In this document: positions 1 to 64,000 of the stretch, one piece after another
How the letters are laid out: every line of letters starts with the position of its first letter
Numbering within the stretch: position 1 is the stretch's first letter
Assembly: GCA_037481795.1 (NCBI GenBank)
Contig: JBBFLA010000004.1
Location: 42,673-106,672, forward strand
Reading direction: 5' to 3'
DNA from: Spirochaetota bacterium
GTDB taxonomy: Bacteria > Spirochaetota > UBA4802 > UB4802
DNA length: 64,000 bases
The notes under the pieces: model-generated
Told to the model about the DNA's origin: nothing
Seen by the model: the letters and a program-made list of their open reading frames with translations, nothing else
Database searches by the model: none
Program-made: the position numbers and the translations under genes

Positions 1-12
1 AAATTATAAAAA

Positions 13-1596
13 TTACAATTTTAATCTTATTCCAATTAAGTGATATAGATCATGTGCTCCACCAGTAATGTCAATATCAATATCGCGTTTGAATGAATAG
101 TATATACTTAAAGGAATAGTTGTATTCAAGACCATGCCTGATTCAATGCAATACTCATAGTTGTTTTCTTTCCCCATAAAATAAAGCAATTCTATGCCAA
201 CATAAGGTTTGCATGAATGACAACACGTAAAGTAATAATAAACAATAGGTTTTAAAATTAAAAAATACGGATAATGGTGCTGTGAATAAATATATGCAAC
301 GCTTATTTCATAATCTATAGTATTATAGCTGTTATCAAATTCAGAAGATTTTGGGCTGTTTAACAACATATTCAATAATAAATGATTTTTCATTGATACT
401 TCAATTGCATGGTAATTTTCGGTTTGTCCTCTGTATTCATTGCCATCATGACGCCGGTAGTGTTCATATGATATAATTAAATGGTGATAGGGGAAAATAT
501 ACTGTGCATATCCTGATTTAATAGAGATATTAATAAATCTTGGATACAGTGCAGTAGGTTGGTCTTCTGAGTTGTGATTAAGATAAGAAGTGAAATATGC
601 ATAATTTTTATCACTAATCAATTGTTGCAATGTTATTGCAAGATCTGTTGTGAAATTGTAATATTCACTGCTCATTGTTTTAGCATATCCTGCCAGAAAG
701 TGGAGTGATGTATTATTTGTTTTTGTTTCATGTTTAGTATCCCTGAAATCATTGTAATAATAATTTCCAATTAATGATTGTGCTTTAAGTCCAAACGCAA
801 AATATGTATCTGTCATTCCTGGATATAAACTATCATGAACCATACCATAACACCAGTACGGAATAAATGTTACAGCGGATGATGGCACCATGCATCCCAA
901 TTCTATAATCCTGTTTAAAGATAAAGTATTGTCAGGATATACTAAACCATCGATCTGAATTTCTATAAAGGGAATACCGTATGGGAAGCAAGGAATGTCA
1001 TATCTAATGATAGCACTACTCATGTATTTGTATTCGGGCACTTTACTCAAAAATGGATATCCAATATAAAAACTATAATGAAAATTTTTAAAAGAAAGAA
1101 AAGGAGAATTGTAGCTATATGTGGGATCGTAACCAGCTTGCATCCCATTGCTATACCATTTAATTCCAATTCCATACCATCGCAGCTCAGTGCCAATACT
1201 CCTTTGTGGTTTATCTATTGTATTATTGCAAATATGATTAAAAGTTATTCCTATCTGTGAATTTGGTAATTGATAGGAAATGTAGGCAAAATCCATATAA
1301 TAAGAAATGCGATATGGATAATATGTAGCATTATGTCTTTTTAAGGTGTAAATATTTTCCTTTACATACATGGAAACTTTCCACGTATTATACCAGAAGA
1401 TCTGAAGATCAACTTCTTTAACCTGTTTTGCTGTAAAACCAACATCGCTTTCTATTATGCTATAATCCAGTGAAAGTGCAGCCTGAGGCAAAAAACAAAA
1501 ATTATTATAAAATAATAATGCTTGAGATTGCGAGTAGAAAGAAAAAATAAAAAATAAAATTATAATCATGGTGATTATGTATGTTTTAATCTGCAT
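13..1596 (-). CDS. Tyr/Asn-rich secreted protein, probable outer-membrane beta-barrel protein (hypothetical)
   Basis: Long ORF; internal Met followed by a classic signal peptide (MQIKTYIITMIIILFFIFSFYSQSQA); aromatic-rich alternating pattern typical of OM beta-barrels. No recognisable family. Confidence 0.45.
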   Translation of the reverse strand: MQIKTYIITMIIILFFIFSFYSQSQALLFYNNFCFLPQAALSLDYSIIESDVGFTAKQVKEVDLQIFWYNTWKVSMYVKENIYTLKRHNATYYPYRISYYMDFAYISYQLPNSQIGITFNHICNNTIDKPQRSIGTELRWYGIGIKWYSNGMQAGYDPTYSYNSPFLSFKNFHYSFYIGYPFLSKVPEYKYMSSAIIRYDIPCFPYGIPFIEIQIDGLVYPDNTLSLNRIIELGCMVPSSAVTFIPYWCYGMVHDSLYPGMTDTYFAFGLKAQSLIGNYYYNDFRDTKHETKTNNTSLHFLAGYAKTMSSEYYNFTTDLAITLQQLISDKNYAYFTSYLNHNSEDQPTALYPRFINISIKSGYAQYIFPYHHLIISYEHYRRHDGNEYRGQTENYHAIEVSMKNHLLLNMLLNSPKSSEFDNSYNTIDYEISVAYIYSQHHYPYFLILKPIVYYYFTCCHSCKPYVGIELLYFMGKENNYEYCIESGMVLNTTIPLSIYYSFKRDIDIDITGGAHDLYHLIGIRLKL

Positions 1597-1795
1597 GATT
1601 CCATTTGCAATTTCAATAGATATGAATATAAAACACATTTATACAAGGATAGTGAGCAAAAAATACATTACATTATACAAAAAAGGGAGTCAAAGAAAAT
1701 AATTTTTTTAAATATATTTCACTTGACATAAAATATTTTTTCTATTAAATAGAAAACGATAATATTATTTTAACAAAACATAAGGGGGATTTTTT

Positions 1796-2329
1796 ATGAA
1801 GTTTTTAAAAAGGTCGCCAATAGTTGCTGTAATAGTGGCACTGGCACTATGTTTAGGGATTGCGGTTGCATATGCATTAACAGTTGGACAGACAGTTCAG
1901 AATATTGAACTGAGAGATGCTGAAAACAACCCTACCATGATACCATTATTGGGAACAAAATTAGTATCAATATTTTATAATGATGCTGACGCTGCTGATC
2001 TTAATGACCCACTGGCAGATGCATTGAAGGCAAAGAATTTCCCAAAAGAAAAGTATGAAGGTATGGGAATAGCAAATTTAAAAGATTCCAAGGCACCCAA
2101 CTTTATAATCAGAAAAATTATACAGGGGAAAATCAAAAAGTACAATTCAAAAATATTAACTGATCCCGATCTTATCCTGGCTAAAGCCTGGAATCTTGGT
2201 GATTGCAATAATACATCTGTTGTTATCTTCATTGGAAAGGATATGAAGGTTAAATATGTCCACAAAGGAGCTGTACGTGGCGAGGAAATTAACAAGGTTG
2301 TAAAGATGGTTGAGGATTTAATCAAATAG
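1796..2329 (+). CDS. YtfJ-family periplasmic protein
   Basis: Signal peptide. By recall, the C-terminal block (SVVIFIGKDMKVKYVHKGAVRGEEINKVVKMVEDLI) resembles the E. coli YtfJ C-terminus. Good RBS AAGGGGGA before the ATG. Confidence 0.55.
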   Translation: MKFLKRSPIVAVIVALALCLGIAVAYALTVGQTVQNIELRDAENNPTMIPLLGTKLVSIFYNDADAADLNDPLADALKAKNFPKEKYEGMGIANLKDSKAPNFIIRKIIQGKIKKYNSKILTDPDLILAKAWNLGDCNNTSVVIFIGKDMKVKYVHKGAVRGEEINKVVKMVEDLIK

Positions 2330-2359
2330 CTTGTACTATATTGTATTAAGTCAAAAAAA

Positions 2360-2389
2360 GGGATGTTGTGAAAACACATCCCTTTTTTT
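2360..2389 (+). terminator. Rho-independent terminator (bidirectional; A-run upstream, T-run downstream)
   Basis: Hairpin GGGATGT...ACATCCC followed by TTTTTTT; sits between the YtfJ-like gene and the minus-strand tRNA. Confidence 0.7.
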
Positions 2390-2412
2390 ATTGTTCAAAA
2401 AAATTTTTAAAT

Positions 2413-2487
<75 letters not shown>

Positions 2488-2747
2488 ATTTAGTTTTGAA
2501 CTATAGTTATTTACTGTAGCAAATAATTCAACAATTTTTTATAAAGATTTAGACTTATACATAAAATGATTAATAAATGCTACACAAAAATAGTAAAGCA
2601 CAATCCATAAAGAAAACAAAAATATAATCTTGTTTGTATAACCATTTAAAACATACTCTACCACTTGCTTAGTATTCTATAATACCTAATATGCAATATA
2701 GAATTCATAATATAATTCAAAAACATCTGGATAAAGATATAAAAAAC

Positions 2748-2790
2748 TTGACAAATATTTGAATAATCAAATATTGACAAATCAAATATA
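2748..2790 (+). promoter_or_regulatory. Putative promoter/operator upstream of the MBL-hydrolase/MarR pair
   Basis: Two TTGACAAAT boxes (2748 and 2774), a perfect 10-bp palindrome CAAATATTTG (2752-2761) and CAAATAT repeated 3x; immediately upstream of the ATG at 2807. Confidence 0.35.
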
Positions 2791-2806
2791 TGTTAAGGAT
2801 TTACTT

Positions 2807-3601
2807 ATGAAAATAACAATAATTGATAAATGCAAAGTCTATACTTGCATATCTGGATTTATGCCACCTTTCCAGCTTGTTGTTAACTTTTACAATGCCG
2901 ATGGACTATTGATTGATGCCGGATCAGCAAATATATTAAAAAAAACATCTCAAATTCTTAAAAGTGAAACTATAAATGCTATAGCTTTGACACATGTTCA
3001 TGAAGACCATACCGGAATGGCTCACTGGTTGCAGGAAGAAAAAAACATTCCCATATATATACACAAAAATTCAATAGAGGAAGCATCTCAAAACAGCAAT
3101 ATACCTTTGTATAGAAAGATTGTATGGGGAAATAGAAAAGGATTTATTGCGCAGCCCATTCCTGAAGTTTTAAAAACAGAACATTATACATTTGATGTAT
3201 ATGATGCTCCCGGACATCATCCCTGTCATATTGTATTGCATGAAAAGAATATGGGCTGGCTTTTTACTGGTGATCTTTTTGTCAGTATACGCCAGATGGT
3301 TGCTTTCAAAGACGAAAATATTAATGATACTATAGTGTCATTACAAAAATTACTCTCTTTAGATTTTGATATGGTATTCTGTGGCCATTCAGGGGTACAT
3401 AAAAATGGTAGAGAAAAAATGAAAAGAAAAATGGAGTATTTCATGGATATTCAGTCAAAAGTAGATGCACTTAAAGAAAAAGGATATACAATAGAAGAAA
3501 TAGATAAAAAACTTTTCCCAAAAAGAAACCTGTGGACTATTGTATCAGGAGGGGAATGGTCTTCACTTAATATTGTTAAAACAGTGTATTCTAGAGTATA
3601 A
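2807..3601 (+). CDS. MBL-fold metallo-hydrolase
   Basis: HVHEDHTG (HxHxDH) zinc motif. ORF track start 2759 is a TTG; ATG at 2807 has RBS AAGGA. Confidence 0.75.
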   Translation: MKITIIDKCKVYTCISGFMPPFQLVVNFYNADGLLIDAGSANILKKTSQILKSETINAIALTHVHEDHTGMAHWLQEEKNIPIYIHKNSIEEASQNSNIPLYRKIVWGNRKGFIAQPIPEVLKTEHYTFDVYDAPGHHPCHIVLHEKNMGWLFTGDLFVSIRQMVAFKDENINDTIVSLQKLLSLDFDMVFCGHSGVHKNGREKMKRKMEYFMDIQSKVDALKEKGYTIEEIDKKLFPKRNLWTIVSGGEWSSLNIVKTVYSRV

Positions 3602-3604
3602 AAC

Positions 3605-4039
3605 ATGGAACAGCGATTATATTATAGTTTAAACAAAACACAAAATAGCCTTCATCAGTATGTAAAACATATATTACAAAAAAAAGGGTTAAAGGCTTCA
3701 CCTGCTCAACTGGGTATAATGTTTTTGTTACAGGAAAAAAATAATTTATCAATGAGTTATATAAGCAATGTACTGGAACTAGATAATTCAGCTATTACCA
3801 GAAGTATAGACAGGCTGGAAAAATTTGGTTTTGTTAAAAGACTAATCAACAATAATGACCGAAGAGAATTTTCAATAGAAATTACGGAAAGGGGATTGTT
3901 GGAAATACAGAAAGCACAAAAAGTTATCAAAGAAATTAATAATTTTATAGAAAGTAAAATAAAGAAAGAGCGTCTTGTTGCATTTAAAGAGATACTGGAT
4001 GAACTGAATGGCATATTGCGTAAAGAATTACAGAAATGA
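3605..4039 (+). CDS. MarR-family transcriptional regulator
   Basis: Winged-helix region LSMSYISNVLELDNSAITRSIDRLEKFGFVKR...DRRE typical of MarR; 144 aa; 3 bp after the MBL gene. Confidence 0.75.
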   Translation: MEQRLYYSLNKTQNSLHQYVKHILQKKGLKASPAQLGIMFLLQEKNNLSMSYISNVLELDNSAITRSIDRLEKFGFVKRLINNNDRREFSIEITERGLLEIQKAQKVIKEINNFIESKIKKERLVAFKEILDELNGILRKELQK

Positions 4040-4058
4040 GTTTTTTTATAAGAGTATA

Positions 4059-4694
4059 TTATTTAAATAAAGATTTCTTCTTAATATACCAGAAAATAAA
4101 ATCTAAATGGGATATTGGTATTTCAATACTTTTACAAAATTCCTGCATGCCATGTTCAATATCTTTATACCGTTGTGGTGTCAAAGTGTTGGGAATTGTA
4201 TCAATAACGTGAAAATCCTTAAGGCATTGCAAAATATGCCTGTCAAGGATTGCAAGTTCCAGCCCAATGCCAATGTTTCGCAAAAAATGGCTGGATTCTT
4301 TGTATCCTAATCCATCAACGCTTTTAACCAGCTTATCTCTTGTTGCGTAAATGTCATTTCCCTGCAAAAATTCCTTCAATGAACTATCGCCAAATAAATC
4401 AACAGCCTTTTTAATGTATTTGGCTTTGTTATGTTTAAACCGCACAGGATGAATAATTGTGCTGATTTCCTCAATTGTTCCATTATACAGTTTGCCTGAA
4501 TTAAAAAGCGCTAATGCCTTCTCCCAGCACAAATTAGCGTTGCTCTGTGGAGTAAGCAGGCAAAATACCAGTTCAAGCAAAAGATATTGGGTAGTTTCAT
4601 GCCACAGACGCTTGAAAGAGTTAATTCGCAGTTGAATCTGGAATTCCAGTTGATGGCAAAGTTGATGCAGGGTTTGAATATCACAATTTTCCAT
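4059..4694 (-). CDS. ogg: N-glycosylase/DNA lyase, Ogg2/archaeal-type 8-oxoguanine DNA glycosylase (HhH-GPD)
   Basis: ~210 aa; HhH-GPD-like motif VDGLGYKESSHFLRNIGIG; size and motif match the thermophile/archaeal Ogg family. Confidence 0.65.
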   Translation of the reverse strand: MENCDIQTLHQLCHQLEFQIQLRINSFKRLWHETTQYLLLELVFCLLTPQSNANLCWEKALALFNSGKLYNGTIEEISTIIHPVRFKHNKAKYIKKAVDLFGDSSLKEFLQGNDIYATRDKLVKSVDGLGYKESSHFLRNIGIGLELAILDRHILQCLKDFHVIDTIPNTLTPQRYKDIEHGMQEFCKSIEIPISHLDFIFWYIKKKSLFK

Positions 4695-4965
4695 TAATGG
4701 TTCTGGCTACCTGTATTAAGCTTTCAATCCTGTGCATCAGGGTATCAAGAAATGTACTCTGGGGGTATAGGGAATATAGCTTCATGATCTCACTGTAATA
4801 TTGGTGCAGTAAAGCGTTAAGTGTGCTTTTCTGTGTTGGATCAACAATAATGTCATTTAGTGTATCTTGTAATTTATTATTCAGATGCGATAGTTCCTGA
4901 ATATCGCTCACATCCTGCAAAAAAGTCCGTGAAAGGTCAATAAGCATTGACAGAAGAGCATCCAT
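4681..4965 (-). CDS. Hypothetical small protein (94 aa), co-operonic with ogg
   Basis: ORF tightly packed between the methyltransferase and ogg (overlaps ogg by 14 nt); no family recognised. Confidence 0.4.
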   Translation of the reverse strand: MDALLSMLIDLSRTFLQDVSDIQELSHLNNKLQDTLNDIIVDPTQKSTLNALLHQYYSEIMKLYSLYPQSTFLDTLMHRIESLIQVARTINGKL

Positions 4966-4976
4966 AGTGTTTATAG

Positions 4977-5222
4977 CTATTCTTTGATATTTTGAATATA
5001 GTGATAGCCTTTGTGTGTTAAAAAAAGCTTGCCCGGGAATTTTGATTCAATCATTTCAATGAATTCTAATTTATTAACCAGCTCCTGAAGAACTGTATTG
5101 CGTTCTGACTGGGGGATTTCATTGAGTATATCAACTGGCATGGGCACGCCAGCTTTAATATCATTGCCATATTTATCTTTAAAAGCCTGCAGGATCATCT
5201 TTGCGTGGTAGCTTACTGTCAT
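4977..5222 (-). CDS. Hypothetical small protein (81 aa)
   Basis: ORF 22 nt downstream of the methyltransferase and 11 nt upstream of the 94-aa ORF; no family recognised. Confidence 0.4.
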   Translation of the reverse strand: MTVSYHAKMILQAFKDKYGNDIKAGVPMPVDILNEIPQSERNTVLQELVNKLEFIEMIESKFPGKLFLTHKGYHYIQNIKE

Positions 5223-5244
5223 AGAGTACTCCAGAAAAAGTAAA

Positions 5245-5814
5245 TTAATGTTTAAAAGCTTTGGCCATGTATGTAAACATAGTTAGCTTTTTAACAGTGA
5301 TTCCGGTAAATCCTGTTTCTTCAAGCAATTTTTTTACATACTCAGCGCTTATGCGCTCTTGTTTTGGTGGGCCAAAAATGGCATACTTGCTAAATTCAAT
5401 GATTATAATCTTACCGCCTTTTTTCAATGCTCTGTGAACATTAACAAGCATTTCTTTTTTGTCTTCAACTTCATGCAATACAAAACTCATAAATGCAAAC
5501 GTTGCCAAATCTTCAGGCACTGATGGGTTATTTTCGCTGGAATGTATTATTTCAATATTATTAATGTTTTGTTTTTTTATTTTGTGCGATAGTAACTGTA
5601 ACATTTCCTCCTGCGTATCAATAGCAATGACTTTGCCGCAAGTTAGAATCTGCGATGCCGGAATGCTGAAATATCCAGTCCCTGCACCAATATCAAGAAA
5701 GATGTCATTGCTTTTTAAACCAATTGTGCGTAATATCCTTGATGGCGGGAAAAATATCTTTCTTAATGTGCTGTCAAGATGTTTTGCGTGCTGTGGATGA
5801 AATGTATGTGGCAT
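5245..5814 (-). CDS. Class I SAM-dependent methyltransferase (Methyltransf_11-like)
   Basis: Motif I LDIGAGTGYFS; ~190 aa small-molecule/protein-type MTase fold. Confidence 0.75.
   Translation of the reverse strand: MPHTFHPQHAKHLDSTLRKIFFPPSRILRTIGLKSNDIFLDIGAGTGYFSIPASQILTCGKVIAIDTQEEMLQLLSHKIKKQNINNIEIIHSSENNPSVPEDLATFAFMSFVLHEVEDKKEMLVNVHRALKKGGKIIIIEFSKYAIFGPPKQERISAEYVKKLLEETGFTGITVKKLTMFTYMAKAFKH
5584..5598 (-). repeat. Copy of dispersed motif GTWACTATCGC (consensus ACAGTWACTATCGCCCC)
   Basis: GTGCGATAGTAACTG on + strand, inside the methyltransferase CDS. Confidence 0.8.
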
Positions 5815-5930
5815 GGTGTTTTGCCCCTCTGTTTATGATTGTAGGAATACCACGTATGGTTTTCATACACTCTATTTGTTAACAAAAGTCAAATACTATT
5901 TTCCCAACATTATGTCACAAAAATTATTAT

Positions 5931-5956
5931 AAAGGATTTTTATAATATGCCGATAC
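5931..5956 (+). promoter_or_regulatory. Candidate sigma-28 (FliA/SigD)-type promoter upstream of flgB
   Basis: TAAA-N14-GCCGATAC matches the sigma-28 consensus TAAA-N15-GCCGATAA; located 36 nt upstream of the flgB ATG. Confidence 0.4.
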
Positions 5957-5991
5957 ACTAAGTGGAAACGAATAGCACGAGGTATGTCAGA

Positions 5992-6420
5992 ATGTTTGAA
6001 TACAGTAAAATGATGCAAACCAATTACCTTCTTGAAAAGGCATTAGATGTGGAGTCTCTGCGCCGTAAGGTAATTGCAAACAATATTGCTAACGTAGATG
6101 TGCCACATTTTAAACGAAGTGAGGTTAATTTTGAAAGTGAGTTAAAACGGGCAATAGCTCATAATATGGATCCAATGAAGAATGTTGTGGCTCTTAAAAC
6201 TGATCCGCGGCATTACGATTTCTTTGAACCAAAAGATATCACAAGCGTACAACCCAGGGTTAATTTAGATTATACCACTACTTACCGGAATGATGGCAAC
6301 AATGTGGATGTGGAAAAAGAGATGGTGGATGCTGCAAAAAATCAGATGCGGTATAATGCATACGTGACAAGTTTAAATGAAAATTATAAAATACTAAAAA
6401 TGGTAATGAGAACAGTATAG
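5992..6420 (+). CDS. flgB: Flagellar basal-body rod protein FlgB
   Basis: LRRKVIANNIANVDVPHFKRSEVNFE matches the FlgB N-terminal rod motif. ORF track start 5962 is GTG; ATG at 5992 has RBS GAGGT. Confidence 0.85.
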   Translation: MFEYSKMMQTNYLLEKALDVESLRRKVIANNIANVDVPHFKRSEVNFESELKRAIAHNMDPMKNVVALKTDPRHYDFFEPKDITSVQPRVNLDYTTTYRNDGNNVDVEKEMVDAAKNQMRYNAYVTSLNENYKILKMVMRTV

Positions 6421-6434
6421 TGAGGTAACAGTGT

Positions 6435-6899
6435 ATGGGAATGTTTGATAGTTTCAACATATCGTCTACCGGATTGACAGCTCAGCGATTGCGGATGGAT
6501 GTTATCAGCAATAATATTGCCAATGCAACTACTACACGCACACCTGAAGGTGGTCCATATAAGCGCAAACGGGTAATATTTGCACCCGTGAATATACGAC
6601 CATTTTACAAATCGCCACTGGTACCCAAGCGTATTGATCATGGTGAACCAAAAGGTGTGCGGGTTGTTAAGATAGAAGATGATAATTCAGAATTCAGGCT
6701 TGTATATGACCCATCACATCCCGATGCAATTAAAACAGGACCAAAACAGGGATATGTTGAAATGCCCAATGTTAATGTAGTTATGGAAATGACCGATCTG
6801 ATATCCGCATCACGTTCGTATGAGGCCAACGTAATGATGATTAACAATGCCAAATCAATGTTTTCAAAAGCACTGGAAATTGGCAGAGGTGGCGTATAA
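6435..6899 (+). CDS. flgC: Flagellar basal-body rod protein FlgC
   Basis: MFDSFNISSTGLTAQRLRMDVISNNIANATTTRT and C-terminal SRSYEANVMMINNAKSMFSKALEIGR are canonical FlgC. Confidence 0.9.
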   Translation: MGMFDSFNISSTGLTAQRLRMDVISNNIANATTTRTPEGGPYKRKRVIFAPVNIRPFYKSPLVPKRIDHGEPKGVRVVKIEDDNSEFRLVYDPSHPDAIKTGPKQGYVEMPNVNVVMEMTDLISASRSYEANVMMINNAKSMFSKALEIGRGGV

Positions 6900-6924
6900 A
6901 TTTTTTTAGTAAAGGAGTAAAGTC

Positions 6925-7095
6925 ATGTATTTTGAAAAAGGATATATAAACGAAATAAACTGCTCACATGAACTATCAACTCCACCCACATTAAACAGGC
7001 GAAAAAGTCAGTGGCAACAGATGGGGTTTGGCGAGCGACCTATAATTGAATCCAGAATATTGTCAGGGAGTGTACGGTATGATTCAGGAAAGTAA
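6925..7095 (+). CDS. Possible small ORF (56 aa) between flgC and fliE
   Basis: ATG preceded by a strong RBS AAAGGAG (7-nt spacing), 25 nt after the flgC stop; overlaps the probable fliE start. Below the ORF-track size cutoff; no homology recognised. Confidence 0.3.
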   Translation: MYFEKGYINEINCSHELSTPPTLNRRKSQWQQMGFGERPIIESRILSGSVRYDSGK

Positions 7096-7408
7096 TGGAA
7101 TAACAAAATCAAATATCTTTGTAATGAAGACATCGCATCCGTTGCATTACAGCGATAAGCCGCAAAAACAGCAGGATGATGATGTTGCCAGTTCATTTAT
7201 GGATGCACTGAAAAATGCTTTAGTGAAAGTTAACGACCTTCAGGTGGATGCTGAGGATCTAACACAGCAGATGATATATGAACCTGAGTCAGTGGATATT
7301 CACACGGTAATGATTGCACAGCAAAAAGCTGAAATTGCGTTAAGTTTAACAAAAGCAATTCGTGATGAGGCAATCAGGGCATATCGTGAACTTATTAATC
7401 TCAGGTAA
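7079..7408 (+). CDS. fliE: Flagellar hook-basal body complex protein FliE
   Basis: C-terminal VDIHTVMIAQQKAEIALSLTKAIRDEAIRAYRELINLR is the FliE signature. ORF track start 7046 is TTG; ATG at 7079 with RBS GGGAG gives ~109 aa. Confidence 0.8.
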   Translation: MIQESNGITKSNIFVMKTSHPLHYSDKPQKQQDDDVASSFMDALKNALVKVNDLQVDAEDLTQQMIYEPESVDIHTVMIAQQKAEIALSLTKAIRDEAIRAYRELINLR

Positions 7409-7460
7409 TGAATGATGCTTTGCAAACATAATAAAATTACCACAATTTTTAGTAAATTAA

Positions 7461-7489
7461 TTGACTTTTTAATACTGGTGTTTTATTAT
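7461..7489 (+). promoter_or_regulatory. Candidate sigma-70-type internal promoter upstream of fliF
   Basis: TTGACT-N17-TATTAT in the 228-bp fliE-fliF gap. Confidence 0.3.
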
Positions 7490-7636
7490 GTTTGTTGTGA
7501 AAATGGATTATGTCACTTTGCAAGGAATATATACTATGAACTATCGCCCTGTATTTTTTTTGATAATACCGGATATTCCGGGGATTACAGTAAAGCATAG
7601 TGTACATAATCACTAAGGTATGGGAGGGATCAGGGT

Positions 7637-9334
7637 ATGGAATTTTTTACCAAGATATTTAATCAGCTGAAAGAGATTTATTCAAAATTAGATACAACCA
7701 AAAAGATCATTATTGGCGTGGTTACCGGTGTACTTGTTATTGCATTTATTGTGTTGTTTTCGGTTTCATCGCAGAAAGCCAATGTGGTTTTATTTGCAGA
7801 TCTTCCCAGTGATGAGTTTGGGCAGGTTACCAAGAAACTTGAAGAAATGGGTTTTCATTATACAACATCTGGTACAACAACAATCCTTGTAAATCCCGAT
7901 CAGCGTGAAATTATTCTGACCAGGCTTGCTCAGGAAAATATGATTCCCAAGGGTATTCCGGGGTGGAAGCTTTTTGATATTTCAAAATGGACCGAAACGG
8001 ATAAAGAATTAAATGTAAAATATATGCGGGCATTGCGGGATGAAATTAAGCGGCATATTGAATCATTGAAAAATGTAGATAAGGCAGATGTTGAAATAGC
8101 AATAACCGAAGATGAGTTATTTGTTGATAAAGAAAATGCGTATACAGCTGCAGTTACCGTGTATCTGGCTCCAGGATATGATGTGCTTTCAAAAAAGGAA
8201 ATTAAAGGTATTCAGTATTTAGTTGCAAGAGCTGTAGGAACAAAATTAAAACCTGAAAATGTAACTGTGACTGATGAATATGGCAAGATTATTTCTGATT
8301 TTGATGATCAATTTGATAAAGCTAAAGAAGAATATACGCTCTTAGAATATAGAAAAAAGATAGAAGAAAAAGCGCGTGTGCAGATGCTGAAAGAAATTCG
8401 TGCGGGTTTAGAAAAGATATTCTCTCCTGATCGTATTCAGATTGTGCGCCTCAATATGGATTTTAACTGGGATAAGATTCAGGAAGAACAGGAAGAATAT
8501 ACACCAATAGAAATGGAAAAGGATAATCCTCTTACACCGTATTCTGAACGCAAGGTCAAAGACTCGTTAACTATCTCCAAAAAATCAACTAAAGAGCATT
8601 TTCAGGGGCATGGATGGAATCCAGAAGGCCCAGCAGGGACTGAAGGAAATAAACCACCTGGATACAAAGCAAGTGATGATCAGTTTGCAAAATATGATAA
8701 AGAAGAAAATGTTGAAAACAATGCTGTTAACAAGACAGTGCGCAAGATTGAACGTGATCCGTATGATGTAGCAAGTGTTTCTGTTGCAATTGCCATTGAC
8801 GGATATCAGGATTTGCCACGGCTTCCTGATGGAAGCTATGATTTAGATCCAACCAAAAAGCCGGTACAGGTTCCGCTAACTGAAGATGAACTGCGGCAGG
8901 CGGAAAATATTGTAAAAAAAGCAATTAATTTCAATCCTGCACGTGGTGACCAGGTTGCTGTTGAAAATATCATGTTTGACAGAACCAAACAGTGGGATGA
9001 GGTGCGAGAAGAATTTAGAAAGAAGGAACAGTTTAAGCGGATGTTGCTTGCAGCGCTGGTTGGAATTCTGGCATTATTCTTAGGTGTTGTATTATTCAGG
9101 GCTATTTCCCGTGAACTTGCCCGTAGAAGACGAATACGTGAAGAACAGCTTGCGCTTGAACAGCAGCGTATGCGCGAAGCTGCCCTACGAGCTGCTGAAG
9201 AAGAAGGTATTGATGTTGAACTGTCGCTTGAAGAAAAAGCAAGGCTTGAGCTGCAGCAGAATGCCATTAATCTTGCACGTGAACGCCCGGATGATGTGGC
9301 GCAGTTATTAAGGACGTGGCTGGCAGAAGAATAA
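7637..9334 (+). CDS. fliF: Flagellar M-ring protein FliF
   Basis: 565 aa; N-terminal TM helix; RBS GGGAGGGA; FliF/YscJ-like domain; C-terminal TM and Glu/Arg-rich tail. Confidence 0.9.
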   Translation: MEFFTKIFNQLKEIYSKLDTTKKIIIGVVTGVLVIAFIVLFSVSSQKANVVLFADLPSDEFGQVTKKLEEMGFHYTTSGTTTILVNPDQREIILTRLAQENMIPKGIPGWKLFDISKWTETDKELNVKYMRALRDEIKRHIESLKNVDKADVEIAITEDELFVDKENAYTAAVTVYLAPGYDVLSKKEIKGIQYLVARAVGTKLKPENVTVTDEYGKIISDFDDQFDKAKEEYTLLEYRKKIEEKARVQMLKEIRAGLEKIFSPDRIQIVRLNMDFNWDKIQEEQEEYTPIEMEKDNPLTPYSERKVKDSLTISKKSTKEHFQGHGWNPEGPAGTEGNKPPGYKASDDQFAKYDKEENVENNAVNKTVRKIERDPYDVASVSVAIAIDGYQDLPRLPDGSYDLDPTKKPVQVPLTEDELRQAENIVKKAINFNPARGDQVAVENIMFDRTKQWDEVREEFRKKEQFKRMLLAALVGILALFLGVVLFRAISRELARRRRIREEQLALEQQRMREAALRAAEEEGIDVELSLEEKARLELQQNAINLARERPDDVAQLLRTWLAEE

Positions 9335-9382
9335 TGTTGTAATTGGTGAATGCTAAAAGACCGATATACTAATAGGCTGGTG

Positions 9383-9411
9383 TTGACTTTGAAGAGGGTG
9401 TGTTATATACT
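9383..9411 (+). promoter_or_regulatory. Candidate sigma-70-type internal promoter upstream of fliG
   Basis: TTGACT-N17-TATACT in the 140-bp fliF-fliG gap. Confidence 0.35.
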
Positions 9412-9474
9412 ATAAGTAGAATGTGTAAAAAACTGACAATGTATAGTATATCGGTATAATTCGGAGCTAAAAAT

Positions 9475-10491
9475 ATGTTACAACAAAAGAAATCGCAGTT
9501 ATCGGGCAGGCAAAAGGCTGCTATATTTCTGGTATCGCTTGGATCAGATGTATCGTCAGAAATTTTTAAGCATCTGAGAGAAGATGAAATTGAGCAGCTG
9601 ACATTTGAGATTGCCCGATTAGATAAAGTTGAACCTGAGGACCGTGACAAAGTTTTAATGGAATTCCAGGAGCTTATGATGGCTCAGGAATTCATTGCAA
9701 CTGGTGGTATAGATTATGCACGAGAAGTGCTTGAAAGAGCGCTGGGTACTCAGAAAGCTATTGATATAGTAAATCGTTTAACGTCTTCATTGCAGGTAAG
9801 GCCTTTTGATTTTATACGACGAACGGACCCAAGCCACCTTTTGAACTTTATTCAGGGTGAACATCCGCAGACAATTGCATTAATATTAGCATATTTAGAC
9901 CCTCAGAAAGCTGCTACAATACTATCAGGTTTAAGCCATCAGATCCAGGCTGATGTGGCACGTCGTATAGCAACTATGGACCGTACTTCGCCTGACGTTT
10001 TGCGTGAAGTTGAGCGTGTTCTTGAACGAAAACTTTCAACATTAGCCAGTGAAGACTATACTTCGGCAGGTGGTATTGATGCTATTGTTGAAGTGTTGAC
10101 TCATGTTGACCGTGGTACTGAGAAGATAATTATTGAAGCACTTGAAGAAGAAGATCCGGAACTTGCTGAAGAAATAAAGAAACGAATGTTTGTTTTTGAA
10201 GATATTGTACTGCTTGATGATAGAGCAATCCAGAAAGTATTGCGTGAAGTTGACACACAGGATCTTGCTAAAGCTCTTAAAGGTGTTGATGCCGAAGTTC
10301 AGGAAAAAATATTCAGGAATATGTCAAAACGTGCCTCTGCACTGCTGCGCGAAGATATGGATTTTATGGGGCCAATTAGGCTCAGAGACGTTGAAGAAGC
10401 TCAGCAGAAAATTGTTAATATAATACGAAAACTAGAAGAAGCTGGCGATATTGTTGTAGCACGTGCCGGCGAGGAGGAGCTCGTTGTCTAA
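9475..10491 (+). CDS. fliG: Flagellar motor switch protein FliG
   Basis: 338 aa; N-terminal GRQKAAIFLVSLG, middle and C-terminal FliG domains (MFVFEDIVLLDDRAIQKVLREV). Confidence 0.9.
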   Translation: MLQQKKSQLSGRQKAAIFLVSLGSDVSSEIFKHLREDEIEQLTFEIARLDKVEPEDRDKVLMEFQELMMAQEFIATGGIDYAREVLERALGTQKAIDIVNRLTSSLQVRPFDFIRRTDPSHLLNFIQGEHPQTIALILAYLDPQKAATILSGLSHQIQADVARRIATMDRTSPDVLREVERVLERKLSTLASEDYTSAGGIDAIVEVLTHVDRGTEKIIIEALEEEDPELAEEIKKRMFVFEDIVLLDDRAIQKVLREVDTQDLAKALKGVDAEVQEKIFRNMSKRASALLREDMDFMGPIRLRDVEEAQQKIVNIIRKLEEAGDIVVARAGEEELVV

Positions 10492-11410
10492 GCTTGTTTT
10501 TAAACCTACTGAAATTCAGGTTATATCGGCACCAAAACAAATTGAGTTGCCTGAAAAATACCAGAAGAATGTTTTAACAGATGAGGAATATGCTGAATTT
10601 GAGGTTGATGAGGAAGGTAATCCTGTTGAGGTGTATCAAGGTCCATCTATAGAAGAGATGGAAGCTGAATTAGAGCGCTATCGGCGTGAAACAGAAGAAG
10701 AAGTGCGCCGGATGCTGGATGATGCTAAAGCTAAGGCAGCACAGATAGAAGAGGAAGGGAAAAAGGTTGCATTCTTAGAATTACAGCAGGCACGTGAACA
10801 GATAAAAATTGAAATGGAGCGCTTTAAAATAGAATCCGAGAGGGAGATTGAGCGCGGTAAATTTGAAGCAGAGAAGATGATAAAAGAAGCTGAATTGAAG
10901 GTTTCGGAAATTGAGCATGAAGCATACAAACGTGGTTATGATGCAGGACGCGAAGAAGGGTACAAAGAAGGGCAGGCTGAGGTCATGCGCCTCATTGATA
11001 GATTAGGCACCATCGTTTCTACAGCAGTTGATATCCGTGATGATATAATCAGGTCATCTGAAAAGCTTATGACCGAAATGATACTTATGATTGCACGTAA
11101 AGTTATAAAAGATGAGATAGTTGAACGTCGTGAAGTAGTTATTAACAATATTAAAGAAGCATTACAGCGTGTTAAAGATAGAGACCGCATTGATATCAGA
11201 GTCAATTTTGCCGACTTAGATATGACTACAGCCCATAAAGATGAACTCATAAAGATGATGGAGTCACTTAAGAAAGTCAATATTTATGAAGATTCACGAG
11301 TTGAGCGAGGTGGTTGCATCATTGAGACAGATGTGGGTGCTATTGATGCTCGTATTTCAACACAACTTGAAGCAATTGAAGAAGCTATTCGTAATGCACG
11401 TCCACTATGA
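10463..11410 (+). CDS. fliH: Flagellar assembly protein FliH
   Basis: Glu-rich coiled-coil N-terminal half and FliH/YscL-like C-terminal domain; position between fliG and fliI. Start is GTG at 10463, or TTG at 10484 after GAGGAGGAG. Confidence 0.75.
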   Translation: MPARRSSLSKLVFKPTEIQVISAPKQIELPEKYQKNVLTDEEYAEFEVDEEGNPVEVYQGPSIEEMEAELERYRRETEEEVRRMLDDAKAKAAQIEEEGKKVAFLELQQAREQIKIEMERFKIESEREIERGKFEAEKMIKEAELKVSEIEHEAYKRGYDAGREEGYKEGQAEVMRLIDRLGTIVSTAVDIRDDIIRSSEKLMTEMILMIARKVIKDEIVERREVVINNIKEALQRVKDRDRIDIRVNFADLDMTTAHKDELIKMMESLKKVNIYEDSRVERGGCIIETDVGAIDARISTQLEAIEEAIRNARPL

Positions 11411-11431
11411 TAGATTAAAAAAGAGGTTTGG

Positions 11432-12841
11432 ATGATACAGATTCTACCACATGAAAAAGTTGATATATTTTCAAAGTATAAGGATGTGCTTGAAGAAGTT
11501 GATACATTGAGAGCAACGGGACGGGTTGAAAAAATTACCGGTTTAACAATTGAATCGCATGGACCGGATGTGCAATATGGTGAATTATGTCGCATTAGAT
11601 TAAAATCCGGGAATTATCTGTATGCTGAAGTTGTGGGTTTTAATAAAAACAAAATAATTCTTATGCCTATTGGCGATATGAAAGGTGTTGTACCGGGTGC
11701 AGATGTTTATGCAGTTGGTTCGCAGCTTTTTGTGCCGGTTGGCGATGCTCTTATTGGTAGGGTCATTGATGGGTTGGGCAATCCCATTGATGGTAAAGGT
11801 AATCTATTTTTAAAAGAAAGGTATCCTGTTGACAATAAACCTTTAAGTCCCCTTGAAAGAGAGATAATTGACTCGCCATTGCCTACAGGGATAAGAGCAA
11901 TAGATGGGCTTATTACAGTAGGCAAAGGACAGCGTATGGGTATTTTTTCCGGTTCAGGTGTTGGTAAATCTACATTAATTTCAATGATTGCTCGGAATAC
12001 GGCCGCTGATATAAGTGTTATTGCATTAATTGGTGAACGTGGAAGAGAAGCAAAGGATTTTGTGGAAAAAGAATTACAGAATGAAGGGTTAAAACGTTCG
12101 GTGGTTATAATTTCTACATCTGACCAACCACCAATGGTACGTTTAAGGGCAGGTTTTCTGGCTCATTCTGTTGCTGAATATTTCAGGGATAAAGGGTTGC
12201 ATGTTAATTTACTCATGGATTCTATTACACGTTTTGCAATGGCACAGCGAGAGGTAGGGCTTGCTGCAGGTCAACCCGCAGCAACCCGTGGATATCCACC
12301 TTCAGTATTTTCATTATTACCGCAATTGCTGGAAAGAGCTGGTAATAAAAAAGGTGCAGGAAGCATAACAGGTTTTTATTCAATACTGGTTGAAGCAGAT
12401 GATATGAATGAACCCATAGCTGATGCTGTCAGAGGTATACTGGATGGCCATGTGGTGCTGGACAGAAAGCTAGCGCATAAAAATCATTACCCTGCTATAG
12501 ATGTCCTTGGATCAATTTCTCGATGTATGAATGACGTGATAGATGAAGATCATAAAAATGCTGCCAACACATTCAGAAAGCTTTTAGCTGCATACCGTGA
12601 AGCAGAAGACCTTATACTGCTGGGTGCCTACGCACGAGGTTCAGATCCTGATGTTGATAAAGCAATTGATATGAAGCCAGCAATGGATGCGTTTTTGCAA
12701 CAAGGAATTTATGAAAAAGATACATATGAAAATATCAAAAACCGATTGTCAGAGTTGACGCTTGGAACTAAAGCTAAGACAACAAAAAGACAGGAGTTTG
12801 TTGATCGTACACCATATTTTGCACAAAGACCCGGAAGATAG
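11432..12841 (+). CDS. fliI: Flagellum-specific ATP synthase FliI
   Basis: Walker A GSGVGKST, Walker B LLMDSITR; 469 aa. Confidence 0.95.
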   Translation: MIQILPHEKVDIFSKYKDVLEEVDTLRATGRVEKITGLTIESHGPDVQYGELCRIRLKSGNYLYAEVVGFNKNKIILMPIGDMKGVVPGADVYAVGSQLFVPVGDALIGRVIDGLGNPIDGKGNLFLKERYPVDNKPLSPLEREIIDSPLPTGIRAIDGLITVGKGQRMGIFSGSGVGKSTLISMIARNTAADISVIALIGERGREAKDFVEKELQNEGLKRSVVIISTSDQPPMVRLRAGFLAHSVAEYFRDKGLHVNLLMDSITRFAMAQREVGLAAGQPAATRGYPPSVFSLLPQLLERAGNKKGAGSITGFYSILVEADDMNEPIADAVRGILDGHVVLDRKLAHKNHYPAIDVLGSISRCMNDVIDEDHKNAANTFRKLLAAYREAEDLILLGAYARGSDPDVDKAIDMKPAMDAFLQQGIYEKDTYENIKNRLSELTLGTKAKTTKRQEFVDRTPYFAQRPGR

Positions 12842-12857
12842 TTTATGAGGGTAGAAA

Positions 12858-13301
12858 ATGAAGAAGTTTGAATTCAGATTACAGACTTTACTTGATTTGC
12901 GTATTTCAAAAGAACATGCAATTAAAGCTGAATTAGCACGATTGATTGCAAAGCAGAATGCAGAAATAGTTTTGCAACAGGATTATAAACAAAGAGTTAC
13001 AGAATACTATGCCAGGCTTTCGGCTAATATGCGCCAGGGTACTTTTTCTTATTCAGAAGCGCTTATGTGTGAACGGTTTGCCTATACTGCAGAAAAAGCT
13101 ATTGCATTATCACAAAAGCGGGTTGAACAAATGCAGCCTGAAATTGAAAAGGTGCGTGAGCGATTAATACAGGCATCAAAAGAAAGAAAAGTGGTGGAAC
13201 GCTTAAAGGAAAGAAAATATGAAGAATATATGTATCAGTATAACAGGGAAATGGTAAAGGAATTAGACGATATGAATCAGAGAATGTATAATAATGTGTG
13301 A
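12858..13301 (+). CDS. fliJ: Flagellar export protein FliJ
   Basis: 147-aa coiled-coil protein; MKKFEFRLQTLLDLR...KAELARL typical FliJ N-terminus; position after fliI. Confidence 0.8.
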   Translation: MKKFEFRLQTLLDLRISKEHAIKAELARLIAKQNAEIVLQQDYKQRVTEYYARLSANMRQGTFSYSEALMCERFAYTAEKAIALSQKRVEQMQPEIEKVRERLIQASKERKVVERLKERKYEEYMYQYNREMVKELDDMNQRMYNNV

Positions 13302-13311
13302 GGTATTGTCA

Positions 13312-13662
13312 ATGGATATTAACAGCATAAAGCAAATTCAGGATAGGATAAAAGAAATTAAAAAACGATTCCAGACTATTCAAAATACATATGCAAAAGT
13401 ATCACCTTCTATCAGTACCGTTATGCCTAATAGTAAAGCAACTGAAGCCAGCAAAGAGATAGCTACTGCACAGGAATCCAGTGAAACCCAGAAGAATAAT
13501 ACTGCTACTATAAAAATCACAGAAGAAATACTGAAGAATGTGATTAATTCAAAGAAGGAAAATACTGCGGAAACACTTGACGTTCAGCAGATTCAAAACC
13601 TGTTGCAAAAAGCTATTACTCAGTATACCAGCAATGGCAAAATGTTTAATATTGAGGAATAA
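13312..13662 (+). CDS. Hypothetical hydrophilic protein in the flagellar operon
   Basis: ORF between fliJ and the FlbB-like gene; ATG at 13312 with RBS GAGGT; no family recognised. Confidence 0.4.
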   Translation: MDINSIKQIQDRIKEIKKRFQTIQNTYAKVSPSISTVMPNSKATEASKEIATAQESSETQKNNTATIKITEEILKNVINSKKENTAETLDVQQIQNLLQKAITQYTSNGKMFNIEE

Positions 13663-13696
13663 TGGTAAAGTAAGTAAACCATAAGAGGTTAATACC

Positions 13697-14296
13697 ATGA
13701 AACTAGTATCAGATTCAACAAAAGTGATATATCTGGCAATAATGATTTTATTAATCATTATTGTAGGGTTATTCTGGTTGGATTATATTGGCTTAATTAA
13801 TATTGGCAGAATGTATCATCAATATATTGCAAAGGAAGCGCCTTCTGTTGTGGATGCTGCAGATGATGAGCCATCGCTAATAGAGAGGGAAGAATTTGAA
13901 AAGCAAAAAGATGAGCTATTGCAAAGAATAGAAGATTTAGACAAGCGAGAAGCAAAGATAGTTGAAGCCGAAAAGATAATTGCAAAAGAAAAAGAAAAAC
14001 TTGAGCAATTGCAAAAAGGGCTGGATCAGGAAAAAAAGGCATTGGAGCTTGAAAAGAAAAAATATTCAGGCTATAAAAAGAATGTTATGGATCTAGCCAA
14101 AAAAATTGAAGGCATTTCACCACAGGATGCTGTTGATATAATGGTTCAATGGGAAGAAACCCTTATTATAGATGTGTTGCGTCAGATTGACCAGAATGCT
14201 GCAAAGGAAGGCAGGATGAGTATATCAACGTATTTGCTGTCGCTAATGCCAAAAGAAAAAGCAAGTCGTGTTATGTATTTAATGACACAATTGTAA
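13697..14296 (+). CDS. FlbB/YlxF-like flagellar protein (N-terminal TM helix, coiled coil, MgtE_N/MotE-like C-terminal domain)
   Basis: N-terminal TM, Lys/Glu coiled coil and C-terminal DAVDIMVQWEE...ISTYLLSLMPKEKASRVM resembling MgtE_N-type domains of FlbB (spirochaetes) and YlxF (Bacillus), which occupy the same position after fliJ. Confidence 0.5.
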   Translation: MKLVSDSTKVIYLAIMILLIIIVGLFWLDYIGLINIGRMYHQYIAKEAPSVVDAADDEPSLIEREEFEKQKDELLQRIEDLDKREAKIVEAEKIIAKEKEKLEQLQKGLDQEKKALELEKKKYSGYKKNVMDLAKKIEGISPQDAVDIMVQWEETLIIDVLRQIDQNAAKEGRMSISTYLLSLMPKEKASRVMYLMTQL

Positions 14297-14299
14297 TCA

Positions 14300-14881
14300 T
14301 TATTTGCAATAATCCTGTATCATTGCTAAGATAATATTTTTACCTAATCCAGTTTTGGCAGATGTAGGAACTACATATTCCTTATTGATGTTCAGGCTAG
14401 AGCAAATCCGTGAAATACCATTATTTATTTCATTTTTTGAAACTTTGTCGCATTTTGTGGCAAGAATCATTACATTAATATTATTTTGCAAAGCCTTTGT
14501 AATTATATCATTTTCACTTTTATCTGGTTCACGCCGGATATCTATAAGGAGAAACAGAAGTTTAAGGTTAGATCGTGAACTAATATATGTGTGAATCATT
14601 TCTATGAATTCCAGCCGCTTATCATGTGAAACTTTTGCATAACCAAATCCTGGGCAGTCGGCAAAGCTTATTTTTTCATTAATGCAAAAAAAATTAAGTG
14701 TTTGTGTCACTCCGGGTTTACTCCCTGTTTTGGCAATATTTTTTCTACCAAGAAGTGTATTAATAAGGGAAGACTTGCCAACGTTAGATCTACCAATGAA
14801 AGCAAATTCGGGCAAAATGTATTTTGGATACTGTGATGGAATGCGAGCACTGGTAACAAAGCGTATGGTATTAATTTTCAT
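14300..14881 (-). CDS. engB: Ribosome biogenesis GTP-binding protein EngB/YsxC/YihA
   Basis: G1 GRSNVGKSS, G3 DCPGFGY, NKCD-type TKCDK motif; 193 aa. Confidence 0.9.
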   Translation of the reverse strand: MKINTIRFVTSARIPSQYPKYILPEFAFIGRSNVGKSSLINTLLGRKNIAKTGSKPGVTQTLNFFCINEKISFADCPGFGYAKVSHDKRLEFIEMIHTYISSRSNLKLLFLLIDIRREPDKSENDIITKALQNNINVMILATKCDKVSKNEINNGISRICSSLNINKEYVVPTSAKTGLGKNIILAMIQDYCK

Positions 14882-15323
14882 GATGTATAATCTTTTCCAT
14901 CAAAATAGCATTATCAAAACGATAATAATTCTTTCTGAATCCAACGGAGTAAAATCCTAATGATGTATAAAATTTTATAGCGCTGGTATTGGTATCAGCA
15001 ACTTCAAGCACGATCTTTTTTTGATTATCTGCATGGTTAATGACATGCTGGACAAGAAGTGTTCCAACTTTATATCGCTGTAAAATGGGTAAAACTGCAA
15101 TGCGCAACAATTGAATTTCGTCAGCAATATACCATGCAAGGACATATCCTGCAAATTTATTGTCAATTTCAGCAACAAATAGTCTTGAAAAATGTAAATC
15201 TAATTCACGGGTAAAACTTTCAGTTGACCATGCATTTTCACAAAAAACATCTGCATCCAGCGCTGCAATGTTTTCAATGTCTTCATACTGAGCTTTGCGA
15301 ATGAGAATTTTTTTATAAGGCAT
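14871..15323 (-). CDS. GNAT-family N-acetyltransferase, RimI-like
   Basis: Acetyl-CoA binding motif region LRIAVLPILQRYKVGTLLV...KFYTSLGF; probable true start MPYKK (ATG at 15323), the upstream 33 aa being an ORF-track extension. Confidence 0.7.
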   Translation of the reverse strand: MPYKKILIRKAQYEDIENIAALDADVFCENAWSTESFTRELDLHFSRLFVAEIDNKFAGYVLAWYIADEIQLLRIAVLPILQRYKVGTLLVQHVINHADNQKKIVLEVADTNTSAIKFYTSLGFYSVGFRKNYYRFDNAILMEKIIHHEN

Positions 15324-15327
15324 CCTT

Positions 15328-16116
15328 TTACTTATCTTTGAAGTGTGGCTCACGCTTTTCAAGGAATGCAGAAATACCTTCTTTTTTGTCTTCGGTTTCG
15401 CATAATTGACCAAACAGTTCACGTTCTAATGTAAGCGCACTATAAAACTCCATGGTTGAACCTTTAGCTATTGCTTGCATAGCAGCTTTTATTGCCATCC
15501 TGCTTCTGGCAGCTATTGCTTTTGCTAATTCCTTTGCTTCATCAACAACTTTGCCTTTTTCGGTTGCTCTATTTACAACTCTATAAATTTCGGCCTGTTT
15601 TCCGCTTATAAAATTTCCTGATAAAATAAGTTCGTAAGCAGCACCTTTGCCAAAGAGACGAGTGCTTCGTTGAGTTCCACCATACCCTGGAATAATGCCT
15701 AATTTAATTTCGGGTAAACCCAGCTGCGCTGATTCGTCAGCTAACCGTATATGGCATGCAAGTGCCAATTCCAGTCCACCACCAAGGCAGTACCCGTTAA
15801 TAGCTGCAATAAACGGTTTTTCAGAATTTTCAATGATATTCAGCACGTCCTGGCCGTTTTTAAGAAAGTTTGCGCCATCTTCTTTGGTATTCTGTTCTTT
15901 AATTTCATTAATATCCGCACCAGCAACAAACGCTTTTCCTGCACCAGTAACAATAACAACTCTCACTGAATCATTTTCAATGAGTTGTCCAATTGCTTCC
16001 CTCATGTCTTTCAGAACAACATGATTCAAGGCATTCATTGGTGGATTATCAATAGTTACTAAAGCAATACCATTTTCAATTGTATAGTAACATTTTTTTT
16101 GTGTAGAATCTCCCAT
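15328..16116 (-). CDS. Enoyl-CoA hydratase (crotonase family)
   Basis: 262 aa; crotonase fold with AGADI motif and GLPEIKLGIIPGYGGTQR oxyanion-hole region. Confidence 0.85.
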   Translation of the reverse strand: MGDSTQKKCYYTIENGIALVTIDNPPMNALNHVVLKDMREAIGQLIENDSVRVVIVTGAGKAFVAGADINEIKEQNTKEDGANFLKNGQDVLNIIENSEKPFIAAINGYCLGGGLELALACHIRLADESAQLGLPEIKLGIIPGYGGTQRSTRLFGKGAAYELILSGNFISGKQAEIYRVVNRATEKGKVVDEAKELAKAIAARSRMAIKAAMQAIAKGSTMEFYSALTLERELFGQLCETEDKKEGISAFLEKREPHFKDK

Positions 16117-16195
16117 AGTGCACCTCTTGAATGAAATTTTCTAAAATTTTCAAATATGTTTTATGTTTGTCAAGATTTAATTTTAAATTTAGAAT

Positions 16196-17107
16196 TTATA
16201 TTAATTGTGATTCTTTATATTTAATAAGTTTATAAACCGTTGTATTATATGGTGTATTGATGCTGTATTGTTTAGCAATGGTAATGATAGAACCATTAAT
16301 AGAATCAATTTCGGTTTTTCGTTTTGCAAGAATGTCCTGCAGCATAGAACAAAAATTCTTCTGCGTATTTCTGCATACCGTCACTGTTGTTTCAAACATA
16401 TAGTTACTATCTATAAAAATACCATAAGCCTGTGCAACCAGACATGCCTCCTGTATGATACCTTTCATTATATGTAATGTATTATTGTTTTCAATGAGCT
16501 TGCCATTGGGTACTTCCAGCAACGCTCCCAGTGGATTTATCGCTGCATTAATGATAGCTTTTTCCCATATAGCTTTTTTAGGGTCAGGTGCGATAGTTAC
16601 TGTTAGATTAGCTTTTTGCAGCAATGAATGCACAGTGGAACAATGGCTGTAACTATCGCCGCCAATGATGATAGAGCCTGTTCCTCCAAAACGCACACTG
16701 GAAGGTGAAACCTTTGTGGCACCAATTGTGGTGGTCCCGTAGACTAACGGGTTGTTAATCATTGATGATATCAACTCAACATTGCCAATGCCATTTTGCA
16801 GTGTTACAACGATTGCATTGGGCTTAATGTGAGGTTGAATGGTACGAATTGCATCCTCAGTGGCAAAACTTTTAATGAACAAAAAGATGATATCAGCTGA
16901 AATAAGAATGGCAGGATCATTACTTATAGTGGGATAAAAAGTTTGTTGTACAGAATTTATTTCAACAGACAACCCATCCTTTATTGCATTAACTGTATTG
17001 GGATTAGTATCGTATAATAGTATGGTATACCTGCTGTGCAAAAAAAATGCAAACAGGGATCCCATTGCGCCTGCGCCAACTATTGCAATTACGGGTTTAT
17101 TATTCAT
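16196..17107 (-). CDS. panE: 2-dehydropantoate 2-reductase (ketopantoate reductase, ApbA/PanE family)
   Basis: N-terminal Rossmann IAIVGAGAMGS, conserved LQNGIGN motif, ApbA_C-like C-terminal domain; 303 aa. Confidence 0.75.
   Translation of the reverse strand: MNNKPVIAIVGAGAMGSLFAFFLHSRYTILLYDTNPNTVNAIKDGLSVEINSVQQTFYPTISNDPAILISADIIFLFIKSFATEDAIRTIQPHIKPNAIVVTLQNGIGNVELISSMINNPLVYGTTTIGATKVSPSSVRFGGTGSIIIGGDSYSHCSTVHSLLQKANLTVTIAPDPKKAIWEKAIINAAINPLGALLEVPNGKLIENNNTLHIMKGIIQEACLVAQAYGIFIDSNYMFETTVTVCRNTQKNFCSMLQDILAKRKTEIDSINGSIITIAKQYSINTPYNTTVYKLIKYKESQLI
16588..16602 (-). repeat. Copy of dispersed motif
   Basis: GTGCGATAGTTACTG inside panE; forms a near-perfect 13-bp inverted pair with 16647..16660 (44-nt spacer). 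Confidence 0.8.
16647..16660 (+). repeat. Copy of dispersed motif
   Basis: CTGTAACTATCGCC inside panE. Confidence 0.8.
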
Positions 17108-17349
17108 GATATTCTTTACATCATAGTAACGTTATGATGTCAATACTGTAATATATTTGCTAAATAGTATTATAAAATAAAATAATCTTTTCTTCAAAAA
17201 TATTTTGACTACCGTAACCATATAGTATATTTATATTAAAATTTTGATAATGTGATAAAAATGTACTATTTTTGTTATAGAATATAACTATTAAAATTTG
17301 ATTAGTTAATAGTAGTGCTGTAAAAAAATGCCAGAGAGAAATTGTTACT

Positions 17350-18816
17350 ATGGATAATCCTGTTAGTTTGGAATATAATACGCTCCTTAATACCATACAG
17401 GCACCTGTTTTTGTGGTTGACGCTTCAAAACACATTATTGATATTAATAATCATACCAGGCGTTTATTCCATTCTCTTGATATAATTGGAAAATCCTGCA
17501 AAGATATATTCCCGGAGTGTGAAAAATCATGTACCTGTCCTGTTGATGCTGCTGATTACAAAATTCCAACTGATAGCCATCGATGTAAACAGGTAATGGT
17601 ATTGAATACAGTAAAAGAACAGGTGGAACTGTGTATCATTCCAGTGCATACTGCACATGATATTGTATTCCTTCATATTTTAACTGATAATGATATACAG
17701 AACAGACAAAACCTGGTAATGCTTGAAAAAAACATGACTATTTCAACGTTAGCTTCAGGTATTGCCCATGAATTTAATAATATGAACGCAGGCATTCAGG
17801 GTATTGTTGAATTACTGCTTTCACAGGAAGAGTTATCTAACGCTGGAGTAAAAGATCTTAAAACAATATTGAAGATAGTCAAACGAGCTACACATCTTAT
17901 TGATCAGTTATCAATGTTAGCTCATCGAAAACCTTCAAAGCAGATGCTGGTTAATATTGAAGACATAGTGAATGATTGTATAAGTATCATAAAACCACAG
18001 TTTATGGATGCTGGAATCACTATTGATGTTATTCATAAAGACAGGCTACCAGAATTATTTTTAGATGCCAATAAGATAACGTTAGCTCTAATGAATATCT
18101 TGTTAAATGCACGAGATGCAATGATTGATACACAAAAGAAAAAATTAGAAATTGTTACCTGCCATAATGATAAATATGTTTCTATAACTGTTAAAGATAC
18201 AGGATGTGGAATAAAAGAAGAAAATATACAGAGGATATTTGAACCATTTTTTACCACCAAAGGTCCATTGGGGCATTCTAATATACCTGGTACAGGACTG
18301 GGTCTTTCTGTTGCGTTGGGTATTATTGAGGAACATGGTGGCACAATAGCAGTAGAAAGTACAGTTGGCAAGGGTACTATATTTACAATTCAATTGCCAA
18401 TTAATACTGATGATAAAGTTGCTTCTGAAGTTGCAGTAAATTATACAGAATATGATTTTTCAGGCAAAAAGATTTTAATTATTGAAGATGATCCTGAATT
18501 TGCTACTATTTTACAAAGGGCACTGATTGCCAAAAATGCTGAAGTAGTATATGCAGGGAACGGTGCTGAAGGATTATATTATCTGGATAATCATACTGTA
18601 GATCTTGCATTACTTGATGTACACCTGCCAGATATGACGGTATGGGATATATTGAAGAAAGTTCAGTATATGAATAACAGGCCAAATGTAATTATTGTAT
18701 CAGGAAATTATTTAGCAATGAATAACAACTATATTGGTATAGTTGATTATGTGTTGCTTAAGCCATTTGATTTAGAAGAACTGTTTAATGCAATTAAAAA
18801 CAGTTTATCTATATAA
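17350..18816 (+). CDS. Hybrid sensor histidine kinase/response regulator
   Basis: HisKA H-box LASGIAHEFNNMNAGIQG; HATPase N/G boxes (LLNARDAM, GTGLGLSV); C-terminal REC domain (KILIIEDDPEF...LDVHLPDMTVWDIL). Confidence 0.85.
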   Translation: MDNPVSLEYNTLLNTIQAPVFVVDASKHIIDINNHTRRLFHSLDIIGKSCKDIFPECEKSCTCPVDAADYKIPTDSHRCKQVMVLNTVKEQVELCIIPVHTAHDIVFLHILTDNDIQNRQNLVMLEKNMTISTLASGIAHEFNNMNAGIQGIVELLLSQEELSNAGVKDLKTILKIVKRATHLIDQLSMLAHRKPSKQMLVNIEDIVNDCISIIKPQFMDAGITIDVIHKDRLPELFLDANKITLALMNILLNARDAMIDTQKKKLEIVTCHNDKYVSITVKDTGCGIKEENIQRIFEPFFTTKGPLGHSNIPGTGLGLSVALGIIEEHGGTIAVESTVGKGTIFTIQLPINTDDKVASEVAVNYTEYDFSGKKILIIEDDPEFATILQRALIAKNAEVVYAGNGAEGLYYLDNHTVDLALLDVHLPDMTVWDILKKVQYMNNRPNVIIVSGNYLAMNNNYIGIVDYVLLKPFDLEELFNAIKNSLSI

Positions 18817-18898
18817 TTGAAACATAAAAATAGTATTGACATAAATATAAATCTGTATAATATTTCCAAATATTTTTGCTCAAATATCAGGAGCTTAT

Positions 18899-19831
18899 AT
18901 GACAAAAAAAGATACCATTTTGCTTATAGTAAATCCCATAGCTGGCAGGGGAAAGGCATTAAGGTCTGTAGAAAGGATTGAGAATGATTTTAAAACTTTA
19001 AACATAAAGCATGATATTGTTTTAACAGAAAAAGTATGGCATGCAGCGGAATTAGCAGAAGATGCTGCTAAAAAAGGTTACCGTGCTGTTGTGGTGGCAA
19101 GTGGTGATGGTACTGCCAATGAAGTGTTAAACGGATTAATGTTAGCACGCAAAAAGGGGTATAATAAAACAGCTATGGGACAGATTCCGGTAGGAACTGG
19201 AAATGATTTTGCCTATGGAATGGGATTGCCCAATGATATAGATGAGTGTATAAAGATAATAGCAGACTTCAATGTCCGAAAGATTGATGTTGGTTTCATT
19301 AAAGGTGGAGATTATCCAGAAGGCAGATATTTTGGAAATGGCATAGGAATTGGCTTTGATGCTACAACCGGGTTTGTGGCTAGCAGAATACGGTTTTTAA
19401 GTGGTATGCTTGTATATCTTGTTGCAGCACTTCAGACTATTTTTATTTATTATAAAGCCCCGCGGCTTAGATTATCATATAATAATAAAGAATTAATTAT
19501 GGAAACCTTGCAGGTGTCTATTATGAATGGAAAACGCATGGGCGGTGGATTTCATTTTGCACCTGATGGTAGTCCGTTTGATGGTGCTTTAGATCTATGT
19601 CTTGTAAAGTCAATGAACCAGTTTAAAATATTCCGGATGATTCCATATTTCATTAAAGGCACGCAGGGCAAACGTAAAGAAGTAACACAGGAACGAACAA
19701 CAAAGATTGAAGTAGTTGCTGAAAAAGGCACATTGCCGGTACATTGTGATGGTGAAACTATTTGTTATGCAGGAAAGGAGATATTTATTCAACTATATCC
19801 TTCCGCACTGGATTTTATAACAAAGGCGTAA
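18899..19831 (+). CDS. Diacylglycerol-kinase-family lipid kinase (YegS/BmrU/DagK-like)
   Basis: DAGK catalytic domain with the GDGT motif (VVVASGDGTANEV); 310 aa. Confidence 0.8.
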   Translation: MTKKDTILLIVNPIAGRGKALRSVERIENDFKTLNIKHDIVLTEKVWHAAELAEDAAKKGYRAVVVASGDGTANEVLNGLMLARKKGYNKTAMGQIPVGTGNDFAYGMGLPNDIDECIKIIADFNVRKIDVGFIKGGDYPEGRYFGNGIGIGFDATTGFVASRIRFLSGMLVYLVAALQTIFIYYKAPRLRLSYNNKELIMETLQVSIMNGKRMGGGFHFAPDGSPFDGALDLCLVKSMNQFKIFRMIPYFIKGTQGKRKEVTQERTTKIEVVAEKGTLPVHCDGETICYAGKEIFIQLYPSALDFITKA

Positions 19832-19935
19832 TACTGTTTTGAGTGGTTGTCCAATGTCATTTCTATTATTATAGATAATATTATTGTAAGCATTGATAGA
19901 TATTACAAAGATTTAGATACTATAAAAAGTAAATT

Positions 19936-20877
19936 GTGAATGTTATTTCTATACATAAACTGATTATAATTATTTTCTATACTATTTTTTTGATTGTTAT
20001 TAATTCTATAAGCTATGCTGAAACTGTTTATCTGGAAACTAATACAGGTGTAGGTTATTCACAGGGAATAATTGGTGAATATGTATATGACAATAATCGC
20101 TTGTTAAGCAGATTAAACTGGAATATCGATTATTTATGGTATTATCACTTTTCAGTTGCTCTTGGGTATAACTCATTTTTTGCAAAAATTCAGGTGCACA
20201 ATGGCATAAATGATAAAATTGGGGCAATTGATGATTCAGACTGGGTAGATAAGAATAATCCTTCTACAAAAACACATTATTCAAAACATGATAATTATCT
20301 TGAAAGATATGCTTCATATAGTTGTAACATTGGGTTTAAAAGTGAAATTACTGAATCAATAAATTTAAAACCATATATAGGGTTTTTATATAAATCTCTT
20401 AAAATGTCTGCCCGAGATGGCTATCTGGAGTATCCACCAGGTTCACCAAAGGATCCTGTATATGGAGTTGGAATCATTTATGAACAGCGATATTATATCC
20501 CATTCATAGCATTGGCATCAGAAATTAATATTACTGAAACAATAGGAATTCTGGCAGGAATTTCGGTTAGTTTATTTGCATATGCTGAAGACATAGACAA
20601 TCATGTGCACCGCAATCCAGGTGATGATATTGATTTTTATGCCAACTATGAGGGCATTATCTATTTTCATGCTTATGCAGGATGTTTTCTGTCTTTGAAT
20701 GATACAATAAAGATTGCTCTTAGTATATTATATGAATATGTACCAGAACAGAAAGGTGATACGTATTATATAAATACTACTACTGGAATAAAATCAATTG
20801 TGTTTACTAACAGTGCCGGATTAAGCTATAAAACGTATTCATTACAGCTATCGCTTAACTATATTCTTAACTTTTAA
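19936..20877 (+). CDS. Omptin-family outer membrane aspartic protease (OmpT/Pla-like)
   Basis: Signal peptide; blocks match omptins as recalled from memory (LSRLNWNI vs OmpT LDWK; DSDWVDKNNPST vs DQDWMDSSNPGT; PVYGVGIIYEQRYYIPFIAL vs ERAIGYKQRFKMPYIGL). The two omptin catalytic pairs, D-x-D-W and D-x-H (DNH), are present. Start is GTG. Confidence 0.6.
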   Translation: MNVISIHKLIIIIFYTIFLIVINSISYAETVYLETNTGVGYSQGIIGEYVYDNNRLLSRLNWNIDYLWYYHFSVALGYNSFFAKIQVHNGINDKIGAIDDSDWVDKNNPSTKTHYSKHDNYLERYASYSCNIGFKSEITESINLKPYIGFLYKSLKMSARDGYLEYPPGSPKDPVYGVGIIYEQRYYIPFIALASEINITETIGILAGISVSLFAYAEDIDNHVHRNPGDDIDFYANYEGIIYFHAYAGCFLSLNDTIKIALSILYEYVPEQKGDTYYINTTTGIKSIVFTNSAGLSYKTYSLQLSLNYILNF

Positions 20878-20946
20878 AAAATATGGTAAAATTTAAACGT
20901 ACTTTATACTATAGTAATTATATTATTAAACTATTTTGAGGATTAT

Positions 20947-21369
20947 ATGGACAGGATCAGATATCGCACATTACGCAAATACAAATATCAACTTATGGAA
21001 GATTATTCGTTTAACACCAGTATTCATCTGGATAGTATTGTAGGGGTGACTAATTTTATAGATTTATTCCAGGATGGAACATTAAAGATATATAAAGGGT
21101 ATGCCTGGGATGGTCCCAGTGGTCCTACTATTGATACCAAAGATTTTATGCGGGGAAGCCTGGTTCATGATGCACTGTATCAGCTTATACGTGAAGAAAA
21201 GATTGAAAGGAAATATAAAGAATATGCCGACAAATTGTTGCATGATATCTGCAGAGAAGATGGTATGAACAAATTCAGGGCATGGTATGTATACTGGGCA
21301 GTTCGTTTATTTGGCAAAGCTGAAAAAAATCCCTACGATACCAGTGATACTATAATTGAGGCACCGTAA
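20947..21369 (+). CDS. DUF1353 domain protein
   Basis: YAWDGPSGP motif characteristic of DUF1353; RBS GAGGA. Confidence 0.55.
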   Translation: MDRIRYRTLRKYKYQLMEDYSFNTSIHLDSIVGVTNFIDLFQDGTLKIYKGYAWDGPSGPTIDTKDFMRGSLVHDALYQLIREEKIERKYKEYADKLLHDICREDGMNKFRAWYVYWAVRLFGKAEKNPYDTSDTIIEAP

Positions 21370-21372
21370 CAT

Positions 21373-21714
21373 CTACTCTTTGTATTTAATAACGTTTCCT
21401 TTTATATGAATTACATTAATAGTCCCCACAATCCAGTATTGCCGTTCAATCCACCAGGTAACTTCAATAATATCGTCACCGTTTTTCTGGTTGATAGCAT
21501 CAGATAGTGCCCTGTCAAAGTTAGCTAGTGGTGTTACATTAAAAAACCATAAAAGATTAAAATTGCTGGTGAATGATTCAGCATTCCCAACAATTTCATA
21601 ATCAGCTGATTTTAATGGGCGCACATTGGGTTCATATCCTGCCAAATGCAGAGTAGTTATACAGCCAGGAAAGAAAATTATGATACATAAAGCAATGGAC
21701 AGTAGCTGTTTCAT
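21373..21714 (-). CDS. Small lipoprotein, tandem paralog (possibly TRL-like)
   Basis: Lipobox LxGC; clearly alignable with the upstream 122-aa ORF (NFDRALSDAINQKNGDDIIEV...VIHIKGNVIKY vs DMDKAINNAIASKNGDALINV...VIVTGQVVKT). Confidence 0.55.
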   Translation of the reverse strand: MKQLLSIALCIIIFFPGCITTLHLAGYEPNVRPLKSADYEIVGNAESFTSNFNLLWFFNVTPLANFDRALSDAINQKNGDDIIEVTWWIERQYWIVGTINVIHIKGNVIKYKE

Positions 21715-21715
21715 A

Positions 21716-22084
21716 TTACCTCTTTTGCTTTGATTCTTTTATTTCAACCGGAACAGTTTTTACAACCTGACCGGTAACAATAACTTTTGTGATGCTGAAT
21801 AATACAAAGTAATAGTGCTTTTCGTACCATCGCACGTTAATAAGCGCATCACCATTTTTTGAAGCTATTGCGTTATTAATTGCCTTGTCCATATCAGGCT
21901 TTCCAATAGACCATAGCCCCAATAGTGACCATGACCAATCAGAACCTTCGGCCTGACCTAAATTTTCGGTAATGGTTTTGTTATAAAGGGGAGTTGATGA
22001 GGATGTCATCCCCATTGGAGTAACACAACTGGTTATAACAGCTGTTATCATAAATAGTAAAAGAAAGAGTATAAGTTTTTTCAT
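21716..22084 (-). CDS. Small lipoprotein, tandem paralog (possibly TRL-like)
   Basis: Lipobox ITSC; paralog of 21373..21714; 140 bp downstream of the TonB-dependent receptor on the same strand. Confidence 0.55.
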   Translation of the reverse strand: MKKLILFLLLFMITAVITSCVTPMGMTSSSTPLYNKTITENLGQAEGSDWSWSLLGLWSIGKPDMDKAINNAIASKNGDALINVRWYEKHYYFVLFSITKVIVTGQVVKTVPVEIKESKQKR

Positions 22085-22227
22085 TATCCAAAAACCTCCT
22101 GAATAATAAATTTTTTAATCCTGGTGGTTTCTATCGCCTTAACAAGGCAAAGATAGATCATATAATGATAAATACAAGTTTGCTTCATAAAAAAATTCAA
22201 CAAGCAAGTAAAACATATAATAAACAT

Positions 22228-24618
22228 TTAAAATTTAATTTCAACACCAAAGTTGGGAATTAAGTTTAATCCCTCTTGAGTTTTTAGTTTTGGATTATCT
22301 TCACCATATGGTTTGTAATAATTCCATGCTAAATCATTTTTAGGCTTATAGTTGTAAATATTAATGACTTCAATATACCATGAAACATAGCCCCATTCAT
22401 GGTTGGTTTTATGGCTGTAGCGTACATCTAAACGGTGTTCCCATGGGTATCGTTTTGAATGAAGGTTAGAATAGTCATAAATAGGAACATATCGCCCAGA
22501 GCTATCAGGGCTTTCATCGGAGGCAATAACTGGTGTATACGGGAATCCACTGTAAGCTTGAAAACGTGCACTGATGGTATGTTTCCCCAATGTATATCCA
22601 ATTACCATTTTTAAAGAATGTGGCTGCTCATACGCAAATGGGAACCATTTGTCTCTGTTGGGATCTATTGATGCACCTGTTTTAAACTTTGATCTGGTAT
22701 ATGTGTAATCAATCCATCCAAAGAAACCGTCAGCATTTTCTTCCTGGTCAATGCGTATTAATAATTCAAAACCATGTGCTTGTAGCTGTCCACTGCTTTT
22801 CCCTTCCTGAATTACATTACCGTTACTATCTTTTATAGGGTCATCCTGATACAGATTTTTAAAATGATTATAAAAACCTTCTGCTTTTATTGTTAAAAGC
22901 GATAGTTTCTGTTCAATGCTGATTGCATTATGATATGCACTTTGAGGCTTGTATTCATCACCTGCACCTGCTAAATTGGGCTGGAAATTAAACAAATTGG
23001 AATTCGTCTGAATAAAACCTGAATATTTTCCTGTTGCATACGATACGGTGGTTTGTGTGGGGAATTCGTAGCTAGCCATAAAACGGGGATCCACAGTTTG
23101 CTGTTTTGTGCGGGTCAGATAATCAGTACGTATTCCGGGAATAAGTGTCAGACCTCCAAATATAAATTTTTGCTCTGCATAAGCGCCCAATACATGATTA
23201 TTAAATTTCTGACCTAAAGGAATTCTGGTGGCTAAATTGGGATCACCAAAGTCGGGGATATTATATAATGGTGCATTAAGAACCAGCGTATATCCATCAT
23301 TTGTGAAATGGTACAATGTGTATTCTAACGCTCCGCGGAACTGGGCATGATCCTTCCACCATTCCAGCTTGATTTTTTCTTTTACACCATAAATATATGG
23401 TTTAGAGGTGATATGCAGGTCTTTTACCCAATCAGCAGCATCAACAGATGGAATATTGAGGTAATTATAACTGTTAGTGAATGAGCCAAACATGGTGATT
23501 GTGTTTTCAAAGCTGCTTACGGGCTGCCACCGATAATATACGCCAAGCGCATGTGAGCCCAGATTATTTTTAAATTCAAACGAAGCAAGCAATGGATCCA
23601 CTTCTTCTGGAGGGGTTGATTCATTAATGAATTTTATATAATCATATGCGCCAAAGAACAGAAATGTTATGGATTGTGTTTTTGTAAAATAATATTTCCC
23701 TTTGAACTGGTAATCCCAGTATTCAGGTACTGATTCAATCTCATCGCCGGTAAGCAACTTGTATATTGCAGGTACAAATAACGATAAGTATGCATAGCGT
23801 CCGGATACTATCCAGTAGCCTACCGTTTCTTCCTGGTTTGTTGCTTCATTATATTCTGTTACTGGTGATTTAAGCAGTAAATTTGATGATATTAATCCAA
23901 CATCAGCTGAACCACCAAATTCTTTGACCGTGTCAACTGTATTTATTGATATGACAGCACCAATGGCATTTGCATACGGAGATGGAAAACTTGAAGAATA
24001 CAGGTCAATTTCACTCATAAGGTCATTATTGATAATAGAATGTATGGCGCCGAAATGTTGTGGATTATAAACGGGTATATCGTCAATGAAATAACCATTA
24101 AAGCTGGGATCAGCACCACGAATAACCAGAGGTCCAAAAAAACCACCGGTGCGTATGACACCTGGCAATGATGTCAATGCATTCAAAGAATCGCCAAATG
24201 ATGCGGGCACTGCTTTTAGATCTTTAACAGTAAGTGTGTAGCGCGATACCTTTTGTATGTCGCGTTCACCGGTTATGGTTAACGCTGCTCCTTTAATGGC
24301 AAGCGGCTGAAGCACAATATCTTTTTGAATAACACCGTTTATTGCAACAGTGAAGGTCACAGGTTTAAAACCAGATGATGAGATTATCAGTGTGTAGGTG
24401 CCTGGTTTTTCAACCAGTATGCTATATGAACCATCAGCTTTTGTATAAAACTTCTGTTTCACTTCAGGTATGGCTATAGTTGCAAAATCAACTGGCTTTT
24501 TGGTGGCCTGTGAATAGATTCTTCCCTGTATTGCATATTGATTTTGTCCCATGGCAATGTTACTTATACAGGTAACTATCACCCATAATAATACTATTTT
24601 TTTCTTAATTGAAATCAT
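22228..24618 (-). CDS. TonB-dependent outer membrane receptor with N-terminal carboxypeptidase-regulatory-like domain
   Basis: 796 aa; signal peptide; CarbopepD_reg-like GRIYSQATKKPVDFATIAI; plug and 22-strand barrel-length C-terminal region ending in aromatic F. Confidence 0.85.
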   Translation of the reverse strand: MISIKKKIVLLWVIVTCISNIAMGQNQYAIQGRIYSQATKKPVDFATIAIPEVKQKFYTKADGSYSILVEKPGTYTLIISSSGFKPVTFTVAINGVIQKDIVLQPLAIKGAALTITGERDIQKVSRYTLTVKDLKAVPASFGDSLNALTSLPGVIRTGGFFGPLVIRGADPSFNGYFIDDIPVYNPQHFGAIHSIINNDLMSEIDLYSSSFPSPYANAIGAVISINTVDTVKEFGGSADVGLISSNLLLKSPVTEYNEATNQEETVGYWIVSGRYAYLSLFVPAIYKLLTGDEIESVPEYWDYQFKGKYYFTKTQSITFLFFGAYDYIKFINESTPPEEVDPLLASFEFKNNLGSHALGVYYRWQPVSSFENTITMFGSFTNSYNYLNIPSVDAADWVKDLHITSKPYIYGVKEKIKLEWWKDHAQFRGALEYTLYHFTNDGYTLVLNAPLYNIPDFGDPNLATRIPLGQKFNNHVLGAYAEQKFIFGGLTLIPGIRTDYLTRTKQQTVDPRFMASYEFPTQTTVSYATGKYSGFIQTNSNLFNFQPNLAGAGDEYKPQSAYHNAISIEQKLSLLTIKAEGFYNHFKNLYQDDPIKDSNGNVIQEGKSSGQLQAHGFELLIRIDQEENADGFFGWIDYTYTRSKFKTGASIDPNRDKWFPFAYEQPHSLKMVIGYTLGKHTISARFQAYSGFPYTPVIASDESPDSSGRYVPIYDYSNLHSKRYPWEHRLDVRYSHKTNHEWGYVSWYIEVINIYNYKPKNDLAWNYYKPYGEDNPKLKTQEGLNLIPNFGVEIKF

Positions 24619-24621
24619 ACC

Positions 24622-25251
24622 TTATTCCAGTTTAAATTGCATTGGTAATTCCATTTTTATTGCCACACGCTGCCCATTAATAATGGGTGGCGTAAACCTT
24701 GCCTGGGTAAGTATTGAGTATGCTGCTTTTGAAAATTCTTTGCTCAATACATTGTATTGCTCCGGCGGGAGATCTTTTGATAGACGTATCGATAGTATCT
24801 GGACAGTTGAAACTTTTCCATCGGGAGCTATGACTATTTCAACGTTTACATTTGCTTCAACATTCTTTTCACGAGCTGATTGGGGATAGATTTTCTTTAA
24901 CGCTCCAATAGGCTTAGGAGGAACGATGTTGGGATAAAATGAAATATCAAAGACTTCTGATTCATCTGAAAGACCAATAGCTCTATCAGTTGCTGATGGG
25001 GTAGCCTGCCCTGTGGTGGTTGATATTTCTTTTGTTGCTATTCGCTTTGATTGTGCAGTAACGGTTTCAATATTGATAAATTCTAAGCTGTCAGCTACTT
25101 CAGGCATATCGGCAACATAGATTGGTGCTGTGAAAAAAAGGGTGAATGCTGCTATGCATGAAGAAATAATGAATGAAAAAATATAAGGATGTTGCTGTTG
25201 AAATTTGGTTATATTCTTTAGCATCAAATTATATGTTTGGCCAACTGGCAT
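24622..25251 (-). CDS. tonB: Energy transducer TonB
   Basis: N-terminal TM, Pro-containing linker, C-terminal TonB_C-like domain; operon position after exbD. Confidence 0.7.
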   Translation of the reverse strand: MPVGQTYNLMLKNITKFQQQHPYIFSFIISSCIAAFTLFFTAPIYVADMPEVADSLEFINIETVTAQSKRIATKEISTTTGQATPSATDRAIGLSDESEVFDISFYPNIVPPKPIGALKKIYPQSAREKNVEANVNVEIVIAPDGKVSTVQILSIRLSKDLPPEQYNVLSKEFSKAAYSILTQARFTPPIINGQRVAIKMELPMQFKLE

Positions 25252-25655
25252 TATTGTTCTTCCCGTGGCTGAGATATAAAAACAACATTGAGAAAGTCAT
25301 ATTGTCTCAATATATTAATAACATCTGCAACAACTGAATATGGTAAATCTTTATCCGCTGTTATTGAAACTATCCTGTCCTTTTCATTCTGGCGTATTGC
25401 TAACTGGTCTTTGATATCTTCAATGGATGATTCTTTGCCGTCAAAATACAAATTGCCTTCTTTTGATATAGAAATATAAATACTGTCCTGTTCTGCTCCC
25501 TGGGTTACAGCTTGTGGCAATTCAGCGGTTACGCCTTTTGGTGGTTCTGTAGATGTTGTTGCCATAAAAAATACTAAAAGCAGCATGGCCATATCAGCTG
25601 CCGATGCTCCCAGAGAAAACGAACGCAGTTTTTTTAAAAAGGAACTCTGTACCAT
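25251..25655 (-). CDS. exbD: Biopolymer transport protein ExbD/TolR
   Basis: 134 aa; single N-terminal TM; ExbD-like periplasmic domain (ISITADKDLPYSVVADVINILRQ). Confidence 0.8.
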   Translation of the reverse strand: MVQSSFLKKLRSFSLGASAADMAMLLLVFFMATTSTEPPKGVTAELPQAVTQGAEQDSIYISISKEGNLYFDGKESSIEDIKDQLAIRQNEKDRIVSITADKDLPYSVVADVINILRQYDFLNVVFISQPREEQ

Positions 25656-25657
25656 AC

Positions 25658-26083
25658 TTACCGCTCATTATATTTTAATGATATTCGGGATAAACCACTT
25701 TCACGAATGGCACTGAGAGTATCAACAAGTCTTTCGTATTTGATATTTGGCTTCATATAAATTATTGACACAGATTCATTTGTTTGCGATTTGCGTACCG
25801 TTAAGTATTGTAAAAGTTCTTTTCTACCTAACACCTTCCCATCAACAATAAATCCATTATCCTGAGGATAAATTTCAATAACCTGCGATGGTTCAACTTT
25901 TACTGTTCCGGCATTTAACGATGGGAGAGTTAAGAATACTCCCTGGCGTATAATAAATGAAGCGGTGACAATAAAAAATATCAAAAGGTTAAACGATAAA
26001 TCTGCAATTGGCGTTGTATCAAACTCAATGAGCTGTGATTGTTTATGCTGCTGTTTACTTTTACGAGCCAACCAGTACATCAT
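25658..26083 (-). CDS. exbD: Biopolymer transport protein ExbD/TolR (second copy)
   Basis: 141 aa; same architecture as the downstream ExbD; 4-nt overlap with exbB. Confidence 0.75.
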   Translation of the reverse strand: MMYWLARKSKQQHKQSQLIEFDTTPIADLSFNLLIFFIVTASFIIRQGVFLTLPSLNAGTVKVEPSQVIEIYPQDNGFIVDGKVLGRKELLQYLTVRKSQTNESVSIIYMKPNIKYERLVDTLSAIRESGLSRISLKYNER

Positions 26084-26745
26084 ACACCTTCAAGTGTTGT
26101 AGTATTTTCAATCTGTGAATATCGTGGTAATTGTTTTGTTTTTACGATGATAAGTTCAGATGCTTTTGCGTATACATTTTGTAAGAGGTGAACATAGAAA
26201 TGGTAAAATGCTAATGTGGGTACAGCTATGGATAATCCACCTGCAGTTGTGATAAGAGCAATCTGTATACCAACGGCAACCACCTTTGCGTTAACTGTTG
26301 TTGCTGCTGCAATTGAAGCAAATGCTGCGATCATCCCCTGCACGGTACCAAAAAATCCAATGATTGGTGCTAAATTACCTACAGCATTAAGCAGTACCAG
26401 TCCTTTTTCAAGCTGAGTATAATAAACCTGCATATTTTTTTCAAGGTCATCTATTGCTTCTTCACGGAACCTGTATGTGTTTTGATTGAGCAATTCATTC
26501 AATTTATTTTCAATATGCATTGTATCCCATATTTTGATTTTGAAATAAAATAAAGAACGTTCTATAATAATGGTTAAACCTACGATACCTAAAAACAGTA
26601 TAGGCCACATCAGAATTCCACCCTGCCTGAAGGTAGTCCATAAATTGGATGAATTGGGCGATAGTTCTTGAGCAAATAATGGTTGACTTAAAAAAAGAAT
26701 AATGAACGTTACTATTTTGTTCATACAGAACCTCATTAAAAACAA
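26080..26745 (-). CDS. exbB: MotA/TolQ/ExbB proton-channel family protein
   Basis: 221 aa; 3 TM helices; conserved TolQ/ExbB region LAPIIGFFGTVQGMIAAF. Confidence 0.85.
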   Translation of the reverse strand: MFLMRFCMNKIVTFIILFLSQPLFAQELSPNSSNLWTTFRQGGILMWPILFLGIVGLTIIIERSLFYFKIKIWDTMHIENKLNELLNQNTYRFREEAIDDLEKNMQVYYTQLEKGLVLLNAVGNLAPIIGFFGTVQGMIAAFASIAAATTVNAKVVAVGIQIALITTAGGLSIAVPTLAFYHFYVHLLQNVYAKASELIIVKTKQLPRYSQIENTTTLEGV

Positions 26746-26850
26746 TTCTTGAAGTTAAAAGGATTCGATTGAACATATTCCAAATTTAAAGTTATGTCAA
26801 TCACTTTATTAATCAAAACGCTGGAAACTAATATTCAGAGGTAACATTAC

Positions 26851-27858
26851 ATGAACATTCTTATAACTGGTACTGCAGGATTTATTGGTTTTTATACTGC
26901 ATTGCGATTTTTACAGGAAGGGCATACTGTTATCGGTATTGATACCATCAACAGTTATTATGATGTATCGCTCAAAGAAGCGCGTAATACCATTTTGAAG
27001 CAAAATGATAATTATATCTTTTATCACAGTGATATAGCCAATTACCAGGAACTATCGAACATATTTAAAAAACATACATGTGACTATGTAGTACATCTGG
27101 CTGCGCAGGCAGGTGTGCGATATAGTTTGGACCATCCGTTTGACTATGTTCACAGCAATATTGTAGGGTTCATGAATATACTTGAATGTTGCAGACATAA
27201 TCATGTTAAACATTTAGTATATGCTTCTTCAAGTTCGGTATATGGATTAAATTCCTGTGTGCCTTTTTCTGTGCATGATAATGTTGACCATCCTGTTTCA
27301 CTGTATGCTGCAACTAAAAAGTCAAATGAACTTTTTGCACATTGCTACTCACATTTATATTCAATCCCATCAAGCGGATTGCGCTTTTTTACTGTATATG
27401 GTCCATGGGGTAGGCCGGATATGGCTTATTTCAAATTTACAAAAGCAATCTTTGATGATAAACCTATTGATGTGTATAACTTTGGTGATATGGAGCGTGA
27501 TTTTACCTATATTGATGATATTGTGGAAGGTGTATACCGAATAACCTTTACAGTACCACAAGGTCAACCCGAATTTGATACCATGCATCCAGATCCTGCT
27601 TCAAGTAGTGCACCGTTTAGAATTTACAATATTGGCAATAATAAACCAGTGCAGTTAATGTATTTTATTGAAGTCCTTGAAAGGGAAATTGGCAAAAAAG
27701 CTAAAATAAACTTTTTGCCCATGCAGCCAGGTGATGTGCTTGCTACATTTGCAGATATTGATGAACTTACTGATGCAGTAGGTTATAGACCAGTAACTTC
27801 AATAGAAGAGGGGCTGCATAAATTTGTACAATGGTATAAAGAGTATTATAAGGTTTAA
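26851..27858 (+). CDS. NAD-dependent nucleotide-sugar epimerase (UDP-glucuronate 4-epimerase-like, SDR family)
   Basis: GTAGFIGF Rossmann motif, catalytic YAATK, SSSSVYG; 335 aa. Confidence 0.8.
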   Translation: MNILITGTAGFIGFYTALRFLQEGHTVIGIDTINSYYDVSLKEARNTILKQNDNYIFYHSDIANYQELSNIFKKHTCDYVVHLAAQAGVRYSLDHPFDYVHSNIVGFMNILECCRHNHVKHLVYASSSSVYGLNSCVPFSVHDNVDHPVSLYAATKKSNELFAHCYSHLYSIPSSGLRFFTVYGPWGRPDMAYFKFTKAIFDDKPIDVYNFGDMERDFTYIDDIVEGVYRITFTVPQGQPEFDTMHPDPASSSAPFRIYNIGNNKPVQLMYFIEVLEREIGKKAKINFLPMQPGDVLATFADIDELTDAVGYRPVTSIEEGLHKFVQWYKEYYKV

Positions 27859-27909
27859 TTATTACCATGAATGCTTGTGCAACTTCAACAGCAGGAACTA
27901 TACTATAAT

Positions 27910-28428
27910 TTAATTGTCTTTCAATGATTGAAGGAGTGTTTCTATGGTAGTTTTGTATGAACCCTGTGTATCGTATTGCATAGATTTCTGCAAATAGGTT
28001 TTTGCCAAAACTGTATCATTAATCTGGATATAACAAAGTGATGCATTTATCAGTGCTGCTGCCTTGATATACGTGTATCGATCCATTGTATAGCGCTCAC
28101 TGGCCAAAAAATACAACACTGCTTTTTTATATTCACCTAAGTGATAAAAATTTTTCCCAATGTAATAGTTAGCAATACCTTGAATAACCTGATTATCAGT
28201 ATTCTGGTTTATACATTCCTGAAATGAGTCAATTGACAAATCGTATAGTTTGTCTTTATAGGCAATATAGCTGGCGTAAAGAAGGTTTTTATTTTCTATT
28301 GTTATGTTTTGAATCAATGTATTCCAGAATTCTCTGTCTTCTTCTACTATTGTAGTGGTAAGTTGTGCCCATACTGATTGCAATAGAAGAAATAAAAGTA
28401 TAGAATATTTTATGAATTTTTTAATCAT
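27910..28428 (-). CDS. Secreted TPR-like repeat protein (hypothetical)
   Basis: Signal peptide; helical Tyr/Ala-rich repeats. Confidence 0.45.
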   Translation of the reverse strand: MIKKFIKYSILLFLLLQSVWAQLTTTIVEEDREFWNTLIQNITIENKNLLYASYIAYKDKLYDLSIDSFQECINQNTDNQVIQGIANYYIGKNFYHLGEYKKAVLYFLASERYTMDRYTYIKAAALINASLCYIQINDTVLAKTYLQKSMQYDTQGSYKTTIETLLQSLKDN

Positions 28429-29233
28429 GATATGTTTACCTGATACTTGCCAATCTTATTAGCAAATTTTACAAAAGATATAAATCTTTTGCAAGTAAAT
28501 TATTTTTTTTAATGCTTAAGGTAAAAGAAAAATAGAACTCTTTTGAAATCACATTCACAAACATGCTTGCATTTGTTTTTCTTTATAATCAACAACTCCA
28601 GGACGCATATAGTTTAAAATATTAATGACATCCTGTACATTAATTTATATGGTTTCAGCCATATTATTAATATTTGCACTCTTGCTCTTTTTTTTAATGG
28701 GTTTCATGTTATTAAAATATTGGAAAATAATTATACGGATTATAACATTATGAAAAAACTATCTTCAAGCTTGACTTTATTTTACAAAAAAATATTCCCA
28801 GCTATATGGTTTGGTTTTCTTTTTTTTGATTACTTTAGTATTAACATCAGAGATTTTAATTAATCCGCTACGTGTAACCTTAAGCCTTAGAATAGAAACA
28901 CCATTTGGCAAAGAATTTTCATTTAGTCCTAAAAGTAGTTTTATTCCATTTAAAAAGACTAAAGAAATTATTAATCTTATTGATAGAGTTGATAGTATTA
29001 GAAGGGAAAAATATTAGTTAATTTGCGATAATAATAAAAATTATTTTTCCATGCAAAAAATGACCTGATCCCGAAAATATTTCTTAAAATAAAATAGAGC
29101 AAGTTTTCCATAAACCTAAGTTTGTGATCTCTTTTGAAATTTATTGCAATTGATTATATAATGAAACTCTGTTTTACCATAATTTTCTGGTATATAGACT
29201 CTTTCAATTTTAAAATGCAAATGGATACTATAC

Positions 29234-29407
29234 TTATGCACCAATGAGTGGTTCCCTTTTGATAAGTATATGTTTGATGTTGGCCTTGCCTACTGAGAAA
29301 TAAATGTGCTGTGATTCCAAAAGTTTAAAATTATTCCACTGTGATACAATGGTTTCGGGATGTTGCTTTTCTTTGGGTTGCTGCTTGGGTTGTTTTATTG
29401 TATCCAT
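29234..29407 (-). CDS. Possible small ORF (57 aa) in a long non-coding region
   Basis: ATG with RBS AAGGA (8-nt spacing); MDTIKQPKQQPKEKQHPETIVSQWNNFKLLESQHIYFSVGKANIKHILIKREPLIGA; no homology recognised; below the ORF-track cutoff. Confidence 0.25.
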   Translation of the reverse strand: MDTIKQPKQQPKEKQHPETIVSQWNNFKLLESQHIYFSVGKANIKHILIKREPLIGA

Positions 29408-29542
29408 GTTGTATTTCCTTGGTATCAGGTTAATGAAATAGTATGTTTATAGCACAATTTTGTCTACATAAAAAAAATATAAAATTTTAAACTCAAAATC
29501 TTTTTGTTTTTTTGTATTGACTTTTTAAAAAAGCTTTTTAGT

Positions 29543-29567
29543 TTGACAACCGCATATATATTGTCAA
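29543..29567 (+). promoter_or_regulatory. Inverted repeat TTGACAA-N11-TTGTCAA, candidate operator/promoter upstream of the LolA-like gene
   Basis: Perfect 7-bp arms; ~100 nt upstream of the ATG at 29669; a further TTGAC box lies at 29515. Confidence 0.35.
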
Positions 29568-29668
29568 AAATATGTCTATGCAATGTTAAACGGCTAACAT
29601 TCTTTGAATGTTGTTTGCAATCAATGTGTATGCATTATCAGTTTAAATAAAAATTTTTAAAGGGCACC

Positions 29669-30364
29669 ATGTTGGGTACATGTAACAAAAAATTATTACG
29701 TTTGGCGATAGCTCAAGTAATTGTATTCCTGTGCGTTATGACAGGATATTCCTATAAATTTGATTTTGTGACAGTCAATGATATTGTCAAGCAGATAAAG
29801 AAAACCTTCTCTGATGTTGAAAGCTACCAGGCAAATTTTGTCATGGTTTCGGATAAAATGGGAAAGCGTCAGAGTCAGAGCGGAACTATATGGTATATGT
29901 CGCCACATTATCTGAGAATAGATTTTGATGTGCCATATGGTCAGAAAATTGTTTCAGATGGCAAACAGGTGTGGATTTATATTCCTTCAATAAATGTGGT
30001 TGCTGAGCAAGATTTAAACAGCTCAATGTTTGCAATTGGGACCGGTTCAGGTTTAAATAGGCTTTTTTCAAAATATCATTATAAATTCGATGGCAAGGAA
30101 CAGCCACGTGTGGAAAACAATAATAAATATTATGTGTTATTCTTAAAACAAAAGGAAACACGAAGCGGATTCAGAACTATGAAGCTGTGGGTTAACGAAC
30201 AGTATTTTATAACGAAAGCTGCTGGTGAAACAGCAAATGGCAAAAACATTACAATTGAAATCAAAAATATAAATACTAAAGTAGATTTAAAAAAAGGTTT
30301 TTTTAAATTTGATCCTCCTTCAAACGCCAGAATAATTAAAAATCCAATGTTGGCAGAGGAATAG
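29669..30364 (+). CDS. LolA-like outer-membrane lipoprotein carrier/sorting protein family
   Basis: Signal peptide; LolA-fold hallmarks (GTIWYMSPHYLRIDFDVPYGQKIVSDGKQVWIYIP). Confidence 0.6.
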   Translation: MLGTCNKKLLRLAIAQVIVFLCVMTGYSYKFDFVTVNDIVKQIKKTFSDVESYQANFVMVSDKMGKRQSQSGTIWYMSPHYLRIDFDVPYGQKIVSDGKQVWIYIPSINVVAEQDLNSSMFAIGTGSGLNRLFSKYHYKFDGKEQPRVENNNKYYVLFLKQKETRSGFRTMKLWVNEQYFITKAAGETANGKNITIEIKNINTKVDLKKGFFKFDPPSNARIIKNPMLAEE

Positions 30365-30367
30365 TGT

Positions 30368-31501
30368 ATGGTGGCAGGAATTGGTGAAACATTACGCAAT
30401 GCACGCGAAGCTAAACGTTTAACGTTAAAGGATGTATCCAAAGATACTAATATTGTTGTTAAATATCTAGAAGCACTTGAAAATGAAGATTTTGACAAAT
30501 TTCCAAGCGAAACATATTTACTGGGTTTTTTACGTTCTTATGCAGAATACCTCAGGGTGGATGCTGATGAGTTAATTCAAGCATATAAAGGGTATAAAAT
30601 TGGCGAAAGTTCAACACCACTTGAAGAGTTAACCAGGCCCACTGGTTTATCAATAGTTGCTCAGTTACGGATGTATGCGCAGCAGTATCGTAATATCGTA
30701 TATTTTGGAGGTATTGGTATTGCTGTCCTTATTGTAATTTCTCTGTTTATAAGCCTTATTACTTCGGATGTACATGTAGGAAGTGATGATTCCATTAAGG
30801 CAATACAGGAAGAATATTATCGCACTCAGGGCAAAAAGATTGCCATAAAAAATATATGGCCATTACAGCTTACCAATGATAGTGGAATTGTGCTGTTATA
30901 CAATGATGAAGCATGCCAGTTTCTGGTAGATAATAAAGAAATTTTATTTTTACTAAGTGATATTAAAGATAATTCGGTGATAGTAGAGTTTTTGCCTGAT
31001 TCAAAGAAATATGTTCTGGAAATGGAAAAGCCTGTTATATGTAGCCCAATGGAATCATCCAGAAAAATTATGTTAACGTTAAAAGGTTTGACTGAAAACA
31101 GGGCAAAGATCAGAGTGCAATTGGCTGCTGTAGAGCAGGAGACGCCTGATGAAGCTGTTACTGTAGTAACCCCGGTTACACCGCCTGCTGAAGTTGTTAC
31201 GCATGACCAGAAAAATTTAAAAATAGTATTTGAAGCTGAGTTTGTGCAGAAAACATATTTTGAACTTTATTTAGATGGCAATGAGCGTGTCAGGGGAATG
31301 ATGCCAGCTGGCACAAAAGAACGATGGGAAGCATCAGAATTTATTCAGGTTAAGATAGGCAATGCTGGAGGCGTTAAAGTTAAAATTAATGGCACTGACT
31401 ATATGTTTGGCCTGCCCGGTCAGGTTGCCAATAAAGTAATTACCTGGCGTAAAGATCCGCAGGATCCAAACAAATACAAGCTTGAAGTAAAAGACTGGTG
31501 A
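30368..31501 (+). CDS. rodZ: RodZ-like cytoskeleton protein (HTH_25 + TM + DUF4115)
   Basis: N-terminal XRE-type HTH (GETLRNAREAKRLTLKDVSKDTNIVVKYLEALE), a TM helix, and a C-terminal DUF4115-like domain (ELYLDGNERVRGMMPAGTKERWEASEFIQVKIGNAGGVKVKINGT). Confidence 0.7.
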   Translation: MVAGIGETLRNAREAKRLTLKDVSKDTNIVVKYLEALENEDFDKFPSETYLLGFLRSYAEYLRVDADELIQAYKGYKIGESSTPLEELTRPTGLSIVAQLRMYAQQYRNIVYFGGIGIAVLIVISLFISLITSDVHVGSDDSIKAIQEEYYRTQGKKIAIKNIWPLQLTNDSGIVLLYNDEACQFLVDNKEILFLLSDIKDNSVIVEFLPDSKKYVLEMEKPVICSPMESSRKIMLTLKGLTENRAKIRVQLAAVEQETPDEAVTVVTPVTPPAEVVTHDQKNLKIVFEAEFVQKTYFELYLDGNERVRGMMPAGTKERWEASEFIQVKIGNAGGVKVKINGTDYMFGLPGQVANKVITWRKDPQDPNKYKLEVKDW

Positions 31502-31502
31502 T

Positions 31503-32813
31503 GTGTTTTCACCTGAGGATATCTCATACTATATTATTTCATTAGGGTGCCCCAAAAATGAGGTTGATTCCGAGCGCCTTAATGCAGATATGCACAGCGC
31601 TGGTTTTGTTGAGGCACGCGAGATTAATAAAGCAGATATAATATTTATTAATACCTGTGGATTTATTGAAGCAGCAAAGAAAGAATCTGTTGATACCATA
31701 CTTGATGCATTAGATTATACATCTCAAAAAACAAAGATCTTTAAAAAAAGATTGGTTGTGTTAGGCTGTCTCACCCAGCGGTATAAACAGGAAATAATAC
31801 AGGAAATACCTGAAATTGATCTGGTATGGGGTTTGTACGATAGTTCTTTAATACAAGAGATTGCCCGTTTATTCAATATTGCACTGATGAAAGGAACTAT
31901 CGCCCAAAAAAGAAAACCACTTATTGATAATCTTCCGTATGCATATATAAAAATAGCAGAAGGGTGTTCCAATTTCTGCAGCTATTGTGCCATTCCCCTG
32001 ATACGGGGCAAATTTAGAGCTTTTCCGCCATCCATGATTGTGGCAGATGCACGTGAAGCGCTGAATAATGGCGTTAAAGAACTCATTATAGTGGCACAGG
32101 ATACTGCAGTATATCAGTATGATAATAAAAGAATCTGGGATTTACTGCACATGATAAGTAACCTGGAAGGTGATTTCTGGATCAGGCTTATGTATTGCCA
32201 TCCTGACCATATTGACACACGGCTTATTGAAGCACTGGCAACGGTGCCAAAGGTTGTACATTACATTGATATTCCTTTTCAGCATGCAAGCAAAAAAGTT
32301 TTGCAATTAATGAACAGGAAAGGTGATGCAGATAGTTATTTGCAACTTGTGGATAGATTGAGAAAAGCAATTCCTGATATAGCAATACGTTCCACATTTA
32401 TGGTGGGATTCCCTGATGAAGACGAAAATGATTTCAAACTACTAATGGACTTTATTAAAGAAGCACAATTAGATAGAGTTGGAGTGTTTATGTATTCACC
32501 TGAGGAAGGGACACAAGCATTTGAAAAAGGGGATACAGTGAAAAAGGCAACAAAGAAAAAGCGCTACAATATGCTGATGAAATTACAGCAGGAAATTTCG
32601 CAACAAAGGTTAAAGAAAACTATAGGTACTACAGTGCAGGTGCTTGTGGAAGAGAAAGTGGATGATTATAATTACATTGGAAGAACTCAGTACGATGCCC
32701 CTGAAATAGATGGCATTTTTTTCTTGACCGCACACAATGTACGTGTCAATGATATCGTCACAGCAAAGATAACTGACACGTTGGAATATGACCGTATAGG
32801 AGAAATGATTTGA
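31503..32813 (+). CDS. rimO: Ribosomal protein S12 methylthiotransferase RimO (MiaB-family radical SAM + TRAM)
   Basis: UPF0004 N-terminal domain (ISLGCPKNEVDSE), radical SAM CSNFCSYCAIP, C-terminal TRAM; ~436 aa, adjacent to pgsA as in many genomes. Confidence 0.7.
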   Translation: MFSPEDISYYIISLGCPKNEVDSERLNADMHSAGFVEAREINKADIIFINTCGFIEAAKKESVDTILDALDYTSQKTKIFKKRLVVLGCLTQRYKQEIIQEIPEIDLVWGLYDSSLIQEIARLFNIALMKGTIAQKRKPLIDNLPYAYIKIAEGCSNFCSYCAIPLIRGKFRAFPPSMIVADAREALNNGVKELIIVAQDTAVYQYDNKRIWDLLHMISNLEGDFWIRLMYCHPDHIDTRLIEALATVPKVVHYIDIPFQHASKKVLQLMNRKGDADSYLQLVDRLRKAIPDIAIRSTFMVGFPDEDENDFKLLMDFIKEAQLDRVGVFMYSPEEGTQAFEKGDTVKKATKKKRYNMLMKLQQEISQQRLKKTIGTTVQVLVEEKVDDYNYIGRTQYDAPEIDGIFFLTAHNVRVNDIVTAKITDTLEYDRIGEMI

Positions 32814-33463
32814 ATATACCTAATTTATTAACATTATCACGGATAATACTCATACCGTTATTCTTATATTTAATATTTACGCCAACTATAGAACATAGAA
32901 TTTGGGCACTGGTTATTTTTATCATAGCATCGTTTACTGACTTTTTAGATGGATGGACAGCACGCAAGTTACGCCAGGAAACTGATACTGGAAAATTTTT
33001 GGACCCGCTGGCTGATAAGTTTCTTGTTATTTCAGCTCTCATTGCATTCTTATTTCTTGATCCACTTATTCCGTTATGGATGGTTATTGTTATCATTGCA
33101 CGGGACCTTTTGATAACATTAATGCGCTATTTATCTATTAAAAAAGGGTCAATGTTGCGCACCAGCAGGTTAGGTAAATTTAAAACAGCCTTCCAGATGA
33201 TTGGCATTATTATTATAATAATGGTATTTATTGTCCGTAATTCCATAAAAAATGTACAACTAGAAATTAATCAGTTAAGTGCCCTGAAGCTTGAAACTGT
33301 TGTTGAGATTCTTAATTCAAATTTAGTTCATAAATGGCTTATTGTATGCCCTTATCTCATCATGGCTGTTGTAACCTTTTTAACAGCTCTATCAGGACTG
33401 CGATATATTATAACAAACTGGCGTTTATTTATACCACCATACACACAAAAGGATACTAAATAA
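32810..33463 (+). CDS. pgsA: CDP-diacylglycerol--glycerol-3-phosphate 3-phosphatidyltransferase
   Basis: CDP-alcohol phosphatidyltransferase motif DFLDGWTARKLRQETDTGKFLDPLADK. Confidence 0.85.
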   Translation: MNIPNLLTLSRIILIPLFLYLIFTPTIEHRIWALVIFIIASFTDFLDGWTARKLRQETDTGKFLDPLADKFLVISALIAFLFLDPLIPLWMVIVIIARDLLITLMRYLSIKKGSMLRTSRLGKFKTAFQMIGIIIIIMVFIVRNSIKNVQLEINQLSALKLETVVEILNSNLVHKWLIVCPYLIMAVVTFLTALSGLRYIITNWRLFIPPYTQKDTK

Positions 33464-33469
33464 ATTTAT

Positions 33470-33949
33470 ATGAACTGGAAAGAGTTTCTATTTACAGGGC
33501 TTTATACTGGCTACTTCCCCAAAGGCTCGGGTACTGTTGGTGCGTTGTTAGCTTTGTTGCTGTATGTAATTTTACATCAGCTATGTGGTAGATACGGGAT
33601 TGTAGCAAATGTTGTTCTTGTTGCCCTTTTAATCTATCCTGCAATTAAACTGGGTGATGATGCAGAAATTTATTTTGCAACAAAAGATCCGCAGGAAGTT
33701 GTTCTTGATGAAATGCTTGGTTTCTGGGTTACCATGTTGTTTCATCCATTTAGCTGGATCGCAGCAGTTCTGGGCTTCTTTTTTTTCAGGCTGTTTGATA
33801 TTATTAAACCGTACCCAATACGCAAATTGGAGCATTTTCATGGTGGTCTTGGTATAATGATTGACGATATCATTGCAGGAGTGTATGCTAACATTACTAT
33901 TGCTATTATTATGGGTATCATGAAAGTTTATGGGATTGTACTTGTGTAA
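33470..33949 (+). CDS. pgpA: Phosphatidylglycerophosphatase A
   Basis: 159 aa; PgpA motifs GSGTVGAL and GGLGIMIDDIIAGVYA. Confidence 0.8.
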   Translation: MNWKEFLFTGLYTGYFPKGSGTVGALLALLLYVILHQLCGRYGIVANVVLVALLIYPAIKLGDDAEIYFATKDPQEVVLDEMLGFWVTMLFHPFSWIAAVLGFFFFRLFDIIKPYPIRKLEHFHGGLGIMIDDIIAGVYANITIAIIMGIMKVYGIVLV

Positions 33950-33985
33950 TGCGTACAGGGTGTCGAAAAAGGAAATAGGCATACA

Positions 33986-34876
33986 ATGAAACATGCTTTG
34001 AGGTTACCTATGAAGCGTATTTATGCTATTATTTTTATTTTTGCTATTGTACTTTTAACTTTTTATATTGCCTTTGCTCAACAGACAATAAGCAATAATT
34101 CTTATAAAAAAAATTACTGTGTAGAATGCCATATTAAACTTAACGGGAAACCTCGTTCGGTAGTTCTGGAATGGGAAAATAGCGTACATGCAAAAAAAAA
34201 TCTTGAATGCCATATATGCCATGGTGGAAATCCTGATGCAGAAGATGCTAAAGCTGCAAAGGATAAAAAAGCAAATTTTGCTGGAAAACCAAAAAAGAAA
34301 GATATACCTGAGTTTTGCGGGAGAGAAGGTTGCCATGATCAGGCTCTATCACAGCTAAAAAAGGGTCCTCACTATAATTCAGTTTTAAAAATTGGTAGCC
34401 CAAATTGTGTTGATTGCCATGGTGATCACAATATACAGCAATCAACGTATCATATTATTACCGACAAAACATGTTCAAGCTGTCATAGTGTTGAATATTC
34501 TCGTGAGCTGGTAAATTCCATGCTATCAATTGAGAAAAATATTGAAGATATTGAAAAATCACTTGATTACATGAATGAAAGAAATGTAGAAAGCAAGGAG
34601 ATGACACTGCGGTATAAAGAGCTTAAAAGGTATTTTCACCAGCTGGTGCATGTTTTCTCAAAACAGGAAATTGACTTTACCAAAAAGTTAGTTGAAGTTG
34701 AAATAGAATATCTTAACAAAGAGCTACAAAGTAAAATAGCTTCTATTAAACGTCTTGACCTTATTTATATTTTAACCAGTGCATTTAGTATTGGTGTCAT
34801 TATTACGTTTACCGTATATATTGCGCTGATCAGACGTAGGCGTGCAAAGATACAAAAGGACTTCCAGTCAAGGTAA
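33986..34876 (+). CDS. Membrane-anchored multihaem c-type cytochrome (4 CxxCH + 1 CxxxxCH)
   Basis: Signal/TM at N-terminus; CVECH, CHICH, CGREGCH (CX4CH), CVDCH, CSSCH; C-terminal TM helix and basic tail. Confidence 0.8.
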   Translation: MKHALRLPMKRIYAIIFIFAIVLLTFYIAFAQQTISNNSYKKNYCVECHIKLNGKPRSVVLEWENSVHAKKNLECHICHGGNPDAEDAKAAKDKKANFAGKPKKKDIPEFCGREGCHDQALSQLKKGPHYNSVLKIGSPNCVDCHGDHNIQQSTYHIITDKTCSSCHSVEYSRELVNSMLSIEKNIEDIEKSLDYMNERNVESKEMTLRYKELKRYFHQLVHVFSKQEIDFTKKLVEVEIEYLNKELQSKIASIKRLDLIYILTSAFSIGVIITFTVYIALIRRRRAKIQKDFQSR

Positions 34877-34900
34877 AATAAACTATAAAAAAATACAATT

Positions 34901-35416
34901 ATGGCAGACAGTTATTTTGAAAGATTTAAACGCTGGTATCTTTTCAATACCGAAAAAATTAAATATGTTGGTAAAAAAAATGACAAGCATGCATGCATAC
35001 TGTGTGCAATACGTGATCATGCAGAAGATGTGGTAAGTCTTGAAATACATCGTACCGATACATTTATTGTTTCAGTAAATTTATATCCTTTTAATCCTGG
35101 CCATTGCATGATATTTCCTTTGCAGCATATAGAAAATTTGAGTGATTTATCTGAGGATGATGTTTTAGCACTGCACAGGTTAACTGTTAAAACGATAGAT
35201 ATATTAAAAGAGGAATTCAAACCATCAGGGTTTAATGTTGGGTACAATTTAGGCTCGTGGAGTGGGGCAAGTATATCTCATATTCACCTGCATATTGTTC
35301 CACGTTTCCCTAATGAGCTTGGATTTCTTGATGTGATTTCTCATACACGGGTTATGGTAATTGATCCTCATGATGTATGTGAAAGATTAAAGAAAAGATT
35401 TAATAATAACCGGTAA
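34901..35416 (+). CDS. HIT-family (histidine triad) protein
   Basis: Histidine triad HIHLHIVPR near the C-terminus. Confidence 0.75.
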   Translation: MADSYFERFKRWYLFNTEKIKYVGKKNDKHACILCAIRDHAEDVVSLEIHRTDTFIVSVNLYPFNPGHCMIFPLQHIENLSDLSEDDVLALHRLTVKTIDILKEEFKPSGFNVGYNLGSWSGASISHIHLHIVPRFPNELGFLDVISHTRVMVIDPHDVCERLKKRFNNNR

Positions 35417-35492
35417 TTATTCCTTAAAAAAATTATAGCGTAAACTATAAACACATGCATCTGCTGCAGTATAGGTTTATGCAATGTCATAC

Positions 35493-35687
35493 TTATTGTT
35501 TTGCTATTTCTTCTGCTTCAAGAAGCAATTCTATATCTTTTTTATTTAATTTTATAGTAAAAGGTTCTCCGCACATGGGACAAGTTCCGTTATTTACGCC
35601 TATGGAAAGTTCACTGATTTTTAAATTTAATTTTGAGCCACATAGCAAACACGTAAAATCACCAGCGCGCATCTGATGGGGGAGCAT
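35493..35687 (-). CDS. Small zinc-ribbon protein (hypothetical)
   Basis: 64 aa with CLLCGS...CPMCGE (two CxxC pairs); sits in an otherwise gene-free gap. Confidence 0.35.
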   Translation of the reverse strand: MLPHQMRAGDFTCLLCGSKLNLKISELSIGVNNGTCPMCGEPFTIKLNKKDIELLLEAEEIAKQ

Positions 35688-35887
35688 ATATTCCTCCTAT
35701 AAAATATTATTACAAAGAATTATCATATCAAAGTGTTGTTAAAAAATTATTTTTATATGACCTATAATACAATATATTAAAAACCACTTGAAATTTATAA
35801 AATGGTTGTCAAGTATTTTACAAAAATATACAATTATAGTAATTCATATTAAGCACTTCATCGTAAAAAATAAAACGAGGTGATACA

Positions 35888-36607
35888 ATGTCAAAGATAA
35901 GAAAAATCTCTCTAATGTTGTTGGTCATAAGCAGCATCATTGCATTAATAATTATTTTTGATGGTGAGATACTAAAAAAGGTTTTTGTGTTGAAATCTGT
36001 AAGGGTTGTTACACAGAACGAAGTTAAGCGTATGGAAGAAGAATTGTCTGAACTTACTTCAAAAAGTGCAACAAATCCTGAAGTAGTTAACAAGATAGGC
36101 GTACTGTATCAAAATTTAGGAGGCAAATATAACGAAAAGGGTGCCTGGGATCCTGCAATTGATGCATTACATAAAGCCCTGGGGTACGGAAGAAATACCC
36201 CTTTTGTACATTACCAGCTGGCAATTGCTTATGCAAATAGGGGAACACAGCTGGAAAATAACGATGATATTGATAAAGCACAAATTCATTATGAAAAAGC
36301 ATTACAGATGGATCCCAATTTCATCGAAGCAAAGTATGGTCTGTCTATTCTTTTATTTTATCAAAAAGATAACAAATCAAAAGCTGTTCAACTGATGGAG
36401 GAGATAACAAAACAAAAACCATCGTTTTATAGAGCACGGTTTGCACTGGGAAGGTTTTATTATGAAAATAAAGACCTTGATAAGTCACTATCGGTATATC
36501 AGGATCTATATACTGATCTAGAAAAAATCGATTCGCCGTTAGCAAAGGAATATAAACAGGCGTGTAAAGAAAATATTCAACGAATAACTACGGAGTTAGC
36601 ACGGTAA
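35888..36607 (+). CDS. TPR-repeat membrane-anchored protein
   Basis: N-terminal TM; multiple TPR-like repeats (AIDALHKALGYG..., YQLAIAYANRG..., HYEKALQMDPNFIEAKYGL). Confidence 0.6.
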   Translation: MSKIRKISLMLLVISSIIALIIIFDGEILKKVFVLKSVRVVTQNEVKRMEEELSELTSKSATNPEVVNKIGVLYQNLGGKYNEKGAWDPAIDALHKALGYGRNTPFVHYQLAIAYANRGTQLENNDDIDKAQIHYEKALQMDPNFIEAKYGLSILLFYQKDNKSKAVQLMEEITKQKPSFYRARFALGRFYYENKDLDKSLSVYQDLYTDLEKIDSPLAKEYKQACKENIQRITTELAR

Positions 36608-36611
36608 TTAT

Positions 36612-37700
36612 ATGGACAAGAAAAAATATGCTGTAGCCTTATCATTAATGAGTTCAGGTTTGTGGCATTTTTATTCTAAAAATGATCCAGTAACAATTTA
36701 TAATGAGTATGCATCGGCAGATGATAGAAAAGTTCAGGAATACTATACAAGCTGGTATTCAATGTCTCCACTTGAAGAAGCAGATAGAATCATTGATTTA
36801 TGTAATAAAAGAAACATAACTTTAATTTCGTACTGGGATCAGGAATATCCAGCATTATTAAAAGAAATTGCATATCCTCCAGCGGTTCTCTATATACAGG
36901 GCAACCTGCCTCAGAAATTATCCCTTGCTATTGTTGGTACCAGAAATGATGATCCTCAGTCGGGTTCTATAGCTGAAAAGCTGTCAAGTGTGTTAGCACA
37001 ATATGACATTGCCATTGTAAGCGGACTTGCCATTGGGATTGACAGAAGAGCACATATAGGGGCATTAAAAGCCGGTGGATCAACAATAGGTGTTATGGCA
37101 AATGGTATTGATAAGTTGTATCCTGTAAGCAACCGGGATATTTACACTGATATTATTAATTCGGGCAATGGATGTGTGTTATCAGAATATCCTCCAAAAG
37201 TAAGTATTACCAGATGGACATTTGTACGCAGGAATAGAATTATCAGTGGATTGTCAAAGGGGGTCATTGTCATTAAAGCAGGTGAAAAAAGCGGAGCGCT
37301 TATTACTGCTCAGTATGCCCTTGAGCACAACAGGGAAGTATTTGTATGTACAGGACATTCTTTTGATGAAGGTTACAAAGGTTGCTATAAGCTGTTGAAA
37401 GAAGGTGCACATCCCGTTTTTAATGAGCAGGATATCCTGGAAGTTCTTAGTGTTGACAAATTATATAGGCAACCAACACTATTTGAAGGCATACAGCATA
37501 GTGATTTTGCTTCAAATGCAGATTTTGCTGTATATCAGGATGATGATATTGTTAGAACACTGAAACAGGGTTCAATGGACATTGATTCACTTATACGAGC
37601 CGTGGGTAAAAGCAGTGGGGAAGTCCTTGAAAAATTAACCACTATGGAATTAGAAGGCGTCATAATACGTCTTGGTAATGTTATATCATTGAAAAAATAA
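36612..37700 (+). CDS. dprA: DNA-processing protein DprA (Smf)
   Basis: Rossmann-like DprA core: IVGTRN...IVSGLAIGIDRRAHIGALKAGGSTIGVMANGIDKLYP; C-terminal winged-helix-like extension; 362 aa. Confidence 0.9.
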   Translation: MDKKKYAVALSLMSSGLWHFYSKNDPVTIYNEYASADDRKVQEYYTSWYSMSPLEEADRIIDLCNKRNITLISYWDQEYPALLKEIAYPPAVLYIQGNLPQKLSLAIVGTRNDDPQSGSIAEKLSSVLAQYDIAIVSGLAIGIDRRAHIGALKAGGSTIGVMANGIDKLYPVSNRDIYTDIINSGNGCVLSEYPPKVSITRWTFVRRNRIISGLSKGVIVIKAGEKSGALITAQYALEHNREVFVCTGHSFDEGYKGCYKLLKEGAHPVFNEQDILEVLSVDKLYRQPTLFEGIQHSDFASNADFAVYQDDDIVRTLKQGSMDIDSLIRAVGKSSGEVLEKLTTMELEGVIIRLGNVISLKK

Positions 37701-37708
37701 AGGTTTTT

Positions 37709-38320
37709 ATGATAATTAAACGAGTTCTTATCATTATGGTAGCCTTACTGTGGGCAATAAGCTTTATCCAGATTTTTTCTGTGCCACCATATATTGGCGA
37801 TATATTTGGTATATATAAATCGGGTTATTTTAAAGAACTTGAAAGAAATATGTATATTATAACCGATAGTTTTTTACACATTAAAACCATGACAAAACCA
37901 GAATATGCCTGGATATATCTGGATGATTTGCAGAAACGTTCTGGTATAATCATCACGGTATATGATGCACAGGGCAATCTTATTAGAGCACCGGGTATGA
38001 CTGAAGCAGTTGACAATAGTGCTGTTATGAACGTATGTAGCGATACAAAGCCACAACCTCAATTTACAGTCAAGGGAAGACTATACCATGGCATAATACC
38101 TATTTACCGTAAATCAGAATGTAATTTTTGCCATCAGCCTTCACACAAACCATTGTTGGGCGTAATGACGTATGCAATTCCTTTTGATGGTTATATTTAT
38201 TATACTTCTGAACGAATAATACTTTTCACCATTATTACGTTTGCTATCAGCATTTTGTTGTTTGTTGTTATCAGATGGAATCCATATAAGGATATAAAGG
38301 AACTGTTTGACAAAAAATAA
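37709..38320 (+). CDS. Membrane protein with single CxxCH haem-c motif (DUF3365/Tll0287-like sensor domain, stand-alone)
   Basis: TM helices at both ends, periplasmic ~150-aa domain with ECNFCHQ. By recall this resembles haem-binding sensor domains normally fused to kinases or cyclases. Confidence 0.45.
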   Translation: MIIKRVLIIMVALLWAISFIQIFSVPPYIGDIFGIYKSGYFKELERNMYIITDSFLHIKTMTKPEYAWIYLDDLQKRSGIIITVYDAQGNLIRAPGMTEAVDNSAVMNVCSDTKPQPQFTVKGRLYHGIIPIYRKSECNFCHQPSHKPLLGVMTYAIPFDGYIYYTSERIILFTIITFAISILLFVVIRWNPYKDIKELFDKK

Positions 38321-38352
38321 GGGGTATAAAATATTCATTGAATTTAAGTTAA

Positions 38353-38365
38353 CAGTAACTATCGC
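38353..38365 (+). repeat. Copy of dispersed motif
   Basis: CAGTAACTATCGC in the topA leader, 29 nt before the ATG. Confidence 0.8.
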
Positions 38366-38393
38366 TTAAAAATTAAAACGTAAGGAAGTAATT

Positions 38394-40496
38394 ATGGCTG
38401 ATCATAAGAAAACCCTCGTGATTGTTGAGTCACCTACAAAAGCAAAAACAATACATAAATATTTAGGAAAAGACTATATCATAGCTTCGTCGATGGGACA
38501 TATCATTGATTTGCCCAAATCGCGATTAGCAGTTGATGTAAATAATGATTTCAAGCCTGAATATATACCTATACGCGGTAAGGCAAAGTTAATAAACGAT
38601 TTAAAAAAGAAAGCAAGCGAAGCAAACAATGTTTTACTTGCAACTGACCCTGACCGTGAAGGTGAAGCAATATCATGGCATCTGTCCAATGTTTTGAAAG
38701 AAAAAAATCCAGATATAAAGCGTATTGAATTTCATGAGATAACCGAAGAAGCAATAAAAGAAGCTGTTGAAAAAGCCCGTGACATTAATATGGATCTGGT
38801 AAATGCACAGCAGGCACGACGTATTCTGGACAGGCTTGTAGGTTACTATTTAAGCCCAATATTATGGAAAAAGGTTAAGAAGGGATTATCAGCGGGAAGA
38901 GTACAATCTGTTGCATTGCGGGTTATATGTGAACGCGAGAAAGAAATTGAAAATTTTATTCCACAGGAATACTGGACTCTTGATGCGCTGTTTGAACATC
39001 ATAAGCAGGAGTTTGTGGCATCGCTTGCTACAGAGAACGGAAATAAAATTGAATTAAAAACAAAGAACGATGTTGACAGAGTATTAAAGCTTATTGAAGG
39101 TAAACCATTTACTGTAAGTAATGTTGAACAAAAAGAAAGAAGAAGAAAACCTCAGGCTCCATATATTACCAGCAAATTGCAGCAGGATGCTGCCAGGCGT
39201 TTAGGGTTTTCCGCAAGCAAAACCATGATGGTGGCACAACAGTTGTATGAAGGTGTTACAATATCAGGCGAAGGGCAGGTTGGTTTAATTACGTACATGC
39301 GTACCGATTCAACACGGGTGTCTCCTGCAGCACTGGCTTCCGTAAGAGAATATCTTGGTAAAAATTTTTCCAAAGAGTATGTTCCTGAAACACCAAATAT
39401 TTATCCAAACAAAAAGGGGGCACAGGATGCACATGAAGCAATACGACCAACCAATATATTCAGGACTCCCGAATTAATTAAAAACGATTTAACACCTGAC
39501 CAGTACAAGTTGTATTCTTTGATATGGAAGCGGTTTGTTTCATCACAAATGACGCCAGAAGTTTCTTTAGTGGTTTCTGTTACCATGAATGTTGAAAATT
39601 TTGAATTCAGGGCAACAGGTAGCAGAGTTTTGTTTAATGGCTTTACGGTGATAGAAAAGGAGGAAAGTGCTGAAAAGAAGATTCTGCCTCCATTAGAAGT
39701 GGGGCAGGTTCTTGTCCCAAAATCATTTGACCCCCAGCAGCATTTTACTTCTCCACCTCCACGGTACAATGAAGCATCGCTGGTAAAATTTCTGGAAGAA
39801 TCAGGTATTGGCAGGCCCTCCACGTACGCTCCAACCATAAACACGCTGTTAAAGCGGTATTATGTGACCAAACATGGTAAACAGCTGGTACCTACAGTTC
39901 TGGGAAGGCTGGTCAATGACATCATGGTTTCATACTTTGAATCTCTGATAAATATTGATTTTACTGCAAAGATGGAAGAAAAATTGGATTTAGTTGAGGA
40001 AGCGCATAATGACTGGGTGAGTATGATTAAGGAATTTTACGAACCTTTCAAGTTAACTGTTCATCACGCCGAAGAACATATTGAAGATATGAAAAATATA
40101 CTGGACGAAGAAACTGATCTGATATGCGAAAAATGCGGTAGCAAAATGGTCAAGCGGTTGGGGAAATATGGATTCTTTTTAGCTTGTTCTGCGTTTCCAA
40201 AATGTTCCAATGCAAAACCTTTGCCGCTTGGCAAATGCCCCAAGTGTGGTGGCGATGTTATCAAACGTTCATCAAAACGACGCGGTGCATTTTATGCATG
40301 TAACAGGTATCCCGAGTGTGATTTTGCTACCCGTGAGCAAGCATCAGAACACGCATGTCCCAAATGCGGAAGTTTGCTTTTTATACGAAAAATAAAGAAA
40401 AAAGGCGAGATGCTTGTATGTTTGAATGAACAGTGTGGATATACAGTAACACTGTTAGATGAAGATAAAACAGATGCGGATGCACATGTAAGCTGA
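38394..40496 (+). CDS. topA: DNA topoisomerase I
   Basis: TOPRIM (LVIVESPTKAKT), catalytic Tyr region (GLITYMRTDS), and C-terminal zinc ribbons (CEKCGS..., CPKCGG..., CPKCGS...). Confidence 0.95.
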   Translation: MADHKKTLVIVESPTKAKTIHKYLGKDYIIASSMGHIIDLPKSRLAVDVNNDFKPEYIPIRGKAKLINDLKKKASEANNVLLATDPDREGEAISWHLSNVLKEKNPDIKRIEFHEITEEAIKEAVEKARDINMDLVNAQQARRILDRLVGYYLSPILWKKVKKGLSAGRVQSVALRVICEREKEIENFIPQEYWTLDALFEHHKQEFVASLATENGNKIELKTKNDVDRVLKLIEGKPFTVSNVEQKERRRKPQAPYITSKLQQDAARRLGFSASKTMMVAQQLYEGVTISGEGQVGLITYMRTDSTRVSPAALASVREYLGKNFSKEYVPETPNIYPNKKGAQDAHEAIRPTNIFRTPELIKNDLTPDQYKLYSLIWKRFVSSQMTPEVSLVVSVTMNVENFEFRATGSRVLFNGFTVIEKEESAEKKILPPLEVGQVLVPKSFDPQQHFTSPPPRYNEASLVKFLEESGIGRPSTYAPTINTLLKRYYVTKHGKQLVPTVLGRLVNDIMVSYFESLINIDFTAKMEEKLDLVEEAHNDWVSMIKEFYEPFKLTVHHAEEHIEDMKNILDEETDLICEKCGSKMVKRLGKYGFFLACSAFPKCSNAKPLPLGKCPKCGGDVIKRSSKRRGAFYACNRYPECDFATREQASEHACPKCGSLLFIRKIKKKGEMLVCLNEQCGYTVTLLDEDKTDADAHVS

Positions 40497-40501
40497 TACG
40501 T

Positions 40502-41410
40502 ATGGAACACTATATTGATAAATTCATGCAGTACCTTATTGCTGAGAAAAATGCCTCACCTCTGACTGTTGAATCATATGGCAAAGACCTGAATCAATTC
40601 ATGGAATTTTTATATGAAGCAGTTGACCCTGAATCAGTTACTATCGCCGCTATAACAACAAACGATATACGTGATTTTATTGATTATTGCTTTGAAAAAG
40701 GAAATGAACTTTCAACAATTGAACGAAAGGTTGCAACGTTAAAATCGTTTTTTAAGTATCTGGAATTTCATAACTATATAGATGATAATCCTGCCCGCGA
40801 CATTCATTACTCTAAACAAAAGAATTGTTTGCCAACGTTTTTAACCTTTGACCAGATTCAGGCACTGGTTACATTTCAATGCAGAAGTTTTAGCGACTAT
40901 CGCGACAAAGCACTGCTGGAAGTGTTTTATTCCACGGGGGCGCGCGTTTGGGAAATAGCAAATGCAAACATTGATGATTGTGATTATAAAACAGGAAGAT
41001 TAAAGGTGCTGGGCAAGGGTTCAAAAGAGAGAATTGTGTTTTTGAATGATACTGCTGTAACAGCATTGCAAGAATATCTGGAGGAACGCAAAAAAAAATT
41101 CAATTGTTTAACCAATCCCTTATTTGTAAATAATAATGGCAAACGATTGACAACACGAGGCATTTTTTATATTATTGATAAAAGAGCAACCAGTGCACAG
41201 TTATGGAAATCGGTTACACCGCATGTGTTGCGCCACAGCTTTGCAACCGAGTTACTCAACAGGGGTGCTGATATCAGGGCTGTGCAGGATATGTTGGGGC
41301 ATGCGAGTATTTCTACAACACAGAAATATACTCACACCACAACAGAACGCTTGAAAGAATTATATCAGAAGTATCATCCCCATGCACACAGGAGACATGA
41401 TAATGAATAA
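40502..41410 (+). CDS. xerC: Tyrosine recombinase XerC/XerD family
   Basis: Catalytic R...HxxR...Y: LRHSFATELLNRGADIRAVQDMLGHASISTTQKYTH; position topA-xerC-hslVU as in the Bacillus codV locus. Confidence 0.85.
   Translation: MEHYIDKFMQYLIAEKNASPLTVESYGKDLNQFMEFLYEAVDPESVTIAAITTNDIRDFIDYCFEKGNELSTIERKVATLKSFFKYLEFHNYIDDNPARDIHYSKQKNCLPTFLTFDQIQALVTFQCRSFSDYRDKALLEVFYSTGARVWEIANANIDDCDYKTGRLKVLGKGSKERIVFLNDTAVTALQEYLEERKKKFNCLTNPLFVNNNGKRLTTRGIFYIIDKRATSAQLWKSVTPHVLRHSFATELLNRGADIRAVQDMLGHASISTTQKYTHTTTERLKELYQKYHPHAHRRHDNE
40635..40648 (+). repeat. Copy of dispersed motif
   Basis: CAGTTACTATCGCC inside xerC. Confidence 0.8.
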
Positions 41411-41948
41411 TACTTCAATGCGTGGCACTACAGTACTGGCAATTAAAAAAGACAATACTATTGCCATGGGTTGTGACGGGCAGGTGACGTTAGGTGATAC
41501 GGTGATTAAAAGCAAAGCAGTAAAACTTCGCAAAGTGTATGATGAAAAAATTCTTACTGGTTTTGCGGGTTCGGTGGCTGATGCGCTGACACTGTTTGAA
41601 CGGTTTGAACAAAAGTTGGAATCGTATTCAGGCAATATTCCAAGAAGTGTGGTGGAGCTTGCACGTGACTGGCGTTTAGACAGGGCTTTGCGCAGGCTGG
41701 AAGCAGTACTGATTGTTGGTAACCCACAATACCTTTATTTAATTAGCGGAAACGGTGAAATCATTGAGCCTGATGATGGCATCATTGGTATTGGTTCTGG
41801 TGGAAGCTATGCGCTGGCAGCAGCACGAGCGCTGGTACGTAACACCACGTTGAATGCATATGATATTGTGAAGCAGTCATTGCTTATTGCATCAGAGATC
41901 TGCATCTATTCAAACAGCAATATTATAATTGAGGAGATCAAAGCATAA
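41403..41948 (+). CDS. hslV: ATP-dependent protease subunit HslV (ClpQ)
   Basis: [23 protein letters not shown] and [17 protein letters not shown]; ATG at 41403 has GGAG 8 nt upstream and overlaps the xerC stop; the ORF-track start 41382 is probably too early. Confidence 0.9.
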
Positions 41949-43360
41949 TGATTGATATTAACATTCAGTTTCCCGAAGATGGCGACCTTACTCCACGGCA
42001 GATTGTTAGTGAACTGGATAAATATATTATTGGACAAAAAGATGCAAAAAAATGTGTGGCGATAGCTCTTAGAAATAGAAGCCGCAGGAAGAAATTGGAT
42101 CCTGAGTTACAGGAAGAAATTGCACCCAAAAATATAATCATGATAGGACCCACCGGTGTAGGGAAAACAGAAATTGCACGGCGATTATCACGGCTGGTTA
42201 ATGCACCATTTATTAAAGTGGAGATTACAAAATATACCGAGGTGGGGTATGTTGGCAGGGATGTTGAATCCATGATACGCGATTTAACCTCCATTGCGGT
42301 GAACATGGTAAAGAAAGAATATGGTACAATGGTTGAGGAGAAGGCTTTAAAAAATGCCTATGACAAGATAGTTGATATCATCATTCCTAAAAAAGGATTT
42401 GAATTCGATGACCGGCAGATTTCAGGTTTTCATATAGAAAGGGAATCAATTTTTGAATCGGATACATTGTATGAGCAGATGCGCGCACAATATATGGAAG
42501 ATTTAAAAAGCGGAAAGTTAGATGATCTTGAGATTGAATATGAATCCGAAGCACCCAATGTTATACCGGTTATGTCAATTATGGGTGGTTCGGGCCTTGA
42601 GGATATTGACCTTCAGATTCAATCCATGCTGGGTGATTTGATGCCAAAAAAATCCAGGCGAAAAAAAAGTACCGTGAAAGATGCGCTGCGTATATTTATT
42701 GCCGAAGAAACAGAAAAGCTTATAGATATGGAAAAAGTTACCAATGAAGCTATACGGCGCGTTGAAGATATGGGGATAGTCTTTATAGATGAAATAGATA
42801 AAATTGCTGGTGCCGAATCAAAAACAGGGCCTGATGTGTCCCGTCAGGGGGTACAGAGAGATTTACTTCCCATTGTTGAAGGAACAACAGTCAATACAAA
42901 ATATGGTCCTGTCAAAACCAATCATATACTATTCATTGCAGCAGGCGCATTCAATATTTCAAAGCCTTCTGACCTTATTCCTGAATTGCAGGGACGGTTT
43001 CCAATACGTGTTGAGCTGTCCTCATTAACCGAAGAGGACTTTAGAAAAATACTAACGGTGCCAAAAAATTCACTTACCCTTCAATACAAAGAGCTTCTTA
43101 AAACAGAAGGCGTAACTATTGAGTTTACGGATGACGGTATTGCTGAAATAGCAAAGACAGCACAGATACTCAATGAGGAGCATGAAAACATAGGTGCACG
43201 AAGGCTGCACACCATCATGGAAAAGCTTCTGGAAGATATACTTTTTGATGCGCCAGATTTAGACGATGCCCATAAAAATTTTGTTATTAATGCTGAATTT
43301 GTCAAAGCCAAGCTTGGCCCAACTATAAAAAATAAGGATTTATCACGGTATATATTGTAG
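41948..43360 (+). CDS. hslU: ATP-dependent protease ATPase subunit HslU (ClpY)
   Basis: Walker [16 protein letters not shown], Walker [10 protein letters not shown]; 470 aa. Confidence 0.95.
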
Positions 43361-43365
43361 GGAAG

Positions 43366-44256
43366 TTAATGTACCTTCTCCTTCTTTAACACTATCTTTT
43401 GCAATTCTTCCTGGGTAAACCAGTATTCTTTTTTACAAAAAACGCAGGTGATATGCGCACCATGATCTTTTTGTATCATATCTTCCAATTCCTGGGTTTC
43501 AACTGATTCAAGTATAGTTGCTAACAGTTCTTTTGTGCACCTGCACCTGTGCTGCAAGGGCAATGAGCCAATCTCTTTGATTTCTTTGCCAATAAGCTCT
43601 TCAATAATGGCTTTAATTAATTTTTCTTCTTCAAGATTTTTATCCAGTGAAAAGCCGCTTTGCAACCTGTGTTCAATTAATTCAATAACATGTGATGGTG
43701 TATTGGGAAATGTTTGTATTAAAATCCCCCCTGAACGTGTAATAGCGCCTTCTTTATTGCAATTGACCGCCAGTATCAGTGCTGAAGGTATTTGCTCTGA
43801 CTCCAGTAAGTAGTAGGCAATATCTTTTGCAATGTCACCATAAATAATGGGCGAAACACTCTTATAGGGCTCACGTAAACCTAAATCCCGTGTTACGGTA
43901 ATGACGCCTGCACCTAATGCTTTAGATATATTTAACATTTCTGATTCTAGTATCAGGTCAACATTGGGATTGCCAACATATCCTCGTACATTTCCTTTGC
44001 CGTCAACCTGTACCACTATCTCCTTTAAAGGGCCACTGCAGCTAATATGTATGCTCAACGTATCGTTTGAATGCGGTTTAAGTGAAGAAGCAGCAAGGAG
44101 CAGGGCAGCGTTTAGTGTGCGTCCAAATGCTATGGTTGCATGTGGTGTTGTGTTGTGAATGCTTGTTATCTCCTGCAATACATTTTTAGTCAGTGCAGCA
44201 TAGATCCTGAGATTGTAGTCCTGGCAGATGTATCGTAAGCTTAGATTATCTTCCAT
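43366..44256 (-). CDS. hslO: Redox-regulated chaperone Hsp33
   Basis: C-terminal zinc centre CRC...CVFC; 296 aa. Confidence 0.85.
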   Translation of the reverse strand: MEDNLSLRYICQDYNLRIYAALTKNVLQEITSIHNTTPHATIAFGRTLNAALLLAASSLKPHSNDTLSIHISCSGPLKEIVVQVDGKGNVRGYVGNPNVDLILESEMLNISKALGAGVITVTRDLGLREPYKSVSPIIYGDIAKDIAYYLLESEQIPSALILAVNCNKEGAITRSGGILIQTFPNTPSHVIELIEHRLQSGFSLDKNLEEEKLIKAIIEELIGKEIKEIGSLPLQHRCRCTKELLATILESVETQELEDMIQKDHGAHITCVFCKKEYWFTQEELQKIVLKKEKVH

Positions 44257-44271
44257 GGTAACTATCGCCCC
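44257..44271 (+). repeat. Copy of dispersed motif
   Basis: GGTAACTATCGCCCC in the 15-nt gap between the AOR paralog stop and the hslO start. Confidence 0.8.
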
Positions 44272-46146
44272 TTAAAATTCACGTAATGATTCATGTACAC
44301 CTTTTAAAATTTCGAACCAGTAGTTATATGCAGCTTCTTGTGGGTTTTGTTCAAATTGTGAGATCCAGTGCAATAACTCTTTGTCGTTTACTTTTTCAAC
44401 CTCATGCTGTCGCTTCAAATACATTTTAATAAAATCAATGTTTCTGGTTGATTCCCAGTAAATTGATACGTTGCGGCTGTTGATTCTACTTGCTGTCATG
44501 TCAAGATTTGCTAAAAATTCTTTATGCATACCATACAGTGAATTCATGATTTCGGGGATCATGTCCTCAGCCCACAGCCTGTGAAAACGGCAAAATCCAG
44601 TGTTGTCAAGCATAAGCTCCTTGATCATACGATGCGCATTTTTGCGGCCTAACTCACGTGGTGGTAAAAAATCATATCCGTAGTACATATAATACTTACC
44701 CATAATGGGCATGGGCGATAGTACACCAGGAACCCAGTACTGGTTGGGAACAATCCAGCCCTTACGTGCGTTGGCGTTATACACAAAGCAATCAATGATA
44801 TCCTTGCTTTTTTCACGAGCTAATTTGCGGGCAAATTTTCGTGCCCCTTCGGTAAAATCCAGTATTCCTTTTTTGTAAATAATTGCATCTAAAAGCTGGA
44901 TTCCAATCTCAGCATTGTGTTTTGAATCGGTTTGGGCACTGAAGTTAACATGCGAAAAAACAGGTAGATGCGTGACACCCGCTTCTTCAGGTTTTATGAG
45001 TTTTTGATCAAGGCATTCCATAAGCCACGATAGCACCCCACCAACTGAAATGGCATCAAACCCATACATATCAGCTTTGTGGACAAGCATCTCAGCTGAT
45101 CTCTGATCAAAAACACCACACTGCGGTCCCATTGCCTGGTACGGTTCATAATCTTTTTTGTAAATATCGCGCATCTTTTTACAAACGGCAGTACAGGGCT
45201 CACCGCAGGTTTTCATGCTTTTGGTTGCGATAGTTTCTTCATTAAATTGTTTCAGGTAATGATCAACAACAAGCTTTTGATGAATAGCAAGCCTTTCTTC
45301 TTCGGTCATGTAAATTGAGCGATAGTTAAATGCAAGTAACTTACCGCCAATAGTAGCAAAATTAACGCCAAATGTACCTCCAGTATTAAACTGCGGGTCA
45401 AAGCGATATTTAGTTGTTGCTTCTAAGTCTTTGGCTGCTAACTTTTTGCTGTATTTATCAATAAACCATTCGTCGGCAACTTTACGGTCACGGAAGTCTT
45501 CATCTATATATGTACCACCGTATATTATTGCGGCAATTCCATGTTCACGAAAAAGCTTTGAGCCAAATCCGCCACGTCCAGCCCATGTATCAACCCAGGT
45601 GAGCGTGCCATCTTTCACAGGTGCCGAACACAGTGCGCCAAAATCTGTTGTATATGAAGCAGGACCAGTGGCTATTACGCGTGGATCAGTTAAATATTTG
45701 CCAGCAAACATGGATAGAACTTCATGCATCAGGGAATACACACCACCGTGTCCGCTTTCCCATATTCTGAATACATCAATGGGTTTTATTTCAATTTCAA
45801 TTTCTTCTCCATGAATACGGTTAAGATACAGCACCGAAGGTGTTGGGGCCTTTTTGGAAAGAGCAATCATGTTTATGCCTAAGTTATCAAACACAAGGCC
45901 TGCACCACCCATTGATGAAATAAAGAAGCTATTCCAGCAGGGTGAATATCCATTGACAAACAGCCTGTTTGAGCCAGGGAAGATTGAGCCAGCTAACACT
46001 CCAACGCCAATATTTGTGGTATAGTAGCGCTGTGCAATGTGCAGACCCAGGTCAACAGGACCAAAAAAATCACCAATAGGGTATCTTGCTAAGCGATAGT
46101 AACCGGTGGAGAGGTCTATGAAAAGTACTTTTTGATGATGTTGCAT
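44272..46146 (-). CDS. Aldehyde:ferredoxin oxidoreductase-family protein (divergent AOR paralog)
   Basis: AOR N-terminal domain pattern (VLFIDLSTG...), 4Fe-4S cysteine ligands (CGEPCTAVC). ORF track starts at GTG 46173; ATG at 46146 has RBS CAGGAG. Confidence 0.65.
   Translation of the reverse strand: MQHHQKVLFIDLSTGYYRLARYPIGDFFGPVDLGLHIAQRYYTTNIGVGVLAGSIFPGSNRLFVNGYSPCWNSFFISSMGGAGLVFDNLGINMIALSKKAPTPSVLYLNRIHGEEIEIEIKPIDVFRIWESGHGGVYSLMHEVLSMFAGKYLTDPRVIATGPASYTTDFGALCSAPVKDGTLTWVDTWAGRGGFGSKLFREHGIAAIIYGGTYIDEDFRDRKVADEWFIDKYSKKLAAKDLEATTKYRFDPQFNTGGTFGVNFATIGGKLLAFNYRSIYMTEEERLAIHQKLVVDHYLKQFNEETIATKSMKTCGEPCTAVCKKMRDIYKKDYEPYQAMGPQCGVFDQRSAEMLVHKADMYGFDAISVGGVLSWLMECLDQKLIKPEEAGVTHLPVFSHVNFSAQTDSKHNAEIGIQLLDAIIYKKGILDFTEGARKFARKLAREKSKDIIDCFVYNANARKGWIVPNQYWVPGVLSPMPIMGKYYMYYGYDFLPPRELGRKNAHRMIKELMLDNTGFCRFHRLWAEDMIPEIMNSLYGMHKEFLANLDMTASRINSRNVSIYWESTRNIDFIKMYLKRQHEVEKVNDKELLHWISQFEQNPQEAAYNYWFEILKGVHESLREF
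46093..46106 (-). repeat. Copy of dispersed motif
   Basis: GCGATAGTAACCGG inside the AOR paralog (reverse complement CCGGTTACTATCGC). Confidence 0.8.
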
Positions 46147-46189
46147 GGTGCGCTCCTGAAAATAGGATTTCACAGGTGATATTCTAAAA

Positions 46190-47206
46190 TTATGCTTTCA
46201 ATAGTACTGGTTCCTGTATATCAGCAGAATGAAATTGTAATGTAATAGTATTAAACACAGTACGTAAAAAAGCAATATTTTCTTTATGCGGGCCATAATA
46301 TTCTGCAATATTGTGTTGTGGCAGTTTAATAGTTAATGTTTGTATCTTGTTATTCTGTAAAAAGGTTTTAATTTGATGTTCTAACGTATTGCGAAAGTAT
46401 CGTGATTTTACTAAGTAGCCAAATGATGGATGATATGGTCCGGCAATGATGGTATCAGCTACTGCATCATCAAAGGGATGTAAACCCATTCTGATCACTT
46501 TAATATTGTCTCTGGTAAATATGCCGTATATATGAGCACATAATTCAATAGCTTCATCCAATAATAAAGGCGTATATTTTCCTTCTTTGTATAATGTTTC
46601 TAATTGGGTATCTTTAATGACAACAGCAGGATAGATACGTACTCCATCAGGTTGTAATAATACTGTTTTATGTGCTGTTTCAATTGACTTTTCAAAAGAA
46701 TCACCAGGTAGGCCTGGCATAAGCTGAATTATAAGATTAAATTTATATTCTTTAATGAGCTTTGAAGCATCTATTATATTCTGTACTGTATGACCCCGTT
46801 GTGATAGTTGGAGTACATCATCATGCATTGATTGAGCCCCTAATTCAACCGTTGTAACTCCATATTCTCTGAGCAATGAAAGCGTTTTATGGGTTATGTA
46901 ATCAGGGCGAGTTGATAAGCGTATGCCGTCAATTTTATGCAATGAATAGTAAGAATAAGCTATTGCTAAATAATTTTTTTGAATTTCTTCATCCAGGCCG
47001 GTAAAGCTACCGCCAAAAAAAGCAATTTCAATGTGTGTTACACCCGGTTTTATGGTTTGTAAGTACTGTTCAATTTTTTGAACAATATATTCTTTATTGG
47101 GAAGGGAACGTGTATTGCTAGTATATATCTGGTTACAGAACACACATCGGTTCCTGCAACCAGAATGTGGTATAAAGAATGGGATTGTTACATGTGTTTT
47201 AGGCAT
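46190..47206 (-). CDS. Radical SAM protein (TIGR01212/YhcC-like)
   Basis: N-terminal canonical CRNRCVFCNQ (CX3CX2C) 15 aa from the start; ~338 aa. Confidence 0.65.
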   Translation of the reverse strand: MPKTHVTIPFFIPHSGCRNRCVFCNQIYTSNTRSLPNKEYIVQKIEQYLQTIKPGVTHIEIAFFGGSFTGLDEEIQKNYLAIAYSYYSLHKIDGIRLSTRPDYITHKTLSLLREYGVTTVELGAQSMHDDVLQLSQRGHTVQNIIDASKLIKEYKFNLIIQLMPGLPGDSFEKSIETAHKTVLLQPDGVRIYPAVVIKDTQLETLYKEGKYTPLLLDEAIELCAHIYGIFTRDNIKVIRMGLHPFDDAVADTIIAGPYHPSFGYLVKSRYFRNTLEHQIKTFLQNNKIQTLTIKLPQHNIAEYYGPHKENIAFLRTVFNTITLQFHSADIQEPVLLKA

Positions 47207-47375
47207 GTAGTAATTTTATCACTTATTATTCAGAAATTCTTTTAAATACTGTAATGGGCGGATTTTGCTGTTTTCAATAGGTGTTTGCCGGTAATAAATT
47301 CATACCAATAATACACAGAATCCAGAAGAATAAAAAAGTTAAAAAAATAATAAGTGCATTATATGGTATTATATT

Positions 47376-48545
47376 TTATTTAAAATGCACATTAAATATA
47401 ACTATCTCAGGATAGCTGTTGGTTCGTATAGGAGGCCCCCATGTACCATATCCACTTGATACATACACGTGAGTATTATGAATTACTTTGTATCCCCAGC
47501 TGATTTCATAGAGTTTTTTTGTGATATAGTTAAATGGGAATAATTGACCATGATGTGAATGGCCAGAAAGAAGAAGGTCAACAGGATATGAAGCTGTTTG
47601 TGATAGTTTAAATGGTTGATGGTCAATGACTATAATAGGTTTTGAAACATTTACCTGTTTTATTAAATTTTCTAATGATAAACGCCTAAAACCGGTAAAT
47701 GCAAATTTGCTTCTATCATCGCGCCCTATAATCTGTATATCACCAATGGTATACACTTCATCCCGTAAAACCTGTATATTATGATCTTTGATATAGTTAA
47801 TAGCGTTATCTATTCCCCCAATATATTCATGGTTTCCGGGTACTGCAATAACACCGTATCTGGCTTTCAGCTGTACCAGAAGCTCACCTAAATTATTTTC
47901 TATAACGGGTTTGATATCTTCATCAAGTATATCACCCCCAAAAATGATGAGATCTGGCTGTGCGTTATTTATAAGCCTTACCAGGTTTTGCAAACGAGAG
48001 TTTGCTATGATTGACCCCAGATGGATATCGCTGGCATACACTATTTTCAGGTGCTTTAATGATGAAGGCTTATTAATATGAATAGTTATTTCCTTTACAT
48101 GAGGTGTTCGCGCGTTAATAAATCCTGCAGATGTGATAACTATAGTTACAATAATGACTATGCAGTAGGCTGTCTTTTGAACATTAAGTGTTTTTGTAAA
48201 CAGATGAACTATTCCCTGGATACTATCGCCAATAATAAACCCAAAAAATAAATATATAAAAATACCTAACCAGAGTGCCCCAATCCAGATGAGGAAGTCA
48301 CTGGCTGCACAAACGGTATAGCGTTCAAGTATTCTACCAACTAGAAACGAAAGAGCAAGGATGCTTATAAAAGTTGCAGCTAAAATTTTATACTGATGGG
48401 GTACCAGTTTTTGTATGCGTTGCAGCACATAAAAATTGGCTGCCAAATAGATTATAAGAATTGCTGTGAAGATGGTATAAAACATTGAACTTCTCATAGA
48501 GTTGATTCCGTTATTATGGTATATGCTAATATTAGCACAACTCAA
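47376..48545 (-). CDS. Membrane-anchored metallophosphoesterase (calcineurin-like, YkuE-like)
   Basis: 4-5 N-terminal TM helices; MPP motifs ASDIHLG, GGDILDE, GNHE, GHSH. Confidence 0.8.
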   Translation of the reverse strand: MSCANISIYHNNGINSMRSSMFYTIFTAILIIYLAANFYVLQRIQKLVPHQYKILAATFISILALSFLVGRILERYTVCAASDFLIWIGALWLGIFIYLFFGFIIGDSIQGIVHLFTKTLNVQKTAYCIVIIVTIVITSAGFINARTPHVKEITIHINKPSSLKHLKIVYASDIHLGSIIANSRLQNLVRLINNAQPDLIIFGGDILDEDIKPVIENNLGELLVQLKARYGVIAVPGNHEYIGGIDNAINYIKDHNIQVLRDEVYTIGDIQIIGRDDRSKFAFTGFRRLSLENLIKQVNVSKPIIVIDHQPFKLSQTASYPVDLLLSGHSHHGQLFPFNYITKKLYEISWGYKVIHNTHVYVSSGYGTWGPPIRTNSYPEIVIFNVHFK

Positions 48546-48669
48546 ATATTTAGTATAAATTAAATGCTTAAAATAGTAATAAAATATTTTTTGTTATTGA
48601 CTTCAATATTTATTTAAAATACAATAAATAGTGAAAGGGTACGTAAATCATAACATCGGGGTTATCATT

Positions 48670-49380
48670 ATGAAACATAAAAATATACATTTTGTTTTAT
48701 TTATTCTGGTACTTATCTTCTGCATTTATGGCGCACATCTTTATTCACAGCAAATGTTTAAAAGCAATGAATTTATTCAAACAAATATATCGCCGGATAG
48801 GTTGCAGTTTATGCCAGTCACCGAAGATTTTAGAAATTATTTTGTTTTGCAGTGTATAGGCAGTACGGTATCAGTATTGATAGGCGATTTTACCGGCATT
48901 GAAAAACTTATTAGCCTTACAAAAGACAAAAATGGTGATGGAAAGGCTGATGAAGTATATGAATATTTTCCTGAAATAAAAAAGCTGACTACTCCTTTAA
49001 AACCAACAACTGGGTTTTATAAAAATATTGATGAGTTAAAAAAAGAAATTCTAAATGGTGATATTTTCACTGTAAACTATTCATATAAAATGTATTCTTT
49101 GCCATTACTCAAGGCTAAGCTTAAAACTGGCAGGGATGTATATCGTTTTAAACATGGATATTCGGTTAAAATGTATGACCCTGATGCGCCAACAACAATT
49201 GCTGGCGAGTTTTTCTTTGGCAAAAATGAAGGGAAATATGACCTGATTTTTACCACGTACTATTACAAGCTCTACCGAACTAAAATATCACCTCCATTGA
49301 GTTATTCAGTATACTGTAAAGATACAACAGATAAATATATAGCAGATATAGTTGAAGAGCTTTTAAAGATAGTGGAATAA
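48670..49380 (+). CDS. Hypothetical secreted protein
   Basis: ATG at 48670 followed by a signal-peptide-like MKHKNIHFVLFILVLIFCIYGA; the ORF track starts at an upstream GTG. No family recognised. Confidence 0.5.
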   Translation: MKHKNIHFVLFILVLIFCIYGAHLYSQQMFKSNEFIQTNISPDRLQFMPVTEDFRNYFVLQCIGSTVSVLIGDFTGIEKLISLTKDKNGDGKADEVYEYFPEIKKLTTPLKPTTGFYKNIDELKKEILNGDIFTVNYSYKMYSLPLLKAKLKTGRDVYRFKHGYSVKMYDPDAPTTIAGEFFFGKNEGKYDLIFTTYYYKLYRTKISPPLSYSVYCKDTTDKYIADIVEELLKIVE

Positions 49381-49409
49381 ATACTTTGTTTGTATAATAT
49401 AATATAAAA

Positions 49410-49432
49410 GGGGGTGCCTTTTGGACACCCCC
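49410..49432 (+). terminator. Bidirectional rho-independent terminator between convergent genes
   Basis: GGGGGTG-N9-CACCCCC hairpin flanked by an A-run (5') and a T-rich run (3'). Confidence 0.75.
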
Positions 49433-49460
49433 TTTGTTATTATTTTATATAAAATTAATA

Positions 49461-50000
49461 TTATTTTTCTCCTTGCCGTGATCGTATAGCATCAACCATT
49501 TTTACAAATAATTCATAAAAATCCTGTAATTCATCATTTTTTCGCAAAGGGCGGGGATTAGGTATATTGCCTTTGATAATGTCATTAAAATAGTTTGACA
49601 TAACATAGATAGGCCCTGCAATCTTGTGTGTTTTGCGGATCAATACAAAATAGAGTATTATTCCCTGCAAGATGACAAATGCAATAATGATGATTAATAG
49701 TATGTTGTTTAATTCAATGATTTTCTTTATCGTGTTAATGTTGTTTACATGGTCATTAGCAATATTCTGTATTGCTAATTTCTGGTCCGAATCGTGTGGA
49801 GATTGTGAATATGCAATAAGTGCTTCAACTATATTATCCTGTATTTGAATGATATGAATAAGACGCTTATTGTTTGCTGCAGCGTTGACGCCAATAGCAG
49901 CAATTATTATAGCAACTATGACAAAAACAATAGCAATGACAGAAAATGTGGTTTTAAGCTGAAATTTTTTGTTTATGATGTATTGTTTTCTCTGCCTCAT
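49461..50000 (-). CDS. Membrane protein with two TM helices and a HAMP-like domain only
   Basis: TM1, ~75-aa periplasmic segment, TM2, then an amphipathic HAMP-like sequence (IAGPIYVMSNYFNDIIKGNI...DELQDFYELFVKMVDAI); no output domain. Confidence 0.5.
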   Translation of the reverse strand: MRQRKQYIINKKFQLKTTFSVIAIVFVIVAIIIAAIGVNAAANNKRLIHIIQIQDNIVEALIAYSQSPHDSDQKLAIQNIANDHVNNINTIKKIIELNNILLIIIIAFVILQGIILYFVLIRKTHKIAGPIYVMSNYFNDIIKGNIPNPRPLRKNDELQDFYELFVKMVDAIRSRQGEK

Positions 50001-50090
50001 AGTATAGTACCTTTTTTTAAAATTTTTAGATTCAATGAATATAAATAATAGTATGTTTTTTTAATATGTCAATCTTAAAATTTTAAATTA

Positions 50091-50681
50091 TTAAAAAAGT
50101 TTTTGGATTATATCCATATCAACTATCATCCTGAAAAAGCAACGCAATGGGAAGCCTATAACATTGGTGATTGAACCAATCGTTTTTTCTATGATCATGG
50201 TGCCATATTCCTGCGCTGCATATGCACCAGCTTTATCCTTAAAATTTATATGTGATAAGTATGTGGTAATATCGCTTTTATTGAGTTTTTTAAATGTTAC
50301 CTGTGTTATTTCATAACCATTATGCTGGCGGATATCGTTTCTATTGTTATACAGTAAGCTTATTGCTGATATGACATGATGTGTTCTTCCCGAAAGTTTT
50401 GATAGCATATAATACGCATGATCAAAGTCAGCAGGTTTTCCTAAAATTTCATTGTCGATAGTTACTATGGTGTCACAGGTTATGACGAGTGAAGGGTTTG
50501 TAAATATCTTTGTGCGTATAGTATTGAGCTTATCAATGGATGCGCGTTGAACAAAATCCAGAGGTTTTTCATAAGCATGCGGTATTTCTTCAACATCAGG
50601 ATGAATAATAGTTATGGTATTGAACAAGCTTTGAAGCAGATATTCCCTTCGTGGGGATGAAGAGCCAAGTATGATATCCAT
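50091..50681 (-). CDS. maf: Maf-like nucleoside triphosphate pyrophosphatase (septum formation protein Maf)
   Basis: N-terminal ILGSSSPRR motif; 196 aa. Confidence 0.85.
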   Translation of the reverse strand: MDIILGSSSPRREYLLQSLFNTITIIHPDVEEIPHAYEKPLDFVQRASIDKLNTIRTKIFTNPSLVITCDTIVTIDNEILGKPADFDHAYYMLSKLSGRTHHVISAISLLYNNRNDIRQHNGYEITQVTFKKLNKSDITTYLSHINFKDKAGAYAAQEYGTMIIEKTIGSITNVIGFPLRCFFRMIVDMDIIQKLF

Positions 50682-50687
50682 ATTTTG

Positions 50688-52715
50688 CTATTTAAGAATT
50701 ACTTTTTCATTAAGTTTGTATACTCTGGTTACATTTTTTATCTGTTTCAGTCGTTTCATAATCTCATTAAGATGATTTAAGCTTTTTACTTCAAGAACAA
50801 ATTTAAGCAATGCTTGATCTTTAGCAACTACAGAAGCTTCGGCCTTGATAATGTTTGTTTTTGTTAAGGATATTTCGTCGGCAACATCCTTCAATAAATT
50901 AGTTCTATCCATTGCTTCAACTGCAATTTTAACAGGATAGGTACTTTCTGACTGCTCCCATTGTATATCTACAAAGCGTTCTCTTTCATTTTGCAAACGT
51001 TGTAATGCAGGGCAATTTTTTTTATGGACGGTGATTCCTCTGCCTCTGGTAATAAATCCTATAACATCATCTCCTGGAATGGGTTGGCAGCATTGTGAAA
51101 GGCGTATCATAACATTATTTGTGCCATCTATGGTTATGCCAACTTTCTTTTTGTTTGTATAGCTTTTAAGTTTTACAAGTTCGTTTTCGGGTATACTGAC
51201 GCTGGCAATCTTTTCTTTCTTTTCCTTTTCTTCTTTTTCCAGATGTTCATCTTCAGGTTCTAAGTTCTTTCGTAACCAGTTGCGTATTTTATATCGGGCA
51301 TTTGATGATTTGACAAATTTAAGCCATGCAGGTGATGGGTGGCCTTTTTTGCTGGTTAATATCTCAACAATATCTCCGCTTTTCAATTCAGTTTTAAGAG
51401 GAACAAGCTGGTTGTTCACTTTTGCGCCAGTGCAATGATTGCCAATTTCAGTATGTATAAGGTACGCAAAATCTACAGGAGTAGAGCCCTTGGCCAATTT
51501 TATAATTTTTCCCTTAGGAGTGAAGACAAAAATTTCGTCTTCATACAGGTCCATCTTGAGTTCTTTAATGAATTCACGGGTATCATTAATTTCACTCTGC
51601 CATTCATGAATGTTATTGAGAATTGTAATATTTTTATATTTGGGCTTAAATGATTTTATCCCTTCTTTATATAACCAGTGAGCAGCAATCCCCATTTCTG
51701 CAGTGGCATGCATATCCCATGTTCGTATCTGAATTTCTAATGGATGGCCATCAGGCCCAATCACTGTTGTATGTAATGATTGATACATGTTTGATTTTGG
51801 TACAGCAATATAATCCTTAAATCGGGAAGGAATGGGGGTCCATATCGTATGAACAATACCTAAAATCCCATAGCAATCCTTTACTTCATTGGTAATAATT
51901 CTGATAGCCCTTAAGTCAAAAATATCGTCAAATGTTCTTCCCTGTTGAAGCTTTTTAAAGATTGAATAATGATGTTTGATTCTACCGTGAATTTGAGCTT
52001 CAATATTTAACTCTTTCAATCGTTGCTGCAATACATCGCGTATAGAATCAATAAATGCTTCTAATTCGCTTCTGCGTGCCTTTATATGTTCAAGGATAGC
52101 ATTATAGTCATCTGGATATAAAACTCTGAATGCCAGATCTTCCAGTTCACTGCGTATTTTGGACATGCCCAGGCGCCCTGCTAAGGGTGCATAAATATCA
52201 AGAACTTCCTGTGCAATATATTTTTGTTTATATTCAGGCTGGAACATGATAGTGCGCATATTGTGCAGTTTGTCGGCCAATTTAATAATTATCACACGGG
52301 CATCCTGAATGGTTGCCAGTAACATCTTACGCAGGGTCTCAGCCTGTTCCTTTTGCTTTGTATGTTTTTTTAACGAAGATATTTTTGTAACACCATCAAC
52401 AAGCGTTGCTACTTCTTCGCCAAATAGTTCTCTGACTTTATCTAAGTTGATTGGGGTATCTTCAACAACATCATGAAGCAATGCTGCAATGATAGTGGTT
52501 TCATCCATTTTAAGGTTAGCCAGGATAATGGCTACTTCCATGGGATGCACAATATATGGTTCGCCAGATAACCGTTGTTGATCTTTATGAGCTTGGCTGG
52601 CTATTTCGTATGCTTTTCTGATGTTTTCAATATGTATTTCAGGATTATTATCCTTAATAACAGATATAAGAGTATCAATATCTCTGCTTTTTATTTTTAG
52701 ATCTATAGGTGACAT
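50688..52715 (-). CDS. relA: Bifunctional (p)ppGpp synthetase/hydrolase RelA/SpoT
   Basis: HD hydrolase domain (HPMEVA...LLHDVVEDT), synthetase domain (RIKHHYSIFKK...), TGS and ACT-like C-terminal regions; 675 aa. Confidence 0.95.
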   Translation of the reverse strand: MSPIDLKIKSRDIDTLISVIKDNNPEIHIENIRKAYEIASQAHKDQQRLSGEPYIVHPMEVAIILANLKMDETTIIAALLHDVVEDTPINLDKVRELFGEEVATLVDGVTKISSLKKHTKQKEQAETLRKMLLATIQDARVIIIKLADKLHNMRTIMFQPEYKQKYIAQEVLDIYAPLAGRLGMSKIRSELEDLAFRVLYPDDYNAILEHIKARRSELEAFIDSIRDVLQQRLKELNIEAQIHGRIKHHYSIFKKLQQGRTFDDIFDLRAIRIITNEVKDCYGILGIVHTIWTPIPSRFKDYIAVPKSNMYQSLHTTVIGPDGHPLEIQIRTWDMHATAEMGIAAHWLYKEGIKSFKPKYKNITILNNIHEWQSEINDTREFIKELKMDLYEDEIFVFTPKGKIIKLAKGSTPVDFAYLIHTEIGNHCTGAKVNNQLVPLKTELKSGDIVEILTSKKGHPSPAWLKFVKSSNARYKIRNWLRKNLEPEDEHLEKEEKEKKEKIASVSIPENELVKLKSYTNKKKVGITIDGTNNVMIRLSQCCQPIPGDDVIGFITRGRGITVHKKNCPALQRLQNERERFVDIQWEQSESTYPVKIAVEAMDRTNLLKDVADEISLTKTNIIKAEASVVAKDQALLKFVLEVKSLNHLNEIMKRLKQIKNVTRVYKLNEKVILK

Positions 52716-52856
52716 AGAATATAATCATAGTACACTATAAAATATAAAAGCTTCACATTAATATTTAGTTGATTAAAGACCAACGTAAATATAGAATACT
52801 GTATAATATAATATACTCATTTTTATAAAAAAACAAACAATATTTGGTAAAAAATA

Positions 52857-53969
52857 TTACTTTGATTTGATTGCTGGCAGTTCCAGATCTATCTTGGGAG
52901 AACTTTTCTTGCCAAATTGTAATATTAATTTGTCTGGTACATCTTTAACAATAAATACTAAATAACCATCATTTTCTTTTACATTATCAAAATCAGTTTT
53001 AAGTGAGTAATCTTCTAACTCATAGACTGTATCGTTGTTAGCAATTAATCGGCATTCTTCATTCCAGAAAATAAATGCTTGTTTTGATGCAACATTTGTG
53101 ATTTTCATAAAGATTAAGATTTTTGTTGAAGAGTCTTGCTTTTTTTGTATTTTAATGGATGTTACATTACAATCAAATCCCTGATATTGAAATGATAAAG
53201 AAGCTGGAATTGTTATGGATTCAGAAAAAGTTGTATTTGTGATTGTGTTGGCAATTTCTTTGCTTTCACTGGATTTTTGTTCCATATTTTTTTTATAATC
53301 ATCAAATACTTTTAAATCCTCATCAAGGTTAGGAATACTAATACCCGTTTGATTTGATAATTCTTTCATTGCTTCTGCGTATGCTGTTTTAAATTCATCT
53401 GATTTTGAAGAGGCTATACTGTATATTGAAGCTGCTTCAAACTGACCAATATTTTCAAAGATCTTTTGTGCCTGTTCATACTTTTCATCTATTGGTTCTG
53501 GTTTTGAAATGGATTTCATTGTAATGGTTACCTGTTGTTTAGGTTCCATTGTAATAGATTCTCTGGTCAGCTTATTGTATATAGTATCCCTGGTGTTTGC
53601 AATAATTGTTGTTCCATCATCTTTTACATCAATAAAACCTGAACCTTCAAACTCAGCAGTATGCGTTTCTATTTTATATCCTTTGGGCATTGTTGCAAAA
53701 ACCATACCTAATAATATTAATGATCCATTTATAAATCCATTATCAGTTTTTACCATCATCATGCTTTTAGGATACATTAAAAACTGGGTTTCCTGATTCT
53801 GGTTTGCAACTGCTTTATTGTAAACTAATGCGTACGATTTATCATCAACTATAATCTGATATTGTGAATTATTAGGCAATTTTTTTATATCTTTTACGTA
53901 TGTGATTTTCCCTTCTTTTTGCAACATGACATCGCCACTGATTTTTTTTACTATTACACCTTCAGACAT
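52857..53969 (-). CDS. Hypothetical protein (370 aa)
   Basis: Strong RBS AAGGAGG before the ATG; no signal peptide and no recognisable family. Confidence 0.5.
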   Translation of the reverse strand: MSEGVIVKKISGDVMLQKEGKITYVKDIKKLPNNSQYQIIVDDKSYALVYNKAVANQNQETQFLMYPKSMMMVKTDNGFINGSLILLGMVFATMPKGYKIETHTAEFEGSGFIDVKDDGTTIIANTRDTIYNKLTRESITMEPKQQVTITMKSISKPEPIDEKYEQAQKIFENIGQFEAASIYSIASSKSDEFKTAYAEAMKELSNQTGISIPNLDEDLKVFDDYKKNMEQKSSESKEIANTITNTTFSESITIPASLSFQYQGFDCNVTSIKIQKKQDSSTKILIFMKITNVASKQAFIFWNEECRLIANNDTVYELEDYSLKTDFDNVKENDGYLVFIVKDVPDKLILQFGKKSSPKIDLELPAIKSK

Positions 53970-54317
53970 GGCAACCTCCTTATAAATAATAGCAGGATTT
54001 ATTTATATAATTTATAATAGCAAGATCATGATTCTTAACATACAATTGTAAATTATTATTATATGTTGTATCTATAATTTTTCAAGCAGTTTTTATAATT
54101 ACCGTAATGCTATATCTTTTTTAGGTGCACTTATCCATTTCTATAGTTTGTATGGTTTTTGCATGTTTGCTTTTTTAAGTCTAATTTTAATTCTATTTTG
54201 TGCTTGATTGCAATGAGATACTTTTTATAAAAAATATCTTAAATAAATATAAAAAATTCCGATGATTATACTGGTTGATAATTACAAGACACTCCTATTC
54301 GCACATTTACCGGGTTG

Positions 54318-54352
54318 AAGGCTTTTGCAGCAGGCACTCCTGCAAAAGCCTT
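54318..54352 (+). other. Perfect 13-bp stem / 9-nt loop hairpin in an intergenic leader
   Basis: AAGGCTTTTGCAG-caggcactc-CTGCAAAAGCCTT, followed by AUAUUUUAAAAA. ACTCC occurs three times within 90 nt (54292, 54336, 54367). It lies ~80 nt upstream of tsaC. Confidence 0.4.
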
Positions 54353-54434
54353 ATATTTTAAAAACACTCCACAATCAATATACTAACTAAATTAAATGAA
54401 GAAAATTTCCGTTAATTAATGTATAATAATAGCT

Positions 54435-55052
54435 ATGATAGTACTAATTAATGAAATTAATCCACAGAAGCGCTTTATCAAGAAAGCAAAAGAGATTCTT
54501 GAAGAAGGAGGTATTATCATTTTCCCTACCGATACCGTGTATGCGTATGGATGTGATATTAATGACAAACGAGCAATTGAACGGTTGTATCTTATAAAGC
54601 GAATTCCCAAAAATAAACCACTCAGTTTTATATTTTCAGACATTTCGGAAATATCTCAGTATGTACGCAATGTTTCAGATCAGGCTTTTAAAATTATGAA
54701 AAAAGCTTTTCCAGGTCCCTATACATTTATTTTTCAGGCATCTAAATTAGTACCAAAGATTGCCATAACCAATCAAAAGACAATAGGTGTCAGGATTCCT
54801 GATAACAGTATTGCGCTTGAACTGGTGCAGGCATTAGGCCATCCAATAATGACAGCAAGTGTCAGCACCAAAGAAGGCCATTATGTAATTGATCCAGTTG
54901 ATTTAGACAAAGAATACCGAAATGCAGTTGACATGATATTAAGTTGCGGGCCTAAGACAAGTGATCCATCAACTGTTGTTGACTTTTCTGATGGTGATAT
55001 AAAGATTGTCCGCAAGGGCAAAGGTGAACTTTTTTTTATTGAGGAGGAGTAA
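54435..55052 (+). CDS. tsaC: L-threonylcarbamoyladenylate synthase (YrdC/TsaC family)
   Basis: YrdC domain GGIIIFPTDTVYAYGCD...IPKNKPL; 205 aa. Confidence 0.85.
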   Translation: MIVLINEINPQKRFIKKAKEILEEGGIIIFPTDTVYAYGCDINDKRAIERLYLIKRIPKNKPLSFIFSDISEISQYVRNVSDQAFKIMKKAFPGPYTFIFQASKLVPKIAITNQKTIGVRIPDNSIALELVQALGHPIMTASVSTKEGHYVIDPVDLDKEYRNAVDMILSCGPKTSDPSTVVDFSDGDIKIVRKGKGELFFIEEE

Positions 55053-55058
55053 GCAGCC

Positions 55059-55382
55059 ATGGATGTTTTGTTAAACTTTTTAATGAAATTGCTTGCCATT
55101 GCTATTTATATAGCCATGGGTGCGCTGGTGTCGTGGATATTTTACAGTTTAAAACGCCGTGATCTGTTTGGTGGATTTATTGGTGGTATGGTAATAGGTG
55201 TTATTGGTGCATTAATTGGCGGATTCATTCTTGATAAGCTGTTGCTTGATATAACAATAAAAATATTACGATTTTTAGTGTATGATACCGGTGTCAATAT
55301 CATTGCAGCGTTTATAGGCGGATATGCAGCAGTGTATGTCATGAACAAACTCAATCATGATAAGGAACGCAAACGCTATTAA
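55059..55382 (+). CDS. GlsB/YeaQ/YmgE-family small membrane protein
   Basis: Gly-zipper TM helices (GGFIGGMVIGVIGALIGGFIL); 107 aa. Confidence 0.6.
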   Translation: MDVLLNFLMKLLAIAIYIAMGALVSWIFYSLKRRDLFGGFIGGMVIGVIGALIGGFILDKLLLDITIKILRFLVYDTGVNIIAAFIGGYAAVYVMNKLNHDKERKRY

Positions 55383-57043
55383 AATCCTTCCGCAATTGCC
55401 TGTACAATATTTTCAGGAACATGTTCCAGATAGGGCTTTACATCATCCATACATGCAAAGGGGCGATGCACAATGATTGTTGATGCACCTTTTTTCCCAA
55501 TGCCCGGTATGGTTTCCAGAGCTTTTTGTGGCAGTGTGTTAATTGGTATTGGATATGGAAGGCACAGGAGAGATCGTTCTTGATGACCAACAACAATGCA
55601 ATCAACAAAACTAAAAAGCGGTAACCCTGCAGGAATTTTTGCCGTTATGGCGTAGCTTCTAATTTCTTTTGCGTACGAATAATCGTGCATACATGACATT
55701 ACCTGCATATTATACATAACAGTACCTATGGGGAATAGCCTGGCAATCATGGCATGGTCAATTACGCTTCTAATTTTTTCACGGTAAAAACGGTAACGGT
55801 TTTCAATCATTGTATTGTGTGTTTGTTTTTGTGCGGCGATAGTTCCCGGGAAGGGAAACAAACTACGTATATTAATCCGTTTCAAAAGCAGTCCTCTGTC
55901 AAGAATTTCCAGCAGCGATTCATAGTTGATTTTAAATGTGTCAGAGGTTTCACCAATAAGCCCATGAATAAGATTAATACCCGGTAAAAGTCTGTGGATG
56001 CCATTAATTATCTTGCCACCGGTATCGTTTATTAATTGTACAACCTGTATAACCTCTTCTTTTTGCAATTTAAGGTTGTTTTTTTGGATGACAGATGGAT
56101 CAAAAGATTCAACGCCTAACGGCATTGTATCGCCCGGAGTTACCGTATGAGCAATACAATCAATAATGGCCTGTGATTCTTCAGGAAAGTAAAAGATGGT
56201 ACCGGGATTTGCATTGTCAATGTTCAACATTTTGATATGCCCTTTTTGTGTTCGCTTTTGCAATTCAGTAAAAAGATTAATGACTGCAGCAGGATTTGGC
56301 CGCGGGAACCCGTGAACAAAGTCTTGCAGATGTGATTTATAAGCAATAATATCAGCCTGCCTTCCAATCCTGAATCTAAAAATCCCTTGAGCAATGAGTG
56401 CATCAATTTCACGTATGATATCTTCTTCATCTCTGAAATCAACAGATTGCAGTAACCCTTCAGCACAAAATGAGCAGTGATTGCGGCGTGGGCATCCTCT
56501 GTAAGTTTCTATCTCACAGATAAGGTTGGGGAATTGTGGGTGTAGCTTAACCAGCGTACTGCCGTAAACCGCCCAGCGTGCAAGGTCTTTGTATGTGCGA
56601 TAGTTACTGGTAACAGGACTACTGCCAGTAGCAATTGTATACGCAAACTGTTCGATATCACCAGTTACCAGTGTTGTATTGGTAAAATCCTTCACTAAGT
56701 GAGCTATCATACCGCCAATGGCAAATCTTTGACGTTTGTTTGCTGCAATGATTTTTGTAATTTCAGCAACAGTTCCTATTTTAAAGCCAAGGTATTTACC
56801 GGGAACTATTGCCCCCCCAATTAAAAAAACATAATGAAAATTATGTGGTAGCCGGTATTCAGCTTTGCGAAGAGCATCAATGGTAAGATACACAATTTCA
56901 TCATGGTATATACCGGCATCAATGAGTGCACCATACACATAGCGCGGGTAGGGGGAAACAAATGGCGGTACGCCAAAACACGCCGGTTCGTCCACGTAAC
57001 AATCAAGAATGCAGTATTGTTTATTCATGCTGTAATGATGCAA
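55379..57043 (-). CDS. Radical-SAM-superfamily protein with non-canonical CX5CX2C cluster motif and C-terminal helix-hairpin-helix
   Basis: YRGCPRRNHCSFCAEG verified in DNA (tgc cca cgc cgc aat cac tgc tca ttt tgt); C-terminal HhH LPQKALETIPGIGKKGASTII; 554 aa; overlaps the upstream HD gene by 23 nt. Confidence 0.55.
   Translation of the reverse strand: MHHYSMNKQYCILDCYVDEPACFGVPPFVSPYPRYVYGALIDAGIYHDEIVYLTIDALRKAEYRLPHNFHYVFLIGGAIVPGKYLGFKIGTVAEITKIIAANKRQRFAIGGMIAHLVKDFTNTTLVTGDIEQFAYTIATGSSPVTSNYRTYKDLARWAVYGSTLVKLHPQFPNLICEIETYRGCPRRNHCSFCAEGLLQSVDFRDEEDIIREIDALIAQGIFRFRIGRQADIIAYKSHLQDFVHGFPRPNPAAVINLFTELQKRTQKGHIKMLNIDNANPGTIFYFPEESQAIIDCIAHTVTPGDTMPLGVESFDPSVIQKNNLKLQKEEVIQVVQLINDTGGKIINGIHRLLPGINLIHGLIGETSDTFKINYESLLEILDRGLLLKRINIRSLFPFPGTIAAQKQTHNTMIENRYRFYREKIRSVIDHAMIARLFPIGTVMYNMQVMSCMHDYSYAKEIRSYAITAKIPAGLPLFSFVDCIVVGHQERSLLCLPYPIPINTLPQKALETIPGIGKKGASTIIVHRPFACMDDVKPYLEHVPENIVQAIAEGF
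56595..56610 (-). repeat. Copy of dispersed motif
   Basis: GTGCGATAGTTACTGG inside the radical SAM gene. Confidence 0.8.
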
Positions 57044-57623
57044 TAATATCTTCCAGAGGTTTTATAAGGTGTCTTTTTAATTTTTTTTCAATGATTATAA
57101 TAATGTCTTTGTTTTCAAGAATTTTGTTACAGCGTTCCGGTGTGGTGCCATAGCGTTTGAGCAGGTCTTCAATGCGCTGGTCAACTGTTACAATCTCATT
57201 GTGCATAACGCGTTTATCTGCGTAATACACTATATCTGCTTCATTGAGAGGTGAAGCCTCTGATGTGTCGCGTAAAAATACATGCTGCCCTACGATATCG
57301 GCTATTTCCGGATATCCTAAGGATTCTAAAAGTTGTTTGCCGGAAATGTCATGCTTTTCACCTGTTTTCAATGCACGGGATTTGGTGATGTCATGAAGCA
57401 ATGCTGCAGCACAAACTAAATCACGGTTGATTGTAACACTACCATTCAGATGATCAACGATGGTACAGGCAACCTTATATACCTGTAAAGAATGTTCAAG
57501 CACATTGGGCAGGATGTCATACTTCTGCAAAAGCGCTAAAGATGTTTTCATGTCAGGAATATTCATTAATGGTATCCACAGTAGTATATGATTTAATAAT
57601 ACACTATATGAGTAACATGTCAT
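57021..57623 (-). CDS. HD-domain phosphohydrolase (YqeK-like)
   Basis: H...HD motif: LEHSLQVYKVACTI...AALLHDITK. ATG at 57623 overlaps the upstream gene stop (ATGA); an alternative start at 57551 (MKTSLALL) would remove a hydrophobic 24-aa extension. Confidence 0.6.
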   Translation of the reverse strand: MTCYSYSVLLNHILLWIPLMNIPDMKTSLALLQKYDILPNVLEHSLQVYKVACTIVDHLNGSVTINRDLVCAAALLHDITKSRALKTGEKHDISGKQLLESLGYPEIADIVGQHVFLRDTSEASPLNEADIVYYADKRVMHNEIVTVDQRIEDLLKRYGTTPERCNKILENKDIIIIIEKKLKRHLIKPLEDIIASLQHE

Positions 57624-58327
57624 ATAATCATGTCAATAAAAAAGATTGAGCCAATATCAATTGCAAAAAGATCTGATAAAAAGGCAATGCTTTTGTTGTG
57701 GTTTTCAATAAAATTCACAATATTGGCGTAATCAGGATGGTGGTTTAAACGTCCGGTGAAGTAAACGGTGTCAGAGCACAAACCACTTGCACCGCCAATA
57801 AAACCGTACCGGTAGCCAGGAAGTTCAATATATCCAGGTTTAATGAGCAGTGAATCAATAGAATGTTTTATAGCAGCAGTGTGAATGGTAATGTCCGAGG
57901 TAATAATGGCATTTGAGTCAACAATGCAGGTTGAACATTTGGTGTATCCCTGGTTTACGTGAATCAGGGGGTCAGAGCATTGGGCTAAAATCTCTTTTAT
58001 GGTGCTATCAGTTACTTTTGTATTATGAAAAGCTATGCTGCCAGTATATGCGCAGTTATATGCACAGTCGTAAGGGTATTTTGCCTGTAGGTGGCTTTTG
58101 CCTGGTATTAATGTATAGTTTGATTGCGATAGTACCTGTAAAAAAGTCTTTTCAATATCTGGTTCATAAATGATATTGTTGCCAATGAAAAAAAGCTGGA
58201 TATCAGGGTGCCCTGCAACAGGCCGTTCAACGCGGGAACACAGTGGAATTGTAATGGGTGAAAATCTGTTGCGCGTTAAGCCTTTTATAACAGCCTGCGG
58301 TGTGTCAGGATTAATAATGGCAATCAT
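57620..58327 (-). CDS. Hypothetical protein (~235 aa) in operon with DUF1232 and HD proteins
   Basis: ATG at 58327 overlaps the DUF1232 stop (ATGA); the ORF-track N-terminal extension overlaps the upstream gene and is probably spurious. No family recognised. Confidence 0.45.
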   Translation of the reverse strand: MIAIINPDTPQAVIKGLTRNRFSPITIPLCSRVERPVAGHPDIQLFFIGNNIIYEPDIEKTFLQVLSQSNYTLIPGKSHLQAKYPYDCAYNCAYTGSIAFHNTKVTDSTIKEILAQCSDPLIHVNQGYTKCSTCIVDSNAIITSDITIHTAAIKHSIDSLLIKPGYIELPGYRYGFIGGASGLCSDTVYFTGRLNHHPDYANIVNFIENHNKSIAFLSDLFAIDIGSIFFIDMII

Positions 58328-58719
58328 GGTTTTAAAAGCCTGATAATTCCGGTAACTATCGCATACATAAAAAAACCTATACAGAACCACACAAGAATAA
58401 TAAGTAAAAGCCCCAGCACAATAAATCCCAATGACTTTTTAAATGCTGAATGCGCCTGCACCTTACATTCTTCATAAACAGGTTGTGGAATAGATTTTAT
58501 TGCTATAAAAAATAAAAACGGTAGTATGACAGCGTCATCCAGATATCCAATGAATGGAATAAAATCAGGCACCAAATCAACTGGGGACAGAGCATATGCT
58601 ATTGTCACTATAATTATGATTTTTGACCATAGTGAGACTTCAGGATGCTTGATAGCAACCAGCAATGCACCAACAGTGTCACGGAAGTTAAAGAATATTT
58701 TTTTAAATTTGCTTTTCAT
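58324..58719 (-). CDS. DUF1232/YkvA-family membrane protein
   Basis: Signature DLVPDFIPFIGYLDD followed by TM helices; 131 aa. Confidence 0.65.
   Translation of the reverse strand: MKSKFKKIFFNFRDTVGALLVAIKHPEVSLWSKIIIIVTIAYALSPVDLVPDFIPFIGYLDDAVILPFLFFIAIKSIPQPVYEECKVQAHSAFKKSLGFIVLGLLLIILVWFCIGFFMYAIVTGIIRLLKP
58349..58365 (+). repeat. Copy of dispersed motif (17-mer identical to 60127..60143)
   Basis: CCGGTAACTATCGCATA near the 3' end of the DUF1232 CDS. Confidence 0.8.
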
Positions 58720-58916
58720 GAACTATTTTTGCAAAACCTTTACTATGGTGCTTCCAAAAGTGATTGATGACTTTTTAAAATAATATACCATATACTGTGG
58801 TCATTTGGATACAATGTATCTCTTGTTTGCTGCAAAATCATCTGTGTTAAACAAAAAAATTTGTTATGTAAAATTATTTTAAACTGCACACGCCAGTAAG
58901 GATTAATGTAAAAAAA

Positions 58917-60116
58917 TTAATTAAAATAATCAAACAGCATAATAAAATCCATATCGCCAATGGTCAGGTGCTTTTGCCTGTACTTCTGGTAGATATTTCG
59001 TTTAGCTGATTCCAGCGCTTCAGGTTTTATGCCATATTTTATGGAAAATGAAGCTTCAAGAAATGCAGCAAAATCATCACAGGCTTTAAGCATCTGCCCA
59101 TCCAGCGGATTGAACCTGTCCTCATTATACTGAGTATTCAATTCTTCAGGGGATATTTTTATGGTTACAGAATCATTATGCCATATCTTATTTTCAAATT
59201 CATTGAATATATAATATCGCATTTCGTTATGCCACTTTTCAGGTATGAGGGGGAAAATACGATTATTAGCTTCAATGATTTCGTACTCTTTGATGAGTTC
59301 TTCCAGACCTTTGATAGAACGTTTGACAGGCGAAACAATGTCACGGGTGAGTACTTCCGGCAGGTCGTGAAAAAGCGAAGCAAAAAAATTATTATACATG
59401 CGTTTTGCGCAAGCACCCAGTTCACGCGAGCAAAAGTAGGAAAGCATTGCTACAATAAGCATGTGCCCCAAAACCGATGTCTTTGGTATTCGTGGCGTTT
59501 GTGCCCACCGTTGCTGAAATCGCAACTGTCCGCACAAATTGATAAACCCGGCAATATTGCGGTGTGAAAGTATCTTCTGCACGCCAGTTAAATCAATATG
59601 ATATTCAATCTGACTTTCTATCTCATTTTTTGTTTTTTCAATGTCGTATAAAAATTTATTACTCTGGTAAATAATCTGAAATTCCCAGTTGGTGGCAAGG
59701 TAATGCGCTGCTTGCAGTATTTTTTTTTCAAACGGTGCAAATTGTGTGTCCTGAAAATACCGTAAAAATGTTTCTTTAAAATTTCCTTTAACAGGGCTTA
59801 TATCGTCGTCAAGCTGAGCAAAAACCCATTCGTTGAGTTCTTTGCCTTTTTCTTTCATTATCTTATGAAAAATGGGCGGTTTAATGTCAGTTACTATCAC
59901 CCGGTGCAAAAGTTCAAAGATGCCGCCTTCAATAAGGTGTATCCAGTTTACACAACCTGGATTTTCTTCTTCCTGAAATTTAGCTATTGTATAAGCAATT
60001 ATCATTTTATGTGCCTGTTTGTCAATTTCGGTAAATTCGGTGGGGCGTGCATGGTCATTCCATCGCTGAATGCTTGCTGCCTGAAACAACTTTTCAATTA
60101 AACCTTTTGGTATCAT
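58917..60116 (-). CDS. HD-domain protein with YfbR-like (5'-deoxynucleotidase-type) C-terminal domain and ~200-aa N-terminal extension
   Basis: LGHMLIVAML...FHDLPEVLTRDIVSPVK resembles the YfbR H...HD...D pattern; ATG at 60116 has RBS GGAG; the ORF-track start 60203 is likely too early. Confidence 0.55.
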   Translation of the reverse strand: MIPKGLIEKLFQAASIQRWNDHARPTEFTEIDKQAHKMIIAYTIAKFQEEENPGCVNWIHLIEGGIFELLHRVIVTDIKPPIFHKIMKEKGKELNEWVFAQLDDDISPVKGNFKETFLRYFQDTQFAPFEKKILQAAHYLATNWEFQIIYQSNKFLYDIEKTKNEIESQIEYHIDLTGVQKILSHRNIAGFINLCGQLRFQQRWAQTPRIPKTSVLGHMLIVAMLSYFCSRELGACAKRMYNNFFASLFHDLPEVLTRDIVSPVKRSIKGLEELIKEYEIIEANNRIFPLIPEKWHNEMRYYIFNEFENKIWHNDSVTIKISPEELNTQYNEDRFNPLDGQMLKACDDFAAFLEASFSIKYGIKPEALESAKRNIYQKYRQKHLTIGDMDFIMLFDYFN

Positions 60117-60126
60117 AGAATAATCT

Positions 60127-60143
60127 CCGGTAACTATCGCATA
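60127..60143 (+). repeat. Copy of dispersed motif (17-mer identical to 58349..58365)
   Basis: CCGGTAACTATCGCATA immediately upstream of the RBS of the HD-domain gene (minus strand). Confidence 0.8.
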
Positions 60144-60227
60144 TGAAAATAAAACTTGCATGGTCTTGTAAATGCAAGTAAAATATTGAATAGTGTAGAG
60201 CAATAGTTAACGGTAAAAGAAATATAT

Positions 60228-60244
60228 GGGGCGATAGTTACTGT
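60228..60244 (-). repeat. Copy of dispersed motif
   Basis: GGGGCGATAGTTACTGT in the leader 4 nt before the ATG of the hydrogenase maturation protease gene; inverted relative to the 60127 copy. Confidence 0.8.
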
Positions 60245-60247
60245 AAA

Positions 60248-60700
60248 ATGGAAACACAGTGCAAAAAACTCATACTGGGAATTGGAAACCCTCTGCGTAG
60301 CGATGATATTGCAGGAAGTATCGTTGCACGCAAGCTGAAACTATTGGGGCTTACAGGTATAGATGCAGAGTTTATGCCCGAAAATTACATTGGTGTTATA
60401 CGAAGGAACAAACCAGAGAAAATCATTGTTGTGGACTGCTGTGATATGAACCTGCCACCGGGCTCTGTGCGAAATATACCGGTACATAAAATTCACAGCG
60501 GAATAGTAACCACACATAGTCTGCCGTTAAAAGCCGTTATGCAACAATTACTTGAAATAACCCCCAATATCATGTTTATTGGAATACAGCCTGAAAATAT
60601 AGAAGTGGGCGATACAGTAAGTGATGCGGTTAATACGGCTATAGAGCAGATTGTTGCAATAATCAGTAGTGGGAATGAGGATGCTATAGCACTGCTATGA
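60248..60700 (+). CDS. Hydrogenase maturation protease (HycI/HyaD/FrhD family)
   Basis: Signature ILGIGNPLRSDDIAGS; 150 aa. Confidence 0.75.
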   Translation: METQCKKLILGIGNPLRSDDIAGSIVARKLKLLGLTGIDAEFMPENYIGVIRRNKPEKIIVVDCCDMNLPPGSVRNIPVHKIHSGIVTTHSLPLKAVMQQLLEITPNIMFIGIQPENIEVGDTVSDAVNTAIEQIVAIISSGNEDAIALL

Positions 60701-60901
60701 CCCCAAAAATATTTTAAATTTTATAAAAAAAACCTTGAAAAAATACCGAATGGTTATACTTTATTAAATAGAAGTAGATACTGCAAATTAATATATTCTA
60801 TTGATACATTTTTATCATGATGGATTTGAATGTATAAAACCGGTCTATATATAAAAGGGTGGGATATATAATTTGCAGAATACAATAAAAGGGATATTGT
60901 T

Positions 60902-61378
60902 ATGAAACAAAAACCACTCAATTTCCAGCAAGCAATCATTGATTTTATGAAGTCTAAAGCCAATCGTATGGAAAAAGAGTTAAATGTGCCGGGTAACTGG
61001 TATTTTAATGAAGGCGATGAACAGGAAATCAAATCCTGGACCGACGAAGAAGCAGCAAAAGTATGGGAAAAGATTAAACACAATATTTTCAAGTTAGGAT
61101 GTTCGGGTCTGCGGTATGAATTGTGCCCATTCTGCCATTATTACGGATATGAACATAATGGATGTTATAAAGCCTTGAAAAATCCTATATGTGTAAAGTG
61201 TGGATATGGTAAAAGGCACGGTATATGTATTGGTGAAGAAGGACATGTCAGCCAGTATAAACAGATATTACAATCATTTGAAGACTCCCGTATCAGCATG
61301 TACAAATTCTTTACTAATGAATATTATACGGTACTCATTGACAAGATTGAAAAGGAAAATGTAAAGGCAATTGCTTAA
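60902..61378 (+). CDS. Cys-rich hypothetical protein (probable metal-binding)
   Basis: CPFCHYYGYEHNGCYKALKNPICVKCGYGKRHGICIGEEGH gives 8 Cys in 45 aa; followed by a terminator. Confidence 0.45.
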   Translation: MKQKPLNFQQAIIDFMKSKANRMEKELNVPGNWYFNEGDEQEIKSWTDEEAAKVWEKIKHNIFKLGCSGLRYELCPFCHYYGYEHNGCYKALKNPICVKCGYGKRHGICIGEEGHVSQYKQILQSFEDSRISMYKFFTNEYYTVLIDKIEKENVKAIA

Positions 61379-61416
61379 GCAGTAGCTCTGTTACGATGCA
61401 ATATTACATAAAAAAA

Positions 61417-61441
61417 GGCTGGTATATGACCAGCCTTTTTT
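61417..61441 (+). terminator. Bidirectional rho-independent terminator
   Basis: GGCTGGT-atatg-ACCAGCC hairpin with an A6 run upstream and a T6 run downstream; serves convergent transcripts. Confidence 0.75.
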
Positions 61442-61481
61442 ATTTTTACATCGGAGGTTCTTATGGGTTGCTCTAATGCGG

Positions 61482-61622
61482 TTATTCTGCAGCTATGAAA
61501 TTTCTGAAACTGAAAATCTTGTTTTTTAAATTTTCATTCTTTGCTACTAATTCAGAATAAAGGTCTTCAACATTTCTCCAGTATGAACAATTGGTATCTA
61601 TACAATAGGTATTTGCTTTCAT
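61482..61622 (-). CDS. Possible small ORF (46 aa)
   Basis: ATG with strong SD GAAGGAGG (7-nt spacing); MKANTYCIDTNCSYWRNVEDLYSELVAKNENLKNKIFSFRNFIAAE; terminator downstream; below the ORF-track cutoff. Confidence 0.35.
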   Translation of the reverse strand: MKANTYCIDTNCSYWRNVEDLYSELVAKNENLKNKIFSFRNFIAAE

Positions 61623-61931
61623 GGTAATCCTCCTTCAACTAACCGGAATAAAAATAAAACTTATAAATTTAATATATACTAAAATACTTAAAATGGCAAG
61701 CAAAAATTTATAAAATTTTAAAAAACTCATAAACTAAAATTTTTGCTTGTATATTCATCTTTCAGTTGTTATAGTACCGTTGCATGTTTACAGATTGCCA
61801 ATTTTGCTTTCGGTGTACCTGATTCTTCTGTAATACTGCATCACGTGCATGCCAGCATAAGGATGTTATACGATATCTATAGTAGAATCTGTTGCTGTTT
61901 TTATGAATAAATTTTTTTTCGGAGGTACTAT

Positions 61932-63899
61932 ATGAGCGGTTATATGGGTCAGTATGTAATTATTAATCTCTCCACTGGTAAATCCACTATCAAAAAACTG
62001 TCTGATGATTTTTACAAAAAGTATTTAGCAGGCTATGGTATGGGTGTTGCCATAATCAGCCAATTGCAAAAGCCAAAAATTAATCCATTGTCACCGGAAA
62101 GCGTACTTGGATTTTGTTCGGGTCTTTTAACAGGAAGCGGGGCATATTTTGCAGGGCGGTTTATGGTAGTTGGTAAATCGCCATTAACGGGAGGCTGGGG
62201 CGATAGTAACTGTGGAGGGTTCTTTTCGGTAGAAATAAAGCGCGCTGGATTTGATGCAATATTTGTTACCGGCAAGGCAAAAACGCCGGTATATATAGTC
62301 ATTAATGATGGTAAAATACAGATAAAAAATGCAAAGAAGTTGTGGGGAAAGGATACCATTGAAACAGAAGAACTCATAAAAAAAGAGCTTAACGATGATA
62401 AATATCAGGTTGCCTGTATAGGGCCTGCTGCAGAGAAACTATCACTCATATCAGGTATTGTAACCGATGGAGGAAGAATTGCTGCACGCAGTGGATTGGG
62501 CGCTGTCATGGGAAGCAAGAAGTTAAAAGCCATTGCCATAAAAGGAACAAAGAAAATACCGGTTGCAAAACCTGATGTTTTAAAGGAAATTAATAAAAAA
62601 TTTTTAGCAAGTTTTAAATCAACCAGCCCCATTGATAAAGCCACTGTCAATATGATGAATTTTTTAAGCCAGATTATAGCGCGAACCAGGGTATCAGTTC
62701 CAACACAGCCTTCAACGGTACGTGAAATATTTAAACGGTACGGTACAAGTGGCACAACAGTGTATTCTGCATTTACCGGTGATACGCCAATCAAAAACTG
62801 GGCTGGTGTTGGGTATTTAGATTTTCCAGGTGTTCAAAAAATTTCTGATGAAAGTGTGGTAGCACATCAAAAGAAACGATATGCATGCCAGTCATGTCCG
62901 CTTGGATGTGGTGGCATTGTTGACATAAAAGCTGGAAGGTATAAGGGCACAGAAGGACACAAGCCAGAATATGAAACTCTGGGCTCTTTTGGTGGTATGC
63001 TTTTACTGGATGATTTAGATGTAATAATGGAAATAAATGAATTATGCAACAGAGCTGGTATTGATACCATATCTACAGGTACTGCTGTTGCATTTGCTAT
63101 TGAATGCTATGAGCATGGGATATTAACAAAGAAAGACACTGGCGGATTAGAGTTAGGCTGGGGCAAAGCTCAAGAAATACTTACATTAACAGAGATGATA
63201 ATTAACAGGAAAGGAATTGGCAACATACTGGCCGATGGAGTAATGCGTGCAGCAAAGAAGATAGGCAAAGGTTCTGAAAGTTTTGCCATTCATGCTGGCG
63301 GTCAGGAGCTTCCCATGCATGATAGCCGGCTGGATGATGGATTTGCTGTTACCTATTCTTCTGAAGCAACACCAGGGCGCCATACCATTGCATCAAATTT
63401 ATACAATCATCTATACAGAACTAAAAAGCAATTTCCCATGGTTAAGAAAATGCTAAAAAATGCAAACAGTAGCACTGCAAAACGCTTAACCCTGACAGCT
63501 GCATCAATGTATTTTGCTAATCTATTTAATGGTTGCGGTATGTGCCAGTTTGGATTTTTAAGTGGCTCAATTCCACTGGTTGATTATATTAATGCTGTGA
63601 CTGGATGGGATTTGCCTGCCGATGAGTATTTAACAATTGGTGAGCGTATCCTTAATATGCGAAAAGCTTTCAATGTACGGGAAGGGTTATATGTTAAGGA
63701 CACAATTATCCCTGATCGTGCACAGGGCAAGCCACCACTACAGGAAGGCCCATTAAAAGGTGTGGCTGTTCCCATTAATGAATTGCTAAATGAATTTTTT
63801 GCTATAACCGGATGGGAACCTAAAACTGGTGGCCCAACTGATGCTAAGCTAAAAGAATTGGGAATTGAGGATTTATTTGGTTCTAAAAAAAGCAAATAA
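61932..63899 (+). CDS. aor: Aldehyde:ferredoxin oxidoreductase (tungsten/molybdopterin AOR family)
   Basis: Canonical AOR N-terminal domain (QYVIINLSTGK...GKSPLTGGWGDSNCGG) and Fe-S/pterin-binding cysteines (CQSCPLGCGG); 655 aa. Confidence 0.9.
   Translation: MSGYMGQYVIINLSTGKSTIKKLSDDFYKKYLAGYGMGVAIISQLQKPKINPLSPESVLGFCSGLLTGSGAYFAGRFMVVGKSPLTGGWGDSNCGGFFSVEIKRAGFDAIFVTGKAKTPVYIVINDGKIQIKNAKKLWGKDTIETEELIKKELNDDKYQVACIGPAAEKLSLISGIVTDGGRIAARSGLGAVMGSKKLKAIAIKGTKKIPVAKPDVLKEINKKFLASFKSTSPIDKATVNMMNFLSQIIARTRVSVPTQPSTVREIFKRYGTSGTTVYSAFTGDTPIKNWAGVGYLDFPGVQKISDESVVAHQKKRYACQSCPLGCGGIVDIKAGRYKGTEGHKPEYETLGSFGGMLLLDDLDVIMEINELCNRAGIDTISTGTAVAFAIECYEHGILTKKDTGGLELGWGKAQEILTLTEMIINRKGIGNILADGVMRAAKKIGKGSESFAIHAGGQELPMHDSRLDDGFAVTYSSEATPGRHTIASNLYNHLYRTKKQFPMVKKMLKNANSSTAKRLTLTAASMYFANLFNGCGMCQFGFLSGSIPLVDYINAVTGWDLPADEYLTIGERILNMRKAFNVREGLYVKDTIIPDRAQGKPPLQEGPLKGVAVPINELLNEFFAITGWEPKTGGPTDAKLKELGIEDLFGSKKSK
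62197..62213 (-). repeat. Copy of dispersed motif
   Basis: GGGGCGATAGTAACTGT inside the AOR CDS (codes WGDSNC). Confidence 0.8.
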
Positions 63900-64000
63900 T
63901 TTTAACAATAATAAAAAAAATGCTTGACTAAAATTATAATTTGTTGTTTATCGATTAAGTGGAAGGGATTTCCCGGCTCATTTGTTACTATACATATAAC

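Follow-up and report, generated by a model that had tools for sequence, protein, structure and literature searches.

The octamer ACTATCGC is hyper-abundant across the window, the 64-kb stretch of a Spirochaetota contig that was analyzed here, and at ~0.4 copies/kb it marks a single clade, at the rank of genus or family, of anaerobic Spirochaetota that are uncultured and low in GC. The octamer operates as a signal at the level of the DNA, and the best reading of it, to which a probability of about 0.4 was assigned, is that of a self-recognition (DNA uptake) tag like the USS and DUS. An exact search of both strands of the window returned 25 copies (11 on the + strand and 14 on the - strand), compared with 0.84 expected from dinucleotide shuffling (largest value 3 in 100 shuffles) and 1.3 expected under an order-3 Markov model. 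This 19–30-fold excess, which places ACTATCGC first among the 8-mers of the window by over-representation, is confirmed as a real signal. The initial annotation had rightly described the octamer as over-represented but had counted 23 copies, overlooking those at 22899 (-) and 44715 (-) and slightly misplacing two others (4867 for 4887 and 48223 for 48222); the near-miss copies it listed all exist, with two coordinates off by 1–5 bases, and its 12 copies of the longer core GTWACTATCGC stand, against 0.01 expected. One-mismatch copies number 43 in the window against 32 ± 5 expected, an excess of only ~11, so that perfect copies (25 against ~1 expected) far exceed the surplus of one-off variants.

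Copies are found both between and within genes. The intergenic copy at 7540..7547 (+) lies 89 nt upstream of fliF (7637–9334), that at 38358..38365 (+) lies 28 nt upstream of topA and is kept in the related loci L001 and L002, and that at 44261..44268 (+) fills the 15-nt spacer from the AFOR stop to the hslO start, reading GGGGCGATAGT on the coding strand immediately 5' of the ATG, and is kept in L093. At 60231..60238 (-) the full 17-mer ACAGTAACTATCGCCCC is followed 9 nt downstream by a hycI-type protease gene (60248–60700), and orthologous copies are present in L026, L029, L047, and L093. Intergenic copies had been correctly placed before all four of these genes. The copy at 4887..4894 (-) falls in either a short ORF (4681–4965, -) or a spacer.

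Within genes, the octamer is read in the sense direction as L-S in an ORF at 5245–5814 (-) (copy at 5586..5593, -, in the form acagttACTATCGC), in a TonB-dependent-receptor-like gene at 22228–24618 (-) (22899..22906, -), in a MotA/ExbB gene at 26080–26745 (-) (26658..26665, -), and in a DUF6873 gene at 57620–58390 (-) (58126..58133, -; kept in L047). It is read as T-I-A in a panE/ApbA gene at 16196–17107 (-) (16590..16597, -), in a MiaB-like gene at 31503–32813 (+) (31896..31903, +; kept in L001 at ~75% nucleotide identity), and in a radical-SAM gene at 55379–57043 (-) (55836..55843, -), the last of which also carries a copy read as Y-R (56597..56604, -; kept in L047). Antisense copies are read as G-D-S in an 8-oxoG glycosylase-like gene at 4059–4694 (-) (4383..4390, +), in the panE/ApbA gene (16652..16659, +), in a metallophosphoesterase gene at 47376–48545 (-) (48222..48229, +), and in a second AFOR gene at 61932–63899 (+), where the full 17-mer ACAGTTACTATCGCCCC is present (62200..62207, -). 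The two panE copies are 62 nt apart in divergent orientation, and both are common to L073. A further antisense copy, read as A-I-V, lies in an HD_3/YfbR-like gene at 58917–60203 (-) (60133..60140, +) and is kept in L029 and L047, and one located where the DUF6873 and DUF1232 ORFs overlap (58355..58362, +) is gone in both of these loci. The peptides YAIVTG, WGDSNC, and TVTIAP had been correctly assigned to copies of the octamer.

Two genes contain several sense copies each. In xerC/D (40502–41410, +), the copy at 40640..40647 (+), which encodes V-T-I-A where the protein sequence is variable, is found in L002 and missing from L001 and the outgroups, and that at 40896..40903 (+) encodes D-Y-R in a conserved peptide by synonymous use and is missing from L001. 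In the AFOR gene at 44272–46173 (-), the copy at 44715..44722 (-) encodes L-S within the conserved peptide GVLSP, and the remaining copies encode T-I-A where an outgroup has T-M-S (45227..45234, -), Y-R where it has Y-N (45319..45326, -), and Y-R where it has Y-K (46093..46100, -).

Five of the six reading frames are used by ACTATCGC, and the frame that would give a TAG stop has no copies. Non-coding DNA makes up 12.6% of the sequence but holds 20% of the copies, the other 80% being intragenic. Because five frames and the spacers are all used, the octamer is a DNA-level signal, as had been argued at the outset. The consensus is asymmetric and extends over ~20 bp, consisting of TTnaCAGtAACTATCGCc and then a flank poor in G and rich in A. 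Flanking positions are informative from -9 to about +14, and the 3' flank is A-rich, like that of the Haemophilus USS (PMC1626085). The asymmetric information totals ~22 bits across 20 or more bases, and similarity among copies ends beyond ~20 bp. The octamer is not palindromic when compared with its own reverse complement GCGATAGT, and the partial palindrome AGTWACT, with 15 sites (5.6 expected), 7 of them within the ACTATCGC motif, shows no separate enrichment. No bias was seen in orientation relative to local GC skew (47:56 in pooled loci and 22:31 in unbiased loci) or to gene strand (42:50); in the window, GC skew is positive throughout and copies split 11:14. Spacing is Poisson-like (CV 1.07), and close pairs (17 direct, 16 divergent, and 8 convergent) occur in about the number expected by chance. 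Significant folding was looked for around the intergenic copies and none was found, and inverted terminator pairs are absent.

The enrichment reaches beyond the window into independent contigs of several related genomes, with densities of 0.2–0.6 copies/kb in at least eight related Spirochaetota MAG lineages (34–40% GC). Loci chosen independently of the motif (the window, L001, L002, L093, and L096) contain 53 copies in 118.7 kb, or 0.45/kb, and motif-seeded loci from six further MAGs still hold 0.20–0.38 extra copies/kb. Outgroup sequence of ~125 kb from six lineages contains one ACTATCGC copy, and a search for clear dialects of the octamer in the outgroups revealed none. Among 185,579 species genomes, the 17-mer is matched in no more than a small number of MAGs, all of them related Spirochaetota, and in viral contigs ACTATCGC does not rise above chance.

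Orthologous alignments show that copies are gained and lost by point substitution, without indels, and coding copies are accommodated both by synonymous use and by amino acid replacements at variable protein positions. Perfect copies are retained in 50% of cases at 70–80% identity (12–16% for other 8-mers), in 72% at 80–90% identity (30%), and in 100% above 90% identity (~70%), and ACTATCGC is thus kept 2–3 times as often as composition-matched 8-mers. Retention of one-off variants barely exceeds background. The flanks of copies are as conserved as the alignments as a whole (identity of 0.805 compared with an average of 0.814).

Enrichment across genomes, use of frames, strand symmetry, consensus, origin by substitution, retention, and clade restriction together match the attributes shared by the USS and DUS (PMC1626085, PMC2397512). 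Like the USS of the Pasteurellaceae (AAGTGCGGT/ACAAGCGGT, with AT-rich 3' flanks), ACTATCGC has a short asymmetric core with informative flanks that include an A/T-rich 3' segment, lacks orientation bias, occupies several coding frames with mild enrichment in spacers, has perfect copies far in excess of one-off variants, arises by point substitution, is stable between species, and is common to a group of related species (PMC1626085); the likely hundreds to thousands of copies would also be comparable. It differs in that its sequence and phylum are unrelated to those of the USS, in its density (~0.4/kb compared with ~1/kb), in having no inverted terminator pairs, and in a spacing that is not more even than random. 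The DUS of the Neisseriaceae (GCCGTCTGAA and dialects, with ComP as the receptor) is likewise a clade-wide word that is itself highly conserved (PMC2397512), and it is over-represented in housekeeping genes, where mutation-selection balance or molecular drive keeps it in place (PMC2397512). However, the DUS lacks a flanking motif and often occurs in pairs that form a terminator hairpin, unlike ACTATCGC on both counts, and its flanks are more divergent than average, whereas those of ACTATCGC are at the alignment average. Both known classes reach ~1/kb, and ACTATCGC is less dense at 0.45/kb over the 118.7 kb of unbiased loci. About half of DUS/USS lie within terminators, often as inverted pairs (10.1101/2025.10.24.684340), and ComN is the predicted USS receptor (10.1101/2025.06.16.659825).

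The main rival to uptake, which we regard as possible but rather unlikely, is that ACTATCGC is bound or modified by a protein abundant inside the cell, either a nucleoid-associated or chromosome-organizing factor or an orphan methyltransferase, and that selection for the structure or maintenance of the chromosome, not for DNA import, preserves it. The model here is HIP1 (GCGATCGC) of the cyanobacteria, an octamer that is over-represented, present in all frames, and conserved between genomes, with a 15–300-fold excess, an unresolved function, and no established role as an uptake signal (PMC5861425, PMC4390886). The profile of ACTATCGC fits that of HIP1, lineage-specific variants included, and all of the sequence-level features counted for uptake are also shown by HIP1 (PMC5861425). 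The absence of terminator association and of competence genes other than dprA in the loci scanned also favors this explanation, and GCGATAGT and GCGATCGC have GCGAT in common, which is a resemblance only. HIP1, however, is a perfect palindrome with methyltransferase sites, whereas ACTATCGC is non-palindromic, unlike the HIP motifs and most sites bound by dimeric proteins, and its partial palindrome AGTWACT is not enriched by itself. For binding sites of intracellular proteins, a consensus so strong, with perfect copies far outnumbering one-off forms, has been called atypical (PMC1626085). In addition, 80% of the copies are intragenic in either orientation, and no methyltransferase gene was seen among the window proteins scanned.

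The data contradict the other explanations considered. In one of these, a sequence-specific bias in mutation or repair continually regenerates the word as a neutral by-product, for instance through very-short-patch-type repair linked to a cytosine methyltransferase or through biased gene conversion. Such a process would be clade-specific and act genome-wide whatever the frame or strand, and the motif does contain a CpG. This reading is nonetheless improbable, given that the deamination products are not depleted (ACTATTGC, ACTATCAC, ACTATCGT, and ATTATCGC at 2.2, 3.1, 4.2, and 0.96 times expectation, respectively), that one repair reaction is too little to account for an asymmetric signal of ~22 bits across 20 or more bases, and that the conservation of individual copies clearly exceeds that of composition-matched words, which is not so for one-off words. 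A Chi-like "self" signal that switches a RecBCD/AddAB-type enzyme or a defense nuclease is less probable again. At 8 nt and one copy per 2–3 kb, ACTATCGC falls within the range of length and density of known Chi sites, and its lack of excess in viral contigs is also in keeping with such a role. Chi and KOPS motifs are, however, co-oriented with replication and skewed toward the leading strand. Although these octamers are similar in length and approximate density, ACTATCGC is strand-neutral in the pooled loci, the unbiased loci, and the window alike; its strand symmetry and the absence of any correlation with GC skew argue against Chi/KOPS, which bears out the initial annotation on this point, and a 20–30-fold excess with extended flanks surpasses what is seen for Chi sites.

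Very little weight can be given to the ends or remnants of small mobile elements (REP, MITE, or IS), to a protein or codon-usage artifact, or to chance. A separate word in the same genomes, GCTCTGAC, is REP-like: it forms arrays around genes for IS200-type Y1 transposases and behaves as a REP/MITE-type unit. REP and MITE units are inserted, mostly intergenic, hairpin-forming, and often arrayed near a Y1 (RAYT) transposase gene, a description that ACTATCGC does not fit: compared with motif-free orthologous sites its copies differ by substitutions, not insertions, 80% lie within genes that are undisrupted, hairpin potential is absent, and shared similarity stops at ~20 bp. The use of five frames encoding five different peptides contradicts a protein motif, and none of the 100 shuffles gave more than three copies. 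Overall, the interpretation in the initial annotation is partly supported, and those parts of its reasoning that can be tested on sequence hold up.

If ACTATCGC is an uptake tag, a sequence-specific receptor of the DNA import (natural transformation) apparatus would favor tag-bearing fragments, and tag-bearing alleles would re-enter the population, by import and recombination, more frequently than tagless alleles. Because of this more frequent re-import, point mutations that create a tag would spread and those that destroy one would be purged, by molecular drive and possibly also by selection. One transformation-related gene is present in the window, dprA (36612–37700, +), as had been reported; its assignment is based on synteny with the L001 gene at 8209–9306 and on PF02481. 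The gene is near-universal across bacteria, and the dprA-x-topA-xerC arrangement also occurs in outgroups that lack the motif. No candidates for pilin, PilT/B, or ComEC-like proteins were found by Pfam scans of 26 proteins (20 plus a further 6, of which 4 were from the window, 2 of them repeats) or by a heuristic scan of 796 ORFs in the loci analyzed, which represent no more than a few percent of any one genome, and the literature searched contained no reports of natural transformation for this phylum. Uptake sequences, which let a few bacteria recognize and import DNA of their own species, are to our knowledge known so far from only two proteobacterial families. The pattern reported here suggests that the reader of the tag may be a DNA-uptake receptor and that these Spirochaetota may be competent.

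An exact search of the window located 25 copies of the octamer ACTATCGC, 11 on the forward strand and 14 on the reverse, against a mean of 0.84 and a maximum of 3 in dinucleotide-preserving shuffles of the window and 1.3 expected from an order-3 Markov model. The top over-represented 8-mers of the window in the order-3 Markov ranking were ACTATCGC and its overlapping neighbours AACTATCG and CTATCGCC. The copies listed in the initial annotation were nearly all correct, although two on the reverse strand (22899 and 44715) had been missed and two coordinates were slightly off; its count of 12 for the longer form GTWACTATCGC was reproduced, with 0.01 expected. The surplus of perfect copies (25 versus ~1) was far above that of one-mismatch variants (43 observed versus 32 expected in the window). 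Spacing was near Poisson and without regularity (coefficient of variation 1.07). GC skew was above zero throughout the window, which is therefore placed on one replichore, and the orientations of ACTATCGC are balanced although only this single replichore is covered. Chance as the origin of this abundance was ruled out by the shuffle and Markov tests.

The best matches of the TopA and RelA/SpoT encoded in the window were found in uncultured Spirochaetota MAGs. Two syntenic contigs, L001 (~74% nucleotide identity) and L002 (89%), contain 7 copies in 13 kb and 3 in 4.5 kb, respectively. A scan with the 17-mer ACAGTWACTATCGCCCC across 185,579 species, one genome each, returned 71 loci, about half of which are single chance matches in unrelated taxa; the remainder recur in a few Spirochaetota MAGs (UBA2205, A05DMB-I-13, R1_Bin_METABAT__127_1, binchicken_co40_101, SulCav_AS07-7_37_12, AMR_MDS_4586 and JPNA_maxbin.144). 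With the seeded copy removed, 8-kb loci of these MAGs hold 0.20-0.38 copies/kb versus 0.05 in unrelated loci. Many of the pooled loci had been found by means of the motif; their seeded copies were masked, and the unbiased loci have figures of their own. Among the latter, L093 and L096, loci of related Spirochaetota MAGs, were reached via RelA homologues and are hence unselected for the motif; their counts are 14 (22 kb) and 4 (15 kb). The unbiased loci (window, L001, L002, L093 and L096) together contain 53 copies in 118.7 kb, distributed over the strands without bias (22:31), orthologous copies across genomes being non-independent observations. Coverage amounted to ~64 kb of the source genome and 8-22-kb pieces of its relatives.

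Six loci from more distant lineages (L074, L076, L077, L097, L099 and L100; GC 42-60%, TopA/RelA 64-73% identical to those of the window) share gene order with the window around dprA-topA-xerC or relA and contain 1 copy in ~125 kb altogether. No convincing alternative word was found in these six lineages by 8-mer ranking, the 8-mers of L074, L076, L097, L099 and L100 being at noise level only. From this distribution, the motif characterizes a single clade of genus or family rank rather than the window or the phylum. Confinement to the window, which the initial annotation had raised as a sign of a local repeat, is contradicted by the presence of the motif on many contigs of many genomes, and local duplication is thereby ruled out as its source. 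Outside the low-GC clade, L048, a locus of the sheep rumen MAG Spirochaetales RGIG6909 (45% GC), contains five copies in 8 kb, two of which stem from local duplication (ACTATCGCCAGAACTATCGCCAG); it was left out of the ingroup. In window 36612-43360, dprA is followed by a gene for a conserved ~200-aa protein (37709-38320, no Pfam match), topA and xerC, an arrangement that persists in relatives whose TopA is only 65-68% identical (L074, L076 and L077); beyond xerC lie hslV and hslU in the window, L074 and L077, and a PAS/GGDEF gene in L076. Two MAGs of the clade, CAZDWJ01 (L017, L026, L039, L052 and L093) and DYLU01 (L020, L023 and L061), are titled "uncultured Leptospira sp." or "Leptospira biflexa"; these labels look doubtful, none of the window's 120 best matches for TopA and RelA being named Leptospira and the nearest named being unclassified Spirochaetota.

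Consensus alignments were made from the 25 window copies and then from a set of 101 that drew on related genomes as well, leaving out the copies used for finding those genomes. The consensus is asymmetric, T T n a C A G t A - ACTATCGC - c, with an A-enriched, nearly G-free stretch 3' of the core to about +14 that recalls the flank of the Haemophilus uptake signal sequence (USS). A palindrome was rejected, as AGTWACT at the left edge of the consensus is not enriched by itself, its excess being the motif's own. Within the window, 21 of 25 copies lie inside ORFs and 4 in spacers. In the clade pool, where ORFs of related loci are longest-ORF approximations, the sense-strand readings of ACTATCGC are T-I-A, x-Y-R and x-L-S, those on the antisense strand are A-I-V and G-D-S, and no copies occupy the sixth frame, which would contain TAG. 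The use of five frames and of spacers rules out a protein motif or codon artefact and upholds the earlier proposal of a DNA-level signal. Non-coding DNA makes up 12.6% of the pooled sequence yet holds 20% of the copies. Pooled orientation was unbiased with respect to local GC skew (47:56) and gene direction (42:50), and the absence of strand skew, in the pool as in the unbiased loci, rules out the Chi- or KOPS-type signal that had already been argued against from balanced orientation.

RNA folds of the four intergenic window copies were no better than shuffles and gave no terminator hairpins, and close pairs of ACTATCGC occurred in all orientations, none preferred, at about chance frequency. 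Two conserved intergenic copies, at hslO and a hycI-type protease gene (window 44257-44272 and 60228-60247; orthologous sites at L093 18524 and 3817, L026 1788 and L047 4230), have a G-rich reverse-strand flank (GGGGCGATAGT) 4-17 nt upstream of the start codons, and may serve doubly, with this flank at the Shine-Dalgarno position. The window also encodes two paralogues of aldehyde:ferredoxin oxidoreductase (44272-46173(-) and 61932-63899(+)), the first of which contains four copies, with a fifth at its stop codon; no denser cluster exists in the window.

In alignments of orthologous DNA, motif-bearing and motif-free sites are separated by point substitutions, not insertions. In the comparison with L001, 2 of 4 window copies have a counterpart, as do 2 of the 7 in L001; the others are lineage-specific. 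Retention was compared with that of same-composition and other 8-mers after masking of seeded 17-mers: perfect copies were retained at 50% versus 12-16% for the controls at 70-80% alignment identity, at 72% versus 30-31% at 80-90% identity, and at 100% versus about 70% above 90% identity. Retention of one-mismatch variants was barely over background. Some copies use conserved peptides synonymously (GVLSP, DYRD and ALSL), and others coincide with replacements at variable positions (VTIA versus IDIK/VRID, GDS versus GRL/SNN, YR versus YN/YK). Deamination-repair bias was ruled out, since T-variants are not depleted (C-to-T and G-to-A derivatives of ACTATCGC occur at 0.96-4.2 times expectation). 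The 14 matches to the 17-mer among viral contigs were all single and at chance level, so no phage or mobile-element source is indicated; a mobile-element remnant is likewise ruled out by the lack of indels, hairpins and longer shared flanks. What remains is a double-strand-read tag that arises by ordinary mutation and is then preferentially kept.

Other over-represented words were also noted. A second clade word, GCTCTGAC, extended as [T/G]GCTCTGAC[A/C]C[C/T], has 54 copies in 317 kb versus 3.8 expected; the window holds 4 versus 0.5 expected (29874-29881(-), 43794-43801(+), 57770-57777(-) and 57971-57978(-)). Unlike ACTATCGC, it forms same-strand non-coding arrays flanking an IS200-type Y1 transposase gene (L023 6097-6669, PF01797, E 3e-13; GCTCTGAC region L023 5350-7700), and looks like a REP/RAYT-type system. 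In L063 a similar region (4160-4342) precedes a gene starting at 4459 with an N-terminus like the Y1 family, a 26-residue fragment without a Pfam match. Some copies of GCTCTGAC lie inside genes, read as GSDT or ALT. In L077 (60% GC), CGATATCGC shows a weak excess (9 in 22 kb versus about 1 expected; 1594, 1771, 4720, 7405, 8145, 11871, 17670/17672 and 19813), with copies on either strand that occupy three or more frames (DIA, AIS and GDI); the core of this word, CGATATCG, is palindromic, and the word has TATCGC(C) in common with the clade motif. L076 contains GATATCGC 4 times versus 0.8 expected. The L077 word, noticed post hoc in too small a sample, may represent a remote "dialect" or else a palindrome of the HIP type. 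In L097 (RelA 73% identical, 45.7% GC), CTCCGAAA occurs 6 times in 14.7 kb versus 0.26 expected (2720, 6806, 6848, 8614, 9138 and 10291), five of them sharing a strand and several taking the form GATATCTCCGAAA. CGCAAAGA, which ranks first in L097, was rejected as a dialect because it is a local tandem repeat in short intergenic arrays (3941-3982 and 4086-4111). Neither CTCCGAAA nor CGCAAAGA resembles ACTATCGC.

Attributes common to both known uptake sequences, USS and the DNA uptake sequence (DUS) of Neisseriaceae, were listed by Redfield et al. (PMC1626085), to which Treangen et al. added high conservation of the motif itself (PMC2397512). The combined list comprises high copy number, no orientation bias, coding presence with non-coding preference, sharing by related species, unusually strong consensus, point-mutation origin, stable individual copies and motif conservation (PMC1626085, PMC2397512). 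Because ACTATCGC shows every one of these attributes, a USS/DUS-like self-recognition tag for DNA uptake is ranked first, with a probability of roughly 0.4. The "divergent flanks" pattern of DUS is not reproduced, flank identity in the permissive-flank test equalling the alignment mean. Confidence in the tag is held at this level by several points. The only competence gene seen in the inspected DNA is dprA, which motif-free outgroups carry at the same place, and a heuristic search of 796 ORFs, a sample too small to be informative, returned no competence genes. About half of DUS/USS lie in terminator-embedded inverted pairs (10.1101/2025.10.24.684340), whereas ACTATCGC has none, and its density is two- to three-fold below that of known uptake sequences. 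Confidence is further limited by the cyanobacterial octamer HIP1, which has the same statistical profile as ACTATCGC and has not been established as an uptake signal (PMC5861425, PMC4390886). The main rival, though an unlikely one, is that ACTATCGC serves an abundant chromosomal protein or a modification enzyme as a HIP1-like site; it would then be the first non-palindromic member of that class, broadening a problem that is still unsolved.

Sequence-specific DNA uptake is known in just two proteobacterial families, and the origin and purpose of uptake tags are still debated (PMC1626085; 10.1101/2025.10.24.684340). In full-text searches of the literature, the octamer turned up only in primers and unrelated oligos, and no report of ACTATCGC or of any uptake-type sequence or competence in spirochaetes was found. 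A clade-specific, hyper-abundant, conserved DNA word is already known as a kind of object; the sequence, the phylum and the asymmetry combined with absent terminator pairing are new, and the reader protein of the tag presumably so. We tentatively suggest that this may be the first self-recognition sequence of the uptake type beyond the Proteobacteria. Natural transformation would then operate in a genus- or family-level clade of uncultured anaerobic Spirochaetota, whose members would tell their own DNA apart by a ~20-bp tag built around ACTATCGC. The receptor for this tag would have no relation to ComP or ComN, and biased uptake would have had at least three independent origins. For practical purposes, the word gives a sharp taxonomic marker with which to bin contigs of the clade. 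If the uptake reading is true, such tags would have arisen independently a third time, in a distant and uncultured phylum, and would thus be a recurrent evolutionary outcome; motif-bearing and motif-free sister lineages with shared synteny would offer a clean comparative system for the receptor. This reading would also predict natural competence in organisms without any genetics, for which the tag on donor DNA would be the obvious trick for tractability.

Follow-up and report, generated by a model that had tools for sequence, protein, structure and literature searches.

A helix-hairpin-helix radical SAM protein preceded by an HD-domain hydrolase gene in Spirochaetota: a candidate RNA-directed enzyme

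We examined a window of 64,000 nucleotides from a Spirochaetota bacterium (assembly GCA_037481795.1, contig JBBFLA010000004.1, positions 42,673 to 106,672 of the forward strand). The ORF check of the window recovered five minus-strand ORFs at the positions given for them in an earlier note on this DNA, and profile and homologue searches returned a family match or homologues for each of the five proteins (Table 1). The note had also described the last four genes as joined by translational-coupling overlaps. The ATGA at 58324-58327, which is shared by the DUF1232 stop and the DUF6873 start, is in the sequence. The ATGA at 57620-57623 is also there; however, the more likely start of the HD gene is the ATG at 57566, since the homologues of its product are mostly 176-187 aa and similarity begins near residue 20 in relatives of less than about 80% identity, and with that start a gap of ~53 nt would follow the DUF6873 gene and one ATGA coupling would be lost. 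As for the radical SAM (rSAM) gene, the 554-aa version of the ORF starts with TTG while its homologues are 545-552 aa, so the start is most likely the ATG at 57028, and the overlap with the HD stop then becomes 8 nt (ATGAATAA) in place of the proposed 23 nt (57021-57043). A gap of 197 nt separates the HD_3 gene from the DUF1232 gene. Promoter-like and terminator-like sites were not enriched over shuffled sequence; therefore, the transcription units are not readable from the DNA.

Table 1. Genes of the five-gene block and features of the rSAM protein (positions in the window)
Feature	Position	Strand	Basis or remark
HD_3 / YfbR-like HD domain protein, 399 aa	58917..60116	-	sub-clade neighbour
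DUF1232 small membrane protein, 131 aa	58324..58719	-	local passenger gene
DUF6873 protein, 235 aa	57620..58327	-	facultative but frequent neighbour
HDIG-type HD metal-dependent hydrolase, probably 181 aa	57021..57566	-	directly 5' of rSAM gene
HD gene, longest ORF, 200 aa	reaches 57623	-	
rSAM enzyme, 549 aa from ATG at 57028	55379..57028	-	core member of the conserved pair
rSAM: N-terminal Rossmann-like domain, residues 1-135	56624..57028	-	secondary structure of model, invariant residues
rSAM: [4Fe-4S]/SAM cluster motif CPRRNHCSFC (CX5CX2C), residues 179-188	56465..56494	-	sequence
rSAM: five-stranded beta-barrel, TRAM-like, residues 437-491	55556..55720	-	predicted structure
rSAM: C-terminal (HhH)2 domain, residues 500-548	55385..55531	-	four helices in model

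Homologues of the rSAM protein at 53-85% identity and ~100% coverage carry the JGI name 'radical SAM superfamily enzyme with C-terminal helix-hairpin-helix motif', and we take the family to be of the COG1031 type. It is thus named, yet unstudied, which agrees with its earlier description as uncharacterised; literature searches on the family and on DUF6873 gave nothing relevant, and no experiment or publication bearing on the family was found there. A preprint on HhH-rSAM proteins deals with a different family, with DUF4130.

In the radical SAM superfamily, three cysteines, canonically spaced CX3CX2C, bind the SAM-cleaving [4Fe-4S] cluster. The present protein has the three-cysteine motif and the partial TIM-barrel core fold of the superfamily, with Pfam PF04055 scoring 27.7 bits, slightly under its cut-off of 29.5. 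C179, C185 and C188 were invariant in 65 homologues, and the CX5 spacing was found in 120/120 of the closest ones. The non-canonical CX5CX2C motif pointed out earlier is therefore present and conserved, but it is no defining oddity, as the spacing across the family ranges from CX3 to CX9 (CX5 37, CX7 34, CX4 7, CX6 6, CX3 1 and CX9 1). HcgA (formerly HmdB), the rSAM enzyme usually cited for CX5CX2C, has the same cluster-cysteine spacing; homology to it beyond the superfamily was not found, the spacing here being one of several family variants, and the HcgA model was not among the NCBIfam matches of the rSAM protein. The motif is listed in PMC10100467.

Three further domains were assigned. The N-terminal domain carries the family motifs DCYVDEPACFGVPPF and GGAxVPGKYLG, together with Cys10 and Cys17, which are clade-specific (both present in 117/119 close homologues vs 2/101 representatives of the wider family). 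The strands of the barrel in the model are residues 437-447, 450-455, 462-465, 474-482 and 486-491; the Pfam TRAM model did not match the protein. The C-terminal helix-hairpin-helix reported earlier is present and conserved, with IPGIGKKGASTII (residues 507-519, window 55472-55510) lying inside the predicted four-helix domain and with G509 invariant in the 65 homologues. Pfam HHH_3 matched the C-terminus with E 0.0073, below its cut-off, the (HhH)2 domain gave weak profile matches to a ComEA-related protein and a DNA-binding protein, and the fold match to RuvA was partial. The HhH and TRAM assignments are hence best read as predictions from the model, the sequence matches being sub-threshold. 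Both domains are kept across the rSAM family.

The AF2 model of the rSAM protein (pLDDT 91.6) showed a fold class resembling MgmA, RimO and MiaB. The top Foldseek matches were MiaB, RimO and MtaB (E 2e-17 to 5e-15, target TM 0.68-0.71, ~500 columns), the best being MiaB with bound RNA, whereas in a further structural comparison MgmA was structurally closest, with RimO and MiaB giving the longer alignments (397-401 vs 344 aligned residues, 50-60 longer). The likeness to MiaB, RimO and MtaB is that of the predicted fold, in which an N-domain and the rSAM core are followed by the putative TRAM-like barrel, at an identity of 12-16%. In contrast to these enzymes, which have a UPF0004 N-domain with a three-cysteine auxiliary [4Fe-4S] cluster, the wider family of the present protein carries Gly or other residues there, its cluster loop is extended (CX5/CX7, not CX3) and the (HhH)2 domain is additional; Pfam UPF0004 (PF00919) gave no match on the protein. 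The possibility of a methylthiotransferase was rejected because the family is without the three-cysteine auxiliary cluster, with only the clade-specific Cys10 and Cys17 present.

Among the class B (cobalamin-dependent) radical SAM enzymes, MgmA (PDB 9CCB) was the closest, with TsrM, CysS and TokK, and the B12-independent AprD4, as further relevant systems. AprD4 illustrates that such a fold can be without cobalamin. The N-domain of the present protein is Rossmann-like with family-specific motifs, and neither Pfam (PF02310) nor NCBIfam gave a B12-binding domain match over it, the NCBIfam B12-rSAM matches being confined to residues 176-226. MgmA, which methylates a protein glutamine (PMC11796369), lacks the C-terminal barrel and the HhH, and the rSAM protein has both.

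The product of the gene directly upstream shows the ligands and model matches of an HD/HDIG metal-dependent phosphohydrolase: Pfam HD (PF01966) scored 50.1 bits (cut-off 22), the NCBIfam HDIG domain TIGR00277 scored 41.8 bits (cut-off 27.6), and H25, H58, D59, H72, H95 and D117 are invariant, making the full H..HD..H..H..D set. Its best NCBIfam similarity was with the DVU_1551 family NTP transferase model, in the C-terminal HD half (113.8 bits, far under the cut-off of 315), and weak matches of HD type to the HD part of an archaeal tRNA Cm56 methyltransferase model were also seen. The protein had been called YqeK-like. It does share the ligand set and the all-helical HD fold with YqeK and other binuclear HD/HDIG phosphohydrolases (PgpH, PDB 2PQ7), but these fold matches are weak (E 2e-3 to 5e-2, TM ~0.5, 13-20% identity); YqeK structures were among the top Foldseek matches (E 5e-3), no YqeK family model was among the NCBIfam/Pfam matches and no YqeK chain appeared in the PDB profile search at E <= 0.01, so the name reflects a loose fold resemblance. 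Cys9 of the HD protein is nearly invariant. A cluster shared between it and Cys10/Cys17 of the rSAM protein was considered and dropped, as Cys9 is also conserved in stand-alone HD homologues without an rSAM gene.

The other three proteins were assigned at the domain level. The DUF6873 protein matched Pfam PF21778 over the whole model (249.2 bits), its homologues are named 'DUF6873 family GME fold protein' at NCBI, and it had no match in the PDB profile search; the DUF1232 protein scored 52.6 bits with PF06803. In the HD_3 protein, Pfam HD_3 (116.7 bits) and YfbR-like (67.6 bits) both matched residues 191-369, with no family assigned to the N-terminal region of ~190 aa, and the PDB matches, to YfbR and OxsA, were weak. 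YfbR 5'-deoxynucleotidase is a single domain of about 200 aa, and the NCBIfam 5'-deoxynucleotidase equivalog scored 41.7 bits vs a cut-off of 122; the identification as YfbR was thus set aside, although the domain-level matches pass. PADLOC defence-system models gave only marginal generic HD matches for the five proteins (dGTPase 1.6e-5, Cas3 HD 2e-3).

The tight linkage of the rSAM gene to an HD hydrolase gene, proposed from this one locus, holds throughout the genome scan: in its best 80 matches, all Spirochaetota, each of the 79 loci having upstream sequence had the HD gene immediately upstream of rSAM, and the two genes overlapped by 4 nt in 44 of these and by 7-8 nt in 12. The synteny around the pair is conserved and of housekeeping type, with tsaC and relA; tsaC is convergent and downstream in 34/60 loci, and a SAM hydrolase (PF01887) gene recurs nearby in 10 loci. 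Chemistry related to hn6A/t6A, considered on account of tsaC, found no support.

The earlier note had further suggested that the five genes could make one nucleotide or nucleic-acid salvage or modification module. As a pathway, this would have the two HD hydrolases, the DUF6873 and DUF1232 proteins and rSAM working one after another. The order HD_3-DUF1232-DUF6873-HD-rSAM does recur in the three closest genomes (70-90% rSAM identity), and the genes are closely packed, one ATGA overlap being verified. Beyond close relatives, however, co-conservation fails for three of the genes: DUF1232 was near the pair in 3/50 loci, which are the 3 closest genome loci only, the YfbR-like HD_3 gene in 6/50, and DUF6873 in 15/50 (~30%) within about 8 kb upstream, often several kb off. 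The gene upstream of HD differs between loci (RecO, SET, TetR, SAM hydrolase), DUF6873 in Firmicutes adjoins ytxC/thrS without an rSAM gene, and the 197-nt gap precedes DUF1232. The census thus largely refutes a five-gene pathway, which we regard as very improbable, and the block should not be propagated in annotation as an operon or pathway. The conserved unit is the pair of translationally coupled genes HD and rSAM, the other three varying between lineages.

A distant branch of the family was reached by a metagenome scan anchored on a distant family member, with contigs of no assigned taxonomy. No HD partner gene accompanies these distant relatives, some of them archaeal, an observation that we counted against the explanation favoured below. 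The arrangement L21e-Rpo4-DUF655-KsgA-rSAM was seen in 9 loci, in 26/80 an RNase III-like gene came after rSAM, and AIR-synthase-like genes also adjoin some of these relatives. The archaeal neighbours are housekeeping genes that differ between lineages, and their proximity to rSAM may be plain synteny.

The explanation that we find best, though we would give it about as much doubt as belief, is that the rSAM protein is a radical enzyme directed at RNA and that its HD partner is specific to the lineage. Nucleic acids are the typical ligands of (HhH)2 domains, and the predicted (HhH)2 domain, the TRAM-like barrel and the fold match to RNA-bound MiaB make the nucleic-acid substrate suggested in the earlier note plausible; the RNA-related contexts of the distant relatives, the fold matches, the HD ligand set and the weak tRNA Cm56 methyltransferase matches were counted in favour of the explanation as a whole. 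We infer that the barrel and the HhH domain would hold nucleic acid, most likely rRNA or tRNA, while the [4Fe-4S]/SAM site would generate a 5'-deoxyadenosyl radical, and this radical would react at an unactivated C-H of the nucleic acid held there. The N-domain, through its strongly conserved motifs, probably binds a cofactor or co-substrate, for which cobalamin is possible. In Spirochaetota the HD protein would work alongside rSAM, most probably by phosphohydrolase action on the substrate, a nucleotide-derived co-substrate or the product, and the two proteins possibly form a complex; the role of the HD protein may also be peripheral, because HD proteins 50% identical to the present one stand alone elsewhere, without an rSAM gene.

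A protein could instead be the substrate, such as one of the ribosomal proteins in the ribosome, in the way that RimO acts on S12 and MgmA on methyl-coenzyme M reductase, with the HhH and barrel docking onto rRNA or the protein itself. We consider this unlikely, given the usual ligands of (HhH)2 domains and the RNA in the top Foldseek match, and the neighbourhood survey found no candidate substrate-protein gene conserved beside the pair. Somewhat less likely still is a small-molecule or cofactor substrate, as with AprD4, CysS or TsrM; the rSAM enzyme would then be either cobalamin-dependent (class B) or cofactor-free, the HD protein would dephosphorylate a phosphorylated intermediate, and the HhH would be vestigial or regulatory. 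Against it stand the housekeeping synteny, which does not resemble a biosynthetic cluster, the conservation of HhH and barrel across the family and the unmatched Pfam B12-binding model.

Extending the RNA-directed reading, we tentatively suggest, as a possibility rather than an expectation, that HD-rSAM is a two-component enzyme installing a so far unassigned rRNA/tRNA modification in Leptospirales-like spirochaetes, that the wider family, in part archaeal and found next to ksgA/DUF655 or an RNase III-like gene, is a missing RNA-modification enzyme, and that a new N-domain solution replaces the auxiliary cluster or cobalamin. If RNA modification is indeed its function, the rSAM family would be a conserved archaeal and some-bacterial radical enzyme without an assigned reaction, it could explain an orphan modified nucleoside, and it would represent a third way to equip the MiaB/class-B scaffold, without the auxiliary cluster and possibly without cobalamin. 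That the HD pairing is strict in one bacterial lineage is also useful for experiments, as the two small genes are co-expressible.

Five minus-strand ORFs occupy positions 55379-60203 of the window, where an operon of five genes had been proposed (table below). Judged from sequence, all five are real genes, as the earlier note had it, since every one of them matches a family or has numerous homologues. The ATGA overlap reported at 58324-58327 was verified in the sequence. The ATGA string at 57620-57623 is present too, but the coupling read from it would fall away, as the HD gene, which encodes a small HDIG-type protein, probably begins at 57566: most of its homologues are 176-187 aa long, and the similarity in less close relatives starts near residue 20. 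This start would leave about 53 nt between the DUF6873 and HD genes in place of the overlap. The 554-aa ORF of the radical SAM (rSAM) enzyme opens with TTG; because its close homologues are all 545-552 aa long, we corrected the start to the ATG at 57028 (549 aa), which reduces the claimed 23-nt HD/rSAM overlap to 8 nt, ATGAATAA, with the HD stop codon. The HD_3 and DUF1232 genes are spaced by 197 nt. Scanning for promoter-like and terminator-like sequences gave matches at chance level only, and comparison of the five proteins with known defence systems gave no match.

Features of the five-gene block and other genes of the window
Feature	Position	Strand	Remarks
tRNA-Pro(GGG)	2412-2488	-	Sole RNA gene that Rfam and ARAGORN detect in the window
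RelA/SpoT-family protein, 675 aa	50688-52715	-	Kept near the HD-rSAM pair in 16 related loci
370-aa ORF	52857-53969	-	Adjoins the RelA/SpoT-family gene
tsaC (L-threonylcarbamoyladenylate synthase, Sua5/YrdC family)	54435-55052	+	TIGR00057, 207 bits; adjoins the 107-aa membrane protein gene
Predicted membrane protein, 107 aa	55059-55382	+	Convergent to rSAM, ending 4 nt inside its 3′ end
rSAM ORF	55379-57043	-	PF04055, 27.7 bits, just below the 29.5 cut-off; weak HHH_3 match
HD domain protein ORF	57021-57623	-	PF01966, 50 bits; HDIG TIGR00277
DUF6873	57620-58327	-	249 bits
DUF1232	58324-58719	-	52.6 bits
HD_3 / YfbR-like, 399 aa	58917-60116	-	Domain on residues 191-369
HycI-type hydrogenase maturation protease	60248-60700	+	Flanks the five-gene block
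Conserved Cys-rich ORF, 158 aa	60902-61378	+	No family match; flanks the five-gene block
Tungsten-type aldehyde:ferredoxin oxidoreductase	61932-63899	+	AFOR_N/AFOR_C in the 90% relative; flanks the five-gene block

The source genome is that of an uncultured, Leptospirales-like member of the Spirochaetota. We examined the best 80 genome loci with rSAM relatives (48-90% identity), all from Spirochaetota MAGs or unclassified bins, and searched them for the neighbouring genes by tblastn and profile HMMs. The nearest locus, with an rSAM protein 90% identical to that of the window, is collinear over the whole neighbourhood. The small HD gene lies directly upstream of rSAM on the same strand in all 79 loci that have upstream sequence; when the longest ORFs are used, the two genes overlap by 4 nt in 44 loci and by 7-8 nt in 12. 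The HD and rSAM genes thus form a strictly kept, overlapping pair. Co-conservation failed for the other three members of the supposed operon: where 7 kb or more of upstream sequence was available (50 loci), DUF6873 was found in 15 (often non-adjacent), HD_3 in 6 and DUF1232 in 3. The gene just upstream of HD varies, being DUF6873, RecO, a SET-domain protein, TetR, HD_3 or a SAM hydroxide adenosyltransferase (SAM_HAT, PF01887). We regard a core of just two genes, HD and rSAM, as very likely.

SAM_HAT stands directly upstream of HD in ten loci, typically tight against it in a compact three-gene unit. Loci carrying this gene (PF01887/PF20257, DUF62) include L019, L025, L029, L030, L031, L038, L043, L045 and L075, and the HD start is often overlapped. 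According to recent papers, DUF62/SAM_HAT proteins hydrolyse the inactive (R)-sulfonium epimer of SAM (bioRxiv 10.1101/2025.08.29.672840; PMC12120602); the recurrent SAM_HAT-HD-rSAM operons may then serve cofactor hygiene. On the other side of the pair, the 107-aa membrane protein gene and tsaC are convergent and directly downstream of rSAM in 33-34 of 60 related loci, an arrangement that is not co-transcription and may be plain shared synteny. The protease, Cys-rich ORF and oxidoreductase genes that flank the block point to an anaerobic lifestyle.

The rSAM homologues bear the JGI name [quoted passage not shown], a family which we take to be COG1031 and on which a literature search found no paper. 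It is small, with 614 matches at E <= 1e-3 and 141 at E <= 1e-30 among 1.84 billion cluster representatives. A confident AlphaFold2 model built from 65 sequences (pLDDT 91.6, pTM 0.90) starts with an alpha/beta N-domain at residues 1-135 and continues with the rSAM core (about 168-400) and a long helix; next comes a barrel of five strands (437-491), and the last four helices make up an (HhH)2 unit (500-548). These helices, together with IPGIGKKGASTII at residues 507-519 (55472-55510), bear out the helix-hairpin-helix (HhH) claimed from the sequence. In this model the protein belongs to the structural clade uniting methylthiotransferases and class B (cobalamin) rSAM enzymes, and its C-terminal barrel has a counterpart in TRAM-bearing methylthiotransferases. 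Methylthiotransferases, however, are defined by a three-cysteine auxiliary-cluster site, which the rSAM protein does not have. The modelled architecture is thus shown to be a MiaB/class B scaffold with a TRAM-like barrel and (HhH)2, without auxiliary-cluster cysteines.

The unusual cluster motif was likewise confirmed as CPRRNHCSFC at residues 179-188 (56465-56494). CX5CX2C is invariant in the Spirochaetota clade (120 of 120), and the loop varies in length across 86 full-length family representatives (CX5 in 37, CX7 in 34, CX4 in 7, CX6 in 6, CX3 and CX9 in one each). Cys10 and Cys17 occur in 117 of 119 close homologues, whereas just 2 of 101 members of the wider family have both; the two may form a clade-specific metal site or a disulfide. 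In place of the pair, the wider family keeps D-[GC]-Y-x-D-E-P...G-V-P-P-[YF] and V-P-G-[KR]-Y. The stretch around the two cysteines (residues 9-23, 56960-57004) is where the model is least confident (block pLDDT 61). A CX5CX2C megacluster is already catalogued in RadicalSAM.org (PMC9477430).

The HD protein retains the set of ligands seen in binuclear HD hydrolases, namely H25, H58-D59, H72, H95 and D117. Its confident model (pLDDT 94.9) has weak PDB neighbours, of which 2PQ7 ranks first (E 2e-3), followed by YqeK, Ddi2 cyanamide hydratase and PgpH, all at TM ~0.5, so that "YqeK-like" is no more than a loose description. By sequence it comes closest to the NCBIfam "DVU_1551 family NTP transferase" model, over that model's HD half (113.8 bits, far below cut-off), and an archaeal tRNA Cm56 methyltransferase model is matched weakly over its HD portion. 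In two other genomes, HD proteins 50% identical to that of the window occur singly, without an rSAM gene in the vicinity. For the HD_3 protein, "YfbR-like" applies at the level of the domain and no further; the protein is about twice as long as YfbR, and its residues 1-190 have no Pfam or NCBIfam match. DUF6873 in Firmicutes adjoins ytxC and once lies upstream of thrS, with no rSAM gene there.

A metagenome scan re-anchored on a 36%-identical family member yielded 80 more distant loci, in which no homologue of HD, DUF6873, SAM_HAT or HD_3 was found within 6 kb of rSAM, even at E < 1. Other contexts recur: L21e-Rpo4-DUF655-KsgA-rSAM in 9 loci, an AIR-synthase-related gene (PF00586/PF02769) abutting rSAM in about 19, and a 153-aa RNase III-like gene (PF14622) 10-45 nt downstream of rSAM in 26. 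Of these genes, L21e and Rpo4 are markers of archaea or eukaryotes. In one AIRS-type locus, the translation of an 871-aa ORF contains YGDTDS, a motif of family-B DNA polymerases. In loci with the RNase III-like gene (L107-L166), a KaiC-like ATPase gene often lies upstream in divergent orientation. Because the distant branch has no HD homologue and other contexts recur in it, the HD partnership is, as gene context indicates, an innovation of the Spirochaetota clade, in which the N-terminal cysteine pair was gained alongside it.

The pair may be read as an RNA-directed radical enzyme with an HD hydrolase, a reading to which we give an even chance. The TRAM-like barrel and HhH would hold RNA (rRNA or tRNA), a SAM-derived radical would functionalise an unactivated carbon, the conserved N-domain site may carry a cofactor or co-substrate, and the HD enzyme would cleave a phosphoester on the substrate, co-substrate or product. 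RNA itself as the rSAM substrate is proposed more tentatively, at somewhat below even chances. That rSAM acts on a protein instead is unlikely, and small-molecule or cobalamin chemistry is a little less likely still; the pathway of all five genes is highly improbable, given the lack of co-conservation for three of them.

Although it has been named and catalogued, the rSAM family is uncharacterised; the class of its fold is already known. What appears to be new is that HD is so strictly paired with rSAM in one bacterial lineage, that the family is shown to be without the methylthiotransferase auxiliary site, and that its cluster loop varies. The HD-rSAM pair is a reasonable experimental target rather than a surprising new system.
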